Origin: Streptosporangiales bacterium
GTDB taxonomy: Bacteria; Actinomycetota; Actinomycetes; Streptosporangiales; WHSR01
Direction of reading: 5' to 3'
Length of the DNA: 64,000 nt
Assembly: GCA_009379995.1 (NCBI GenBank)
Contig: WHSR01000005.1
Span: forward strand, 41,429 to 105,428
In this document: in pieces, positions 1-64,000 of the stretch
Layout: each line of letters opens with the position of its first letter
How positions within the stretch are numbered: position 1 is the stretch's first letter
Translations under genes and position numbers: made by a program
Notes under the pieces: generated by a model
What the model saw: the letters and a program-made list of their open reading frames with translations, nothing else
Told to the model about the DNA's origin: nothing
Database searches by the model: none

Positions 1-449
1 ACGATCATGGGCGTGCCATTGGCAAGCGCATTATTGATCACCGAACGCAGCTCGGGTGACAGCTCCGTAGCTTGTCGGGGAGGCGAGCTCCGTTCTGTGC
101 TGAACTCGATGCGAGTAACCTCGTCATTATCGGCAAAGCCGACGACAATCTTTGAAGACAGGGGCGCCGCACCTACTCCTGGAAAGGTACCTGTCACCTG
201 CATAGCGTCGCCGTCGTCGGTCACCGGGGTAGGCATTGACCAAGCACCACGTAGGTACACGGGTGTCAAGGGCCACTGGGCAGCCAGGTGTTGGCGAACC
301 GCTTTGCAGCCGGTAAGTTCCTTCCCGTCTACCGCAAGCGTTATGGATTCGGCCAAGAAGGACGCCGCGTACCTCGCAGCTGATGACTCCGCTGTTCTTA
401 CCGCCTTGAGGACCGCTTGTGTGGCCTTGCTGCGTAGTTCCCTGTCCAC
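1..449 (-). CDS. Partial CDS (runs off left edge); probable PNPOx-like/flavin-binding protein with an N-terminal NTF2/SnoaL-like region
   Basis: Not in the ORF track. Open minus frame from GTG 449 preceded by GGAGGA: VDRELRSKATQAVLKAVR...WPLTPVY...INNALANGTPMI. The + strand ORF 7..531 is its antisense shadow. Family call is from recalled similarity only. Confidence 0.6.
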   Translation of the reverse strand, partial: MDRELRSKATQAVLKAVRTAESSAARYAASFLAESITLAVDGKELTGCKAVRQHLAAQWPLTPVYLRGAWSMPTPVTDDGDAMQVTGTFPGVGAAPLSSKIVVGFADNDEVTRIEFSTERSSPPRQATELSPELRSVINNALANGTPMI

Positions 450-691
450 CCCTCATCTCCTCCCTACGCCTCCCGGCGCCGGACGCGAGTTCACCACACC
501 ATCACCAGCGGTCGCGGGATCGAAACCCTGACGCGCATTGTGCGCCGGGGCGGCGATGGCGGGACGTTTCTCATCTGCCGGCGAACTCCTCCGGCTCCAA
601 ACGATCGCTCTTGATCAGACGCACCCTTTCCGCACCCCGCGGGCCCTATGGTCAATAAAGGCGAGGTGGGCTGCCTTAGCCATCAAGGCCT

Positions 692-710
692 GAAACAATA
701 TTGTCAACAA
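692..710. promoter_or_regulatory. AT-rich palindromic operator (GntR/FadR-like) overlapping a TTGACA -35 on the minus strand
   Basis: GAAACAATATTGTCAACAA contains overlapping palindromes ACAATATTGT and TTGT-CA-ACAA, upstream of the 1..449 gene. Confidence 0.45.
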
Positions 711-771
711 CTACGTAGTCATCATCGGCGGCAACCGGACCGCTGTCAAGGTCCGCGTTGACTGCACGGAT

Positions 772-2748
772 TCAGTCGTGGGGGCGGCGTGCGGCGCCCG
801 GCCCGGGCCGCTCGGGGCGGCCGCGGATCCTGTCTGCGGATACGAGCTGCCAGGGCACGCTCGTCACCATGACACCGGGCTGGAACAACAGGCGCCCCTT
901 GAGCCGAAGCGCACTCTGGTTGTGCAGCAGGTGCTCCCACCAGTGGCCGACCACGTACTCCGGGATGAACACGGTCACCACGTCCCGTGGGCTGCGCCGA
1001 CGCACGGCCCGGACGTAGTCGAGCACCGGACGGGTGACCTCCCGGTACGGCGAGTCGAGGATCTTGAGAGTTACGGGGATGTCACGGCTTTCCCACTCGT
1101 CCTCGAGCTCCTGTGCCTCCTGGGCGTCGACAGCCACGGTGACGGCCTCGAGGGTGGAAGGCCGGGTCGCCCGCGCGTAGGCCAGCGCCCGCAGAGCGGG
1201 CTTGTGGATCTTGGAGACGAGCACGATGGCGTGGTTGCGCGCCGGAAGCGTGACGTCTTCGCCCGTCGGAGTCAGCTCGCGCGTCACCGAGTCGTAGTGG
1301 CGGCGGATCCCCTTCATCGTGAGGAAGACGATCGGCATCGCGACGACAACGATCCAGGCACCGTGGGTGAACTTCGTGATGAGGACGACGACCAGTACCA
1401 CGCCGGTGACCGAACCGCCGACCGCGTTGATGACCCGCGACCGCATCATCCTGCGCCGCGCGCGGGGGTCCGTCTCGCTGCGGAGCAACCGGGTCCAGTG
1501 CCGCACCATGCCGGTCTGGCTGAACGTGAACGACACGAACACGCCGATGATGTACAGCTGGATCAGCCGGGTCACCTCGGCGTTGAAGGCGTAGATGAGC
1601 AGGCCGGCGAAGGTCGCCAACAGCACTATCCCGTTGCTGAACGCCAGGCGGTCGCCGCGGGTGTGCAGCTGGCGCGGGAGGTAGCGGTTCTGCGCGAGGA
1701 TCGAGCCGAGCACCGGGAAACCGTTGAACGCGGTGTTCGCGGCGAGCACCAGGATGAGGGCGGTGACCAGCGACAGGTAGTAGAACCCGGGCGGGAAGTT
1801 GCTGAAGACCGCGCTCGCGACCTGAGTGATCGCCGTCTGCTGGTGGTAGCCGGGCGGCGCGCCGACCAGGGTGTCCGGGTTTTCGGTGACCCGTACCTGG
1901 GTGACGAGGGAGAGCGCCACGATCCCGCCGAACATCGTCACCGCGATGAGCCCGAGGACGAGCAGCGTCTTGGCGGCGTTGGGCCCCTTGGGCGGCCGGA
2001 ACGCCGGAACGCCGTTGCAGATCGCCTCGACGCCGGTGAGCGCCGCGGAACCCGAGGAAAAGGCCCGCAGCAGCAAGAAGGCGAACGCGAACCCGGCCAA
2101 CTGTCCGCCCTCCGGAGCGATCTCCAGGTCGGCGCTTGGAGCGCGCATCTCGTGGCCGAGCAGCAGCCGTAGCCCGGCGTAGGCGATCATCCCCAGCACC
2201 CCGACGATGAAGGCGTAGGTGGGCACCGCGAACGTGATGCCGGACTCCCGCACGCCGCGCAGGTTCATGATCATCAATACGGCCACGATCACGAGCGCGG
2301 CGAAAACCATGTAGTGGGCCAGTATCGGGACCGCCGCGGCGAGGTTGGCCACCCCCGCCGAGACGGAGACCGCCACCGTCAGCACGTAGTCGATGAGCAG
2401 CGCGCTCGCCACCATCAGGCCCGCCTGCGGACCGTGGTTGACGGTGGTCACCTCGTAGTCGCCGCCACCACTGGTGTAGGCGCGCACGTTCTGCCGATAC
2501 GAGGCCACCACGATGAGCAGGACGACGACTATGCACGCCGCGATCCACGGCGCGTAGACGTAGCCGGCCGTCCCGAGGAACGCCATCACGAGCAGGATCT
2601 CTTCGGGCGCGTACGCGACGGAGGAGAGCGGGTCGCTGGCGAACACCGGGAGAGCGATTCGCTTGGGCAGCAGCTGTTCGTGTAGCTGTGTGCTGCGCAA
2701 CGCGCGTCCGACGACGAGCCTCTTGGCGAGGTCCAGCGGATTGGGCAC
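772..2748 (-). CDS. APC family permease (KimA/Rv2690c-like K+ or amino acid transporter)
   Basis: 658 aa, many TM helices, ALPVFASDPLSSVAYA motif, cytoplasmic C-terminal domain with HWWEHLLHNQSAL; divergent from a trkA pair as in other actinobacteria. Confidence 0.9.
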   Translation of the reverse strand: MPNPLDLAKRLVVGRALRSTQLHEQLLPKRIALPVFASDPLSSVAYAPEEILLVMAFLGTAGYVYAPWIAACIVVVLLIVVASYRQNVRAYTSGGGDYEVTTVNHGPQAGLMVASALLIDYVLTVAVSVSAGVANLAAAVPILAHYMVFAALVIVAVLMIMNLRGVRESGITFAVPTYAFIVGVLGMIAYAGLRLLLGHEMRAPSADLEIAPEGGQLAGFAFAFLLLRAFSSGSAALTGVEAICNGVPAFRPPKGPNAAKTLLVLGLIAVTMFGGIVALSLVTQVRVTENPDTLVGAPPGYHQQTAITQVASAVFSNFPPGFYYLSLVTALILVLAANTAFNGFPVLGSILAQNRYLPRQLHTRGDRLAFSNGIVLLATFAGLLIYAFNAEVTRLIQLYIIGVFVSFTFSQTGMVRHWTRLLRSETDPRARRRMMRSRVINAVGGSVTGVVLVVVLITKFTHGAWIVVVAMPIVFLTMKGIRRHYDSVTRELTPTGEDVTLPARNHAIVLVSKIHKPALRALAYARATRPSTLEAVTVAVDAQEAQELEDEWESRDIPVTLKILDSPYREVTRPVLDYVRAVRRRSPRDVVTVFIPEYVVGHWWEHLLHNQSALRLKGRLLFQPGVMVTSVPWQLVSADRIRGRPERPGPGAARRPHD

Positions 2749-2874
2749 GCAAGGATGCTAGTGGTCGGCGCAAGAGATCTTGCTAACGACGTCCCCCTCC
2801 CGCTGGGGCCATACTTGCCGGGAGGATGGTCACGTACGGACCGCCGCGACACCTCGAACACCGGGAAGGACACC

Positions 2875-3540
2875 GTGCATGTCGTGATCATGGGATGTGG
2901 CAGGGTGGGCTCCACCCTGGCGCACATCCTTGAGGACATGGGGCACTCGGTGGCGATCATCGACCAGAACCCCGAGGCGTTCCGCAGGCTGCGCGCCCAC
3001 TTCGGCGGCCGCCGGGTCACCGGCTTCGGCTTCGACCGCGACGTACTCATCGAGGCCGGCATCGAGCGTGCCGACGCATTCGTAGCGGTCAGCAGCGGCG
3101 ATAACTCCAACATCATCTCGGCCCGGGTCGCCCGTGAGACGTTCCGCGTCGAGGGGGTGGTTGCCCGCATCTACGACCCTCGCCGCGCGGAGGTCTACCA
3201 GCGGCTGGGTATCCCCACGGTGGCCACCGTGCGGTGGACCGCCGATCAGATACTCCGCCGTCTTTTCCCGCACGCCCCGGAGCCGCTGTGGAGCGATCCC
3301 ACCGGCTCGGTAGTCCTCGCGCAGGTGGACGTCAACCCCCGCTGGATCGGGGAAAAGATCTCCACCATGGAGGCCGCGTCGGGCACCCGCATCGCCCTGC
3401 TCAGCCGGTTCGGTGAGGGGGTCGTCGCGACCGGGGATACCGTGCTGCAGGAGGGCGACGTCGTCCATGTCGTCGCGCCGGCCGCCGAGATGGAACGGAT
3501 CAGCGCTGTCTTCGCGGCCGGCGACGAAGGAGGCGAATGA
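2875..3540 (+). CDS. trkA: TrkA family K+ uptake protein (CeoB-like)
   Basis: GTG start; HVVIMGCGRVG NAD-binding RCK_N domain, GDNSNI motif, RCK_C domain. Confidence 0.9.
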   Translation: MHVVIMGCGRVGSTLAHILEDMGHSVAIIDQNPEAFRRLRAHFGGRRVTGFGFDRDVLIEAGIERADAFVAVSSGDNSNIISARVARETFRVEGVVARIYDPRRAEVYQRLGIPTVATVRWTADQILRRLFPHAPEPLWSDPTGSVVLAQVDVNPRWIGEKISTMEAASGTRIALLSRFGEGVVATGDTVLQEGDVVHVVAPAAEMERISAVFAAGDEGGE

Positions 3541-4199
3541 TGCGGGTCGCGATCGCCGGAGCAGGAGCGGTGGGCCGGTCCATCGCCCAGGAGCTGCTGG
3601 GCAACGGCCACGAGGTGCTGCTCATCGACAAGAGTCCCAGGTCGATCAAGGTGGAGAGCGTTCCCCGGGCCGAGTGGCTGCTCGCCGACGCATGCGAGAT
3701 CTCCTCGCTGGACGACGCCGGGCTGGAACGCTGTCAGGTCGTCGTGGCGGCGAGCGGGGACGACAAGGTCAACCTGGTGGTCTCGCTGCTCGCGAAGACC
3801 GAGTACGGGGTGCCGCGGGTGGTCGCCCGCATCAACCATCCCAAGAATGAGTGGCTGTTCAACGAGTCATGGGGAGTGGACGTCGCGGTGTCCACCCCGC
3901 GTCTGCTGTCGGCTCTCGTCGAGGAGGCGGTCAGCGTCGGCGAGCTGGTACGGCTCCTGACGTTCCGGCAGGGCGATGCCGACCTCGTCGAACTCACCCT
4001 CCCCGACGACGCGGCCCTGGTCGGTCAGCGGGTAGGCGGGATCACCTGGCCGCCCGACACGGCCCTCGTAGCGATCCTGCGAGAGGGGCGGGTGCTCGTG
4101 CCGACCGCCGACGATCCCCTCGAGGTCGGCGACGAGCTGCTGTTCGTCGCCCGTCAGGAGATGGAGGGCGAGCTCGCGGACCTTCTGTCGAAGGCCTAG
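3540..4199 (+). CDS. trkA: TrkA family K+ uptake protein (CeoC-like)
   Basis: MRVAIAGAGAVG, GDDKVNLVVSLLAKTEYGV, WGVDVAVSTPR; coupled to the upstream paralogue. Confidence 0.9.
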   Translation: MRVAIAGAGAVGRSIAQELLGNGHEVLLIDKSPRSIKVESVPRAEWLLADACEISSLDDAGLERCQVVVAASGDDKVNLVVSLLAKTEYGVPRVVARINHPKNEWLFNESWGVDVAVSTPRLLSALVEEAVSVGELVRLLTFRQGDADLVELTLPDDAALVGQRVGGITWPPDTALVAILREGRVLVPTADDPLEVGDELLFVARQEMEGELADLLSKA

Positions 4200-4224
4200 G
4201 GGCACCGCCCCGCCCCCTATGGTT

Positions 4225-4276
4225 GTGATCTTGCAGAAATTTGAACCGGCCCGAGGTTGAATTTCTGCAAGATCAC
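4225..4276. repeat. Palindromic REP/MITE-like element, copy 1
   Basis: GTGATCTTGCAGAAATTTGA-accggcccgagg-TTGAATTTCTGCAAGATCAC; outer pairing TGGTT/GACCA; between convergent genes. Confidence 0.9.
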
Positions 4277-5220
4277 GACCAAGCGGATGCCGCGGCGCGT
4301 TCAACCGCGACGCGGGCGAGGGCCCAATCCTGGGCGGAGACACCCACCGACTTGAACACAGTGGGCGCCTCGGATGCCTGCCGCTCGGCGGCAAGCAGCA
4401 GGTCGCCGACCTCGACGAGGCGCTTCTCGTCCAGCTGACCGGCCTCGATCGCCTGGATGACGTCGCCTGCCCCGGCGAGCGCCGCTTCCCGCTGGTCCAC
4501 CACTACCCGTGACCGGGCCAGCAACTCGGCCGGCACCTCGCACATGTCGGGGCGGTAGGAGCCGATGGCGTTGACGTGCGTCCGCGGGCCGACATCCGCC
4601 GCGTCGAACACCGGTGCCCGCGCCGTGGTCGCGCAGCACACAACCTCGGCGCCCCGTACCGCCTGCGAAGATGTCGGCACGACCCGAACGTCGAGCTCGG
4701 TGTGCGCCTCGGCGAGGGTGGCGGCGAGCTCGTTGGCGGTTGTTTCGTTGCGACTGAAGATCCGTACCTCGCGGACCTGTCGCACGGCCAGAACCGCCTC
4801 GACCTGATCGCGGGCCTGCGCCCCGGAGCCGATCAGCGCAAGGGTGCTGGCGTCCGGTGCGGCCAGCAGGTCGGTGGCGACCCCCGAGGCCGCACCGGTC
4901 CGCATGGCGGTGACGGTCTCACCGTCCAGCACCGCGAGCGGCTCCCCCGTCGGCCCGTCGAACCACAGCACCACGGCATGCAGCAACGGCAGTCCGCGCC
5001 CCGGGTTCTCCGGCCGCACGGTCAGGATCTTGGTCACGAACCCCTCGGGGTTCTCGACGGGCCGCCCGGCCATCAGCAACTCCGTGCCGCCGCCCACGGC
5101 GACCCGCTGCGGTGCGAGGAACTGGCCGCCGGACACCAGCCGGAATGCCTCCCGTACCGCCTCGACCGCGTCGGCCATGCTCACCAGACGGCGGAGATGC
5201 CCGCCGTCGATGATTCGCAT
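4273..5220 (-). CDS. Ornithine cyclodeaminase/mu-crystallin family protein
   Basis: ATG 5220 overlaps the upstream stop; TAMRTGAASG, GSGAQA, HVNAIGS and FKSVG motifs; stop codon lies inside palindrome copy 1. Confidence 0.88.
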   Translation of the reverse strand: MRIIDGGHLRRLVSMADAVEAVREAFRLVSGGQFLAPQRVAVGGGTELLMAGRPVENPEGFVTKILTVRPENPGRGLPLLHAVVLWFDGPTGEPLAVLDGETVTAMRTGAASGVATDLLAAPDASTLALIGSGAQARDQVEAVLAVRQVREVRIFSRNETTANELAATLAEAHTELDVRVVPTSSQAVRGAEVVCCATTARAPVFDAADVGPRTHVNAIGSYRPDMCEVPAELLARSRVVVDQREAALAGAGDVIQAIEAGQLDEKRLVEVGDLLLAAERQASEAPTVFKSVGVSAQDWALARVAVERAAASAWS

Positions 5221-5876
5221 CACGCGGCCTGCTGCGGGGACACCGGCTTGCTCTGCTTGAGGATGAGGAAGGTCATCCAGAGCACGAGCAGATAGAGCGG
5301 GAAGCCCAAGGCCACCCTGGCCACACCGAGCGGGACGAGTTGCGCGGTCAGATAGAGCGGTACGAGCACGCCGAGCCGCACCACGAACATGCCGACCCAC
5401 ACCAGGCTGGCGAGCGCGTACGCACGGCGTCGGACGGGATCGCGTCGCCAGCCGAGGCCCTCGCCGAACACCGGGCCGAGCAGTATTCCCAGCAGCGGCC
5501 AGCGGGCCAGCAGCGAGACGGCGAACGCCGCCAGGTAGCCCCCATTAATGAGCAGGCCGGGCAGGAAGAAGTTCTCCGGGCGTCCGGTGCGGTGCGCGAT
5601 ATAGGCGGCGATACCAACGCCCACGAACCCGGCGAGCGCGTGCTGCAGGGTCTCCCGCCGCAACAGCCGGGCGAGGAAGAGCACCGCGCCCACCGCGACA
5701 GCGGCCCACACCGCCGGCTGCAGGCCACCGCCCAACACGAACACCATGACGAAGACGATCCCGGGCAGCCCGGTGTCGAGGAGACCCCGAGGCCCACCCA
5801 TGGCCGAATAGACCGATGGCTCGGCCTCCTCGGCTTGCGGAGCGTTCGGGGCGTGCTGGGCCTGCCCGGTGTTCAT
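5220..5876 (-). CDS. DUF3159 family membrane protein
   Basis: MGGPRGLLDTGLPG, ENFFLPGLLIN, RWPLLG; conserved synteny with trkA and the OB-fold gene. Confidence 0.85.
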   Translation of the reverse strand: MNTGQAQHAPNAPQAEEAEPSVYSAMGGPRGLLDTGLPGIVFVMVFVLGGGLQPAVWAAVAVGAVLFLARLLRRETLQHALAGFVGVGIAAYIAHRTGRPENFFLPGLLINGGYLAAFAVSLLARWPLLGILLGPVFGEGLGWRRDPVRRRAYALASLVWVGMFVVRLGVLVPLYLTAQLVPLGVARVALGFPLYLLVLWMTFLILKQSKPVSPQQAA

Positions 5877-6289
5877 GCGCCACCGACCGGGCGCAGCTGA
5901 TAACGAGGGTTGAACATCACCTTGCGACCGTTCTGAACGGAGACCAGCCCCTCCGCCAAGAGCATGCGACCCGGCTCGATGCCACCGATCCGCCGCCTGC
6001 CCAACCAGACGAGAGTGACCATGTCCGAGCCATCGTACAGGTCGGCCTCCAGGCAAGGTACGCCGCTGCGGGGACGCAGCGTCACCGTCCGCACAGTGCC
6101 GCAGACGGCGGCCCGCTGCCGCTCTCCGCAGGAGGCGATGGGGGTGGCACCGGCCTCCTCCGCGTCCTCTTGCAGTTCCTCGGCCTCCAGCTCGGCCCGG
6201 CTGGAGGTCCACCGGTGAAGCAGGCGCCGCAGACCACGCCTCGCGCCGTCCGGGCCGTGCTCCGGTGCCCCGCGCGACACCTCACTCAT
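5873..6289 (-). CDS. OB-fold nucleic acid-binding protein
   Basis: LEADLYDGS..VTLVWLGRRRIGGIEPG...FNPRYQL. Confidence 0.85.
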   Translation of the reverse strand: MSEVSRGAPEHGPDGARRGLRRLLHRWTSSRAELEAEELQEDAEEAGATPIASCGERQRAAVCGTVRTVTLRPRSGVPCLEADLYDGSDMVTLVWLGRRRIGGIEPGRMLLAEGLVSVQNGRKVMFNPRYQLRPVGGA

Positions 6290-6366
6290 GTCTGGCAAGG
6301 GTAGTCCCCTCGCGGGGATCATGGATCCAAGCGACAATCCACCCCCGGCTCGGTCACCGGAACGAG

Positions 6367-7128
6367 TCAGCGGGTTTCGGTGATCTCCGGGCCGCGGCGG
6401 AACGGGTTGATGTCGAACCGATCTCGCTCCTCCGCGGAGGCCTCTTCGCTCCCCGCCTGCCGAACGTCCCGCGGGAGCCGCAGTTCGAGCAGCGTGTGCG
6501 GGGGCATGGGTGCGTCGCCGCGTACCACGACGATGCCGCGGAAGACCTCCTCGAGCCGCCCGGCCGCGTCCGCGCTCTCCGCCGCGGGCCCGGTGAACAC
6601 TCCGCGCAGCAGCCACCGCGGGCCGTCCACCCCCACAAACCGGGCGGGAAGCGGGACGACCCCGCGGTCCGGCATGTCGGTCGGCACCCGGCCCCGGAGC
6701 TCGGTGCCGAACTCCCCCTCGACTTCCTCGGCGCTGCCGTCGGCGCCCTGCAGGTCCCGTACCACCTCGCGCCGTACATCCGCCCAGATGCCGGTGCTCT
6801 TGGGCGCAGCGAGAGCCTGTATCTGCAACGCGCTCTGTTCGTGCAGCACGGTGGCCGCTATGACCTGGTCGTCGACAATGTTCGCCTGGACCTCAAGGTC
6901 GGGACCCACCGGCACACGCAACGCGCCGAGGTCCACCCGCTCGATGTCGGGCGCGGGCTCGTCGACGTCCCAAGGCCCCTCCTGCCGCTCTTCCGGAACC
7001 TCGGACTCCTCGAAGTCCTCGGAGCCCTCGGGGTCCGAGGACTCCTCTGTGTCGGTGTCGAGGCTGTCGTACACCTCCAGGTCCTCGGAGGAGTGCCTTG
7101 CGTGACGACCGGGCCGGCGTCGAAACAT
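6367..7128 (-). CDS. DUF3710 family protein
   Basis: GPWD, RVDLGALRVP, ARFVGVDGPRWLLRGV, NPFRRGPEITETR; adjacent to dut. Confidence 0.88.
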   Translation of the reverse strand: MFRRRPGRHARHSSEDLEVYDSLDTDTEESSDPEGSEDFEESEVPEERQEGPWDVDEPAPDIERVDLGALRVPVGPDLEVQANIVDDQVIAATVLHEQSALQIQALAAPKSTGIWADVRREVVRDLQGADGSAEEVEGEFGTELRGRVPTDMPDRGVVPLPARFVGVDGPRWLLRGVFTGPAAESADAAGRLEEVFRGIVVVRGDAPMPPHTLLELRLPRDVRQAGSEEASAEERDRFDINPFRRGPEITETR

Positions 7129-7130
7129 GG

Positions 7131-7610
7131 TCAGCTTCTCCCGGCGCCGAAGAAGGCGCCCTGCTCGCCGTGACCGCCGGTGGAGCCGTGCCCGCCCTCA
7201 CCGCGGGCGGACCCGGGCAGGGTTGCCGCCTCGTGGAAGGCGGCCCGCTCGACCCGCTGGACGACGAGCTGGGCAATGCGATCCCCGCGCTCAAAGCGCA
7301 CGGGTTCCTTGAGATCGGTGTTGATGAGCGTGACTTTGATCTCTCCCCTATAGCCGGCATCCACCGTGCCGGGCGCGTTGACCAGCGTCACCCCGTGCCT
7401 CGCGGCGAGGCCCGAGCGCGGGTGGACGAAGGCCGCGTAGCCCTCCGGAAGTGCCACCGCGATGCCGGTGCCGACGGTGGCCCGCTCGCCCGGAGCGAGT
7501 TCGAGGTCCACGGCGGTCACCAGATCCGCCCCGGCGTCTCCGGGGTGCGCATAGGCCGGCAGCGGCAGCTCGGCGTCCAGCCGGCGAACGAGAACATCTA
7601 CGTGGTTCAC
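7131..7610 (-). CDS. dut: dUTP diphosphatase
   Basis: [28 protein letters not shown] and [10 protein letters not shown] motifs. Confidence 0.95.
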
Positions 7611-7656
7611 GCTCGTTGACCCTAAACCATCGCGGCGGTCGCCCAAGATGGGAGGC

Positions 7657-8406
7657 ATGCGACTGTCCGGCACCACGGCCCTCATCACCGGCGCGTCCTC
7701 GGGCATCGGCGCCGCCATCGCCGTCGCGCTCGCGGCGGCAGGGTCGCGCCCGCTGCTGATGGGCCGCGACGAAGACCGGCTCGCCCGCGTCGCGCGAAGC
7801 ACCGGCGGGGTGCCCATCGTCGCCGACCTGGCCTCGCCGGAGGGTGTCGCGGACGCGGCCGGCAGGGCATTCGAGAACGCCGAGCACATCGACGTTCTGG
7901 TGAACAACGCCGGCATCGGCTGGGCGGGACCGCTGGAGGCGATGTCGGAGGGCGACGTGGCCCGGCTCACCGACACCAACCTGGTCGCCCCGATCTACCT
8001 CACCCGCCGGGCACTGCCCCGCATGGTCGAGCGCGGCGGGCACATTCTGTTCGTGACCTCCATCGCCGGGTGCACGGGGGTGCGTGAGGAGGCGGTGTAC
8101 GCCGCCACCAAGGCCGGGCTGCACGTCTTCGCCGAGGGCCTTCGGTACGAGGTCGCCGGCAACGGCGTAGGCGTCTCCGTCGTCGTTCCGGGCGTTGTCG
8201 CCACCCCGTTCTTCGAGCGCCGCGGGACGCCGTACGGGCGCCGCCGGCCGCGTCCGGTGCCGGCCGAGCGGGTGGCCCGGGCAGCCGTCGACGCGCTCCA
8301 GCACGACCGCGCCGAGGTGTTCGTGCCCCGATGGATGCGGCTTCCGGCACGCCTGCACGGCGGGATGCCGGGAGCGTTCCGCGCCCTCGCCGCCCGCGGC
8401 GGCTAG
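7657..8406 (+). CDS. Short-chain dehydrogenase/reductase
   Basis: [12 protein letters not shown], catalytic YAATK. Confidence 0.9.
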
Positions 8407-8423
8407 CCCTCTCCCCCTTGGCC

Positions 8424-8474
8424 GTGATCTTGCAGAAATTCAAACGCATCCGCGTTGAATTTCTGCAAGATCAC
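8424..8474. repeat. Palindromic REP/MITE-like element, copy 2
   Basis: GTGATCTTGCAGAAATTCAA-acgcatccgcg-TTGAATTTCTGCAAGATCAC; outer arms TCCCCCTTGGCC/GGCCCAAAGAGGGGGA; between convergent SDR and hpnH. Confidence 0.9.
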
Positions 8475-8495
8475 GGCCCAAAGAGGGGGAACGGC

Positions 8496-9506
8496 CTAGC
8501 CGCCGCGGGCGGCGCGGAGCGACTGCGTCAGCGAGCCCACCGTGGCGAAGACCGCGGTGGGCTCGTACCCGCAGTGCGCCATGCAGTTGGCGCAGCGCGG
8601 GTCCCGGCCGCGGCCGTACTTGGACCAGTCGGTGTCCTCGATCAGCTCCCGATAGGTCTTGGCGTACCCGTCCGACATCAGGTAACAGGGCCGCTGCCAG
8701 CCGAACAGCGAGTACGACGGGATCGCCCAGGCGGTGCACTCGAAGTCGACCTTGCCCTCGAGGAAGTCCAGGAAGAGCGGGGAATGGTTCAGCCGCCAGC
8801 GCTTCCGCCGCCCGTCGGCGAAGGCCTTGCGGAACAGCTCCCGCGTCTCCTCGACGCCGAGGAAGTGCTCCTGGTCCGGCGCCTTCTCGTACGCGTACGC
8901 CGGCGAGATCTGCATTTGGTCGACCTCGGCCTCGTCGTTGAGGAAGTCGAGCACGTCGATGATCGTCTGCGGCGTGTCGGTATTGAAGAACGTGGAGTTG
9001 GTGTTGACGCGGAACCCGCGCCGCTTGAGGTCCTTGATCGCCTCGACCGCCTCGTCGAAGACACCGTCCTGGCTCACCGAGGCGTCGTGCCGCTCGCGCA
9101 GGCCGTCGACGTGGATGACCCAGGAGAAGTACTGCGACGGCTTGAAGTCGAAGCGGTCGAGACGCTTGCGTACGAGCAACGCGTTGGTGCAAAGGAAGAC
9201 GTACTTCTTGCGCTTGACGAGCTCGTTGACCATCTTGTCGATCTCGGGGTGCATGAGCGGCTCGCCGCCGGCGATGGACACCATGGGCGCCCCGCACTCC
9301 TCCATCGCGGCGACTGCCTGCTCCACCGGCATCCGCTGCTTGAGGATGTTCGCGGGGTGCTGGATCTTCCCGCATCCAACGCACGCCAGGTTGCAGGCGA
9401 ACAGCGGTTCCAGCTCGACGAGCAGCGGGAACTTCTGCCTGCGCCGCAACTTCTGCGCCATGATGTAGCTGCCTATCCGCAGGCTCTGCCGCACTGGCAT
9501 CGCCAT
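8496..9506 (-). CDS. hpnH: Adenosyl-hopene transferase, radical SAM
   Basis: LEPLFACNLACVGCGKI (CxxxCxxC), YAYEKAPDQEHFL, CANCMAHCGYE; within the shc operon. Confidence 0.93.
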   Translation of the reverse strand: MAMPVRQSLRIGSYIMAQKLRRRQKFPLLVELEPLFACNLACVGCGKIQHPANILKQRMPVEQAVAAMEECGAPMVSIAGGEPLMHPEIDKMVNELVKRKKYVFLCTNALLVRKRLDRFDFKPSQYFSWVIHVDGLRERHDASVSQDGVFDEAVEAIKDLKRRGFRVNTNSTFFNTDTPQTIIDVLDFLNDEAEVDQMQISPAYAYEKAPDQEHFLGVEETRELFRKAFADGRRKRWRLNHSPLFLDFLEGKVDFECTAWAIPSYSLFGWQRPCYLMSDGYAKTYRELIEDTDWSKYGRGRDPRCANCMAHCGYEPTAVFATVGSLTQSLRAARGG

Positions 9507-11065
9507 CAGGGTCGCACCTCCTTAGGCAACGTGAAGTGGACCTGCTCGGTGGTCACGGTCCGCTCCTCCACCTCGACGGGGCCGAGTCCACGAAGAGCCC
9601 CGATGACCTCTTCCACCAGGGCTGGCGGGGCGGATGCCCCGGCGGTCAGCCCCACGGTCCGGCTCCCCGCGAGCCAGTCCAGCTCGATGCCCCCCGGATC
9701 GTCCACGAGATACGCCGGCGTGCCGGCACGCCTCGCGACCTCGACCAGCCGCTTGGAGTTGGACGAGTTGATCGACCCCACGACGAGCAGGAGGTCGGCG
9801 TCCGCCGCGACGGCGCGTACGGCGTCCTGCCGGTTGGTCGTCGCGTAGCAGATGTCTTCCGAGGTCGGTCCCTCTGCCGTGGGGAAACGCTCCCGGATGG
9901 CGTCGACGACCACCTGCGCCTCGTCGGTGGCCAGGGTGGTCTGCATCAGGTACGCCACCCTGTCCGGATCCTCGACCCGCAGCTTCGCCACGTCCTCCGG
10001 GGTCTCGACCAGGACGCTGGAGTCGGGAACCTCACCGAGCGTGCCCTCGGTCTCCTCGTGCCGGGCATGCCCGATGAGGACTATCAGGTTCCCGCGGTAG
10101 GCGAACCGGCGTGCCTCGTTGTGCACCTTGGTGACCAGCGGACACGTCGCGTCGATAACGGTCAGCCCGCGGTCCTCCGCCTCGGCCCGTACGGCCGGGG
10201 AAACCCCGTGCGCGGAGAACACCGCCGTGGCGCCCTCGGGTACCTCGTCGAGCTCCTCGACGAACACCGCGCCGCGGCGTTCCAGGTCACGCACCACGTG
10301 CACGTTGTGCACTATCTGCTTGCGCACGTAGACCGGCGGGTCGTACAGCTCGAGCGCGCGCTCGACCACCTCGATCGCCCGCTCGACCCCCGCGCAGAAC
10401 GACCGCGGGGCCGCCAGCAGCACGTTGCGGGAGCCGGCTGCCCTCCCCCAGCGGGCAAGCGCGGGACCGACGCGGCGCAGCGCCGCCGTCGCCCGCCAGC
10501 CGGCGCGGACCGTCGACGGGCTGCGCAGCGGCCGATCGGGGGTGTCGACCACCACCCGGACCACCGCGAACGGGCGTCCCTCCGCCGCCTCCGCCAGCGC
10601 GCCGGATTCCATGTCCACGGCCAGCGCTCCGCGGCCGCCGAGCTCGGCCCGCTCGGCGGCGCCGACGATGTGGTCGGCGGTGACGATCGGGCCGGTGTGT
10701 ACGGTCAGTCCCTCTCGGCGCAGCTCCCCCGCCAGCAGCTCGGCCGACGGACACGGGATCGTCCGCCCACCGTCCACGGCCCTGTCGATGACCTCGGTGG
10801 CGACGACAACGTCTCCCGGCGCGAGGTCACCGCGAACCGCGCCGCCGAAGCCCACCACCGCCTGTGCGTCGAAGGGCCGGCCGCGCAGCGCCTCCGCGGT
10901 CCGTCGGGCGCGCCGCGTGCCGTATCCGGTGCGGACGACCGATGCGTCGGCTGGACCATCCAGTCCTCGGCGGACGCTGCGCGCCTCGATAGCGAGGGGA
11001 GCACACACCAACAGCCGAGGATTCGCCCCTGTATTCGCAGAGTCATTTCTCATGACTGCATCCAT
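9506..11065 (-). CDS. ispH: Fusion: HpnG-like nucleoside phosphorylase domain plus 4-hydroxy-3-methylbut-2-enyl diphosphate reductase
   Basis: N-terminal ~205 aa PNP/UDP fold (GFGGAV, GDVVVA, AVDMES, VRVVVD); C-terminal IspH ([44 protein letters not shown]). Confidence 0.9.
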
Positions 11066-12990
11066 GAACTGGCGCCACCTCCTATGTACCGTCCGAGGGC
11101 ACTCAGCGGGAAGATCAGTCGGTACAGGTGGTAGTTGATGTAGAAGTCGCCGGGGAAGCCGGTGCCGGTGAAGTACGGCTCGTCCCAGGTGCCGTCACCG
11201 CGCTGGTGATCGACCAGCCAGCCGACACCCCGGTCCACTGCCGACGAGCGCTCGCCCGCGGCCAGCAGGGCGATCAGCGCCCAGGCCGTCTGCGAGGCGG
11301 TCGACGCCCCGCGGCCGGCCCAGCTCGGGTCGTCGTAGGACCGCAGGTCCTCGCCCCAACCACCGTCGGCGTTCTGATGTCGTTCCAGCCAGGCCACGGC
11401 GCGCCGGACGGCCGGCTTCTCCGGGAGCACGCCGGCGGCAACGAGGGCCGGCACCACGGCTCCGATCCCGTACACGTAGTTGGCTCCCCAGCGTCCGAAC
11501 CACGAACCGTCGGCTTCCTGGGCACGCAGCAGCCAGACCACGCCCCGTCGTACGGCCCGACTCGTCCGCAGGCCCTCGCCGCACAGGGCCTCGACGATGT
11601 GCGCGGTGACGTCGGCGGATGGGGGGTCGATGACCGCGCCGAAGTCGCAGAACGGCAGCTTGGTGCACAGCTGCTGGGTGTTGTCGGCGTCGAACGCCGC
11701 CCATCCGCCGTCCCGCGACTGCATGCCGACCAGCCAGGCGACGGCGCGCCGTACGGCCGCGTCGATGTCGGCGGAACGGGTCGGATGGCGGACCCTGCGC
11801 AGCGCGAGGAGCACCTCCGAGGTGTCGTCGGTGTCTGGGTAGGCGTCGTTGTCGAACTCGAACGCCCATCCCCCCGGAGCGACGTGCGGGCGGCGTACCT
11901 GCCAATCCCCCGGGCCCTTGACCTCCTCGCCCAGCACCCAGTCCGCCGCGCGGACGAGCGAGGGGTGATCATCCGGGAGTCCGGAGTCCGTCAGCGCCGT
12001 GACCGCCAGGACGGTGTCCCAGACCGGCGACTGGCACGCCTCCATCCGGCGCACCATGCCGTCCGGGGTCTCCTCCCGGATCGTAAACCGGTCGAGGCCG
12101 GTGAGGCCGCGCTTGATGATCGGGTGGTCCAGCCCGTACCCGAGCAGGTGCAGTGCGATCAACGAATACACCCACGGCGGCTGGATCCCGCCCCAGCAGC
12201 CGTCGAGCTCCTGCCGGGCGATGACCCACTCGGCACATCGGCGCAGGGCAGCCGCACGCACCGATCGGATCGGGCGGCGTTCGTAGACGTGCAGCGCCCT
12301 GTCCAGCCCGGCGAACGCCCCGCTCCAACTCACGGCCGGGGCGGCGCGGGGCGGGCGGCGGCCTGTACGCAGCTCGGCGACCGTAAAGGGCAGGGACCGG
12401 CGCGGGCGCAGTGTCCCGACGACGGTGAGCGGTACCACCGTCTGCCGCGCCCAGCACCCCCAGTCGTAGACGTTGAGCGGGAACCAGGTCGGCAGGTAGA
12501 TCAGCTCGGGCGGCATAACCGGAAGCTCGTCCCACGACCACTCGCCGAACAGCGCGAGCCAGATCCTGGTGAATACCCGGGCGGCCTCCACCCCGCCCTG
12601 GTCACGGATGTAGTCGGCCGCGCGCCGCATGTGCGGCGCCTCGATCGGGTCGCCGGCCAGCCGCAGCGCCACGTACGCCTCGACGGTGGTGGACAGGTCC
12701 GCTGGGGCGCCGTAGAAGTTCCCCCAGGTGCCGTCGTCACGCTGCTGGGAACGGATCCACCGAGCGGCTTCCTCGGTTTCGCGCTCGCCGCGGATGCCGA
12801 GGAACTCCCGCAGCAGCAGATCCTCGGCGTCCATCGTCACGTTGGTCTCGAGCTCACCCTTCCACCACCCGTCCCCGTGCTGCAGCGACAGCAGGTGCTC
12901 GCGCGCCCGGCCCAGCGCCTCGGCCGCCTCCGCCCGGAGCGCCGGGGGCTCGGAGACGGGGACGTCCGCGCGTGGAGAGGTTGTCGTCAT
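11050..12990 (-). CDS. shc: Squalene-hopene cyclase
   Basis: DTDD catalytic motif (YPDTDDT), QW repeats, [21 protein letters not shown]. Confidence 0.96.
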
Positions 12991-14006
12991 CAACGATCCC
13001 GGGAGGTGACGTAGCGGGCGATGTGCAGGAACTCCTGGCGTACGTGGTCCGGCATGTCGATCTGGTGCAGGCATTCCTCCGCGGCGGCGAGCTGGCGGGC
13101 GGACTCCTCCTCCACCCACGTCCGGCCGCCGGCCCCCTCGACCGCCACGGCGGCCTCGTGGAGGTCCTCCTCGGTAAGGGGCTCCGGTCGGTGCAGCAGC
13201 TCCCTGAGCCGTGCCGAGGCGGGCGCCCCGGCCGCCAGCGCCGCGACGACCGGCAGCGACTTCTTGCGGGTCCGCAGGTCGGACAACACCGGCTTGCCGG
13301 TGACCTCCGGGGCTCCCCAGATGCCGAGTAGGTCGTCGACGAGCTGGAAGGCCAGGCCGAGGTGGGCGCCGAAGCCGGCAAGCCCGGCGGCGAGCCTCGG
13401 CGGGGCGTTCACCAGCATCGCCCCGATCGAGCACGAGCACGCCAGCAGCGCGGCGGTCTTGTCGCTGGCCATGGTCACACACTCGTCGAGAGAGACGTCG
13501 ACACGGTCCTCGAACTCCAGGTCGGCGGTCTGGCCGGCGATGAGTCGCTGGGTGGCCGCGGACAGGCACCGAGCGGCCCAGTACGCCCCCTGCGAGCCCT
13601 CTTCCAGCAGGATCTCCTCGGCCAGGGTGAGCAACGAGTCACCGGCGAGGATCGCCGAGGACGTCCCGAAGACGGTCCAGGCGGTGGGACGGTGCCGCCG
13701 CTCTCGGTCGCCGTCCATGATGTCGTCGTGCAGCAGCGAGAAGTTGTGCACGAGCTCCACGGCGACGGCCGCCGGTACTCCCCGCTGCGGCGTCGAGCCG
13801 GCCGCCTGTGCGGACAGCAACGCCAGCGCGGGGCGCAGCGCCTTCCCGCCGCCCGCTCCGGTGGGCCGCCCGTGCTCGTCCAGCCAGCCGAGGTGGTAGC
13901 CGGCCACCCGGCTCATCCTGGGCGCGAGTCGATCGACGGCGGTCCGCAGCGCGGGTGTCACCAGGTCGCGCGCGGTGGTGACCGCCTCGGGCAGGGTGGC
14001 GGTCAT
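12990..14006 (-). CDS. Polyprenyl diphosphate synthase
   Basis: GGKALRP, FARM HDDIMDGD..RR, KTA, AFQLVDDLLG. Confidence 0.92.
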   Translation of the reverse strand: MTATLPEAVTTARDLVTPALRTAVDRLAPRMSRVAGYHLGWLDEHGRPTGAGGGKALRPALALLSAQAAGSTPQRGVPAAVAVELVHNFSLLHDDIMDGDRERRHRPTAWTVFGTSSAILAGDSLLTLAEEILLEEGSQGAYWAARCLSAATQRLIAGQTADLEFEDRVDVSLDECVTMASDKTAALLACSCSIGAMLVNAPPRLAAGLAGFGAHLGLAFQLVDDLLGIWGAPEVTGKPVLSDLRTRKKSLPVVAALAAGAPASARLRELLHRPEPLTEEDLHEAAVAVEGAGGRTWVEEESARQLAAAEECLHQIDMPDHVRQEFLHIARYVTSRDR

Positions 14007-15412
14007 GCGAGGCCCTCCGCGACAGGGATCCCCGCGGCGGGGACCCTCGCAGACGAGCCCTCCGCGGAAGAGCCCTCCGCGGGAAACAGATGCTCTCGGG
14101 CAAGCCGAGCCGCTACCAAGCCGCTCCGCACTGCTCCCTCCATGGTGTCGGGCCAGCCCGTGTCGGTCCACGCGCCGGCGATGAAGAGGCCGGGCAGCCG
14201 CGTCCGCGCCGGCGGGCGCAGCGAAGAGCAGCCCGGCGCCTGACGAAAGGTCGCGCGGCGTTCCCGGGTGACGAAGAAGTCCACCACCCGCGCCCGGCGG
14301 GCAGCCGGGAACAGCTGGTCCAGGGCCGGCAGGAACTCGCCGCGTAGCTCGGTCGTCGGGCGGTCGATGTGCGGATCGGCCGCCGAGACCGAAACTGCCA
14401 GGTACTGCCCGTGCCGAGTTCCGGAGATCCGGGTGCGATCGAAGACCCACTGCACCGGCGAGTCGACCGCCGCGGCGAACGGCAGCGACGTCACCTGGCG
14501 GTCGTAGATCACGTGCACGTTGATGATGGGCGTGGCGCCGAGCCGGGCGAACCGCCACCGGTCCGGCACCGCGGCCTCGGGTACCAGCGAGGCCGCGGCG
14601 TCGTGCGGCACGGCGACGACCACCGCGTCGGCGTCGAGGCGCGTCCCGTCGACGATCACCGCGAAACCGGCGCCGGGTCCCCCAGGGTGGGGTTCGACCG
14701 CGGTGACCTTGGCCCGCGTCCGTACCTCGGCGCCGCTGCGGGCCAGCAGCCTGGCCGCGGACTCGCCGTGCAGCTCCTGCAGCGGCACGGCGGGAACGCC
14801 GATGTCGGCCGCGTCGCGCGCACCGAGGAGCCCGGTCTGCACCACCATCGCGGCCAGGCCCAGGGAGGCCTCGTCGGAGCCCGCGTTGAGGGACGCGACG
14901 ACGAACAGATCCCACAGGCCGCGGCGTGCCGCCCCGTCCTGCCCCCGGGCGCCCAGCCACTCACCGAACGTCCGCAGGTCAAGGGCCGGGTCGGCGAGGT
15001 TGAGGCCACGCAGCGCCAGCGCGGCACGCGCAGCACCCGCCCGTTCCGCCGGTGTGAGGAGCGAGTACCTCGCGAGCGCCGGGCCCAGATGCAGCGGTCC
15101 GGGCAGGTTCGTCCGGCGCAGCCGGGCACGCCGGCCGTCCGACCGCAGCACCGTGACGTCGAACCGGTCCTGCAGCGCCACCCGGTCCGCGACCCCCAGC
15201 CGGTCGAGCAGCCCGCGGTACGCCGTACAGCACCGCAGGAAGACGTGTTGGCCGTTGTCGACGACCAGGTCGCCGCGGGTGAACGAGTGGGTGGCGCCGC
15301 CAAGCCGCGGCCGCCCTTCCAGCAGAGTGACCCCGGCCCCGGCCTCGGAGAGCGCGATCGCGGCCGCGATCCCGGCCAGGCCGCCGCCCACGACAATCGC
15401 ATGCGGACTCAT
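14003..15412 (-). CDS. hpnE: Hydroxysqualene dehydroxylase
   Basis: VVGGGLAG, DNGQHVFLRCC, AGAWTDTGWPDTMEGAVRSG. Confidence 0.92.
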   Translation of the reverse strand: MSPHAIVVGGGLAGIAAAIALSEAGAGVTLLEGRPRLGGATHSFTRGDLVVDNGQHVFLRCCTAYRGLLDRLGVADRVALQDRFDVTVLRSDGRRARLRRTNLPGPLHLGPALARYSLLTPAERAGAARAALALRGLNLADPALDLRTFGEWLGARGQDGAARRGLWDLFVVASLNAGSDEASLGLAAMVVQTGLLGARDAADIGVPAVPLQELHGESAARLLARSGAEVRTRAKVTAVEPHPGGPGAGFAVIVDGTRLDADAVVVAVPHDAAASLVPEAAVPDRWRFARLGATPIINVHVIYDRQVTSLPFAAAVDSPVQWVFDRTRISGTRHGQYLAVSVSAADPHIDRPTTELRGEFLPALDQLFPAARRARVVDFFVTRERRATFRQAPGCSSLRPPARTRLPGLFIAGAWTDTGWPDTMEGAVRSGLVAARLAREHLFPAEGSSAEGSSARVPAAGIPVAEGLA

Positions 15413-16290
15413 ATCGGCACACCCGCCAGCGACCGCACGGCGACCAGGACCTTCTCCCAGCCGGTCAGCGAGGTTCTGCTGCGCAGAACCGCGGCGGGGT
15501 CGGCGGCGATCCGGTCGTGCAGGCCGCGATAGATACCTGCCATTGCGGCGGTGCACGCCGCGCTCCGCCGGTCCAGCATCGACAGCAGCGGCAGTCCCTG
15601 CGCATACCACTCCCGGGCCCGCTCCGCCTCGAAGCGCACGAGCTCAACGAACGGGGCTCCCGGGTCACGGAGGTAGCCGGAATCCTCCGGCTCCAGCCGA
15701 ACCCCGAAACGGTTGAGATCCTCGGCCGGAAGATAGGTGCGGCCGGTGAGGTGGTCCTCCCGTACGTCCCGCAGGATGTTCGTCAACTGCAGCGCGACGC
15801 CCAACGCGTCGGCCCTCGAGGCGGCGACCCGCAGGTCTTCCGCCCCGAAGACGCCCAGCGACAGCCTGCCGATCGACCCGGCCACGCAGCGGCAGTAGTG
15901 CAGCAGCTCGTCGAAGGTGACGTACGTGGTCCCCCGTACGTCCGCCGCGCAGCCCTCGATGAGCTCGTCGAACGCCGCGAGCGGGATCGGGAAGCTTGCG
16001 GCGGCGTCGGCCAGCGCGACCAGAACCATGTCGTCCAGGTGATCTTCGAGGCGGCCGCTACGCACGTCCTCCAGATCACGCCGGGCGTCCTCCAGCCGGA
16101 CGAGCTTCTCCTCGTGTGGCAGGTCGCCGTCGCCGATGTCGTCGATGCGCCGCGCGAACGCGTACACCGCGCTGAGCGCCCGCCGCTTCGGCGGGAGCAG
16201 CAGCCGGATCCCGTAGGAGAAGTTGCGTGCCTGTGTACGGGTGATGGACTCGCAGTGTCGGTAGGCGTGGTCGACGTCGACCGCTGTCAC
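15409..16290 (-). CDS. hpnD: Presqualene diphosphate synthase
   Basis: ARNFSYGIRLL, RIDDIGD, ALQLTNILRDVRED; alternative start GTG 16302. Confidence 0.9.
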   Translation of the reverse strand: MTAVDVDHAYRHCESITRTQARNFSYGIRLLLPPKRRALSAVYAFARRIDDIGDGDLPHEEKLVRLEDARRDLEDVRSGRLEDHLDDMVLVALADAAASFPIPLAAFDELIEGCAADVRGTTYVTFDELLHYCRCVAGSIGRLSLGVFGAEDLRVAASRADALGVALQLTNILRDVREDHLTGRTYLPAEDLNRFGVRLEPEDSGYLRDPGAPFVELVRFEAERAREWYAQGLPLLSMLDRRSAACTAAMAGIYRGLHDRIAADPAAVLRSRTSLTGWEKVLVAVRSLAGVPI

Positions 16291-16298
16291 GTCCCGTC

Positions 16299-17201
16299 TC
16301 ACCTCCCCCGCCGCACGAGACGTAGCCACTCCACGAGCACCCGAGCCGGGCGTGGGCGGGGTGAGGTGCTCATCACGTCGTATCCGACCGCGCGGATGGC
16401 GGCGGCAGCCGCCCGGCCGCCCGCTACATACCCCGCGACGGCGAGCCGGGCGAAGCCGCGCAGCGTGCCCACCAGCGGGGCTCCCTCGTGCAGGAGCCGC
16501 ACGGCCCGCTGGGTCTCGAAGGCGACGAGCTCCCGCACGCGCGCTGGCGTGGGAGCGACGAGGTCCGCCTCGGCGCAGCAGAAGCGCTCGAGGTCCTCCT
16601 GGGGCAGGTAGACCCGGTCGCGGCCGAGGTCCTCGGCCACGTCCTGCCAGTGCTCGACGAGCTGGAGCCCGGTGCAGATGCAGTCGGACAGCCGCATCCG
16701 CTCCGGAGTCGCGGCCCCGAAGATGTACAGGACGACGTGACCGACCGGATTCGCCGAGAGCGTGCAGTAGTCGAGCAGGTCCCGATAGGTGCGGTAACGG
16801 GACACCCGTTGATCTTGACGGTTGGCTTCGATAAGGGCGCGGAACGGATCGGCCGGAATTCCGTACCCGCGCGCCGTCGGCTCCAGCGCCTGCAGCACGG
16901 GCAGCCGGGCGGCACCCGCATACATCCGATCCAGGTCGTCCTCGATCGCATCGAGCATCTTCCCGCGCTCGCTCCGCGGTACCTCGTCCCCGACGTCGTC
17001 GACGAGCCGGGCAAAGCCGTACAGCGCCATCAGGTGCCGACGATAACGACGGGGCAACAGCCTGGAGGCCACCGGGAAGTTCTCCCCGCTCGCCTTCGCA
17101 AGCACGGAACCGGGCAGATCAAGGCCGACGACCTCGGGCGATGCTGTCTGCGTACTCTGCGACGACGCGGGGGTGACCGAAGAACACCCAGCCCGATCCA
17201 C
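16299..17201 (-). CDS. hpnC: Hydroxysqualene synthase
   Basis: ENFPVASRLL, LVDDVGD, YCTLSANPVG, HWQDVAED; GTG 17201 preceded by AGGAG. Confidence 0.9.
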   Translation of the reverse strand: MDRAGCSSVTPASSQSTQTASPEVVGLDLPGSVLAKASGENFPVASRLLPRRYRRHLMALYGFARLVDDVGDEVPRSERGKMLDAIEDDLDRMYAGAARLPVLQALEPTARGYGIPADPFRALIEANRQDQRVSRYRTYRDLLDYCTLSANPVGHVVLYIFGAATPERMRLSDCICTGLQLVEHWQDVAEDLGRDRVYLPQEDLERFCCAEADLVAPTPARVRELVAFETQRAVRLLHEGAPLVGTLRGFARLAVAGYVAGGRAAAAAIRAVGYDVMSTSPRPRPARVLVEWLRLVRRGR

Positions 17202-17364
17202 CAGCCGTCTCCTAGACCGATCGACTCTCGATATTCGTTCTTTTACCCACGACAGCACGCCTAGGCAATGCAACCCGCTCCCATCGGCAAAAATTCTAGA
17301 TGACCGTGGCGTCCAGTTCCATAACACCTTTGCCGGCAGGGAGTTAGGCGGGGCGGAGCCCGGC

Positions 17365-17448
17365 AATTCCTGACGCTTGCGTCGCTAATTACTGACGTAC
17401 GCGTCAATTCCTGACGCGTACGTCGTATAAAATGCTGACGCGAATGTC
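17365..17448. promoter_or_regulatory. Array of four 19-bp direct repeats, each with an internal palindrome (putative operator array)
   Basis: AATTCCTGACGCTTGCGTC (17365), AATTACTGACGTACGCGTC (17387), AATTCCTGACGCGTACGTC (17406), AAATGCTGACGCGAATGTC (17430). Confidence 0.7.
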
Positions 17449-17591
17449 GCAGAAACCACGGGCGGTGACGGCGTCCCCCCAGCCCGTGATCACGGTCTCG
17501 ATGGGTAGAGACTAGGGGTGTCTGTGGACAGAGATCCACGGGACACCCCAACCCCGACACGACACGTAACGACGACTCACGAGGAGAAGCG

Positions 17592-17882
17592 ATGTCCGGC
17601 AGAGGCGAAGAGGTGGGCTGGAAGCTTCTCGGCGGGCTGGCGGCGATCACGGCCGGCTTCGCCGCACGCAAGGCGGTGCAGGCCGCGTGGAAGATGGGGA
17701 CCGGCAAGGAGCCCCCGGCAAACCCGGAACATCCGGACACCACCTTGGCCGAAGCCATCGGTTGGGCCATGCTGAGCGGTGCGGTCATGGGGCTGGCCCG
17801 GATGATCGCCACCCGCGAGGCCGCGAAGCGCTGGCGTAAGGCGACGGGCGCGCTGCCGCCCGGCCTGGAGGACATTGTCTGA
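17592..17882 (+). CDS. DUF4235 family small membrane protein
   Basis: GAGGAG RBS; W..GTGKEPP.NPE....EAIGWA pattern. Confidence 0.85.
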   Translation: MSGRGEEVGWKLLGGLAAITAGFAARKAVQAAWKMGTGKEPPANPEHPDTTLAEAIGWAMLSGAVMGLARMIATREAAKRWRKATGALPPGLEDIV

Positions 17883-17893
17883 TCCTGGAGGAC

Positions 17894-18484
17894 GTGCCGA
17901 TGGTGTTACCGCTGGTGGATGAGCTGCGTCAGGAGCGCAGGCGTCTCCTGGACACGCTGCGGAGCCTCACCGACGAGGAGTTCGAATCGGGGCCGACGCT
18001 CTGCCAGGGCTGGGCGCCGCGCGACGTGCTCGCCCACGTCATGGGCGTGGACCGGCCAGGGATGTACGTACGCTGTCTGTTGCGCATCGACACCGCCAAC
18101 GCCCGTATGGTGGATCACGGCCGACGCATGGACCGTGAGGAGCTCATGGCCGCCGCTGTCGACTGGGCGGAGCGGCCCTCGCTCACTACCCGGCTCGCGG
18201 CCGGCTTTCTGCTCGGCGACCTGGGCGTCCACCACCAAGACATCCTGCGCGGCCTCGGCCGGAGCCGAGAGATTCCCCGTGCGGTAACTGCCGCCATCTT
18301 CCGCGAAGGGATCATCTGGAGCTGGCCGTTCGGGCGGAAACTCCTGCACCACCGGGTCGTCCCGACGACCGAGGGCGGACGCCCGATCGGCCGGGGCAGC
18401 GAGGTGCGCGGACCGACCGAGGCGCTGGGCATGTGGCTCGCCGGACGACACTCGGTGGAGCCGGAGCTGGAGTTCGCGTCCTGA
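17894..18484 (+). CDS. Mycothiol-dependent maleylpyruvate isomerase/DinB-like family protein
   Basis: TLCQGWAPRDVLAH and VHHQDI metal-binding motifs; GGAGG RBS. Confidence 0.85.
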   Translation: MPMVLPLVDELRQERRRLLDTLRSLTDEEFESGPTLCQGWAPRDVLAHVMGVDRPGMYVRCLLRIDTANARMVDHGRRMDREELMAAAVDWAERPSLTTRLAAGFLLGDLGVHHQDILRGLGRSREIPRAVTAAIFREGIIWSWPFGRKLLHHRVVPTTEGGRPIGRGSEVRGPTEALGMWLAGRHSVEPELEFAS

Positions 18485-18500
18485 CCCCTTGCTGGTAGCC

Positions 18501-18551
18501 GTGATCTTGCAGAAATTCAACCCCATGGATCTTGAATTTCTGCAAGATCAC
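18501..18551. repeat. Palindromic REP/MITE-like element, copy 3
   Basis: GTGATCTTGCAGAAATTCAA-ccccatggatc-TTGAATTTCTGCAAGATCAC; between convergent genes. Confidence 0.9.
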
Positions 18552-19363
18552 GGCCGATGGGGGGTGGACACCCCCATGACCTGCCCCCGCAGGTCGTTGC
18601 GAACGAGTTCGGCCAGCCGCCGGGTACCCCCGTAGTTCAGGGTTCCGCCGGCGACCGCGCCGGTGAGGAACGGCCCCAGGGTGGAGAGGTTACGGCCGAA
18701 GACGCGCATCAGCCGCCTGCGCAGGGCGTGTTTGGCGGCCGCGCCGAGAGCCAGCGTCAACGAGTCGGGCTGCAGGGGATTGACACCTCGCCGCTTGCCC
18801 CAGGCCTGGAGGAAGACGACGCTTCGCTGGGTTCGGGTGCCCGGGATCTGCACGCCGTAGGCCTCGTGCAGCTCCGCGATGAGTTTCATCTCGATCGCGG
18901 CGACGACGAGGGTCTCCGCGGCGATCTGTACCGGGGCGGAAAGAAGAGTGGGCGGGGCTGCGTACTCGGCGGCGGCGAGCACGCCGCCGGCCGCGCCGAC
19001 CGCCGCCGTGGACTTGGCGGCGGTGTTCGTGAGGGAGTCGGCCAGCGCCTCGCCGGTACGGCCACGGTGATGCGCCTGCAGCGTCTCGAGGTCCCGTATC
19101 GGAACTCGGGGGGCGATCTCATCGATGAACACGTCGGCAAGCCACCGCCCGCCGGCGACACCTCGAGCACCGGCCCGGCGGGCGCCGTCGGCCAGGGCGG
19201 CGGCGAGCCGCACCATCAGCCGGCCTCGCGCCTGTCGGCTCAGGTCCTCCTCGGAGGAGAGCCGGCCGACGAGATCACCGACCTCGGTGATCGAAGCGGG
19301 CTTCTCACCTCGCCCGCCGTGTTCCGGTCGGCCGGCCTCCCGCTGCTCCGACGGCGGGGTCAC
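18548..19363 (-). CDS. Conserved actinobacterial hypothetical protein
   Basis: APRVPIRDL..L, AETLVVAAIEMKLIAELHEAYG, PFLTGAVAG; follows DUF4193; stop codon lies inside palindrome copy 3. Confidence 0.8.
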   Translation of the reverse strand: MTPPSEQREAGRPEHGGRGEKPASITEVGDLVGRLSSEEDLSRQARGRLMVRLAAALADGARRAGARGVAGGRWLADVFIDEIAPRVPIRDLETLQAHHRGRTGEALADSLTNTAAKSTAAVGAAGGVLAAAEYAAPPTLLSAPVQIAAETLVVAAIEMKLIAELHEAYGVQIPGTRTQRSVVFLQAWGKRRGVNPLQPDSLTLALGAAAKHALRRRLMRVFGRNLSTLGPFLTGAVAGGTLNYGGTRRLAELVRNDLRGQVMGVSTPHRP

Positions 19364-19379
19364 TACCGTCTCCCGTGCC

Positions 19380-19679
19380 TTACGCAGCGCACTCGCGGCA
19401 GACCAGCTGACCGTTGCGTTCCTCGGCGAGCTGGCTGCGATGGTGCACCAGGAAGCACCGCGAGCAAGTGAACTCGTCGGCCTGCCGAGGCAGGACCCGA
19501 ACGGAGAGCTCCTCGTTAGACAGATCGGCGCCCGGGAGCTCCAGGGACTCGGCCACCTCGTCGGGGTCGACGTCGATGGTGCTGGCGGCCTTGTCGGCTC
19601 GACGGGCCTGCAGCTCCTGTAGGCTGTCTTCGCCGATCTCGTCCTCTGTCTTGCGTGGGCTGTCGTAGTCGGTGGCCAT
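19380..19679 (-). CDS. DUF4193 family protein
   Basis: MATDYDSPRK, ELPGADLS, DEFTCSRCFLVHHRSQL, CRECA. Confidence 0.93.
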   Translation of the reverse strand: MATDYDSPRKTEDEIGEDSLQELQARRADKAASTIDVDPDEVAESLELPGADLSNEELSVRVLPRQADEFTCSRCFLVHHRSQLAEERNGQLVCRECAA

Positions 19680-19860
19680 CTCTCTATCTCCATCCCCCTC
19701 GGACTTGTCTTCAGCGCCATCGCGCGGGATGTAACGCTCCAGCGGCTCTAGTTGTGCCCGATCCGAGCGGAAAATTGTGCCACGCGCTCGATGTGTCGGC
19801 GGCACGCCACGCCAGGCGGGTCTCCTGACCTGCCGACGAGGGCCCACAACGTGGTGGATA

Positions 19861-20172
19861 TCACAATCCGTAACGAGGCGCCTCGACACAACGCACCCCC
19901 TCCGAGCCGACGGTGGCCGCGTGCCGGGTGCCGGGCGGGAGCACCATCCGGTCCCCCGGGCGGAGTTCGACGTCGCCGTCGTCGGTATGGAAGACGATGC
20001 CGCCCCGCACGCAGTAGAGCACCTTCTCGTAGACGTGTTCGTGCCAGCCGTACGTATCTCCGGGAGCGTTGCCCCATCGATCCACTCCAGGCAGACCTTC
20101 GGCCGTCATGGAGCGCACGATCTCGTCCTCGCTCGGCGGCGGGCCGGAGTGCCGGCGAACCTGCGCGGGCAT
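19861..20172 (-). CDS. Cupin domain protein
   Basis: WGNAPGDTYGWHEH..KVLYCVRG, LRPGDR..LPPGTRH; GAGGAGG RBS. Confidence 0.8.
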   Translation of the reverse strand: MPAQVRRHSGPPPSEDEIVRSMTAEGLPGVDRWGNAPGDTYGWHEHVYEKVLYCVRGGIVFHTDDGDVELRPGDRMVLPPGTRHAATVGSEGVRCVEAPRYGL

Positions 20173-20203
20173 TGCCAATCGACCTCCTCGTTCACCCTCG
20201 GTG

Positions 20204-21337
20204 TCATCCGGACGGTAGCCGCACGGTGATCACCAGGCCGCCGCCCGAGCGGGGTGCCGCGGTAACCGCGCCGCCGTGGGCCTTGGCGACGGAACGCACG
20301 ATAGACAGGCCGAGCCCGGCACCCCGGTCGCTACCGACCCGCTCGGGCTGATGGCGGCGGAACGGGTCGAACAGCCCCTCCACATCGTGTGCCGGCACCA
20401 CCGGGCCGGTGTTCTCCACCTGGAGGACCGTCGAACCGTTCATCGCCGAGGTACGGAGGACGATCTCACCTCCGTCGACGTTGTGCCGTACGGCATTCTG
20501 CACGAGGTTCAGGACCAGCTGCTCGAGGAGCACGGGCTCGCCCATGGTCGGGGCGGGCGCGAGCTCCCTGTGCACGGTGGCGTCCCTGCCCGCGACCTCG
20601 TCGCCGACGGCGTCGAGCGCCGCCGCGGCGAGGTCGTCGAGGCTCACCCGCTTGCGGGTGGTAAGCGCCCGCTCGCTGCGGGCCAGCAGGAGCAGCCCTT
20701 CGATGAGCCGCTCGCTGCGGGCATTGGTGGCCAGCAGGGTACGGCCGACCGCCTTGAGGTCCTCGGAGGCCTCCGGGTCTGCGAGCGCCACCTCGAGCAG
20801 GGTCCGGTTGACAGCGAGCGGCGTCCGCAGCTCGTGCGAGGCGTTGGCGACGAACCGCCGCTCGCTGTCGAAGGCCGCGTGCAGCCGGTCCAGCATGGCG
20901 TCGAAGGTGTCGGCCAGCTCCTTGATCTCGTCCTGCGGGCCCTCCAGCGCGATCCGCTCGTGCAGGGTGCTCTCGGAGAGCCGGCGCGCCGTCGCGGTCA
21001 CCTTGTTCAGCGGGGCCAGCGCGCGGTCGGCCACGAACCAGCCGAGGATCAGCGCCGCGATCCCGACCCCCGCGAGGGCGACGAGGGACTGCCGCAACAG
21101 CCGGTCTAGCGCCGCGGAAGCGAACTGGTCAGCGACCTGCCTCGGATCTTGGAACAGGTCGAGCGAGCCGAGCGGCAACACCACCAGGGAATCCAGGATC
21201 TGCCGCACCAGGAAGTACATCACCGCGAGCAGCAGCGCGCCGGCGAGAAAGAACATCCCCCCGTAGAGCAGGGTGAGCCGCAGCCGCACGCTCATCCGCC
21301 GCGGCAGCTGACGTATGTCCTCGATGAGACCGGTCAC
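20204..21337 (-). CDS. cutS: HAMP sensor histidine kinase (CutS-like)
   Basis: 2 TM helices, HAMP domain, FVANASHELRTPL H-box, NAVRHN, GAGLGL; symbol rests on similarity and synteny with DUF4193. Confidence 0.8.
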   Translation of the reverse strand: MTGLIEDIRQLPRRMSVRLRLTLLYGGMFFLAGALLLAVMYFLVRQILDSLVVLPLGSLDLFQDPRQVADQFASAALDRLLRQSLVALAGVGIAALILGWFVADRALAPLNKVTATARRLSESTLHERIALEGPQDEIKELADTFDAMLDRLHAAFDSERRFVANASHELRTPLAVNRTLLEVALADPEASEDLKAVGRTLLATNARSERLIEGLLLLARSERALTTRKRVSLDDLAAAALDAVGDEVAGRDATVHRELAPAPTMGEPVLLEQLVLNLVQNAVRHNVDGGEIVLRTSAMNGSTVLQVENTGPVVPAHDVEGLFDPFRRHQPERVGSDRGAGLGLSIVRSVAKAHGGAVTAAPRSGGGLVITVRLPSG

Positions 21338-21397
21338 GGTTTTCTCTTGTTCACGTTCGTGCGGTTCGACGGTCCGCGTGCGTCGCGTGCGTGGCGC

Positions 21398-22051
21398 TCA
21401 CAGCCGGTACCCCACGCCGGGCACGGTGTGGATCAAGGCCGGCTCTCCGAGCTTGCGGCGCAGGGTCATCACCGTCACCCGCACCACGTTGGTGAACGGA
21501 TCGATGTGCTCGTCCCAGGCCTTCTCCAGCAGCTGCTCGGAGCTCACCACCGCGCCATCGGCCCGCATGAGCACCTCGAGCACGGCGAACTCCTTGCGGG
21601 TAAGCGGGAGGTGCTGACCGTCGCGGAAGGCGTCGCGGCGCGCCGGGTCGAGCCGTACGCCACCGCGTTCGAGCACGGGTGGCAGCGGCGGCGTCGCCCG
21701 GCGGCCCAGTGCCCGGATCCGCGCCACAAGTTCCGCGAACGCGAACGGCTTGGCCAGGTAGTCGTCGGCACCCAGGGACAGGCCTTCGACCTTGTCGTCG
21801 AGGTCCCCCGAGGCCGTGAGCATGAGAATGCGCGCGGGCGTACGCCCCTCGACGAGTTGCCCGCACACCTCGTCGCCGTGTACTACCGGCAGGTCCCGGT
21901 CGAGCACCACGACGTCGTAGTCGTTGACGCTGGTCCGCTCCAGCGCGCCATCGCCGTCGTAGGCGACGTCGACCGCCATGGCTTCCCCACGCAGGCCGGT
22001 GGCGATGGCATCCGCGAGCACCTGTTCGTCCTCGACGACCAGCACTCGCAC
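21398..22051 (-). CDS. cutR: OmpR-family response regulator (CutR-like)
   Basis: MRVLVVEDE, LDRDLPVVHGD, LLEKAWDE..DPFTNVVRVTVMTLRRKLGEP. Confidence 0.85.
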   Translation of the reverse strand: MRVLVVEDEQVLADAIATGLRGEAMAVDVAYDGDGALERTSVNDYDVVVLDRDLPVVHGDEVCGQLVEGRTPARILMLTASGDLDDKVEGLSLGADDYLAKPFAFAELVARIRALGRRATPPLPPVLERGGVRLDPARRDAFRDGQHLPLTRKEFAVLEVLMRADGAVVSSEQLLEKAWDEHIDPFTNVVRVTVMTLRRKLGEPALIHTVPGVGYRL

Positions 22052-22117
22052 TCGCTCTCACCTCCGACCTTCTAGCGTGGCGCGCTGGACCGGCACGCCT
22101 TTTCTTTCACATGGCGG

Positions 22118-22133
22118 ATAAGCCCAGCGTAAG
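22118..22133. promoter_or_regulatory. Possible OmpR-type direct repeat (autoregulatory site)
   Basis: ATAAG-N6-GTAAG, 11-bp period, about 70 bp upstream of the cutR start. Confidence 0.35.
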
Positions 22134-22314
22134 AGGCCCTGCGCCCGGGATGGACGGCCGAACCCGGTAGATCGCCGCCTGGCGGTGGCCGCCGGCGGGA
22201 CGCCAGCCCGGCGCTTTCATCGCGGGATGATCACGAAGGCTTGAAGTAGACAACCTACCGGGGCTCCACCCGCGGTCCACGCCCCGGGCAAGGTGGTCGG
22301 CAACCTGGGCGCGG

Positions 22315-22926
22315 TCAGTCCAGCGCGAACGTTCCTGTGACGATCTCGCCTGCCGGCTCGTACGTACCGATCATGACTCCAGTGGTGGAGACCTTGCTGT
22401 CGACGAGCTTCAGCCCGGCCGGGATGGCGCCGTCGGCGAACAGGCGTTTGCCCGACCCGACGACGACGGGGAAGATCAACAGGTGGAACTGGTCGACCAG
22501 GTTGTGCCGCAGCAGCGTCTGGATCAGGTTCGCGCTGCCGTGCACCTGCAACTCCGGCCCATCTTCCTTCTTGAGCGCCGCGACACCTTCGGCCACGTCT
22601 CCCTCGATCAAGACCGAGTTGCTCCACTCCAGCGTGGGGCGCCCACGCGACGCGACGTACTTGGTGGCGTCGTTGAATAGCTTGGCGCCGGCCTCCTCTG
22701 GGGCGTGCGGCCAGTGCGCGGCCATGATGTCATAGGTCTTGCGTCCCAGAACCATGGCGAACGGCCTGCTCGTCACCTCGCCCATGACCTGAGCCATCAG
22801 CTCGTCCCAGTAGTTCACCGACCAGCCACCGTGCGCGAAGCCGCCGTCGTTGTCCTCTCCAGGTCCGCCCGGGGCCTGCATGACCCCGTCGAGGGTCAAG
22901 AAGGTGGTCACCATCAGTTTTCTCAT
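22315..22926 (-). CDS. Dihydrofolate reductase/RibD C-terminal family protein
   Basis: TLDGVMQAPGG, LGRKTYD, QVHGSANL, PVVVGSGKRLF. Confidence 0.9.
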   Translation of the reverse strand: MRKLMVTTFLTLDGVMQAPGGPGEDNDGGFAHGGWSVNYWDELMAQVMGEVTSRPFAMVLGRKTYDIMAAHWPHAPEEAGAKLFNDATKYVASRGRPTLEWSNSVLIEGDVAEGVAALKKEDGPELQVHGSANLIQTLLRHNLVDQFHLLIFPVVVGSGKRLFADGAIPAGLKLVDSKVSTTGVMIGTYEPAGEIVTGTFALD

Positions 22927-23256
22927 CTCGTGTCCTTTTCGACCGGATCCCGGCTTGAGTTAAGCCCACCGCAGTATGAGACGGCCCAGCGGAGCAAAAC
23001 TCATCGCGAGCGCAGAGGCGTCATTGCTCTGTGGTGCAGGTGCACGTTCGCGCGGGCTATGCCACCGACGTCGCCGGCATGGCGGCGGCATGGCGGCGGC
23101 CAGCAGCCGTCGTCGTCGCTCTCGGGTGGCTCGTGGTCTCGATGTTGATCTGGGCCAGCGGTTTCTTCTCACCTACCGGTACCGAGGTGTGCACCCGTCT
23201 ACCCGCCGGCTCCCCGGGGACCTCTTCTGGTGACCCACCGGCCCTGGGCCGGCCAC

Positions 23257-24455
23257 TTACTCGGGGAGCTTGCTGAACTGCTGCCGCTCCCAATCCGTCG
23301 GCACGAACTCCCCGTTCTTGACCGTGAACACCGCGATGTTGTCGATGTCCGCGCCCTCGTGGTTGGTGGGCGTGTAGGTGTACCGGCCGTTCACGGTCAG
23401 CAGCGACACACGGTGAGCGAGTCCGCGACGGCCTCGGGCGCCAGGCTCGATGCCTGCTCCATGGCAGCGAAAAGCAGCTCGGCGCCAGCGTGGGCGTCCC
23501 CGGTGAACTGCGCGAACTCGCTGTTGTAGCGCCGCTGCAGCTCGTCCGACAGGGTCTGGTACTTCTCCTTGAGCGCGCCGGCCGGGAGGTGATCCCCGAT
23601 GACCGCGGCGTAGCCGTTGATGATCACACCCTCCGCCGCATCGCCGGCCGGCTCACTGTACAGGCTCGACGCCTGCGCCCCGGTCATGACGAGTTTCACG
23701 TCGTCGTGAAGGTCGGACGCGGCCCACTGTTTGGTGAAGATCACCGCGCCCGGCCCAGCGATCCACAAGAAGATGGCCTCGGCGCCCGATCGGCGGATGT
23801 GGGTGAGCGCCGGCGAGAAATCCGTCGCGCCGGTCTCGACCGACTCGTTGGCGACGACCTCGATGCCGTACTTCGGCGCCAAGTCGGCCGTCGAGCGTTG
23901 GCCGTTGGAGTGGAACGCGTCATCTTGGGCGTAGACGACGGCGATCTTCTTGATGCCCTCCGCCGCCATCCACTGGAGGTCGCGCTCGGACCACATTCGG
24001 CTGGTCGGCGGCACCGTCACCACGTTGTGCAGGCGCTGTTGCACGAGCTCGTCGCTCGGCGAGAGCGAGACGTAGGGGATGCCTTGGCGCTGCGCGAGAG
24101 GCGCCACCGCCAAGGCCGCGTTGGAGTTCGAGGATCCGAGGACCCCGACGACGCCCTCCGACAGCAGGCTGTCGAAGGCGACCACCGACTGGTCCGGCTT
24201 GGTCTGGTCGTCCTTGACGATCAGGTTGACCTTACGGCCCTTGATCCCGCCGGCCGCGTTGATCTGCTGGACGGCGACCTCGGCGCCCTCTCGGTCACCC
24301 TTGCCGAGGGCCGAGTACGCCCCGGTCAGCGGCGCGATGAGCCCGACGTTGATCGGCTCCCCCTGCTTCGCCCCTTCCCCCGTTGAGGTAGAGTTTCCGC
24401 AGGCCGCCAGCAGCATGGCTCCGGCGGTGAGACCCACGAGCACGGTACGACGCAT
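23257..24455 (-). pseudogene. Branched-chain amino acid-type ABC substrate-binding lipoprotein, frameshifted near 23410 (pseudogene or sequencing error)
   Basis: Lipobox LLAAC, INAAGGIKGR..DDQT. The ORF stops at 23397, but the natural C-terminus (VSLLTVNGRYTYTPTNHEG...KNGEFVPTDW...PE, TAA at 23257) continues in another frame. Confidence 0.8.
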
Positions 24456-24612
24456 CGTCGCTCCTCAGGGGCGGAGTCCGGGTACCCGCCGGACCGCGCA
24501 GTCGCGCCGCGCTATGCCTTCCCGACGGCTCCGGTCGCGACTTTGCGCGGTCCGTTCGGCCGGCTTGTCGCGGATCGTATAGGGCTTCCTACACGAGAAC
24601 AAGAGGGTTATG

Positions 24613-24648
24613 TGACGTTTTCCCTAACGAGCGTGTCACGAAACGTCA
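24613..24648. promoter_or_regulatory. Inverted repeat upstream of the SBP gene (possible operator)
   Basis: TGACGTTT-N20-AAACGTCA in an AT-richer intergenic stretch. Confidence 0.3.
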
Positions 24649-24710
24649 GAGAGCTCGTCCGGCCATCGACAGGTTCGCTCGGCGCGTCTGTTCGTGCCGT
24701 AACACGTCAG

Positions 24711-25358
24711 TTAGGTGATGGTGAACTCCCAATCCCCGCGGACAAGATGGATCTTGTCGCCCTCCGGCGGTATGAACACCTGCACGCCGTACAGCGGGAA
24801 CTGGGCGTGCTGGAGCCAGTAGTCGCGGAGTTCTTCGAGGATGTCCCACAGTCGGCGTGGCCCGCCTTGGTGCACCATCGGCGGCTCGACGCCGCGGGCA
24901 GCGGCGCACGCCCAGGAGCCGTCGGCGTGGACCATCCACGCGGTCCGGGTGCCGTCGTCGGTTTCCTGGTAATAGTGCCGGATTCCGGGAGCGGTGACCT
25001 CAAGCATGGATTGCAGCTCCCAACACTCGTTGAGCTGCAGCACCGGGTATCGGCCCAGGGCGATCTTGTCGCCGTCCTTGTGCTCGACGGCCGTGAACAG
25101 ATCGTCCAGCTCGGTCGGGTAGTCCGGGCCATTCCGGATGGCCATGAACCCGGCCCTGTCCCATTCGATGCGCCCTTGCGCCCACCCGTCGTCGCCCATG
25201 GTGGCCGTCAGAAGCAACGTTGTGTCGGCAAGGACGGTGACCAGTCGCCCGCTGGGACGCAGGGCGGCCAGCCAGCTTGCCGGGATCGGTTTGACAGCCA
25301 CCATGGACACGATCCGGTCGTAGCTGCCGTACAGGGGTCCGGTCGCGTCAACCGTCAA
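24711..25358 (-). pseudogene. 5'-truncated protein-L-isoaspartate O-methyltransferase-like gene
   Basis: DATGPL..YDRIVSMVAV..IPASWLAALRPSGRLV is the post-motif-I half of actinomycete PIMT-like enzymes; the SAM-binding glycine motif is missing and an in-frame stop lies just upstream. Confidence 0.7.
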
Positions 25359-25424
25359 CGCGTCGGTGGCATGCTCGCGGTAATCAGCCGGCGATCACCA
25401 AACACAGCGCCGCTGCGGGTCTGA

Positions 25425-26219
25425 TCACATCACCCGGCGGCGGAAGCCGCCCTCGGAGTTGATGACCTGACCGGTTATCCACGCGCTGTCGTCGGAGGCG
25501 AGCCAACGTACGAGCCGGGCGACCTCCTCGGGTCGGCCCCACCGGCCGGCGGGAAGAGCATGCCCGACGCGGCCGGCGAGGTCGGGGTCGGCCCAGCCGG
25601 TGTCGACGGGGCCGGGATTGATCGTGTTGACGGTGATCCCGCGATCGATCAGCGCATCCGACAGGCTGAGCGTCATCTGGTGGATCGCGCCCTTGCTGAT
25701 GGCATAGGGCAGCTCCTGGCTCATCGGGGCCAGATGCTGGCCTGAGGTGAACAGGATCACCCGGCCGCCGGCGCGGCTGTCGTCGTGGACGGCGGTGAAC
25801 GCCTGGGCGAGCAGGACGCTCGCCCAGGCGTTCACCGCCCAGGACAGGTCGAGTTCGGCAGCGGTGACCTCGGTCAGGCTCTGTTTGGAGCTGCGGGCGT
25901 GGTTGGCGACCAGCACGTCGACCGCGCCGAACGCTTCCACCGCCCGGTTGATCACCTCGGCGGGCGCCGCCGGCTCGGCGAAGTCGACGGCCACGTGTGC
26001 GAGCCGGGAGCCTTCACCGCCCAAGTCCTTCACGAGCTCGGCGACGCCGGCCGGGTCGGCGCCCCACGGCTGGGACTCGTCGTGCGGCACCCAGGAGTGG
26101 ATCAGGACCCGCGCGCCCGCGGCGAGCAGCTCGCGCGCCACCGCGAAGCCGAGGCCCGCCCGCCGGCTGACCCCTGTCACCACCGCGACCCGGCCGGCCA
26201 GCGGCGTCGAGCCCCTCAT
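25425..26219 (-). CDS. Short-chain dehydrogenase/reductase
   Basis: VTGVSRRAGLG, YAISK, NPGPVDTGW, WITGQVINSEGG. Confidence 0.9.
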   Translation of the reverse strand: MRGSTPLAGRVAVVTGVSRRAGLGFAVARELLAAGARVLIHSWVPHDESQPWGADPAGVAELVKDLGGEGSRLAHVAVDFAEPAAPAEVINRAVEAFGAVDVLVANHARSSKQSLTEVTAAELDLSWAVNAWASVLLAQAFTAVHDDSRAGGRVILFTSGQHLAPMSQELPYAISKGAIHQMTLSLSDALIDRGITVNTINPGPVDTGWADPDLAGRVGHALPAGRWGRPEEVARLVRWLASDDSAWITGQVINSEGGFRRRVM

Positions 26220-27025
26220 GGCCTCGCCGCTCCGTCGACCGCCGACGCGAGAAGGTCGTGTAGGGGGCCGAACAGCTCCGGAGCCGCCGCGATGGTGAGC
26301 TCGTAACCCGGCGGCCTGCCCCGCAGGCCCTGCACACGCCCGCCCGCCTCCCGAGCGATGAGTACGCCGGCAGCCAGGTCCCACTCCTGCGGCCCGCTCT
26401 CGTAGTACGCGTCCGCCCGCCCGCAGGCGACGGAGCACAGGTCGACCGCGCACGACCCGCCGCGCCGGATGTCCCGCACCCGCGGAAGAACGCTTCGGAG
26501 CACCTCGGCCTGGTGGGCGCGGCGGCTCGACGCGTACCCGAAGCCCGTGGCGACAAGGGCGCGCTCCAGCGGAACATCCTTGTTGCAGTGCACCCGCTCC
26601 TCCCCCAGCCAGGCACCCCCGTCGCGTACGGCGACGAACATCTCGCCGCGCGGTGCGATGTTGACCACGCCCACCGCGAGCTGGCCGTCGACCTCGGCGG
26701 CGATGCTCACCGCCCACTCGGGGAGCCCGTACAGGAAGTTGACGGTGCCGTCGATGGGGTCGACGAGCCACCGCACGCCCGACGTTCCCGCCTCGCTCGC
26801 CCCCTCCTCGCCAAGGATCGTGTCGTGGGGGCGGCTGCCGAGCAGCGTCTCGACGATCAGCCGCTCCGAGGCGGTGTCCATGGCCGTCACCACGTCCGTG
26901 GGGCTCGACTTGGTGGCCGTGACGGTCGGCCCCTCCTCCGGACGGGTCTCGACGAGCAGGTCGCCCGCGCGGCGCGCGGCATCGGTAGCAAGATCCAGCA
27001 GCTCGGTGAGGTCGATACGGGTCAC
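26216..27025 (-). CDS. suhB: Inositol monophosphatase family protein
   Basis: KSSPTDVVT, GEE, WLVDPIDGTVNF, WDLAAG. Confidence 0.9.
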   Translation of the reverse strand: MTRIDLTELLDLATDAARRAGDLLVETRPEEGPTVTATKSSPTDVVTAMDTASERLIVETLLGSRPHDTILGEEGASEAGTSGVRWLVDPIDGTVNFLYGLPEWAVSIAAEVDGQLAVGVVNIAPRGEMFVAVRDGGAWLGEERVHCNKDVPLERALVATGFGYASSRRAHQAEVLRSVLPRVRDIRRGGSCAVDLCSVACGRADAYYESGPQEWDLAAGVLIAREAGGRVQGLRGRPPGYELTIAAAPELFGPLHDLLASAVDGAARP

Positions 27026-27054
27026 GGCTCCATCCTGCCAACCCCGCGCGATCT

Positions 27055-29076
27055 CTAGACCAGCTCGGGCCGTTTCCACTCCTGCCCGAGCACGTGATGG
27101 GCCAGGAAGGCGAGGACCGTCTCGTACCACACGATCCCGTTGCCCGGACCGAGCACCCAGTGGTTCTCGTCCGGGAAGTACAGGAACTTGGCGTCGGCGC
27201 GCTGCCGCACCAGGTCCCACCACAGCCGCAGCGCCTCGCCGACCGGAACGCGGTAGTCGCGGTTCCCGTGGATGACGAGCATGGGCGTTCGGATGCGCTC
27301 GCCACGGCGATGCGGCGAGTTCTCCTCGTACCGCTGGGGCTGGCGCAGCGGATCGCCGAACCAACGCTGCCATTCCGACGCCTCGTCGGTCGTTGCGAAC
27401 ATCTGGTCGAACGACCACAGGCCGGCGTGGCTCACGATCGCCTTGAACCGGTCGGTGTTCACGGCTATCCAGTTCGCCATGTAGCCACCGAAGGATCCGC
27501 CCATCGCCGCGGTGCGGGTCCCGTCGATGTCGGGACGCTCCACCGCGGCGCTGGTGATCGTCAACAGATCGGTGTACGGAGGGCCACCCCAGTTCCCCCA
27601 GGCGGACCGGATGTGGTGCTGGCCGTACCCGGTGGATAGCGCCGGGTCCGGCAGCAGAACGGCGTACCCGTGCGCCGCCATGATCCACGGGTTCCACCGC
27701 CAGTGCCAGCCATTCCAGCTTGCGAGCGGACCACCGTGGATCCACAGCAGCATCGGAACGGGCGCGATCGGGGATACCCCCTTGGGCAGCACCAGCCACG
27801 CCCGCAGCGCTCGCCCATCCTCGGCCGTCGCCGTGACCTCGGCGAGCTCGCCGGGAACCGCAACGGGCGTGCCCGGGGCGGGCAGCCGCGCCGGTTCCTG
27901 GTCGGCGGCGCTCGTATCCAGCCGAACCGGCGCCGGCGGCTCGTCGACCGAGTTGCGCAGCGCGTACAGATGCGCGCCGTCGGGCGCGGGGCAGATCTCG
28001 GAGTACGCTCCGCGGTCTCCGGTCAGCCGGGTGATGGCACCGGTCCGCACGTCGACCCGGAACACCGGCCGCCCGCCTTGCTCGTCCGCGACGAAGAAGA
28101 CCGCCGCGGAGTCCGGTGCCCAGACCGGCTCCGCCGGCCACAGGTCGAGGCCGGCGGTGAGGTCCCGACCGCCCGAGCCGTCCATACCCACCAGCCACAG
28201 CGTCTGGTCATGCGGCTCGTCGTAGCCCATGCGGCGGGAGCGGACGCACACCACCTCGCGGCCGTCCGGGGACACCGCGGGTGCCTCGAACTCGTGGTCC
28301 GGATCGTCGCCGAGCGCCCTCCGCTCCCCGGTGGCGGCGGCGACCGCGACCACCGTCTGACGGCGTTCTCCCGCACCCTCGTCCATGAGCCAGCCGGTGA
28401 CGACGACGGAGCCGTCGGGGGTGAGGGTGGAGCGCTGTTCGTCCAGAGCGCGCCCGGGCTCGGGGGTGAGGTCGCGGGGATCGGACAACCTGCCCTCCGG
28501 CCCGTCGGGCGGGTCGGCCACGAAGATCCGCGGTTGGGCCGGGCCGAGGTCGTGGTCCCAGTGGCGCACCGGGTAGGCCTCGTGCAGCAGCGCGCTCACG
28601 CCGCCGTCCTCGCGGGCCCTACGGCGCCGCTCGTCCTCCTCGAGGTCACTCGTCCCCGGCATGACGGGAGCGGCGAAGGCGACGGTCCCCGCGTCGCGTG
28701 CCACGGCAACGCCGGAGACGCCGCCGGGTGGCGTGGCGACCTGCCGCGCCTCACCCCCGCCCGCCGGCAGCAGCCACAGCGCGGCGGTGTCGGACCCGTC
28801 CGCCTTCGCCGCTTCGGGGTCGGGACGGGCGGAGGTGAACAGCAACGATCCGTCCGGCAGGAACTCGGGGCTCGCCTCGCCGGGCGCGGATCGGGTGAGC
28901 CGGCGCGGCCGGTCCTTCCCCAGCGGGTCGATCTGCCACAACGCGGTGACGAACTTCTTGCGGTCGGCGGCCAGCTCGGACACCACCGCGACGAGCCGCG
29001 CCCCGTCCGGTGAGAGCCGCAGCGCGGACACCCGCTGGATCGCGACGAAGTCACGCAGGTCGTGAAAGGGGGTCAT
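27055..29076 (-). CDS. S9 family peptidase (beta-propeller plus catalytic domain)
   Basis: IHGGP, GGSFGG nucleophile, DYRVP, FPDENHW. Confidence 0.92.
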
Positions 29077-30128
29077 GCTCCGGACCTCATCGGACGGGCG
29101 GGTTCGTACCGGCAACATTCTCGAGGGCACTCGTCGTGGCTCGGTCCCAGCGTGCCGAGGGCCCGCCGCGGCGCGTCCGGGGTCATGCGTTCCAGGACGA
29201 GCTCGCGGACCATCGCGACGAACCGCGGTTCCGTGCCGACCGTCGCGACACGCGCGAGGTGGATGCCGAGCTCGCCCGCCCGGTCCATCGCCTCGACGTC
29301 GAGGTCGTACTTGATCTCGAGGTGGTCGGAGACGAAGCCGATCGGTACCAGTACGGCGGAGCGAACCCCCTTGCAGTGCAGCACGTCCAGGTGGTCGCCC
29401 ACGTCCGGTTCGAGCCACGGCTGGCCCGGCGGTCCGCTGCGGCTCTGGAACACCAGCTCCCACGGGTGCGTACCGCCGTCCACCCTCTCCTGCACCAGGC
29501 GCGCGGCGTCGGCGAGCCCTCGAACGTATTCGCCTCCCCGCGGGCCGCTGTGCTCGGCCATCTGCGTGGGGATGCTGTGCGCGGTGAAGGCGAGATGGGC
29601 CTCGCCGCGCACCTCCTCGGGCAGCCGGTGCAGCGCGGCGAGCGTCGCGTCGACCATGGGTTCGACGAAGCCGGGATGGTTGAAGTAATGACGCAGCTTG
29701 TCCACCCGCGGGGCGCGGGAACCGACCGCGGCCCGCGCGCCCGCGATGTCCTCCCGGTACTGCCGACAGCTCGAGTACGAGCCGTAGGCGGCGGTCACGA
29801 AGGCGATCGCCCGACGAATCCCATCGTCGGCCATCCTCCGCATCGTGTCGGCGAGGTACGGCTTCCAGTTGCGGTTCCCCCAGTACACGGGCAGATCGAG
29901 CCCGTGCCCGGCAAAGTCGACCTCGATGGCCGCGATGAGGTCGCGGCACTGTTGGTTGATCGGGCTCACCCCGCCGAACCGGAGGTAGTGCTCGCCGACC
30001 TCGGCCAGCCGCGCACGCGGGACGTTGCGCCCGCGGGTGACGTTCTCCAGGAAGCCCATGACGTCCTCAGGGCCCTCCGGGCCGCCGAACGACACCAGCA
30101 GCAGCGCATCGTACGGCTCAGTCGACAT
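29073..30128 (-). CDS. hemH: Ferrochelatase (coproporphyrin ferrochelatase)
   Basis: [21 protein letters not shown]...[15 protein letters not shown]-terminal CxxxCC. Confidence 0.93.
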
Positions 30129-30181
30129 GCCTCCATCCAACCCGACGCCCGGCGGTGGATGGCACGGACCCCGGGGGTGAC

Positions 30182-31351
30182 TCAGTCGTAGTTTGCGGCG
30201 TAGTCGCGGGCGAGCGACAGAACCTCGCGGACATACCACCAGGCGTGGTTGTAGTGCCAGATGGCGTTCGCCAGGGCGCCGCCTCCGCGACCCGCTCCGT
30301 TGGCGCACAGATACGCGGCGGCCGAGGGTACGGCGTCGTAGGGGTTCATGATGTCGGCGCGGTTGTCCCCGTCGCCGTCGACCCCGTACGCGGCCCAGGT
30401 GCCCGGCATGAACTGCATGGGTCCGAGGGCACCGGCGGTCGAGGGACCGTTGTTGCGCCCGTGCCCGCTTTCGATCTGGCCGATCGCCGCCAGCACCGTC
30501 CACGACAGCCCGGGGCACCGCGTGGCGGCCTGCTTGTAGAGGTCGAGGTAGGACCCGGGCTTCCCGCGCGGCGCTGCCTCGGTGGGCAGGCCGCCGGGCG
30601 CGGCCTCTCCCCGCAGCGGGATAATCTGCGCCCCCTTGCCGAGCAGCTCGCGGAGGGCAGTGGTCAGGTCGTTCATGTCCGTTCCGGGCGCGTTGACAAG
30701 CACGCCGAGGTCGCGGACCAGTCCGAGCCGCTGGCTGGTCCGCTTGCTCACCAACGCGTCGACGCCCGGCAGCCCCAACGAGGCGGCGGCGTCCAGCCGT
30801 ACCCGCGGGGCCTTGCGTCCCTCGATGTAATACGGCTCGCCGAGTTCGAGGTTCTGAGCGCGGCGAGCTTCGAACGACACCACGAACTGGTCGCGGGCGA
30901 GCGCCGTCCACAGCTCGGTAGCGGTGGCGGTGCTCGGAGGTGTCCACGCCCGGAACGTCGACGGGTCGACCCCGAAGACGTTGGCGAATCGCCCCCGCAG
31001 GCGGACGGCGCCGCCGTCGAAGGCCGTGACCTCGCGCACTCCTCGTACTCCGGAGATCTTCCGCAACGTCTTCGCGTCGAGGGGCTCCTGCGCGACCGCC
31101 AGGACGTCGGGCGGGACCACCCGGTTCAGCGGAGCGATCGCCATGGCCGGAGAGACCGGCACGATCCGGACCGGGTCCTGGGCGCCGTCGCTCGGTCCGG
31201 CCCCCCGGCCCCCCGGTCCCTTGCCCGCCGATGCCAGGCCCGTGTCGGGCGAGGAGAGGACGATCACGGCGCCACCGGCCACCGTTCCGGCGATCATCAG
31301 CGCGAGGCCGCCTACCAGGATCGGGAACGCGCGACGCCGGATCCCTTTCAT
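30182..31351 (-). CDS. Membrane-anchored lytic transglycosylase (SLT domain) with an extra central domain
   Basis: N-terminal TM/signal; [29 protein letters not shown]. Confidence 0.85.
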
Positions 31352-31469
31352 GGCAGGTCCAACGAGCGTGAGGCCCCATGGTTACCGAGACGGTCGCCAC
31401 CGCCGGAAAAAGGACTTGTCGCGCCCAGTACGGTCATACCGGATCAATAAGAAACGAGCGGGGAGCCTT

Positions 31470-32690
31470 GTGTCCAGCCCCTACCGCGAACTGTTCGCTA
31501 TGCCGGGGACGCGGGGGTTCGTGGTAGCCGGCTTCCTCGCACGGGTGTCGATGTCCATGAACGGGCTGGGCATCGTGTTGCTGCTCTCCGAGGTCACCGG
31601 CTCGTACGGGGTCGCCGGCGCCGTCGCGGCGACGGAGGCGCTGGCTACCGCCGTCGCCGCACCGCAGATCGGCCGGATCGTCGACCGCCACGGCCAGCGC
31701 CGCGTGCTGCTGCCAGTCGCCGGGGTGCACGGCGCGGCCCTGGCCGCGCTCATGGTTTGTGCCGAACTCGGTGCGGCGTACTGGACGCTGTTCCTCGCGG
31801 CCGCGGTCGCGGGCGTCGCCTACCCCGTCGTCGGGGCGCTCGTCCGGGTCCGCTGGAGCCACCTGCTGGGCGGCGGCCGGCGGCTGGAGACCGCGTTCTC
31901 CCTCGAATCCGTCCTCGACGAGGTCGTCTTCGTGACCGGACCGGTTGTGGTAACGGTGCTCGCCACCCAGGTGCACCGGCTGTCCGGCCTTTCCGTTGCC
32001 GGGCTGTTGACGGTGACGGGCTCGGTGGCGTTCGCATTGCAGCGCCGTACCGAGCCGCCCGCCGGCCGCCGGAGCGCGGGCAGCGGCCGCACAGTGATCG
32101 GGACCCCGGGGTTCGCCCCGCTCACCTTGGTGTTCTTGGGGATGGGCACGGTGTTCGGCTCGCTAGAGGTGACGGTGGTGGCGTTCTCCGAGGAGCAGGA
32201 CGCACGGGCCGCCGCAGGAGCGGTGCTGGGCCTGCAGGCCCTCGGCAGCCTGGTGGCCGGGCTCGCGTACGGCGCCCGGCATTGGAGCACACCCATCGAC
32301 CGCCGATTCCGCATCGGGCTGCTGGGTTTCGCCGCCGGTCTGCTGCCGCTGGTGCTGATGCCGAACGTGCCGGCCCTGGCGGTGGTGATCTTCCTCGGCG
32401 GCATCGCGATCTCCCCCACTCTCATCCCCGGGTTCGGGCTGATCGAGCGCCTGGTGCCGCCGCACGCGCGGAACGAGGGTTTCGCGTGGGTGACCACGGC
32501 GATCGGCGTCGGGTTGGCCGCGGGCGCGCCGATCGCCGGCCGGGTGGTGGACGCCGCGGGCGGACGCCCGGCGTTTCTTGTCCCCGTAGCCGCCGGGCTG
32601 CTCGCGGCGCTCGTCGGCGTGATGGCATCCAGGCGGCTGAAACTCGGTCCGCCCCATCGGCCGGTGGACGCCGACAACGAGCCGGAATAA
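31470..32690 (+). CDS. MFS transporter
   Basis: About 12 TM helices, GRIVDRHGQRR motif A, ESVLDEVVFVTGP. Confidence 0.88.
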   Translation: MSSPYRELFAMPGTRGFVVAGFLARVSMSMNGLGIVLLLSEVTGSYGVAGAVAATEALATAVAAPQIGRIVDRHGQRRVLLPVAGVHGAALAALMVCAELGAAYWTLFLAAAVAGVAYPVVGALVRVRWSHLLGGGRRLETAFSLESVLDEVVFVTGPVVVTVLATQVHRLSGLSVAGLLTVTGSVAFALQRRTEPPAGRRSAGSGRTVIGTPGFAPLTLVFLGMGTVFGSLEVTVVAFSEEQDARAAAGAVLGLQALGSLVAGLAYGARHWSTPIDRRFRIGLLGFAAGLLPLVLMPNVPALAVVIFLGGIAISPTLIPGFGLIERLVPPHARNEGFAWVTTAIGVGLAAGAPIAGRVVDAAGGRPAFLVPVAAGLLAALVGVMASRRLKLGPPHRPVDADNEPE

Positions 32691-32862
32691 CTGCCATAAG
32701 TCGGGCTAAACGCCCACGTCCTGCGACAAGTTCGCGACACGCCGTCACAGTTGCCGCTATGGTTAGCCACCCGTGGACGTGTGCGGTGGCCGACCCGGAC
32801 CGCCGGGGGCACTCAACCGGATCCGTGATCGCCGCGCGAAGACCGGTAGATAGGGGAGCGCT

Positions 32863-34020
32863 GTGAAGAAGCTCACGGTTGGCCTTGCCGTGGCCCTGCC
32901 TCTGTTCGCGGCCGCCGCCATTCCGGCCGCTGCCACGACCATCGAGGTGGGACCGAAGATCGAGATCCGGGATGGGTCCGTCAAGGCCCCGAGCGACGCG
33001 AAGGCGGCCCGCCCGTACATCGTGACCTTGAGCGAGGACGCCGACCCGCTGGGCGTCACCAACCTTCTCGGCGTGTCCGCCACGCAGGTCTTCGACAATG
33101 CCCTGCTCGGCTTCGCCGCACGGCTCACCGAGGATCAGGTGGCGCTCCTGCGCGGCCTACCTAGTGTGCTCGCCATCGAGCGCGACCACCGGGTACGGAC
33201 CGCCGAGGTCGACTGGGGCCTGGACCGGCTCGACCAGCGCTCCCTCCCGCTCGACGGCCGGTACAGCGCCTTGGGTGACGGAGCGGGCGTCACGGCCTAC
33301 CTGATCGACAGCGGCATCGATCCCTCCGTCGCGGACCTCCAGGGGCGCGCGAGGAACGTCTTCGACGCTCTCGGTGACGATGGTCGGGACTGCAACGGCC
33401 ACGGCACCCATGTCGCCGGAATCGTCGGTGGCGCGGAGTACGGGGTCGCGAAGGCGACCAAGCTCCGCGGGCTCCGCGTGCTCGACTGCAACGGTGAGGG
33501 CTGGACCTCGGATGTCATCGCCGCCCTCGACTGGATCGCCGGCAACGCCCGCAAGCCGGCGGTCGCCAACCTCTCCCTCAGCGGACCGCGTTCGAAGGCC
33601 CTGAACAACACGGCACGCCAGGTGGTGAGGTCGGGCGTGTACCTGACGGTGGCGGCCGGCAACAACAGCAAGAACGCCTGCACGGAGTCCCCGGCCAGCA
33701 CGCGCAACGTGCTCACCGTCGCGGCAACCGACCAGTACGACTACGCCGCGGACTTCTCGAACTACGGCAGGTGCGTCGACCTCTACGCACCGGGCGACGC
33801 CATCACCTCCGACTGGGTCGGTGGCGGCACCCAGGTAATGAGCGGGACCTCCATGGCCGCCCCGCACGCCGTCGGGGCCGCCGCTCTCTACAAGAGCACC
33901 TGGGGCGATGCGAGCGCCGCGGAGATCACCGAGTGGATCCTGAGCAGCGCCACCGAGGACACGGTCGTCGACAATCCGGCGGGCACTCCCGACCGCCTTC
34001 TCAACGTGGACAGCATGTGA
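32863..34020 (+). CDS. Secreted S8 serine protease (aqualysin/proteinase K-like) with I9 propeptide
   Basis: Signal peptide; catalytic triad in IDSG, HGTH and GTSMA. Confidence 0.93.
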   Translation: MKKLTVGLAVALPLFAAAAIPAAATTIEVGPKIEIRDGSVKAPSDAKAARPYIVTLSEDADPLGVTNLLGVSATQVFDNALLGFAARLTEDQVALLRGLPSVLAIERDHRVRTAEVDWGLDRLDQRSLPLDGRYSALGDGAGVTAYLIDSGIDPSVADLQGRARNVFDALGDDGRDCNGHGTHVAGIVGGAEYGVAKATKLRGLRVLDCNGEGWTSDVIAALDWIAGNARKPAVANLSLSGPRSKALNNTARQVVRSGVYLTVAAGNNSKNACTESPASTRNVLTVAATDQYDYAADFSNYGRCVDLYAPGDAITSDWVGGGTQVMSGTSMAAPHAVGAAALYKSTWGDASAAEITEWILSSATEDTVVDNPAGTPDRLLNVDSM

Positions 34021-34167
34021 TCCGCTGAGATCCGGACATGCCGGGCGCGATGCTGGCGGTAGACGGGTCCGACACGAGACACTCGGACGCCGGGGGAGAT
34101 ACGGTCATGCGCCTCGGTCAGCCCGCAGCATCCGCGCGGGTGCGGCCTACGGCACGAAGGGACGCTC

Positions 34168-35001
34168 ATGCAGGAGCTCCGCCTCGTGGCAGTGAGCGAG
34201 GACGGTCGGTACCTCGTGTTGGCCACGGCTGGCCGGGGCACCCGTTTCACCCTGCCCATCGACGAGCGCCTTCGAACCGCGGTGCGCGGCCAGTTCTCCC
34301 GTCTCGGCCAGCACGAGATCGAAGTGGAGAACCCTTTGCGACCCAAGGAGATCCAGGCTCGGATACGCGCCGGGGACACGGCGGAGGACATCGCGGAGGC
34401 CGCGGGCATCCCGGTCGAACGCGTTCGCTGGTTCGAGGGACCGGTGCTTCAGGAACGCCAGTACATGGCGCAGCAGGCACAGCGCGTACCGGTGCGGCGC
34501 GCCAACGACTCGACTCCGGGGCCGCCGCTGGGCGAGGTCGTCGAGGAGCGTATCCGCAGCCTCAACGTCGATCCGGAGGACGCGGCGTGGGATTCCCGGA
34601 AGCGTGAGGACGGCACCTGGAGGGTGCAGGTGGAGTTCCAGCTCGCCGCGGAACGGCAGTCGGCCGAGTGGAGCTTCGACCCGCAGCGCAGGCACGTCAC
34701 CCCGCTCGACGACCAGGCGGCGCGGCTGTCGTCGATCGACCCGATCCCGGCCGGAGACACGGTGACCCCCCTGACGCCGCGCCGGGCGCCTGCGCAGGAG
34801 CAGGCACCCGCACGCGAGCAGCAGCCGACGACGGTCAGGGGCGCGCAGCAGGAGGAGGAGCCCGCCCAGGAGGAGGCCCCTCCTGCCGCCGCGCCGCAGC
34901 CGGAGCAGCGGCCGGCCCGCAGGGCGGCCGGCGGACGCGGTCGCCGCGCGTCCGTGCCTTCCTGGGACGAGATCATGTTCGGCGCCCGCCGACGCGACTA
35001 G
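34168..35001 (+). CDS. sepH: Septation protein SepH (DUF3071)
   Basis: MQELRLVAVSEDG, LRPKEIQARIRAG, RASVPSWDEIMFG. Confidence 0.9.
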   Translation: MQELRLVAVSEDGRYLVLATAGRGTRFTLPIDERLRTAVRGQFSRLGQHEIEVENPLRPKEIQARIRAGDTAEDIAEAAGIPVERVRWFEGPVLQERQYMAQQAQRVPVRRANDSTPGPPLGEVVEERIRSLNVDPEDAAWDSRKREDGTWRVQVEFQLAAERQSAEWSFDPQRRHVTPLDDQAARLSSIDPIPAGDTVTPLTPRRAPAQEQAPAREQQPTTVRGAQQEEEPAQEEAPPAAAPQPEQRPARRAAGGRGRRASVPSWDEIMFGARRRD

Positions 35002-35016
35002 CGCGCTCCCTTGGCC

Positions 35017-35068
35017 GTGATCTTGCAGAAATTCAAAGCGGCGAGAATTTGAATTTCTGCAAGATCAC
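35017..35068. repeat. Palindromic REP/MITE-like element, copy 4
   Basis: GTGATCTTGCAGAAATTCAA-agcggcgagaat-TTGAATTTCTGCAAGATCAC; outer TGGCC/GGCCA; between convergent genes. Confidence 0.9.
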
Positions 35069-35085
35069 GGCCACAGGTTGGAGGG

Positions 35086-35748
35086 CTACCGCACCAGGCG
35101 AATGTTGATCGGGTAGCGGAACTCGTTGCCCAGAAGCGAAGCGGCGCCGCCGGCAAGCATGAAGATCATCCATACGAGCATCAGCGGCGCGAAGGCCACG
35201 GCGTAGAGAATCCCCCCGAGACCCAGAGTGACCGCGGCCCCGATGATCGCGAGAACGTGCACGAGCAGGAAAGTGAGCTGGAAGTTCACCGCCTCGGCCG
35301 ACTGGCGACGGACGAAGGGTGACTCCCTGCCCTTGGTGAGCAGGATCACCAGCGGACCGGCGAAGCTAGTGGCGAGGCCGAGCACGTGGCCGAGCATCGC
35401 CCAGCCCCTCTCCCCCGCCGTCGGGCGATAGACCGCCGGACGATACGCAGTCGAAGGATAGGTAGGGACCCGATACACGGGAGCCGCCGACGGCTCCTCG
35501 AGATCGGTCAGCAGCGGGGCCAGCTCGGGCTGGGTGCGCGCGACAAGGGCCTGCTGCACCCGCAGGCTGAACTCTCGCTGATCCAGCCGACCCTCCACGA
35601 ACGCGGTCTTCAGCCGCTCGACGACGCGCTCGCGCTCGGCGTCGGTGACCCGCGGGAACGCGGGGCGAGGCGGTGTGGGAGGTTGACGCGCGTGCCGCGT
35701 CGTGCCGGAGACGCGAGAAGGTTGCGGAGGATACGGAGCGGCCACCAC
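35086..35748 (-). CDS. DUF1707 (SHOCT-like) plus DUF4870 membrane protein
   Basis: RVTDAERE..L..AFVEGRL...LTDL; WAMLGH, FVRRQSAEAVNFQ, FRYP. Confidence 0.82.
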   Translation of the reverse strand: MVAAPYPPQPSRVSGTTRHARQPPTPPRPAFPRVTDAERERVVERLKTAFVEGRLDQREFSLRVQQALVARTQPELAPLLTDLEEPSAAPVYRVPTYPSTAYRPAVYRPTAGERGWAMLGHVLGLATSFAGPLVILLTKGRESPFVRRQSAEAVNFQLTFLLVHVLAIIGAAVTLGLGGILYAVAFAPLMLVWMIFMLAGGAASLLGNEFRYPINIRLVR

Positions 35749-35895
35749 GGCTCCCTTCGGTGGTCGGGCCGATCGGCCCCAGGCCTTTCCATACTGACCC
35801 GCGGCGGGCCCCGGATGGATCGGGGACAACCCTGGTTCGACCCTGAGAGCCGCCCGCGGCAGGACCGCCATCGCGTACCCCGTAGGGTCTTGGAC

Positions 35896-38001
35896 GTGAC
35901 TCGCCGTACCTTCCCCCCAGCCGAACGCCTCGATCTTGTCGAGGAGATCCACGGACACCGGGTGGCCGACCCGTACCGATGGCTCGAGGATCCCGAGAGC
36001 GACGAGACGAAGAAGTGGCTCGACGCCCAGGACGAGCTGTTCCGCACGGTGGCCGAGGAGCTGCCCGGGCGCGATCGGCTGCGGGAGCGGATCCGGCAGC
36101 TCATGGCCGCTGGGATGGTGAGCTCTCCGTCCTGGCGCGAAGGGCGCCAGTTCTTCCTGCGCCGCACCGCCGAGCAGGAGCTGGCCGTGCTCTACACCGT
36201 CGACCCGGACGGTGGAGCCGGTGACACCGCGGCGCCCCCGGCGGAACGCTGCCTGATCGATCCGCTGGCGCTCGACCCGGGCGGGACCACCACCCTCGAC
36301 TCCTGGCAGCCCTCCAAGGAGGGCCACCTGCTCGCCTACCAGCTTTCCCAGGGCGGGGACGAGGAGTCGATCCTGCGCGTGATGGACGTGTCGACCGGCG
36401 ACATCGTCGACGGGCCGATCGACCGTTGCAGGTACTCGCCCATCGCCTGGCTGCCCGGCGGCGAGGCGTTCTACTACGTGCGCAAGCTGCCGCCGGAACA
36501 GGTCCCGGAGGGCGAGGAGCAGTACCACCGCAGGGTGTACCTGCACCGGCTCGGCGCCCCGCCGGAAGAGGACGTGATGATCTTCGGGGAAGGGCGGGAC
36601 AAGACCGAGTACTACGGCGTCTCGGTCAGCCGCGACGGCCGTTGGCTCCTGCTCGGGGCGTCACGCGGCACCGCCCCACGCAACGATCTGTGGATCGCCG
36701 AGCTTTCCGCGTCCTCGCCCGAGCGCCCCGAGCTGCGAACCGTGCAGGAGGACGTCGACGCGCGTACCAGCGGGCACGTCGGCCGGGACGGGCGGTTCTA
36801 TCTTTTCACCGACCGCGACGCGCCCCGCGGCAGGCTCTGCGTCGCCGACCCCCTGACACCCGAGTACGAGTCCTGGCGCGAGCTCGTCCCGGAGGATCCA
36901 GCGGCCGTCCTCGAGGACTTCGCCATCCTGGACGGCCCGGAGCTGGAGCGTCCCGTGCTGCTCGCCGGCTGGACCCGGCACGCGGTGAGCGAGATCAGCG
37001 TCCACGACCTCCGGACAGGAGAACGGCTCGGGATGGTGCCGACGCCGGGGCTGGGCTCCATCGGCGGCATCGTTGAGCGGCCCGAGGGTGGGCACGAGGC
37101 GTGGTTCGGCTACACCGACCACACCACTCCCCCGACCGTCCAGCGCTACGACGCGCGGACCGGCGAGACCACCGTGTGGGCGACGCCGCCGGGAACCGTC
37201 GAGGTCCCGCGCATCGAGGCTCGCCAGCTCACCTACGCGTCCAAGGACGGCACCCCGGTCCGGATGTTCGTCATATCCCGCCCGGAGGAGACCGGTCCAC
37301 GGCCCACCATCCTCAGCGGCTACGGAGGGTTCGGCATCTCGATGACCCCCGGCTACTCCGGGTCGATCCTGGCCTGGGTGGAGGCCGGCGGTGTCTACGC
37401 GGTGGCCAACATCCGGGGCGGCGGCGAGGAAGGCGAGGAATGGCACCGCGCGGGCATGCTCGCCGGGAGGCAGAAGGTGTTCGACGACTTCCACTCGGCC
37501 GCCGAGCACCTCGTGCGGGAGGGCTGGACCAGCCCGGACCAGCTCGGCATCTCCGGAGGGAGCAACGGCGGCCTCCTGGTCGGCGTCGCCTTGACACAGC
37601 ACCCCTCGCAGTACGCGGCAGTGGTGTGCAGTGCTCCGCTCCTCGACATGGTCCGCTACGAGCGGTTCGGACTCGGGGCGCTGTGGCAGGCCGAGTACGG
37701 CACCGTCGAGGATCCTGAGCAGTTCGGCTGGCTCCTTTCGTACTCGCCGTACCACCACGTGCGCGAGGGTGTCGGTTATCCGCCGGTCCTGTTCACGGTG
37801 TTCGACAGCGACTCCCGGGTGGACCAGCTGCACGCCCGCAAGATGTGTGCCGCCCTGCAGCACGCGACCTCCGGCGACGGGCCGATACTGCTGCGCCGCG
37901 AGTCCCAGGTGGGCCACGGCGCACGGGCGGTCAGCCGTTCGATCGACCTGGCCGTCGACATGCTGTCCTTCGTGGCCGTGCATACCGGCCACGCCCTTTG
38001 A
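35896..38001 (+). CDS. Prolyl oligopeptidase (S9A)
   Basis: DPYRWLED, GYGGF, GGSNGGLL, DSRV, GHG. Confidence 0.94.
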   Translation: MTRRTFPPAERLDLVEEIHGHRVADPYRWLEDPESDETKKWLDAQDELFRTVAEELPGRDRLRERIRQLMAAGMVSSPSWREGRQFFLRRTAEQELAVLYTVDPDGGAGDTAAPPAERCLIDPLALDPGGTTTLDSWQPSKEGHLLAYQLSQGGDEESILRVMDVSTGDIVDGPIDRCRYSPIAWLPGGEAFYYVRKLPPEQVPEGEEQYHRRVYLHRLGAPPEEDVMIFGEGRDKTEYYGVSVSRDGRWLLLGASRGTAPRNDLWIAELSASSPERPELRTVQEDVDARTSGHVGRDGRFYLFTDRDAPRGRLCVADPLTPEYESWRELVPEDPAAVLEDFAILDGPELERPVLLAGWTRHAVSEISVHDLRTGERLGMVPTPGLGSIGGIVERPEGGHEAWFGYTDHTTPPTVQRYDARTGETTVWATPPGTVEVPRIEARQLTYASKDGTPVRMFVISRPEETGPRPTILSGYGGFGISMTPGYSGSILAWVEAGGVYAVANIRGGGEEGEEWHRAGMLAGRQKVFDDFHSAAEHLVREGWTSPDQLGISGGSNGGLLVGVALTQHPSQYAAVVCSAPLLDMVRYERFGLGALWQAEYGTVEDPEQFGWLLSYSPYHHVREGVGYPPVLFTVFDSDSRVDQLHARKMCAALQHATSGDGPILLRRESQVGHGARAVSRSIDLAVDMLSFVAVHTGHAL

Positions 38002-38007
38002 CCTTGC

Positions 38008-39531
38008 TCAGCGGGCGGCCGTCATCCCGAGGATCTCCCGGAAGTCCCGAGCCGCCGCGTGGTCAGGATGGAGCGAAGAGGCGTACGCGTCGAGCTGCCA
38101 CGCACGTCGGAGCACGATGTCGGTCCGATGCTCCGGCGGTAGGTCGAGCAGGATCGTGCCACCGATGCGCAGCGCCTCGTCGACGTCGCCCTCGTACAGC
38201 CGGCAGTTGGCATGGGCGAACCGGATCAGCGCACGATCCAACACCTCCGAGGACGGGTAGGCGGCCAGCGCGTGCGTCAGCAGCTGACCTGCCTGCATGG
38301 ACTCGCCAAGACCGGTCAGCGTGTCACCCTCGTGGAACAGCAGCTGGCGTTCGGTGTAGCCGAAGGCGGGGTCGCTGCAGTCGTCCGCGGACAGCCGCGA
38401 CAGGACGGAACGACCTCGGACCAGCGCCCGCCTGGCCTGCCTGGCCGCGTCGGTCCACCCCTTCCGGGCGAGCTGGGCCAGCGCCCGGGCCTCGACCACC
38501 GGCGCCATCGCCGCCGCCGAACTGGGCGTACGGCCGGCGAGCCCTCGGCTGCTGCGGGCCAGCTCCAGGGCCTCGATCGGATCGCCGTAGTAGAGCGGGA
38601 TGAAGGCCTCGCGAACGGTGACCCACGCACGCAGCGCGCGGTCACCGGTCTCGTCGGCGGCGATCCTGGCGGTTCGGAAGAGCGATCGCGCCAGCCTGCG
38701 GTCGCCCAGGTCGATCACGATGATCCCGCTGAGCCCGGCGAGCTGCGCGGCCACCCGGCACAGCCGCTCCTGCAGCTCGATCGGCTGGCGCTGCCCGCAC
38801 AGCCGCCGCGCCTCGCTGAGATCCAGCAGGATGTCGCAGAGCAGCCGGACCGGCGCCGTCCTCATGTACTGCCGGCCGTAGCCGTGCGCGGCATCCTCCC
38901 ACTGGCCCAGCATCGTCGGTGACACGGTGGCCCGGACGAGCGCATCTTCCATCCGGCCCCGGATGCGATCCACAGCGCCGAGGAACTCCCCCTCCACTGC
39001 CGAGCCCGTCCGGGTCAGGACCTGAAGCAGGATCCGCCGCAGCACGTCGTCGTCCCGCTCCTCCACGTCCGCCGCCTCGGCGGTCTGCTGGCTGGCCCGG
39101 GTGCCGTTGGGTTCCGGGGTGTCCGAGCCGAGCCGGCGCGGGGGCTCGTCCCTCGGCGCCCGATGGTCCTTGCCGCACAGACACGGCCCCTCGTAGCCGA
39201 GGTCCTCCGGGTTGGCCCGGTAGACGACACCCAGGTAGTGCAGGTACTCCGGGCCGGGCTTCTTGTGCCCGCTCTCGTAGGCGGACAGCAGGGTGTCGCC
39301 CAGCTTGGGCAGCGGCTTGCCCTCGCGTTCGTACAGCGCCCGGATGTGTTCGACGACGTCGGCGAGGGCCACCCCGTACGCGAGGCGGTAGGCCCGGATG
39401 CGGCTGGTGCCGAAGTCCGCGCGACAACGCTCGTGAATGGCACGCGCGATGTCGGCGGGCTGGTCGCACCGGGCAAGTCCTCGCGCTCGGATCAGCCGGA
39501 CAACCTCGAGCTCCGTGTGCTGGCCGCGCAT
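38008..39531 (-). CDS. XRE-HTH plus TPR-like transcriptional regulator (NsdA-like architecture)
   Basis: IRAYRLAYG, LSAYESGHKKPG, CLCG..H, helical repeat C-terminus; GGGAGG RBS. Confidence 0.78.
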   Translation of the reverse strand: MRGQHTELEVVRLIRARGLARCDQPADIARAIHERCRADFGTSRIRAYRLAYGVALADVVEHIRALYEREGKPLPKLGDTLLSAYESGHKKPGPEYLHYLGVVYRANPEDLGYEGPCLCGKDHRAPRDEPPRRLGSDTPEPNGTRASQQTAEAADVEERDDDVLRRILLQVLTRTGSAVEGEFLGAVDRIRGRMEDALVRATVSPTMLGQWEDAAHGYGRQYMRTAPVRLLCDILLDLSEARRLCGQRQPIELQERLCRVAAQLAGLSGIIVIDLGDRRLARSLFRTARIAADETGDRALRAWVTVREAFIPLYYGDPIEALELARSSRGLAGRTPSSAAAMAPVVEARALAQLARKGWTDAARQARRALVRGRSVLSRLSADDCSDPAFGYTERQLLFHEGDTLTGLGESMQAGQLLTHALAAYPSSEVLDRALIRFAHANCRLYEGDVDEALRIGGTILLDLPPEHRTDIVLRRAWQLDAYASSLHPDHAAARDFREILGMTAAR

Positions 39532-39713
39532 GGCGGACCCTCCCCCCTCTGCAGCAGCACTATCCCCCGATTGCCGGAATGGTGGCGAACTGCTCACGCA
39601 ATGTAACGCCCGCGTGGGGGAGAGCCAACCGAAACGGCACAACTGCCGGCTACCAGGACCAGTCGGTCATCCGTCGACCACGCCGCGGGCCACGCGGTCG
39701 ACCAGGCCGCCGG

Positions 39714-40139
39714 TCAGACGAGCGCCGCGTCCAGCGTGATAGTCGTGCCCGCCAGAGCCTGGCTCACCGGGCAGTTCTCCTTGGCGCCGGTCGCGACCTT
39801 CTGGAAGTCCTCCGGGGACAACCCCGGCACTGTGGCCCGCACGACGAGGTGGATACCGGTGATTCCCTCGCCGGGTTGGAAGGTTACGTCGGCCCTCGTG
39901 TCGATGTTCTCCGGCCGGTGGCCGCCCTGGCCGAGGCCGTGCGAGAGCGCCATCGAAAAACACGTCGCATGTGCCGCCGCGATCAGCTCCTCCGGGCTGG
40001 TCTGGCCGTTCGGCTGCTCGGCACGGGACGGCCAGCTCACGTCGAAGCGTCCGATCCCCGAGGAGTCCAGCGACACGGTGCCTCGGCCGTCTGCGAGCGC
40101 GCCCTCCCAGTTTGCGTTCGCGGTACGCGTAGTGGCCAT
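39714..40139 (-). CDS. osmC: OsmC family peroxiredoxin
   Basis: [29 protein letters not shown]. Confidence 0.92.
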
Positions 40140-40176
40140 GGCGAAGGCTCCCTTCTCCGTCTGCGAAAATGAGGGC

Positions 40177-40593
40177 GTGAACGAACAGCGGCGCGTCACG
40201 TTCTACGAGGCGGTGGGCGGCGAGGAGACCTTCCATCGCCTCGTTCATCGTTTCTACCAGGGTGTCGCGGGCGATCCGCTGCTGCGTCGGCTTTATCCCG
40301 AAGATGATCTCAGCTCGGCCGAGGAGAAGTTGCGGCTTTTCCTCATCCAGTACTGGGGCGGGCCGCACACCTACAGCGAGCGCCGCGGCCATCCGCGGCT
40401 CCGCATGCGTCACGCACCCTTCCCCGTCGGGGAGGCCGAGCGCGACGCCTGGCTGCACCACATGCGGGTCGCCCTGGACGAGCTCGAGTTGGACGAGCCG
40501 TACGACCAGATGCTGTGGGAGTACCTTGTCGGGGCCGCACACAGCCTGGTCAACACCGAGGTGTCGCACGGCCGTCAGCTTCCGCTCCGCTGA
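40177..40593 (+). CDS. glbO: Group II truncated hemoglobin
   Basis: [29 protein letters not shown]. Confidence 0.92.
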
Positions 40594-40602
40594 CCACGGA
40601 GA

Positions 40603-41325
40603 TCATCGAGCGGCCCGCCCGGGTGGACGGTCCGTCAGCCGAATCACGCTGCCAGCGGCCATGGCGCCCTCGTCGCTGGCGAGGTACGCCGCGTGCGTGC
40701 CCACCTCGTCGGCGGTGAGCCAGTCGGGGCGGCCGTCCGGCCGGTTGCGGGTGATGACCGGACCGAGGTAGAGCACGTTCACCCGGATCGGGCTGCCCCG
40801 CAGCTCCAGAACCAGCGAGCGGAACAGCGCCAACAGGCCGGCGGCCGCGACCGAGACCAGGGACGCGCCGGCAACCGGGACGTCGGCGGCGTCCCCGGTG
40901 ATCATCAGGTACGTGCTCGCGCGCTCCCTCAGCACCGGAACAAACGTCCTGGCCAGCACGAAGTGCGTGGTCAGATTGTCGTCCAGGACCCGTCGCCAGG
41001 TCGCGGTGTCGACGTCGACGAGGTCGCCGCCCTGCCACCAACCACCGACCGAGGCGACCACCGCGTCGAGGTCTCCGGCCTCGTCGAGGGCGCGGTCGCG
41101 GATCTCCGCCGCGCCCTCGACGGTGGAAACGTCGCCCTCCAGGGTCAGCAGGTTCTCTGGGTCGTCCAGCCTGCGGCGAAGGTCGATGAGCCGCTCCGCA
41201 CTGCGGGACGGGACCACAACAGTTGCCCCGCGCTGAAGGAACGCACGCACGATACCCTCGCCCACGGCACCGGCTCCGCCGGCCACCAGTGCCACGCGAT
41301 GCGTCAGATCGATCATGGACGCCAT
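40603..41325 (-). CDS. Atypical short-chain dehydrogenase/reductase
   Basis: ALVAGGAGAVG Rossmann motif, VVASVGGWW; lacks a canonical YxxxK. Confidence 0.82.
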   Translation of the reverse strand: MASMIDLTHRVALVAGGAGAVGEGIVRAFLQRGATVVVPSRSAERLIDLRRRLDDPENLLTLEGDVSTVEGAAEIRDRALDEAGDLDAVVASVGGWWQGGDLVDVDTATWRRVLDDNLTTHFVLARTFVPVLRERASTYLMITGDAADVPVAGASLVSVAAAGLLALFRSLVLELRGSPIRVNVLYLGPVITRNRPDGRPDWLTADEVGTHAAYLASDEGAMAAGSVIRLTDRPPGRAAR

Positions 41326-41392
41326 GCTTCCCTATTGGACACCCCCTGGCCGTGACGAGTCAGGAGAGTCGAGCGAGGAGGAAGAACAAACG

Positions 41393-43078
41393 GTGAGCGA
41401 CGCACGCGAGCCATCGGCGAACCCCCCACGCGGTGAGAACCCGGCGAGCGGGCGGAGAAGCGAACAAAGGAATACCGCGAGCGACGCACGGGAGCAATCG
41501 GCGGGCACCAAATGGTGGCGCGACGCCGTCGTGTACGAGACCTACGTGCGTAGTTTCGCCGACGGGAACGGGGACGGTGTGGGTGACCTTCCCGGGATCC
41601 GGTCTCGGCTGCCGTACCTTCGTGATCTCGGCGTCGACGCGCTCTGGCTGACCCCGTTCTATACCTCGCCGATGGTCGACCACGGGTACGACGTCGCCGA
41701 CTACCGGGACGTCGACCCGCTCTTCGGGACGCTGGAGGACTTCGACGCCCTGCTCACCGAGGCGCATCGGCTGGGGCTGCGTGTCATCATCGACGTCGTA
41801 CCCAACCACACCTCGTCGCGGCATCCATGGTTCCAGGACGCGTTGGCCGCCGCGGCTGGCAGCTCGGCGCGGGAGCGGTACGTCTTCCGCGCCGCGGCCC
41901 CGGACGACCCGGCACCGCCCAACAACTGGACGTCGGCCTTCGGCGGCCCGGCGTGGAGCCGCCTGGAGGGACCGGACGGCCGGCCCGGCGACTGGTACCT
42001 CCATCTGTTCGCGCCCGAGCAGCCCGACCTCAACTGGCGCAATACCGAGGTGCGGCGGGAGTTCGAGGAGATCCTGCGGTTCTGGCTCGACCGAGGCGCC
42101 GACGGCTTCCGCGTCGACGTGGCGATGGGCCTGTTCAAGGCGCAGGGCCTGCCGGACACCACCCACCCGGTCCACCACCCCTCGCAGGAGGGCTTCCGGG
42201 AATCTCCGATCTGGGGCCAGCCCGAGGTACACGACATCTACCGGCGGTGGCGGCAGATCCTGGACTCCTTCCGCGGGCAGCGGATGGCGGTCGCCGAAGC
42301 GTGGACCGCCGGGCCGGAGGATCTCGCCCGCTACGTCCGTTCCGACGAGCTGCATCAGGCGTTCAACTTCTCCTGGCTCAAGGCACCGTGGTCGGCCGCG
42401 GCGTTCCGGGAGGTAATCGACGACTCCCTGGCCGCCACCTCATTGGTCGGCGCGACGACGACGTGGGTGCTATCCAGCCACGACGCTCCCCGGCACGTGA
42501 CACGGTACGGAGGCGGCTCCCTCGGCCTCCGCCGGGCCCGCGCCGCCTTGCTCACCACGCTGGCCCTGCCCGGTTCGGCGTACCTGTACCAGGGCGAAGA
42601 GCTGGGTCTGCCGGAGGTGACCGATCTGCCGGAGGAGGCGCTCCAGGACCCGATCTGGCGGCGCTCCGGGTACACCCAACGCGGCCGCGACGGATGCCGG
42701 GTGCCGATCCCGTGGTCCGGTGCACGCCCCCCGTACGGGTTCTCGCTGGACGGAACGCGACCGTGGTTGCCCATGCCCGAGGACTGGGGGGAGCTATCGG
42801 TGGCGGCCCAGGACCGCGACCCCGACTCCACCCTGTCGTTCTATCGGAGGGCGCTGCGGATACGCCGGGAGCACCCCGCGCTCGGCGACGGCACGCTGCG
42901 TTGGCTCGAGGCGCCCAAGGACACGCTCGTGTTCGCCCGGGATCCGGGGCTGGTGTGTGTGCTCAACTGCGGCGAGAACCCGGTGCGGCTGCCCGACCAT
43001 CGCCGGGTGCTGCTGGCCAGCTCGCCGCTCGACGGCGACCGGCTCTCCGGCAACGGCGCGGTCTGGCTCGCCATGTAG
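41393..43078 (+). CDS. GH13 alpha-glucosidase
   Basis: YVRSFADGNGDG, DVVPNH, DGFRVD, VAEAW, SSHD, RDGCRVP; GAGGAGG RBS before GTG 41393. Confidence 0.92.
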   Translation: MSDAREPSANPPRGENPASGRRSEQRNTASDAREQSAGTKWWRDAVVYETYVRSFADGNGDGVGDLPGIRSRLPYLRDLGVDALWLTPFYTSPMVDHGYDVADYRDVDPLFGTLEDFDALLTEAHRLGLRVIIDVVPNHTSSRHPWFQDALAAAAGSSARERYVFRAAAPDDPAPPNNWTSAFGGPAWSRLEGPDGRPGDWYLHLFAPEQPDLNWRNTEVRREFEEILRFWLDRGADGFRVDVAMGLFKAQGLPDTTHPVHHPSQEGFRESPIWGQPEVHDIYRRWRQILDSFRGQRMAVAEAWTAGPEDLARYVRSDELHQAFNFSWLKAPWSAAAFREVIDDSLAATSLVGATTTWVLSSHDAPRHVTRYGGGSLGLRRARAALLTTLALPGSAYLYQGEELGLPEVTDLPEEALQDPIWRRSGYTQRGRDGCRVPIPWSGARPPYGFSLDGTRPWLPMPEDWGELSVAAQDRDPDSTLSFYRRALRIRREHPALGDGTLRWLEAPKDTLVFARDPGLVCVLNCGENPVRLPDHRRVLLASSPLDGDRLSGNGAVWLAM

Positions 43079-43117
43079 GCGCACTACGACGGATTTGGTC
43101 GTGACCCAAGTGGGGAC

Positions 43118-43545
43118 CTAGGGCTCCAGGTACGTCTCTAGGAAGCCGCGCTCGTCGACGGTGAGGCGGCGTGGGCTGCCGCGCCGGAAGTCGTAGGCCA
43201 CCAGCACCGTCGAGGCGCGCACGTACGTGTGCTCGCCGTCGAGGACCTCGTAGGCCAGGGTGAACTGGGCGGCCCGAACCGCCGTCACCCACATCTCCAC
43301 CCGAACCGGCTCCGGGCGCCACTCCAGGGGCAGCAGATAGTCGACCTCGTGGCGGACCACGAGGATGTGGGCCATGCCCTTCGCACCGCTCTTGACCGCG
43401 TCAACGAAGAGCATGGCCACCCGCGCGTCCTCCAGGTAACGCAGCATCCGGACGTTGTTGACATGCCCGAACGCGTCGAGATCCCCCCAGCTCAGCGGAC
43501 AGGTGTAGACGTATCTGCGGGCCGGGGCGGAGCACCCCTCGGTCA

Positions 43546-43546
<1 letters not shown>
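43118..43546 (-). CDS. Acyl-CoA thioesterase (4HBT/YbgC family)
   Basis: WGDLDAFGHVNNV..LRYLEDAR; coupled to ettA. Confidence 0.9.
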
Positions 43547-45210
<1,664 letters not shown>

Positions 45211-45284
45211 GCCCCAAGGGTAGGGGGTAGCGGGAGCTGATCTGGAACGCCACCGACCGCCCGGCCGAGTTCTCGCCAGATGCG

Positions 45285-46592
45285 TCAGTCGTCCTTGCCT
45301 GCGCCCTCGTCGTCGCTCACCTCGATGGTCGGCGACACGCCGACGCGGTTGCGACCCTGATCCTTCGCGCGGTACAGCGCGAGATCGGCGGCGGCCAGCA
45401 GCTCGATCAGGTCGTCGCCGTCGGTACGCAGCACCGCGACACCTACCGAGATCGTCACGCCGATCAGATCGTCCTCTACGGGTACGGCCATCCGACCGAC
45501 CCGAATCCGAAGCCGCTCGGCCACCCTGCATGCTTCGAGGGCGTCGGCCCCCGGAAGCAGGACGACGAACTCCTCGCCCCCGAAACGGCCGACCAGATCG
45601 GAGTCGCGGAGCTGCGCGCGCAGCGTGTCGGCCACCCACGCGAGCACCTGGTCGCCGACGAGATGACCATGGGTGTCGTTGATCACCTTGAAGTGGTCGA
45701 TGTCGGCGATGAGCATGGCAAGCGGCTCGTCGGTACGCGCCGTGCGCGAGATCTCGGTGTCGGCCTCTCGCTGCCACGCCGCCGCGTTCAGCAGACCCGT
45801 CTTCGCGTCGGTCCGGGCCGCGGCCTGAAGCTGGGCGTGCAGCAGGCTGCGCTGCAACAGGGCCACCGGCGGCAGGGTGAGCAGGAGCAGCGCCGGGGTA
45901 AGCGCGGCCGCGACGGTGACCAAGATGCCGGTGCACAGCTCCACCACGTCGAGCGCGAGGTTCTCGCTCTCCCACAGCAGCTCCCGCCAACTCGTCTCCG
46001 GGACCGCCATGTGCGCGGCGACCGCGACGAGCGTGCTGTTGACGACGGTGAACAACGCGCCGCAGGCGACCGCGGCCGGGATGGCCGCCCGCGCCTCCAT
46101 CACCCACGCAGCGGGGCTGCCCCGCAGCGGCTCCGGCACGACCAGGTGGAAGACGATCGAGGCGACGGCTCCGGCCAACCCGATGGCCGCGGCCGAGAAG
46201 ACCCTCCTGTACAGCACGGTCCGGCGGACCCGGAGCTGGATCAGTGTGTAGAGGATCGCCGGCGCCAGCAGCGCGTACGGCGACGGCAGCAGCAGCGCGA
46301 CCGGGATCCACCACGCCGACAGCATGTCTTTCGACATCCCCGCGGGCATCCCGTGCCGGCGTACGGTCTCGATGCAAACCGCACCGCAGCCCATGAGCGC
46401 GCCGAAGGTGGCGACGTCTTCGAGCCGCAGCGGCAGGCGGGCCAACCCGACGACGCCCACGATGGCGGCCAGGGTCACGACCGCGAGGATGTAGACGACC
46501 AATCGGCCGGGCTGCGCCCACAAGGGCCAGCGCCGCACCGAGCGGATCAGGCTACTTCCCCCGCCCGTGCCCGCGCCGTGCAGTACCGACAT
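45285..46592 (-). CDS. Multi-TM GGDEF diguanylate cyclase
   Basis: About 7 hydrophobic segments, DIDHFK..ND..GH..GD, RDSD I-site, GRFGGEEF, AADLALY.AK. Confidence 0.92.
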   Translation of the reverse strand: MSVLHGAGTGGGSSLIRSVRRWPLWAQPGRLVVYILAVVTLAAIVGVVGLARLPLRLEDVATFGALMGCGAVCIETVRRHGMPAGMSKDMLSAWWIPVALLLPSPYALLAPAILYTLIQLRVRRTVLYRRVFSAAAIGLAGAVASIVFHLVVPEPLRGSPAAWVMEARAAIPAAVACGALFTVVNSTLVAVAAHMAVPETSWRELLWESENLALDVVELCTGILVTVAAALTPALLLLTLPPVALLQRSLLHAQLQAAARTDAKTGLLNAAAWQREADTEISRTARTDEPLAMLIADIDHFKVINDTHGHLVGDQVLAWVADTLRAQLRDSDLVGRFGGEEFVVLLPGADALEACRVAERLRIRVGRMAVPVEDDLIGVTISVGVAVLRTDGDDLIELLAAADLALYRAKDQGRNRVGVSPTIEVSDDEGAGKDD

Positions 46593-46802
46593 GGTCCCCC
46601 TATCGCAGTACCTTGGCCCCGTCACTCAGGTACGTTGCGTGACACTATAGTTGCGAACTGTGCACGGCGGGGCCGACACCGGCGATTTCCCTTTACAGGC
46701 GCGCCCGGCATCGATATGAGAGAAGAAGATCCCCGGGACGCGGTACGATCGCGCTCGGCATTCCGCTCGGATCATGGTCCGGCCAGGCATGAGGGAACAT
46801 CG

Positions 46803-46826
46803 ATGAGAGGCTCTACGTGGACCTAG
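46803..46826 (+). CDS. Candidate micro-ORF MRGSTWT (or a 36-aa form from ATG 46716)
   Basis: GAGGGA SD-like sequence 6 nt before ATG; ATG AGA GGC TCT ACG TGG ACC TAG; divergent from the GGDEF gene. Confidence 0.35.
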   Translation: MRGSTWT

Positions 46827-46891
46827 ACGGCGTCGCTGCGTGGGTGCAGCCCGCAGGACGGGGCCTCTGGGACCCCTAGCGCCGGTCCGCT

Positions 46892-47395
46892 CTAGGCGGC
46901 CGGGCGCTCCTCGGCGCTCTCCGCCGCCACCTCCTCACGTCGTCCGTCCTCGTTCTCCGCGTCGACACGTTCGGTAAGCGCCCAGGCGTCCGCGAGCTCC
47001 TGCGCCGCCTGCCTTTCGGCCATCAGCGACCGCGAGCTCCCCTTCTGGAAGCGGGTCACCCCTCGCGACAGGTCGTGCCCCACAGCGGAGGCTTCGACCT
47101 CTACCGACACCCGCCGCTCGCCGTTGCCGCCCGGGTAGTTGCGCACGCGCAGCCGTCCCGTCACGACGAGGGGATCGCCCTTGCTCACGGATGCAGCGAC
47201 GTTCTCGGCCAGCGCTCGCCAGCAGGACACGGTGAGGTAGAGCGTGGACGCATCTCGCCACTCGCCCAGGGCGCGGTCGTAGCGGCGGGTCGTCGAGGCA
47301 AGGCGCATGGACAGCACGTGGACCCCGCTGTCCAGTTTCACGTGCGCCGGGTCCGTCACCACGTTGCCGACGACGGTGACGTAGGTGTCGTTCAT
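46892..47395 (-). CDS. ssb: Single-stranded DNA-binding protein, SsbB-like paralogue
   Basis: VTVVGNV, CWRALAENV..S..KGD..VVTGRL, VGHDL; lacks an acidic PF tail; downstream of the dynamin-like pair as in Streptomyces. Confidence 0.9.
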   Translation of the reverse strand: MNDTYVTVVGNVVTDPAHVKLDSGVHVLSMRLASTTRRYDRALGEWRDASTLYLTVSCWRALAENVAASVSKGDPLVVTGRLRVRNYPGGNGERRVSVEVEASAVGHDLSRGVTRFQKGSSRSLMAERQAAQELADAWALTERVDAENEDGRREEVAAESAEERPAA

Positions 47396-47486
47396 GGATG
47401 CCTCCCCACTCGAGCGGTGGCCCTGCGCCGCCGCCCGTTCACGCTCCCGCAAGGAGGGGACCCCACGCGACCGCACCGAGGCGACC

Positions 47487-47513
47487 TGTGGATAACCCGG
47501 CCGATGTGGACAG
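47487..47513 (-). promoter_or_regulatory. Two DnaA boxes upstream of ssb
   Basis: TTATCCACA (47487-47495, perfect) and CTGTCCACA (47505-47513) on the minus strand, same orientation. Confidence 0.6.
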
Positions 47514-47547
47514 AGCACGCCGCCTTCCCGCCCCTCTGGGGGAAGCG

Positions 47548-49179
47548 CTACCGGCGGCCCCGGGCGACCACGACGGCGTCGCGGAACCGGGTGTAGCGGT
47601 CCAGTTCGTCGTCGACGGGACGGAAGACCTTCTCCTTCGCGACGGCTTCGATCCGCTTACGCATCGAGGCCTCCGCCCGCTGGCGCCGACGTCGTGCCGA
47701 GGTAACCGCCGCCCGCCGGCACACCACCATCGTGATCAACCCGAGAAGGCCGCATCCACCCATCAGGGCGAGCGGGTAGGGCAGCAACCCGCGGTCGGTC
47801 AGCAGGGGCTGGGAGAGCTCGCCCACCCGAAGGAACGCGAACAGGCCGAGCCCGGCGAGCCAGGCCAGCCCGGCGAGGGCCGCGGCGGCCAGCAGCCACT
47901 GCAGCAGGCGCACGAGGTGCCACCACCTCGGCACCTCGGCGGTGTCGGGAACGGCCTCCCGAAGCGCGTCGCCCAACGCCAGCGGCACGTCGTCCACGTG
48001 CCCGAGGCCGGCCCGCTGCGTCGCCTGCTGCCAGGGCTCCGGAAGCCCTCGCGCGGCCGAGTCCGTCACGCCCTGCAAGGCGCTCTCGACGTCGGCCTGC
48101 TGCGCCGCGATCGCGTCGATGGGCGCGTTGCGCAACTGCTCCCGTACCTCACCCAGCCGGCGCAGCGGGTCCCGGCGTACCCGGCCGACGAGCCGGAGGA
48201 ACGGCCAGTCGACGTACCGCTGGGAGTGCCGTTGGTGGGTATGCTCCACGGCGTCCGCGAGGGCCGGCCCGCCGGCCGCGACCGCCAAGGCGTCGACCAC
48301 TGCCGCGCGCTCCCGGTGGTCCAGGCCGAGCGGAACCTCCAGCGAGCAGGCGGCCTCGAAGCGGTGGACGAGCTGGTCGACGTCGGCACCGAGCCGGTCG
48401 GCGAAGGCCTGCCGGGTCGCCACCGTCTCCCGTAGCAGTTTGAGGAGGTTGTCCATGCCCGCGCCGGTCACGGTGGACGTCGCGAGCGTCCGCGCATTGT
48501 GCAGCCCATCGGTGGCCAGAAGCTCGCGCAGGTGGGTGGCGCACTCCTCCGCATCGCCCGGCTGCAGTCGGTCGACCTGGTTGAGGACTACCACCATCAC
48601 GTCACCGTGGTGCGCCAGCTCCCGGAGATAGCGCTCGTGAATCACGGTGTCGGCGTACTTCTGCGGGTCGACCACCCACACCAGTAGATCCACGACCTCC
48701 ACCAGCCGATCCACCTCGAGGCGATGCGCGTACTTGATCGAGTCGTGGTCGGGAAGGTCCAGGAGTACGAGCCCGTGCAGCGAGCCCTCGTCCCGGTCCA
48801 GGGCGCTCGCCCGGGCGTAGCGGTGCCGTTTTTCGATGCTCAGCCAGTCCAGCAGGGGCCCCACCCCTTCGAGTCCCCACACGCATGCATGGGTGGCTCC
48901 GGTGGTGGGGCGGCGAACCCCGACCGGGGACAGCTCCAGCCCGGAGATCGTGTTGAACAGCGACGACTTGCCGCTGCCGGTGCTGCCCGCCAAGGCGACC
49001 ACCGTGTGTTGGCCGGAAAGCAACAACCGCTCCCCCGCCCGCCACAGGAGGGCGCGGGTGTCCTCCAGCAGCTTGGGGTCGAGCCTTCCCTCGCCGAAAT
49101 CAACGAGCTGCTCAACGGCGTTCAGCCGGGCGGCAAGATCACCCCGCACCGGGCGGTCCAGCACCGACGTCAACATCAT
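47548..49179 (-). CDS. dynB: Dynamin-like GTPase with two C-terminal TM helices (DynB/YfjP-like)
   Basis: GSTGSGKSS, RRPTT, DLPDHDS, DPQKYAD, NQVD. Confidence 0.82.
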   Translation of the reverse strand: MMLTSVLDRPVRGDLAARLNAVEQLVDFGEGRLDPKLLEDTRALLWRAGERLLLSGQHTVVALAGSTGSGKSSLFNTISGLELSPVGVRRPTTGATHACVWGLEGVGPLLDWLSIEKRHRYARASALDRDEGSLHGLVLLDLPDHDSIKYAHRLEVDRLVEVVDLLVWVVDPQKYADTVIHERYLRELAHHGDVMVVVLNQVDRLQPGDAEECATHLRELLATDGLHNARTLATSTVTGAGMDNLLKLLRETVATRQAFADRLGADVDQLVHRFEAACSLEVPLGLDHRERAAVVDALAVAAGGPALADAVEHTHQRHSQRYVDWPFLRLVGRVRRDPLRRLGEVREQLRNAPIDAIAAQQADVESALQGVTDSAARGLPEPWQQATQRAGLGHVDDVPLALGDALREAVPDTAEVPRWWHLVRLLQWLLAAAALAGLAWLAGLGLFAFLRVGELSQPLLTDRGLLPYPLALMGGCGLLGLITMVVCRRAAVTSARRRRQRAEASMRKRIEAVAKEKVFRPVDDELDRYTRFRDAVVVARGRR

Positions 49180-50912
49180 CGTGCGACCTCGAGGGTGTAC
49201 GTGGCCTGGTACAGCTGGACGACGGCGGACTCGTCGGGCACCCCCGCTGCCTCGATGGCCTGGGTGAAGCGGGTTGCTTCCTCTTCGAGAAGCCCGGAGA
49301 CGCGGGCCCGCAGTTCGGTCCGTGTCTTGGTCGCGATGGTGCGCAGCGACTCCGCACCGAAGATGCCGCGCAGCAGCCGCTGCGGCAACGCACTCGGGCT
49401 CGCCGACGCCGCGTCCCCGCCGCTCTGCCCCAGGGCGCCGACCATGAGCAGCAGCGCCAGCGTCTCCGGGTCGAACGACGGGATACGCGCCACCGACCGC
49501 TTGGTGGTTCCCTCGCTCCGTACGAGGTTGACCACGTGCTGCCGCCAGGTGCTGACCGCCTGAGCGGCCCGGTGGGGCAGTTGCGGCGAGGCGTGGGTCA
49601 AGGACTCCGGGGCCGCCGCCAGCAGCCCGGAGCCGGCCGGGTCGGCGCGCCAGCGACCGACGGCGTCCTCCGCTGCGTGCTCGGCACCGGACCTGATGAG
49701 CGAGACCAGCGCGTTCGTCAGCGCGACCTCCAGCGCGCGGTCCTGCTCGGGCGCACCGTGCCGGGGTGCGTGCGCCCGCCGGCGCAGCGGTCGGCGCCCG
49801 GCCTGAAGGGCGCGGTGCAGGTCAGCGGTGGTGACGAAGTCCTGCCACCGGGCGATGACCTCTCCCCGCAGCAGGGACCCGTTGCGGAGGGTCTCGTCGA
49901 TCTCGGCGAGCGCGGCCTCGTACGCGGCGTCGACCCGCTCCCGCAGCGTCTCGGCGACCGAAACCTGGGCCTCCACCTGCTTGGCGAGCGAGGGAACCCT
50001 GGTGCGGAAGCTGTCCAGCACCCCGCGGAGCGTGCCGCGCACAACCGCCGCGCGCCGATCCTCCTCGGTGACGATCTCGGTGAGCCAGGAACGTACCGGC
50101 TCCACCACCTTGCCGCCCAGCATGCCTCCGCTCACCTGCGTCTCGGGCACGACGAAGAGTTCGGCCTCGGCGAGCCCGCCGTCGTCGAGCATGGCCCGAA
50201 GGTGCTCCAAGATCTCCTGGGCCGCGTCCCGCGGCACCCGGTTCAGGGTGACGCCAAGGGTCACTCCCCGCTCGCGCGCCGCATGGAGCAGGTTCCACGG
50301 GATCGCGTCGGCGTAGCGGGCCGCGGTCGTCATGAACACCCACAGGTCGGCCGCGGCCACCAGCTCGTGCGCGAGCTTGTGGTGCGCGCCGACGACCGAG
50401 TCGATGTCCGGGGTGTCCAGCAGCCCAACGCCGCGCGGTACGCCCTCGGCCGCGATGACCGCCAAGGTGCCCTCCCGGCCGGCGGCGTCCCGGACCCTCG
50501 TCAACCCGGGCAGCACGTTCCGGCGCTCGAACCAGGAGGCGTCGTCGGGATGGCAGGCGAGAAAGGGGGCTCGGGTCGTGGGCCGGCGCACCCCCGTGGC
50601 GGTGACCGACGCCCGCGCGAGGCTGTTGACCAGGGTCGATTTCCCGGCCCCCGTCGAGCCGGCGATAACGACCAGCAGCGGCGCGTCGAGCTCACGAAGC
50701 CGCGGCAGAACGTAGTTGTCCAGCTGCCCGAGGATCTCCCGCTGAGCCTCGCGCGCGTCCCCGACACCGGGGGTGTCGAAGACGAAGCGCACGGCCGCCA
50801 CCCGCTCGCGCAGCGTCACCAACGCCGCGTCGAGCAGGGGGCCGGGGCCCTCGTCGACTGCCCGCGGTGTCATAGTCTTCTCGAGCATGCCGTGATCCGG
50901 CGATGACCTCAC
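49176..50912 (-). CDS. dynA: Dynamin-like GTPase (DynA-like)
   Basis: GSTGAGKST, RRPTT, DTPDIDS, TTAARYAD; start uncertain (50912, 50888 or 50873). Confidence 0.82.
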   Translation of the reverse strand: MRSSPDHGMLEKTMTPRAVDEGPGPLLDAALVTLRERVAAVRFVFDTPGVGDAREAQREILGQLDNYVLPRLRELDAPLLVVIAGSTGAGKSTLVNSLARASVTATGVRRPTTRAPFLACHPDDASWFERRNVLPGLTRVRDAAGREGTLAVIAAEGVPRGVGLLDTPDIDSVVGAHHKLAHELVAAADLWVFMTTAARYADAIPWNLLHAARERGVTLGVTLNRVPRDAAQEILEHLRAMLDDGGLAEAELFVVPETQVSGGMLGGKVVEPVRSWLTEIVTEEDRRAAVVRGTLRGVLDSFRTRVPSLAKQVEAQVSVAETLRERVDAAYEAALAEIDETLRNGSLLRGEVIARWQDFVTTADLHRALQAGRRPLRRRAHAPRHGAPEQDRALEVALTNALVSLIRSGAEHAAEDAVGRWRADPAGSGLLAAAPESLTHASPQLPHRAAQAVSTWRQHVVNLVRSEGTTKRSVARIPSFDPETLALLLMVGALGQSGGDAASASPSALPQRLLRGIFGAESLRTIATKTRTELRARVSGLLEEEATRFTQAIEAAGVPDESAVVQLYQATYTLEVAR

Positions 50913-52147
50913 GGAACCTGCCCTATGTCCTCTCGCAGCATCTCGATCTCCCGTGCGACGTGGACGACGTCTCCCACGACGACGATCGCCGGCGGACGGA
51001 CGCCCTGCGCCGCCGTTTCGGCCGGCACCGTGGCCAGCGTCGCATGAAGCGTCCGCTGAGAAGAAAGGGTGCCATCCTGAACAACAGCGACAGGGGTGTC
51101 TGGTTCACGGCCATAGCGCATCAACGTATGTGCAATCGCGTCAATGCGCTCAACTGCCATGAGGAGGACGAGCGTACCGCGCGAACGGCCGAGAGACGTC
51201 CAATCGACTGTGGAACGTGGATCGTCCGGCGTTATATGTGCCGAGACGACGTGAAAATCCTGTACGACACCCCTGTGCGTTACGGGCACGCCCGCCGTCG
51301 CCGGCACCGCTGTCGCGCTGGTCACGCCCGGCACGATCTCGACGGGAATACCCGCCGCCGCGCACGCGAGCACCTCCTCGGCACCCCTACCGAAAACAAA
51401 AGGATCACCGCCCTTGAGTCGCACCACGAAGCGCCCATTCTTGGCGTTCTCGACGAGCAGGGCATTGATGTGCTCCTGGGCGACCGACCGACCATATGGG
51501 ATCTTCGCCGCATCAATGACCTCAACGGAGGGAGCGAGTTCGTCGAGCAGTCCGCGCGGCGCCAGCCGGTCGGCCACCACGACGTCCGCGCGGGCGAGCA
51601 ACCGCCGGCCACGTACCGTGATCAGCTCCGGGTCGCCCGGACCACCGCCCACCAGCGCCACGCCCGGGATCTTGTTCCGCCCCCGCCTGGCCGCGATCGT
51701 ACCGTCGCGCAAGCCTTCGACGACCGCGTCCCGGATGTCCGCCGCGCGCATCGGATCCCCGTCCGCGAGGACGCCAACGGTCACTCCCCCGTCGCGACCG
51801 CTGGCCGGCGTCCAGGCGGCGGAGGCCTCCGCATCGTCGGCCCGCACGCACCAGACGCGATGTGCCTCCGCCTCCGCCGCGACCGCCGAGTTGACCTCCG
51901 GGACGTCGGTACAGGCCTGTACCAGCCAGACGCCGGCGCAGTCCTCTGGCCGCCAGCGCCGCCGCTCCCAGCGCAGCTCGCCCCGTTCCGCGAGATCTTC
52001 GAGGGCGGGTGTTGCGTGCGGCGAGACGAGGACGACCTCCGCGCCGGCCGCCAGGAGCGTCGGGATCCGACGCTGCGCCACCCGGCCGCCGCCGACGACG
52101 AGAACGCGGCGACCGGCGAGGCGTAGCCCCAGAAGGTACGGCGGCAC
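50909..52147 (-). CDS. cobA: Uroporphyrinogen-III C-methyltransferase with N-terminal CysG-like dehydrogenase domain
   Basis: [43 protein letters not shown]. Confidence 0.92.
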
Positions 52148-52176
52148 CCTGTCCTCGCTCCCCTCTCGTCGCTGGC

Positions 52177-52209
52177 GGTCAGTTCTTGTTGGTCAGTTCT
52201 TGTTGGTCA
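52177..52209. repeat. 14-bp tandem duplication covering the cobT stop codon
   Basis: GGTCAGTTCTTGTT x2 followed by GGTCA. Confidence 0.85.
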
Positions 52210-53251
52210 CGCCGGCCGAGTCGAACGTTGCCACGTCACGCAACGCACGTACCGCCGCTTGCAGGATAGGCAGTGCGAGCAGCGCGCCGGTTCCTTCGCC
52301 GAGCCGCAGCTCCAGATCAACCAACGGCCGCAGGCCGAGATGCCCCAGCGCGACCGAATGGCCGGGCTCGGTGGAACGGTGGCCGGCAACGCAGGCGTCG
52401 AGGGCGGCGGGGGCGAGCGACCCGACGACCAGCGCGCTCGCGCCCGCGATCACGCCATCGAGCAGCACGGGGACCCGTAGCGCCGCGGCGCTCAGGATAA
52501 ACCCGGCAAGCGCGGCGTGTTCCAGACCCCCGACCGCCGCCACCACGCCGATGGGGTCGGCCGGATCGACACGATGCAGGGCGAGCGCCCGGCGCACCGC
52601 ATCGACCTTGCGAGCGTGCGTCGCCTCGTCGGCGCCGGTACCGCGGCCGGTGACCTCGCCCGGGTCCCGGCCGGTGAACGCGGCGATCAGCGCCGCGGAG
52701 GCGGTCGTGTTGGCGATGCCCATGTCTCCGGTCAGCAGGCAGTGACTTCCGTCCTGGACGAGATCGCGGGCCACCTCGATCCCGGCGACCATCGCGCGGC
52801 GGGCCTCCTCGCGTCCCATGGCCGGCTCGTGGGTGATGTCGGCGGTGCCGCGTCGTACCTTGCGGGAAAGCAGCCGCGGTGCCGGTTCGATGTCCACCGC
52901 GACGCCCACGTCAACGACCACCACCTCCGCGCCCGCCTGCGCCGCGAACGCGTTGACCGCCGCGCCCCCGGCGAGGAAGTTACGCACCATCTGCGCGGTC
53001 ACCTCCTGCGGCCACAGGGTCACCCGCTGGGCGTGCACGCCGTGGTCCGCCGCGAACACGGCAACCGCTGCCGGTGCGGGCAGCGGCGGTGGGCAGCTGC
53101 CGGCAAGCCCGGCAAGCTGCACCGACACATCCTCCAGGACACCGAGCGCGCCGCGCGGTTTGGTGAGCCGATCCTGCCGCTCCCGTGCCTCGGCGACCGC
53201 ACGCGCCTCGAGCGGCGCGATCGCGGCGAGCGTCTCGGCCAGCGGGTCCAT
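52193..53251 (-). CDS. cobT: Nicotinate-nucleotide--dimethylbenzimidazole phosphoribosyltransferase
   Basis: [36 protein letters not shown]; GGAGG RBS. Confidence 0.95.
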
Positions 53252-53362
53252 GCTGCCTCCTCCGGGTTTCGGCCGTGACCGAATTTCGCATCCACAGGAT
53301 CTCACCGCCGCATCGTGACGGTGCGCGCATCCAACCCGATGAACTCAACAAAAAAGAGTCTG

Positions 53363-53392
53363 TTGACGATCTGACTTCTAATTCCGTAGCAT
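53363..53392 (+). promoter_or_regulatory. Housekeeping-sigma promoter for the oxygenase operon, overlapping an inverted repeat
   Basis: TTGACG-N18-TAGCAT; TCAACA-N10-TGTTGA (53345-53366) overlaps the -35. Confidence 0.6.
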
Positions 53393-53422
53393 CACGCCAT
53401 TCGCGACGACCCGGGAGGCGCG

Positions 53423-54877
53423 ATGGCCATCTCCCAGGAGCTCTCGGCCTCCGTCGAGCACGCTGAGGACAACCCCTACCTCGTCGGCGTCTACGCTCCC
53501 GTCCACACCGAGATCACCGCCGATGATCTGGAGATCGTCGGCACGATCCCCAAGGACCTCGACGGCGTCTTCGTCCGCACCGGGCCGAATCCACAGTACG
53601 AACCCCAGGGGCGCTACCACTGGTTCGACGGCGACGGCATGCTGCACGCGATCCGCTTCGCGGACGGGCGCGCGAGCTACCGCAACAGGTGGGTGCGCAC
53701 GAAGGCGTTCCAGAAGGAGGCACGCGCCGGCCGCACCCTGTGGACCGGGGTGATGGAACACCCCGGCGGCAACGAGGCCGTCAACCGCAAAGGGCTGCCG
53801 CTCAAGGACACCGCGAACACCAGCGTGCACTACCACAACGGCAAGGTCCTCGCCCTGTGGTACCTCGCCGGCGAGCCGTACGCCGTCGACCCGCACACCC
53901 TGGACACGATCGGGGTGGAGACCTTCGACGGCACGCTGCAGTGCGACATGTCCGCCCACGCCAAGGTCGACGAGCGCACCGGCGAGCTGTTCTTCTTCGA
54001 CTACGGGCCGCGCCCGCCGTACCTCAGGTACGGCGTCGTGGACGCCGGCGGCCGCGTCACCCACTGCGTCGACATCGACCTGCCCGGCGCGCGTATGCCG
54101 CACGACATGGCCATCACCGACAGCTACGCGATCCTGATGGATCTGCCGCTGTACCGGGACCCCGAGGCGGCGCGGGAGGGCCGACACAAGATCATCTTTG
54201 ACCGGGAGCTGCCCTCCCGGTTCGCGGTGATCCCCAGACGAGGCACCGGCAGCGAGGTCCGCTGGTTCGAGGCCAGCCCGTGCTACATCTACCACATCAT
54301 CAACGCCTTCGAGGACGGCCCGGAGGTCGTCCTCGACGTATGCAGCGTGAGCCGCCCGCAGCCCATCGGATCGGGAAACCCGCTCGCACGCATGCTTTCG
54401 TACCTGCGGCTCGACGCCCACCTGCACCGCTACCGCTTCAACGTGCGTACCGGCGGCACCCGGGAGGAGCGGCGCGACGACGACAACACCGAGTTCCCGG
54501 CGATACCGACGCATCTCACCGGGCGACGCAGCCGGTACGCGTACAACGTCCACATCTCCCCGAAGGAAACGCTGCTCTTCGACGGGCTCGTCAAGTACGA
54601 CCTGACGACGGGGACGAGCGAGCGGTACGCCTTCGGTGAGGGCCGCTGGGGCAGCGAGACGCCGTTCGCCCTGCGGCCCGGCGCGGTCGCCGAGGACGAC
54701 GGCTACCTGGTGTCGTTCGTGCAGGACGAGCGGGAAGGCCGGTCGGAGGTGGTCATCCTCGACGCCGGTGACATCGCGGCCGGCCCGGTCGGCCGGGTTC
54801 TGCTGCCGCAGCGGGTGCCCATCGGCTTCCACGCCACCTGGGTCCGCGGTGACCAGCTACCCAAGGGACCGTCGTGA
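53423..54877 (+). CDS. Carotenoid/stilbene cleavage oxygenase family protein
   Basis: NPYL.G.YAP, RTGPNP, HWFDGDGM, four Fe-ligating His (SAH, MPHD, YHIIN, GFHA). Confidence 0.92.
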   Translation: MAISQELSASVEHAEDNPYLVGVYAPVHTEITADDLEIVGTIPKDLDGVFVRTGPNPQYEPQGRYHWFDGDGMLHAIRFADGRASYRNRWVRTKAFQKEARAGRTLWTGVMEHPGGNEAVNRKGLPLKDTANTSVHYHNGKVLALWYLAGEPYAVDPHTLDTIGVETFDGTLQCDMSAHAKVDERTGELFFFDYGPRPPYLRYGVVDAGGRVTHCVDIDLPGARMPHDMAITDSYAILMDLPLYRDPEAAREGRHKIIFDRELPSRFAVIPRRGTGSEVRWFEASPCYIYHIINAFEDGPEVVLDVCSVSRPQPIGSGNPLARMLSYLRLDAHLHRYRFNVRTGGTREERRDDDNTEFPAIPTHLTGRRSRYAYNVHISPKETLLFDGLVKYDLTTGTSERYAFGEGRWGSETPFALRPGAVAEDDGYLVSFVQDEREGRSEVVILDAGDIAAGPVGRVLLPQRVPIGFHATWVRGDQLPKGPS

Positions 54878-56589
54878 AGTGCCACCCGGCCGAGCGGGTC
54901 GCCGAGTACCGGGCGAAGGGCTGCTGGACGGAGGAGACAGTCGACGGCCTGCTGCGCGCCCAGATCGCCCGCAGGCCGCACGCGCCGGCGATCGTCGACC
55001 CGCCGAACAAGAAGGACCTGCTCGGTCTCTCCCCCTTCCGGCTGACCTGGGCCGAGCTCGACGAGCGCGTCGACAGGCTCGCCGCCGTGCTGGGTGCGTA
55101 CGGCGTGCGGCAGGGCGACGTCGTCGCCGTCCAGCTGCCCAACAGCGTCGAGATCGTGGAGGCGTCGCTCGCGATCATCCGGTTGGGCGCGATCGTCACA
55201 CCGTTCCCGGTGCAGTACCGGGAGTACGAGCTGATCCAGCTCGGCCGCCTGGCGAAGGTCACCGCGTTCGTCACGGCGACCCGGATCGGGGATCGCGCGA
55301 ACGCAGAGGCAGTGCGGGCGCTCCGCGCCGAGATCCCGACACTGCGCACGGTGCTCGCCGTCGGCCCCGGGGCACCCGAGGGGGTCGTCGCGCTCGACGA
55401 GGTTCTGGAGCGCCCGTACAACGCCGCCGCGCTGCGTGCGTACCTCGACGGCCTCGCCGTCGACCCGAACGACTGCGTGACGATCTGCTGGACGTCGGGC
55501 ACCGAGGACACCCCGAAGGGCGTGCCGCGCTGCAGCTACGACTGGTTGGCGATCTGTTGGGCCTGCGTGGACGCGCCGCGGCTCACCGAGAACGACGTGC
55601 TGCTCAACCCGTTCCCGATGGCCAACATGGCGGGCATCGCCGGCATGTTCCTGCCGTGGCTTCGGGTCGGCTGCGTGCTCGCCCAGCACCACCCGTTCGA
55701 CCTGCCGACCTTCCTCGCCCAGGTCGCCGAGGAGCGGGTCACGTACACGGTCGCCCCGCCCGCGTTGCTGTCCATGTTGCTGGCCCGGGAGGACATCCTC
55801 GGCCGCGCCGACATCTCCTCGCTGCGGCTCATCGGTTCCGGCTCGATGCCGTTGTCCCCGGCGATGGTGGCGGGCTGGCAGGAGCGCCACGGCATCGGGA
55901 TCATCAACTTCTTCGGTTCCAACGAGGGCGTAGCGCTGCTCAGCGACCCGGTCAACATCCCCGACCCGGCGGAGCGGGCGCGGTACTTCCCCCGGTACGG
56001 CGCCGAGGGGATCAGGTGGGCCTCCCGGATCGCCGACTGGATGTCGGTCAGACTCGTCGACCCGACATCCGGGGAGGAGATCGCCGAGCCGGGTCGCCCG
56101 GGCGAGCTGGCGATCAAGGGCCCGACGCTCTTCGCCGGCTACCTTGCCGGCACGGGGGCCGCCGAGCCGTTCGACGCGGACGGCTACCTTCGCACCGGGG
56201 ACGTATTCGAGATCGCCGGCGATCGGGCGCAGTACCTCCGCTACGTCGACCGGGCCAAGGACCTCATCATCCGCGGCGGCATGAACATCGCGCCCGCCGA
56301 GGTCGAAGGGCTGCTCTCCGGGCACCCGAGGATCGCCGAGTGCGCGGTCGTCGGCTACCCAGACGAGGTCCTGGGCGAGAGGTGCTGCCTGTTCGCCGTG
56401 CCCACACCGGAGGCGTCGCTCGGTCTCGACGAGGTAGTCGCTTATCTGCGGGAACAGCGCATCGCGCCGTACAAGCTGCCGGAGCGGCTGGAGATCGTCG
56501 ACGCGCTGCCGCGCAACCCGCTCGGCAAGGTGGTCAAGCACGAGCTGCGCGACCGACTCGCGCCGGGCGGCTCGCCTTCGCGCTCGTGA
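54874..56589 (+). CDS. AMP-binding acyl-CoA ligase
   Basis: WTSGTEDTPKG, FGSNEG, RTGD, KDLIIRGG.NI, YKLPE, LPRNPLGK; stop codon lies inside palindrome copy 5. Confidence 0.9.
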   Translation: MKCHPAERVAEYRAKGCWTEETVDGLLRAQIARRPHAPAIVDPPNKKDLLGLSPFRLTWAELDERVDRLAAVLGAYGVRQGDVVAVQLPNSVEIVEASLAIIRLGAIVTPFPVQYREYELIQLGRLAKVTAFVTATRIGDRANAEAVRALRAEIPTLRTVLAVGPGAPEGVVALDEVLERPYNAAALRAYLDGLAVDPNDCVTICWTSGTEDTPKGVPRCSYDWLAICWACVDAPRLTENDVLLNPFPMANMAGIAGMFLPWLRVGCVLAQHHPFDLPTFLAQVAEERVTYTVAPPALLSMLLAREDILGRADISSLRLIGSGSMPLSPAMVAGWQERHGIGIINFFGSNEGVALLSDPVNIPDPAERARYFPRYGAEGIRWASRIADWMSVRLVDPTSGEEIAEPGRPGELAIKGPTLFAGYLAGTGAAEPFDADGYLRTGDVFEIAGDRAQYLRYVDRAKDLIIRGGMNIAPAEVEGLLSGHPRIAECAVVGYPDEVLGERCCLFAVPTPEASLGLDEVVAYLREQRIAPYKLPERLEIVDALPRNPLGKVVKHELRDRLAPGGSPSRS

Positions 56590-56636
56590 TCTTGCGGAAA
56601 TTCGAGTCGAGGGGGTTCGAATTTCTGCAAGATCAC
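56586..56636. repeat. Palindromic REP/MITE-like element, copy 5
   Basis: GTGATCTTGCGGAAATTCGA-gtcgagggggt-TCGAATTTCTGCAAGATCAC; between co-directional genes. Confidence 0.9.
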
Positions 56637-56710
56637 GGGCAAAGGGGCGGGGGCACGGATCGTGTCAACCGCCGTACGGAGCGTGGATCCGATCACTATG
56701 CTCACGTCGG

Positions 56711-57694
56711 GTGAGCGCCACGATAAGTGCCGGCGTGGGGTTGTGGCTGGACCGGCCGCCCGAGGATGCGCTCCACACGGCGGCACTCGCCGACGAGCTG
56801 GACTACCCGAACCTGTGGATCGGCGAGATGGCGACATACGACGCGTTCGCCCTCGCCACCGCGATCGCGCTCGGCACCCGACGCATCCCACTCACCCTTG
56901 GCCCGCTGGCCGTGACCGTACGCGACCCGGTCATGATCGCCATGGGGGTCGCCTCCGTCGCCAACCTCACCCGCCGGCGGGTCGACGTCGCGCTCGGCAC
57001 CTCCAGCAGAACTGTCGTCGAGGAGTGGCACGGGAGGTCCCGGGCGGGCTCGTCGGCCGCCCTCGCCGAGACGGCGACCGCGCTGCGCCCGCTGCTCGAC
57101 GGGGATCGGGCCGAGATCGCGGGTACCGCGGTACGTACCGCCGGGTACCGGCTGCGCCTCGACCCACCGAAGAGCGCGATCGCTGTCGCCGCCTTCGGCG
57201 AGATGGCGATCGAGGCGGCAGCGACACGCGCCGACCGGATGGTCGTCAACCTGGTGAGCGCCGAGGCCGCCGGCCAGCTGCGGGAACGGCTGGCGGAGGC
57301 CGCCGGCCGGGCAGGGCGACCCGTCCCGCCACTCACCGCGTGGTTGCCGGCGGCGGTGGATCCGACCGAGGAATCTCTCCTCCAGGTGAACCGGGGCCTC
57401 GTACCGTATCTCGCCGCACCCGGGTACTCCCGGATGTTCACCGAGGCCGGGTACGGCGAGGTAGTCGAGCTTGCCCGCGGTGAGCCGCGTCCGCAGGAAG
57501 TGCTCGCCGCGCTGCCTCTGGATGTCGTCGAGACCGTCGGACTCGTCGGCCCGGCCGAAGTGGTCGAGCGCCGCATCGCGGCCTACCTGGACGCCGGGGT
57601 CGACGAGATAGCGATCGTGCCCGCCACCGCCGGCGACCCGGGCGGTCGGCGCACGCTGCAGGCGGTCAAGGAGATGCCGTGCGCAAGGGGCTGA
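56711..57694 (+). CDS. LLM-class, probably F420-dependent oxidoreductase
   Basis: LWIGEMATYDAF, LGTSS..VVEEWHG, YLAAPGY..MF, YLDAGVDE. Confidence 0.85.
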   Translation: MSATISAGVGLWLDRPPEDALHTAALADELDYPNLWIGEMATYDAFALATAIALGTRRIPLTLGPLAVTVRDPVMIAMGVASVANLTRRRVDVALGTSSRTVVEEWHGRSRAGSSAALAETATALRPLLDGDRAEIAGTAVRTAGYRLRLDPPKSAIAVAAFGEMAIEAAATRADRMVVNLVSAEAAGQLRERLAEAAGRAGRPVPPLTAWLPAAVDPTEESLLQVNRGLVPYLAAPGYSRMFTEAGYGEVVELARGEPRPQEVLAALPLDVVETVGLVGPAEVVERRIAAYLDAGVDEIAIVPATAGDPGGRRTLQAVKEMPCARG

Positions 57695-58784
57695 TGGCCA
57701 AGCTGGCCGCCGGGCTGGGCGTGGTCGCCGTCGTGGGCTCCGCCGCGCCCACGGCCGCCGCACCGGCCGCGCCGGCCGCACCGCAGCGCGTGCCGCAGTG
57801 CTCACGGCACGCGCTGCAGGTGAGCATGCAGGAGGGTGCGCCGGCCGATCAGCGGTCGTGGGCTGGCTGTGCAGCATCGGCCCGGCCGCCGGGAAGACCC
57901 TGCAGCTACTGGTGCCCGGATACACCTACGACCACTCCTACTGGGACTTCGGCCACCGGCCGGACCGTTACTCCTACATCCGGTCGGCGACGCGGGCCGG
58001 ATACGCCACCTTCTCCTTCGACCGCCTCGGCGCTGGCCGCAGCAGCAGGCCGCCCGCGCTGCAGGTCGACGTGCCGACGCACGCCTGGACGGTCCACCAG
58101 CTGGTGACCTCGCTGCGGGCCGGCCGCTTCGGCGGTAGCGCGTTCGACAAGATCGCCCTGGTCGGGCACTCGATGGGCGCGGCCATCGCGCAGGTCGAGG
58201 CGTCGACGTACCGCGACGTCGACGCGGTGGTACTCAGCGACTGGCTGCACACCCCGCTGTGGCGGGGTACCCCGCAGGTACCGATCAGCTCGATCCCCGC
58301 CCAGCACGATGCCCGCTTCACCGACACCCCGCTCGGCTACGTCACCACGGCACCGGGGACCCGCCGGCTCATCTTCTACTCGGGGAACGTCGAGGACGAG
58401 GTAGTCGCGCACGACGAGGCCACCAAGCAGACGGGCACCCTCGGCGAGGAGCACAGCGTGGTGCCGACGGTCCTGCCGCACGTGACCCGGGGGATCAGGG
58501 CGCCGGTGCTGCTGGCGACCGGAGAGCACGATGCCCTGTTCTGCGGGCCGGTGAGCCCGTGCACCGACGCGGCGACCGTACGGTCACGCGAGGTGGGCTT
58601 CTTCTCGTCCCAGGCATGTCTGACGACCTACGTCCTGCCCGGAGCGGGTCACAACATCAACCTGCACCGGAACTCGCGGGACTGGCTCGGTGAGGCGAGT
58701 CGATGGATCGATGCCGTACTGGGCAAACGGGCCACGACGCCGTCGCCGGGCTGCGCCGGCATCCGGGCCGGCGCCGGCGAATAG
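57679..58784 (+). pseudogene. Secreted alpha/beta hydrolase, frameshifted near 57854 (pseudogene or sequencing error)
   Basis: Signal peptide in ORF 57679.. (AAGGAG RBS); catalytic part (G.TY..SYWD, GHSMG, GEHD, AGHNINLH) in the frame of 57798..58784. Confidence 0.8.
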
Positions 58785-58796
58785 CGAACCGGAGCC

Positions 58797-59747
58797 TCAG
58801 CGACCCGAGCCGGTGGCGGGGCCGGGCAGGAAGTAGGCCTCGCCACGCCGCAGCGTTCGGTCGCAATGCGGGCAGATCAGCTCGGGCGCGAGGAGCTGCC
58901 CGCAGTCGCGGTGGACGATGTCCAGCTGTCGTCCCTCGGGCGTGGGGAGAAAGCGTTCGCCCCACTCGACGAGCAGCACCAGCACGTCGAAGAACGCCCG
59001 TCCCTTGTCGGTGAGGCGGTACTCGGCCCGCCGTACTCCCTCCGCAGGTGGGACGTGGCGCAGAACGCCCAACTCGCCGAACCGGCGCAGCCGCTCGGCC
59101 AGCACGCTGGGCGGAATGCCGAGCTCGTGCTGGAAGTCGCTGAACCGGCGGACACGCAGGAAGGCCGCCGCGAGCAGCGCCGTACTCCAGCGGTCGCCGA
59201 GAAGCGCCATGGTCTCGGGGAAGAACGACGGAGGGTTCCTGGGGTCCGGGCTCGAGCCGGGGTGCCGGTGCCGGCGCGGCGGGCTCGACCGGTAATAGTC
59301 GCCGCCCGAGCGATGGACGTCCACGTCGGTGTCGTACGGGGTGACGCCCTTGCCGCACCGGCCGCATCCCAGCGCGGGAACGATGCTGGCGCCGCAGGTG
59401 CCGTGGGTGAGCTCGGGCAGGTCGTCGGCGTGCCGGGCGACCCACCGCTTCTCCCAGGCCCAGATCGACACCAGGATCCGCCAAGTCTCCAGGCCGCTTT
59501 CGGTGAGCCGGTACTCGTGCCGGGCCCGGCCGCCGTCCCGGTAGGGGCGCTTCTCCAGCAACCCGCTCGCCACTAGGTCGCGCAGCCGGACGGCGAGCAC
59601 GGACTCGGAGACGCCCAGCGCGTCCCGCCACCCCTGGAAGCGCTGAACACCGAGAAAGGCGCGCTGCAGGATGAGCAGGGTCCACTGATCGCCGAGCAGC
59701 AGTACCGCCCGGCCGATCGCGCTCGGGGACCGAGGGGCCGTGGTCAT
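58797..59747 (-). CDS. Tandem double-HxlR transcriptional regulator
   Basis: Two repeats of LGDxW..L...AF...RF....L..RL...EYRLT plus H..CG...C..C zinc-ribbon tails; ATG 59747. Confidence 0.88.
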   Translation of the reverse strand: MTTAPRSPSAIGRAVLLLGDQWTLLILQRAFLGVQRFQGWRDALGVSESVLAVRLRDLVASGLLEKRPYRDGGRARHEYRLTESGLETWRILVSIWAWEKRWVARHADDLPELTHGTCGASIVPALGCGRCGKGVTPYDTDVDVHRSGGDYYRSSPPRRHRHPGSSPDPRNPPSFFPETMALLGDRWSTALLAAAFLRVRRFSDFQHELGIPPSVLAERLRRFGELGVLRHVPPAEGVRRAEYRLTDKGRAFFDVLVLLVEWGERFLPTPEGRQLDIVHRDCGQLLAPELICPHCDRTLRRGEAYFLPGPATGSGR

Positions 59748-59763
59748 CGCTTCAGGTACGTGC

Positions 59764-60560
59764 TCAGCGCTTCCGACCGACCCCGCTGTAGAACATGGTC
59801 TTCTCCGGCTCCCGAACCTCTCGATCGTGCCGCACTCCGGCGCGTAAACCAGGCCCGGCTCCACCAGCTCGAACCCGTCGAAGAACCGCAGGATTTGCTG
59901 GTGGGTGCGCCCGATGATCGGAGCGGTGGCGCTCTGGTACACCTGCTCGATCTTCGCAGCGTCCTCGGGGCGGCTGTCGCCGGTCCCGTGCGAGATGACC
60001 AGGTAGCTGCCGGGCGCCATCGCGTCCCGCAGCTCAGCCACGATCCCGGCCGGATCCTCGTCGTCGGTGATGAAGTGCAGGATCGCGACCAGCAGGACCG
60101 CGATCGGCTGATCGAAGTCGATCAGCCGTTGTGTCTCGGCGCGGTTGAGGATCTTGCTCGGCTGGCGCAGATCCTCGTTGATGATCGTGGCGCTGTCGGT
60201 ATGCACCAACAGCGCGTTGCCGTGCGCCAGCACCACCGGGTCGTTGTCGACGTACACCACCCGGGCGTCCGGCACGAACTCCCGAGCCACCTCGTTAACC
60301 TGCCCCTGGGTGGGCAGCCCGGTCCCGATGTCGAGGAACTGCCGGATCCCCGCCTCACCGGCCAGGAACCGTACCGCCCTGCCGAGAAAGGCCCGGCTCT
60401 CCCGGACCGCGCGACGCCCGTCCGGTACGGCCGTCAGCACCCGTTCGGCAGCCTCCCGGTCGGCGGCGAAGTTGTCCTTCCCTCCGAGGTAGTAGTCGTA
60501 CATCCGGGCGACGTTCGGTGTGGTCGGGTCGATGCCGGCCGGTGACCACTCCTCCGCCAT
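59764..60560 (-). CDS. Actinobacterial SAM-dependent methyltransferase, frameshifted near 59833
   Basis: PNVARMYDYYLGGKDNF..DR, QFLDIGTGLP, YVDND; the natural ending W-R...YSGVGRKR* is in another frame, with stop at 59764. Confidence 0.85.
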
Positions 60561-60619
60561 CGGGCGACTCTCCTCCTCAGGCCTGCGGGTCTGCATGACA
60601 TGGTAGTTGCCCCTTGTTC

Positions 60620-60667
60620 GTGATCTTGCAGAAATTCGACCTGCCAGTTGAATTTCTGCAAGATCAC
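60620..60667. repeat. Palindromic REP/MITE-like element, copy 6
   Basis: GTGATCTTGCAGAAATTCGA-cctgccag-TTGAATTTCTGCAAGATCAC; outer TTGTTC/GAACAA; downstream of the sugar ABC operon. Confidence 0.9.
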
Positions 60668-60690
60668 GAACAAAGAAAGAAAGAAATGGG

Positions 60691-61581
60691 TCAGCCCTTC
60701 AGGCCGGTGCCGGCGATGCCCTCCACGATGCGGCGCTGGAACAGCAGGAACACCGTGAGCAGCGGCAGCAGCCCGAGCACCGCCGACGCCATGATCTGGG
60801 CGTAGGCGATGCCGATGTCGCTTTGCACCGTCGCCAGGCCCACCGTGAGCGTCATCGTCGGCGTGCTGGTGAGCACGATCAGCGGCCAGAGGAAGTTGTT
60901 CCACGACCACACGAACGTGAAGATCGTGACCGCGGAGATCGCGGGTATGGACAGCGGCATGAAGATCCGCAGGTAGACGCGCAGCCAGCTGGCCCCGTCG
61001 ACGTGCGCCGCATCCACGAGCTCGTCCGGCAGCCCGTCGAAAAACTGCTTGAACACGAAGACGGCTATCGCGAGCGGCACCTGCGGCAGGACAACCGACC
61101 AGTACGTGTTGAGCAGGTGCGCCGCGTTGAACTCGCGGAACAGCGGCACGATGAGGGCCTGCGAGGGCACCATGATCCCAGCGAGGATGAACCAGAACCA
61201 GATGCTGCGGGCACGCAGCGGCACCCGGGACAGCGCGAAACCCGCCATGCTGGCGAACACCACAGTCGTTGCGGCGATCAGGGTCGAGGTGATCGCGCTG
61301 TTCACGTACCAGTTGAGGATCTCGGTACCGCCGAGCACCTTGCCGAACGCCTCCAGGTTGGGCCGGTCGATGAGCCAGGTGACCGGCGCTATCGTGGTCT
61401 CCCCCTCCGGCTTGAACGCGGTGTCGACCGCCCAGGCCAGCGGGATGATCCAGATCGCGGCGAAGGCGAGAAGCACGCCCAGGCACAGCCGGTTGAACAG
61501 CTTGGCCCGCCAGTCCGGCCGGGCGAGGCCGCCGGCCGGCGCGGCGGCCTCGGCGGAGCGGGTCAGGGTGCTGGTGGCCAT
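60691..61581 (-). CDS. Carbohydrate ABC transporter permease (MalG-like)
   Basis: EAA loop ELVDAAHVDGA, WNNFLWP, FQRRIVEG. Confidence 0.92.
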   Translation of the reverse strand: MATSTLTRSAEAAAPAGGLARPDWRAKLFNRLCLGVLLAFAAIWIIPLAWAVDTAFKPEGETTIAPVTWLIDRPNLEAFGKVLGGTEILNWYVNSAITSTLIAATTVVFASMAGFALSRVPLRARSIWFWFILAGIMVPSQALIVPLFREFNAAHLLNTYWSVVLPQVPLAIAVFVFKQFFDGLPDELVDAAHVDGASWLRVYLRIFMPLSIPAISAVTIFTFVWSWNNFLWPLIVLTSTPTMTLTVGLATVQSDIGIAYAQIMASAVLGLLPLLTVFLLFQRRIVEGIAGTGLKG

Positions 61582-61583
61582 GG

Positions 61584-62519
61584 TCAGACCCCTCTCTCAG
61601 CTCGTCGGACCAGGGAGAACCAGCCGACGGAGACGGCCAGGATCACCAGGAACAGCAGCATCGAGGCGGCGGAGGCGTAACCGACCCGGTAGTTGGTGAA
61701 GCCGCTTTCGAAGATGTATTGGACCGCCGACCGGGTGCTGAAGTCGGGCCCTCCCTGCGTCATGATGTACATCTGGTCGAAGACCTTGAGCGAGGTGATG
61801 ACCTGCAGCACCGCGACCAGCGTCGTGGTACGGCCGAGCATCGGGATGGTGATCCGGCGGATCTGCTGCCACGGCCCGCCCCCGTCGATCGCGGCGGCCT
61901 CGTACAGCTCGCGCGGGATCTCCTGCAGCCCGGCGAGGTACAGCACGAAGTTGAACCCGAGCGTCCACCAGATGGTGCCAAGGGCGATCGAGGCCAGCGC
62001 CCAGTTCGGGTCGCCGAGCCAGGACGGCGCCGCGATGCCGAGCGAACTCAGCCAGCTGCTGTAGAGACCGAAGTCCGGTGTGTAGATCCAGACCCAGATC
62101 AGCGCCATCACCGACGACGGGATGACGTACGGCGCGAAGAACACCAGGCGGAAGAACCACCGACCGCGGGCCAGCCGGTTGGTCAAGATGGCCAGCGCCA
62201 GGGCCAGGACGACGAGCGGCGGTGTCGTCATGATCGTGAACAGGACCGTGTGCCACAGCGACGACCAGAACTCGGAGCTGGTGAGGGCCTCCGCGTAGTT
62301 GCCGAGCCCCGCGAAACCACCGAGGCCCGGGCGGACCAGGCTGGTGTTGAACAGGCTCATCACCGCCAGGTACGCGATGGGGCCGACGAGGAAGAGCAGG
62401 TACAGAACGACGAACGGGGCCAGCAGGCCGAGTCCGGCGGGGGTGGGGTGTGCCCGTCGCGCCCGGCCCGGGCGAGCACGGCGGCCGACCCGCGGTCGGG
62501 TCAGCGTCTCGGTGGCCAT
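61584..62519 (-). CDS. Carbohydrate ABC transporter permease (MalF-like)
   Basis: GLGNY, LAGLQEIP.ELYEAAAIDG, T.GGP, GYASA. Confidence 0.92.
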   Translation of the reverse strand: MATETLTRPRVGRRARPGRARRAHPTPAGLGLLAPFVVLYLLFLVGPIAYLAVMSLFNTSLVRPGLGGFAGLGNYAEALTSSEFWSSLWHTVLFTIMTTPPLVVLALALAILTNRLARGRWFFRLVFFAPYVIPSSVMALIWVWIYTPDFGLYSSWLSSLGIAAPSWLGDPNWALASIALGTIWWTLGFNFVLYLAGLQEIPRELYEAAAIDGGGPWQQIRRITIPMLGRTTTLVAVLQVITSLKVFDQMYIMTQGGPDFSTRSAVQYIFESGFTNYRVGYASAASMLLFLVILAVSVGWFSLVRRAERGV

Positions 62520-62541
62520 GACGGACCTCCAACGAGCGGGT

Positions 62542-63873
62542 TCAAAGGGGCGAAGGGGTCTCGGCGAGGCGCTGGAGGGCGCGTCCCATCCGCGCGACGG
62601 CAGCCTCCGGTGTGGCTTGTCCGGCCAGGACACTGGCGACGGCCGAGCCGACGTGGATCTCCAACAGCGATCCCGAGCCGGAGTACCAGGCTGGTGGGTG
62701 GTAGACGGCGTTGTCGACAGCGGCGGCGTAGTTGGACTGCGGGTCCAGCGAGCGGTACGCCTCGCTTCGCTGAACCGGCTGCCACACCGGGACGTGACCG
62801 CCCTCCGCCCAGGTGAGGCTCTCGTCGAGCAGGCCGCGGGCGACGGTGAGGGCGGCGTCCGTGCGCCGCGGGTCGGGGTTGCGGAATCTCGGCAGGACGA
62901 ACGCGTGGGAGTCGGCCTCGACGACGTACGGGCCGCCGAAGACGTTCGGGAACGGGACCATGCTGAACGGCAGCTTCGCCTCGGTAAAGGTGGTGACCTC
63001 CCACTCGCCCTGGATGTAGAAGCCGGCCTTGCCGCTGGCGAACAGGGCGACCGCACCCTCGTAGTCGACGTCGGCCGGCATGAGGCCTTCCTCGACGGTG
63101 AGCCGGCGCCCGTAGCTCAGTGCTCGCACCGCCTTCTCCTCGTCGAGCACGACCCGCCTGCCCTCGTCGGCCAGCAGTTGACCGCCGAGCTGGCTGTAGA
63201 GGGTGTAGAAGAACCGGAACGTGGAGGGCGTATTGATGTTGATCGCGAGCATCCCGCCCCACCCGCCGGTGGCCTCCTTGACCCTGTGCATCGCGTCCGC
63301 GAACTCGTCGGGCCCGTCGAGCGACGTGAGAATCCCGTCCGAGTCGAGCAGCCCGGCCCGCTCGCAGATCTCGGTGTTGTAGTAGAGCACCCACGGGTGG
63401 GTGTCGAGGGGGATCGCGTACAGGGTCCCGTCGACATGCGATGCCTCCCACGCCGCGCGGCTGAACCTGTCGGCCGTCAGGCCGTGCCGGGCCAGGTCGT
63501 CCGCGGCCAGCGGCTGCAGCAGATCCGCTCGTGCGTAGCCGGTCACCCGGGTGGCATGCGAGACCGCCAGGTCCGGCGGCTGGTCGCCGAGTATGGCCAG
63601 GGAGAGCTTGGTGTAGTACGGGTCGCCCCAGAGGAACGTCGCCGTCCTCAGGTCGATCTCGGGGCGACGCTTGCGGAAGGCATCCTCCATCTCCCCCATG
63701 CGGCCGCCGTCGCCGCCGGTGAACAGGTCCCAGTAGGTGACCGTACGCGGCGGCGGCCTGCTGCCGGCGAAGCCGGTAGCGAGGTACGACCCGCAACCGG
63801 TGAGGCCGAACGCCCCTGCAGATGCGAGCGCGGCGCTTTGCAGCAGGCGACGCCTGGTGAAATCTTCGGCCAT
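62542..63873 (-). CDS. Carbohydrate ABC substrate-binding Tat lipoprotein
   Basis: TRRRLL twin-arginine signal, LTGC lipobox, YAIPLDTHP..LYYN. Confidence 0.9.
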   Translation of the reverse strand: MAEDFTRRRLLQSAALASAGAFGLTGCGSYLATGFAGSRPPPRTVTYWDLFTGGDGGRMGEMEDAFRKRRPEIDLRTATFLWGDPYYTKLSLAILGDQPPDLAVSHATRVTGYARADLLQPLAADDLARHGLTADRFSRAAWEASHVDGTLYAIPLDTHPWVLYYNTEICERAGLLDSDGILTSLDGPDEFADAMHRVKEATGGWGGMLAININTPSTFRFFYTLYSQLGGQLLADEGRRVVLDEEKAVRALSYGRRLTVEEGLMPADVDYEGAVALFASGKAGFYIQGEWEVTTFTEAKLPFSMVPFPNVFGGPYVVEADSHAFVLPRFRNPDPRRTDAALTVARGLLDESLTWAEGGHVPVWQPVQRSEAYRSLDPQSNYAAAVDNAVYHPPAWYSGSGSLLEIHVGSAVASVLAGQATPEAAVARMGRALQRLAETPSPL

Positions 63874-63879
63874 GGGCGA

Positions 63880-63999
63880 TCACCCGATCTCGATCTGCAA
63901 CTGGGTGTAGGAGTGCGGCGGGAACTCGTGGTCGATGCGGTCGCCGTCGACGGGTGTGCGCGTCTCGGCCACGTCCACCGCGCCGGGCCGTTCGAACGA
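63880..63999 (-). CDS. C-terminal fragment of a probable GH51 alpha-L-arabinofuranosidase (partial)
   Basis: SFERPGAV...HEFPPHSYTQLQIEIG*, resembling the GH51 C-terminus; stops 6 nt before the SBP start. Confidence 0.6.
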   Translation of the reverse strand, partial: SFERPGAVDVAETRTPVDGDRIDHEFPPHSYTQLQIEIG

Positions 64000-64000
64000 G

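Follow-up and report, generated by a model that had tools for sequence, protein, structure and literature searches.

An AT-rich-armed palindrome family dispersed at gene 3' ends in a Streptosporangiales genome

A family of long palindromes with AT-rich arms is dispersed over ~180 loci of the 5.8-Mb genome of a Streptosporangiales bacterium. The hairpin family is real, and we consider it probable (roughly 0.7) that it represents a non-autonomous, REP/MITE-like mobile palindrome that gene 3' ends tolerate or have co-opted for its RNA hairpin. Judged by sequence, it appears to be the local, AT-rich-armed branch of a hairpin group that occurs across the order and shares a terminal tag.

The palindrome family and its relatives

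The window, that is, the whole 64-kb stretch of DNA analyzed, contained 12 matches to the arm GATCTTGCAGAAATT, forming six inverted pairs (Table 1), compared with a mean of 0.02 in 100 shuffles, none of which reached 12. Thus, all six hairpins described in the earlier note were present, and the sole arm mismatch among them was one uncompensated change in the left arm of copy 5 (GCGG versus CTGC). The gene context differed from the four convergent and two co-directional pairs proposed previously: calls from our own GC3-based caller (87% coding), which are not the annotation, gave three convergent (copies 1 to 3) and three co-directional (copies 4 to 6) settings.

Table 1. Copies of the palindrome in the 64-kb window, with arm positions and neighboring genes
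Copy	Extent	Strand	Arms	Neighboring genes	Remarks
1	4211..4290	.	4227/4260	convergent, 3537-4199 (+) and 4273-5223 (-)	asymmetric inner part TGAACCGGCCCGAGGTTG; minus gene stops at TGA within GTGATC (TCA at 4273-4275)
2	8410..8488	.	8426/8458	convergent, 7648-8406 (+) and 8496-9506 (-)	occupies the entire spacer
3	18487..18565	.	18503/18535	convergent, 17894-18484 (+) and 18548-19363 (-)	minus gene ends on the element's own TGA (18548-18550)
4	35003..35082	.	35019/35052	co-directional, 34168-35001 (+) and 35386-38001 (+)	directly after the stop of the first gene; ~300 nt upstream of the second
5	56572..56650	.	56588/56620	co-directional, 54874-56589 (+)	gene terminates at TGA within GTGATC
6	60606..60681	.	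60622/60651	co-directional, 60691-61581 (-) and 58797-60596 (-)	just downstream of the stop of the first gene, upstream of the start of the second

The family was delimited with nhmmer (180 loci) in assembly G000, a draft of 168 contigs that is 94% complete, and an arm scan at up to 2 mismatches yielded 320 matches, comprising 133 paired hairpins and 54 unpaired arms, with no arm at any contig end. The arm is AT-rich, and the genome has a GC content of 69.8%. The genome-wide scan suggested in the earlier note revealed a dispersed, high-copy, and chiefly extragenic family: 150 of the 180 loci lay in spacers, and the 24 loci called genic were mostly at gene ends.

The repeat unit is an imperfect palindrome of ~80 to 85 bp organized in layers: the outer stem is degenerate and C-rich/G-rich, the core (CGT-GATCTTGCAGAAATT) hardly varies, and the inner part divides into subfamilies around a hypervariable center. 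Across 132 copies, Watson-Crick pairing was 97 to 100% at offsets -3 to +14 and ~30%, i.e., background, beyond -17, while the conserved end was CCGTGATC, with CGTG in at least 128 of the 132. Conservation was far higher in the core than in the loop and outer stem, in agreement with the sequence-specific constraint proposed previously. Loops differing from copy to copy were confirmed within the window; genome-wide, however, the inner part forms several distinct subfamilies, each multicopy, and only the central 4 to 10 nt are hypervariable. For instance, 37 copies carry TCAAGA-NNNN-TCTTGA, 11 belong to an asymmetric "type B," and in the S1 subfamily, each arm contains a nested TCTTG..CAAGA repeat, an arrangement that is dimer-like but inseparable. 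Similarly, the co-varying outer stems reported in the earlier note held up strongly at offsets -5 and -4 (88 to 92% Watson-Crick versus 57 to 58% for shuffled partners; z ~10), but pairing further out mostly reflected a shared degenerate consensus (CCCCTCTTGG / CCAAGAGGGG). This co-variation was unlinked to the inner subfamily. In addition, center-deleted remnants of the element exist in the assembly.

Hairpins with the tag CGTGAYCTT and other inner arms were present in other genera of the order, the terminal tag of this wider group being CCG(T/A)GATC(T) / CGTGAYCTT. A covariance model matched in 15 of 31 genomes and the tag pattern in 19 of 111, with 22 places in G022 and 1 to 8 in 9 of 31 genomes of genus g5; ~155 arms per strand were counted in G022. 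The family is thus not isolated, and since same-tag hairpin families with GC-rich inner arms occur in other genera, the AT-rich arm is the only lineage-specific feature. Rfam gave 0 matches at the gathering score, with only generic miRNA hairpin models below the cutoffs. Full-text literature searches returned no papers for the arm strings, only primers for the tag strings, and no description by concept, consistent with an undescribed family.

Placement at gene ends and hairpin properties

Of the 180 loci, 71 were located in convergent, 71 in co-directional, and 8 in divergent spacers, in addition to the 24 called genic and 6 at contig edges, against a background of 798 convergent, 3656 co-directional, and 824 divergent spacers. 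The corresponding densities were 0.80, 0.19, and 0.04 copies per kb, a ~20-fold difference between convergent and divergent spacers, and 726 of the 798 convergent spacers were copy-free, with a median length of 30.5 nt. Among the 179 gene ends facing a copy, the stop lay 17 to 30 nt before the arm in 101 and inside the outer stem in 19, while 36 genes used GTGATC TGA, 7 ended deeper, and 16 ended further away; that is, 156 of the 179 stopped from 30 nt before the arm up to the TGA in the arm. The element TGA thereby serves as the stop codon for about a fifth of adjacent genes.

As RNA, the six window copies folded into continuous hairpins of 23 to 32 bp (dG -43 to -62 kcal/mol; z -7.6 to -13.5), with arms of 23 to 38 bp across the family. 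When the 3' regions of 5410 gene ends were ranked by stability, the family made up 61 of the first 100 and 32 of the first 50. No U-tract followed the hairpins, whose flanks were AAGGGG-type with no T run, and a terminator scan of window positions 1 to 20000 found none at the copies (7 sites overall versus 5.8 expected). A canonical intrinsic terminator was rejected because the hairpins have no U-tract. Sense-strand mismatches in 56 co-directional copies comprised 10 G-U and 10 A-C pairs, indicating no wobble signature; this equality, together with co-variation at two positions only, does not bear out the selection on the hairpin as RNA that the earlier note had envisaged. Considering the absent U-tract and the lack of wobble bias, an RNA function of the family is purely an analogy, although the location of the copies would suit the terminator or stabilizer role suggested in the earlier note. 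By that analogy, a transcribed copy would form a perfect RNA hairpin of 23 to 38 bp without a U-tract, which most likely would define or protect mRNA 3' ends on both strands instead of acting as a classical intrinsic terminator, either by stopping exonucleases or by being cut by RNase III, roles that have been proposed for TRIT (Tuberculosis Rho-independent terminator) motifs and Correia elements. RNase III is encoded in the genome.

Signs of mobility and the search for a mobilizer

At least two copies were found in frame within protein-coding genes. The copy in an AdnB-like helicase-nuclease gene encodes ~22 to 24 amino acids, and six aligned homologues were 14 to 23 residues shorter at the insert site; in a CbiG fusion protein, the insert spans the outer stems, and ~25 amino acids are missing from G003 and G005. 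The homologue comparison covers these two genes, a third intragenic candidate being a copy in an ORF that extends from LivM into LivG, and clearly intragenic loci number only 2 to 3 of the 180. Moreover, an orthologous convergent gene pair had its own hairpin in G022 and overlapping stop codons in G000. Contigs from public runs contained two variant alleles that resemble internal deletions, one retaining the left outer stem and the other being 44 nt long, and no true insertion polymorphism was seen among close relatives there. Copy 3 was either retained in relatives' contigs, once with a different loop, or swapped for 44 other letters, while contigs from other copies piled up at copy 2, with loose ends at 8412-8418 and 8475-8478. 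The core was intact in copies whose flanking genes had diverged by ~5 to 12%, an observation that host-level constraint may fit as well as mobility.

The statement in the earlier note that no RAYT gene lies in the window was extended to the whole assembly, a 94%-complete draft with 0 matches to Y1_Tnp (PF01797), the positive controls having matched in 6 of 14 genomes. The hairpin-rich genomes G022 and G010 also gave 0 matches, and three Y1 genes of relatives had no flanking tag hairpins. No gene in the assembly was repeatedly flanked by copies, and no IS or longer element there was bounded by CGTGATCTTGCAGAAATT arms. The arm-bounded element of C145, considered as a parent IS, was rejected because it is a degraded ISL3-like IS that has unrelated ends of its own and has inserted into two copies. 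In a scan that covered symmetric boundaries only (5 to 25 nt outside the arm), direct repeats of 3 to 8 bp did not exceed the shuffled control, and a DDE-type MITE mechanism is therefore unsupported. Plasmid, phage, and viral collections had no match to the family. Two signatures of movement named in the earlier note, i.e., empty sites in close relatives and target duplications at symmetric boundaries, were not observed, while its placement of the family among dispersed REP/REPIN/MITE-type repeats whose mobilizer is not visible agrees with the loci and searches described above.

If the element is mobile, its conserved tag and core would constitute the recognition site of whatever copies it, presumably an agent other than a Y1/RAYT transposase from the G000 assembly and one that leaves no target duplication. 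Copies would persist mainly where harm is small, namely directly behind stop codons and above all between convergent genes, but also at extreme 3' coding ends, where GTGATC TGA would replace the stop codon, and, in rare cases, within the reading frame of inter-domain linkers.

Competing explanations and known systems

The very narrow geometry relative to stop codons, similar to that in the available TRIT account (PMC3152330), would also suit host-evolved, sequence-specific 3'-end or termination elements of the TRIT type, multiplied by selection and read at their double-stranded core by a host protein. Such elements could further account for the family's share of the most stable 3' regions (61/100), for an almost invariant core beside a drifting loop and outer stem, and for the retention of copy 3 in contigs ~5 to 12% diverged, one with a changed loop. 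We nevertheless regard this origin as unlikely, given that the in-frame AdnB-like and CbiG copies cannot be terminators and have homologues without them, that most convergent spacers (726/798) are short and copy-free, and that the orthologous pair in G000 has overlapping stops. Moreover, the hairpins have neither a U-tract nor a G-U bias on the sense strand, and this explanation provides no mechanism by which one 80-bp sequence could reach 180 loci without mobility.

It is quite improbable that the copies are DNA-level binding or cleavage sites between converging units, for a nucleoid-associated protein, a topoisomerase, or an AT-binding silencer, with the RNA hairpin incidental. Gyrase and IHF binding, proposed for some enterobacterial REPs, would be precedents, and the AT-rich arm in a 69.8% GC genome, symmetric arms without preference for G-U over A-C (as expected for duplex-DNA constraint), enrichment between convergent genes, and a GATC-containing tag conserved across genera point in this direction. 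However, AT-richness is not a shared feature, since the inner arms of related families are GC-rich in other genera; the analysis pointed to no candidate protein, and intragenic copies and deletion remnants resemble selfish DNA, not regulated sites. A classical MITE, i.e., an internally deleted IS with the arms as terminal inverted repeats and its DDE transposase elsewhere, lost, or unassembled, would explain an element made almost wholly of two long inverted repeats with MITE-like copy number and dispersion, and a 168-contig draft could miss a multicopy IS. This origin is also very unlikely, considering that no 3- to 8-bp target duplication exceeded the shuffled control at symmetric boundaries, that no longer arm-bounded element was found (the ISL3-like IS of C145 having unrelated ends), that no arm reached a contig end, and that plasmid, phage, and viral collections had no match.

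A broader form of the mobile-palindrome reading, which we put forward as a doubtful but possible extension, is that CCG(T/A)GATCT hairpins form an order-wide actinobacterial superfamily copied by an unrecognized tag-reading enzyme or host pathway of neither Y1/RAYT nor DDE type. A single step would then equip a gene end with both a ready-made stop (GTGATC TGA) and a long hairpin of double-stranded RNA. If so, TRIT-type sequence-conserved 3'-end elements would be selfish DNA that has become domesticated, and through its conservation the tag would be a handle for finding the mobilizer and an RNA- or DNA-binding factor.

Rickettsia palindromic elements (RPE) insert in frame in protein genes, and the AdnB-like and CbiG copies are likewise tolerated in-frame palindromes adding a short peptide; in contrast, most copies here lie behind stop codons in a free-living high-GC host, with 2 to 3 of 180 intragenic. 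In Neisseria Correia elements, an internal segment is enclosed by distinct terminal repeats, and a TA duplication is made. Like them and other MITEs, the present family consists of inverted repeats that are not autonomous and that would yield long hairpins on transcription, whereas no target duplication was found here. Correia hairpins are described, in the part of the source available, as RNase III substrates shaping 3' ends (PMC13714241).

REPs are 20 to 40 bp long with 8- to 9-bp stems and a GTAG (or CGTC) tag, and the survey includes no actinobacterial family as far as its main text goes, where the word is absent (PMC3733652). In the features covered there, REP/REPIN-RAYT systems resemble the present family in that palindromes with variable loops and a conserved tag at the end are scattered outside genes, with several families per genome, frequent transcription as hairpins, some intragenic copies, and no target duplication; unlike them, the family is a single ~80-bp palindrome tagged CGTGATC, not GTAG/CGTC, with no RAYT/Y1 gene in G000, G022, or G010 and no tag at the relatives' three Y1 genes. 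CGTC-tagged REPs, including Rickettsia RPE-4 and RPE-6, have 8- to 9-bp stems, 4- to 5-nt loops, and a CCA tail, occur in Proteobacteria, Chlorobi, Bacteroidetes, Spirochaetes, and Thermotogae, and have no dedicated transposase reported in that survey (PMC3733652). They share with the family a tag beginning CGT, intragenic copies, and the lack of a dedicated transposase, yet the tag here is CGTG, not CGTC, and the resemblance is a lead only. CGTC-type REPs likewise raise the question of what moves palindromic repeats without a RAYT.

Classical terminators are scarce in high-GC actinobacteria, and the way in which transcripts end there is still unsettled. To our knowledge, TRIT, whose origin and function are unclear, is the one 3' hairpin family with a conserved sequence that has been described in this phylum. 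In the available parts of its descriptions, TRIT has 147 copies in Mycobacterium tuberculosis and is reported from Mycobacterium only; a factor binding the double-stranded motif was proposed and, more recently, RNase III cleavage (PMC3152330, PMC13714241). Likened by position and description, not by sequence, as the TRIT consensus is published as figures, both families are high-copy, sequence-conserved, and palindromic, hence bidirectional, hairpins of one lineage with a very narrow stop-codon position, partial overlap with the coding end, and no classical terminator tail, and both account for most very stable gene-terminus structures. Signs of mobility and in-frame insertion, present here, are in neither of these TRIT descriptions as far as available (PMC3152330, PMC13714241). 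In practical terms, the family will confuse gene callers and assemblers in the lineage. The genome offers a second, independent, and larger TRIT-like example with clear signs of mobile origin, including copies inserted in frame, remnants left by deletion, subfamilies specific to the lineage, and a tag common to several genera, and the family is therefore usable for testing both whether hairpins of this type influence 3' ends and what moves palindromes that have no RAYT.

Structure and subfamilies of the palindromic repeat

The family in question (F1), an imperfect palindrome of ~80 to 85 bp, is a real and abundant repeat of the source assembly (G000, GCA_009379995.1), a 5.80-Mb draft of 168 contigs with 69.8% GC (∼70% in the window, which spans G000:C93:41429-105428). 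Six inverted pairs of the arm GATCTTGCAGAAATT were recovered exactly where the earlier note had placed them, with 12 arm matches in the window compared with a mean of 0.02 in shuffled sequences. RNA folding turned each of the six copies into one continuous hairpin of 23 to 32 bp (dG of −43 to −62 kcal/mol; z of −7.6 to −13.5). The genome scan proposed in the same note yielded 320 arm matches at ≤2 mismatches, corresponding to 133 hairpins and 54 unpaired arms, and an nhmmer profile gave 180 F1 loci.

To describe the pairing, 132 complete copies were aligned by offset from the arm (negative, outward into the outer stem; positive, into the arm). Watson-Crick pairing was 97 to 100% at offsets −3 to +14, 81 to 92% at −6 to −4, and ∼50 to 60% at −13 to −7, falling to a background of ∼30% beyond −17. 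Based on this profile, the unit was defined as CCCCTCTTGGYCGT-GATCTTGCAGAAATT-inner part-AATTTCTGCAAGATC-ACGRCCAAGAGGGG. The loops had been described as unique to each copy, which genome-wide holds only for the center, hypervariable in each subfamily, while the rest of the inner part is shared within subfamilies (see the table). In addition, an asymmetric "type B" (11 copies) carries a differing right arm and never pairs with itself, and remnants with deleted centers of assorted lengths are present. Fold-back copying of one arm as the origin of each copy was rejected, since the type B (11) and S4 (18) copies all keep identical bulges and mismatches.

Co-variation was evaluated against a control in which each left flank was combined with a right flank drawn at random from the other copies. 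The proposed co-varying outer stems stood up strongly at offsets −5 and −4 only (pairing of 0.88 and 0.92 versus 0.57 and 0.58 with random partners; z of ∼10) and modestly at −11 to −9 (z of 2 to 3); elsewhere, the pairing mostly reflected a shared C-rich/G-rich consensus. A self-complementary 2-bp target duplication was rejected as the explanation for offsets −5/−4: in the GGT/ACC type, the two sides are inverted complements of each other and do not form a direct repeat. Subfamilies S1, S2, and S4 showed similar proportions of the three principal outer types (GGC, GGT, and GCC), so the outer part is not linked to the inner part; we infer either that copies exchange parts within their invariant arms or that there were several master copies. 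Selection on the hairpin, as suggested earlier, was not borne out at the RNA level: sense-strand mismatches at offsets −6 to +14 of 56 co-directional copies comprised 10 G-U and 10 A-C pairs, small and equal numbers that give no sign of RNA-helix selection.

Two further hairpin families were found in the same genome. F2 (94 hairpins, none in the window) likewise lies at gene 3′ ends and consists of cgccGAGATCTATGTTGTGGGGG, an oriented conserved loop of ∼18 nt (TCGTTTTGTCCGRTTCGG), and CCCCCACAACATAGATCTCggcg; the end of F2 (CCGAGATCT) is similar to that of F1 (CCGTGATCT). F3 has arms CGATGAATGGNCCA, with 22 exact arm matches and 112 at ≤2 mismatches.

Locations and sequences of the repeat families and associated features
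Feature	Genome	Location	Sequence or count	Basis
F1 copy 1	G000, window	4211..4290		
F1 copy 2	G000, window	8410..8488		
F1 copy 3	G000, window	18487..18565		
F1 copy 4	G000, window	35003..35082		
F1 copy 5	G000, window	56572..56650		
F1 copy 6	G000, window	60606..60681		
Gene with stop codon supplied by F1 TGA	G000, window	4273-5223		own gene calls
Gene with stop codon supplied by F1 TGA	G000, window	18548-19363		own gene calls
Gene with stop codon supplied by F1 TGA	G000, window	54874-56589		own gene calls
F1 inner subfamily S1	G000		TCAAGA-NNNN-TCTTGA; 37 copies	
F1 inner subfamily S2	G000		CAAA..TTTG; 26 copies	
F1 inner subfamily S4	G000		asymmetric; 18 copies	
F1 inner group	G000		ACG/ATG + TCGAA; 25 copies	
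F2 example	G000	C14:70645		
F2 example	G000	C102:13362		
F3 example	G000	C137:11630-11690		
F3 example	G000	C103:9540-9620		
F3 example	G000	C128:52650-52740		
ORF joining LivM-like and LivG-like domains	G000	C44:14209-15948 (L028)		
ISL3-like IS	G000	C145:37620-38635 (L001 2121-3136)	ends GGCTCTTCG..	
Hairpin with F1-type end	G022		CTGGTCGTGACCTT..	alignments and sequences
Hairpin with F1-type end	G030		CGTTGATCTCGGAGATATT..	alignments and sequences
Hairpin with F1-type end	G011		CCGTGATCATGAA..	alignments and sequences
Hairpin with F1-type end	G017		CCGTGATCTTGCA..	alignments and sequences
50-nt palindrome, example	G022	L056 1501-1576	CKTGACCTTTYCGGGGTCTC...	

Placement at gene ends and variation among sites

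Genes of the source assembly were called with our own GC3-based script (5446 genes, 87% coding), which placed copies 1 to 3 between convergent genes and copies 4 to 6 between co-directional genes, instead of the four and two counted previously. Of the 180 loci genome-wide, 71 each lay in convergent and co-directional spacers and 8 in divergent ones; 24 were "genic," and 6 were at contig edges. The background consisted of 798 convergent, 3656 co-directional, and 824 divergent spacers, and the densities were 0.80, 0.19, and 0.04 copies per kb of convergent, co-directional, and divergent spacer, respectively. Copies face 179 gene ends, of which 101 stop 17 to 30 nt ahead of the arm, just beyond the outer stem, 19 inside the outer stem, 7 deeper, and 16 further off; the exact TGA of the F1 GTGATC serves as stop codon for 36. 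In co-directional spacers, the copy lies close to the upstream stop and distant from the downstream start. Convergent spacers had a median of 77.5 nt with a copy and 30.5 nt without, indicating that the copy is essentially the entire spacer and that genome compactness accounts for much of the tight geometry.

The majority of the "genic" loci lie at gene ends, and some ORFs run through the copy with coding-type GC3 on either side. One copy separates the UvrD-helicase and UvrD_C Pfam matches of an AdnB-like UvrD-helicase/PD-(D/E)XK protein, at a site where six relatives (G002, G004, G006, G008, G010, and G012) are 14 to 23 residues shorter. Another lies in a CbiG-methylase fusion between CbiG_mid and CbiG_C (Pfam), where ∼25 residues are missing in G003 and G005; this insert contains the C-rich and G-rich stems, so the outer stems belong to the unit, and their derivation from the target was rejected. 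In the C44 ORF, a LivM-like permease domain is followed by an in-frame copy and a LivG-like ABC ATPase, meaning either that the element created a translational fusion or that a stop codon was lost. Copies were also seen in long ORFs at C147:58274-60097 and C128:1725-3821, 5′ of GT4 glycosyltransferase and MalQ domains, respectively, and may belong to 5′ leaders and not to the coding sequence. An orthologous convergent gene pair has a hairpin in one relative (G022) and overlapping stop codons, with no element, in the source assembly.

Site variation was also visible in public-run contigs from two studies, representing organisms ∼5 to 15% diverged from the window. Many of these contigs stack on copy 2, where their loose ends fall at 8412-8418 and 8475-8478. 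Some contigs retain copy 3, once with a changed loop, and another has 44 letters in its place; at copy 1, one contig has 22 letters instead, with CCCCCTCTTGG retained. The search for empty sites recommended earlier thus revealed variation in the form of two short alleles (22 and 44 nt); their reading as virgin sites was downgraded, and they are probably deletion remnants, given that the F1 unit includes the outer stem.

Mobilizer candidates and related hairpins

The lack of an HUH RAYT gene, first reported for the window, extends to the whole assembly, where no Y1_Tnp (PF01797) match was found in a scan that did detect its positive controls. Y1 genes occur in 11 of 30 relatives; the hairpin-rich G022 and G010 gave no Y1 match, and three Y1 loci of relatives had no flanking tag (the conserved F1 end CGTGAYCTT). 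No gene of the source assembly was repeatedly flanked by copies, a check proposed in the note: bracketed genes are ordinary host genes, and those between two copies (F420H2-dependent reductase-like, S49 peptidase, MgtC, Macro-domain, and, judged by sequence, a deacetylase-like protein) were rejected as mobilizers. Target duplications, another proposed check, were not found at symmetric boundaries of F1 copies in this genome. The sole long element between two F1 arms is an ISL3-like IS with ends of its own and a frameshifted transposase, located between two truncated copies. Its flanking sequences, GAATTTCT and AGAAATTC, represent one 8-mer on opposite strands, which fits two insertions into the AT-rich F1 arm followed by recombination and suggests that this arm is a preferred ISL3 target. 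The IS was rejected as the F1 mobilizer, being present only once, in degraded form, and with ends unrelated to F1.

None of the 400 other genomes searched within the order had the exact arm pattern; in the genome collection, the source assembly alone represents its genus and family. A covariance model made from ten F1 copies matched 15 of 31 genomes (13 of 29 without the source assembly and the unpublished G001), and because this looser model revealed related families, the term "lineage-specific" was limited to the inner arm. The pattern CGTGAYCTT-N20-50-AAGRTCACG matched 19 of 111 genomes and 8 of 33 genera, or 17 of 109 and 6 of 31 without the source assembly and the unpublished G009 (G001 and G009 enter tallies only), compared with 2 of 111 genomes for the reversed control. 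It occurred at 22 places in G022 and at 1 to 8 in 9 of 31 genomes of one genus (g5); several single matches are non-palindromic and may be due to chance. A 50-nt palindrome also contributes ∼155 arms on each strand of G022, a 5.3-Mb genome of another genus. Each of the four loci with F1-type hairpin ends (G022, G030, G011, and G017) has a gene terminating at the hairpin or close to it; the hairpin is flanked by convergent genes in G030, G022, and G017, and the internal TGA is the stop of the adjoining G011 gene. Judged from these alignments, the terminal tag is conserved across genera.

Database searches returned no Rfam match in the window at gathering scores, and permissive E-values gave only generic miRNA-precursor hairpin models, all under the cutoffs. 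For the arm pattern in genome contigs, the matches listed included at least 22 single, unrelated hairpins, and the Streptomyces one inspected was unrelated. Metagenome contigs gave 0 matches and, in another scan, three unrelated low-GC palindromes; viral contigs, plasmids, and phages gave no match. The description of the family as undescribed agrees with the full-text literature, in which arm strings were absent and 11-mer tag strings matched unrelated primers only; no papers combining REPIN, RAYT, and Actinobacteria were found in the literature searched.

Likely role and comparison with known elements

F1 hairpins are without a U-tract. Within positions 1 to 20000 of the window, sites resembling canonical terminators (a GC hairpin with a T run) were not enriched (7 versus 5.8 in shuffled sequence), and none was located at an F1 copy. 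When the 3′ regions of 5410 gene ends were ranked by stability, F1 accounted for 61 of the top 100; RNase III is encoded in the genome. F1 is best filed with the REP/MITE/TRIT kind of element, which is undescribed for its lineage in the literature searched. The analogy to TRIT, REP, and Correia elements in published accounts (PMC3152330, PMC13714241, PMC3733652) suggests that F1 may act as a 3′-end barrier or processing site.
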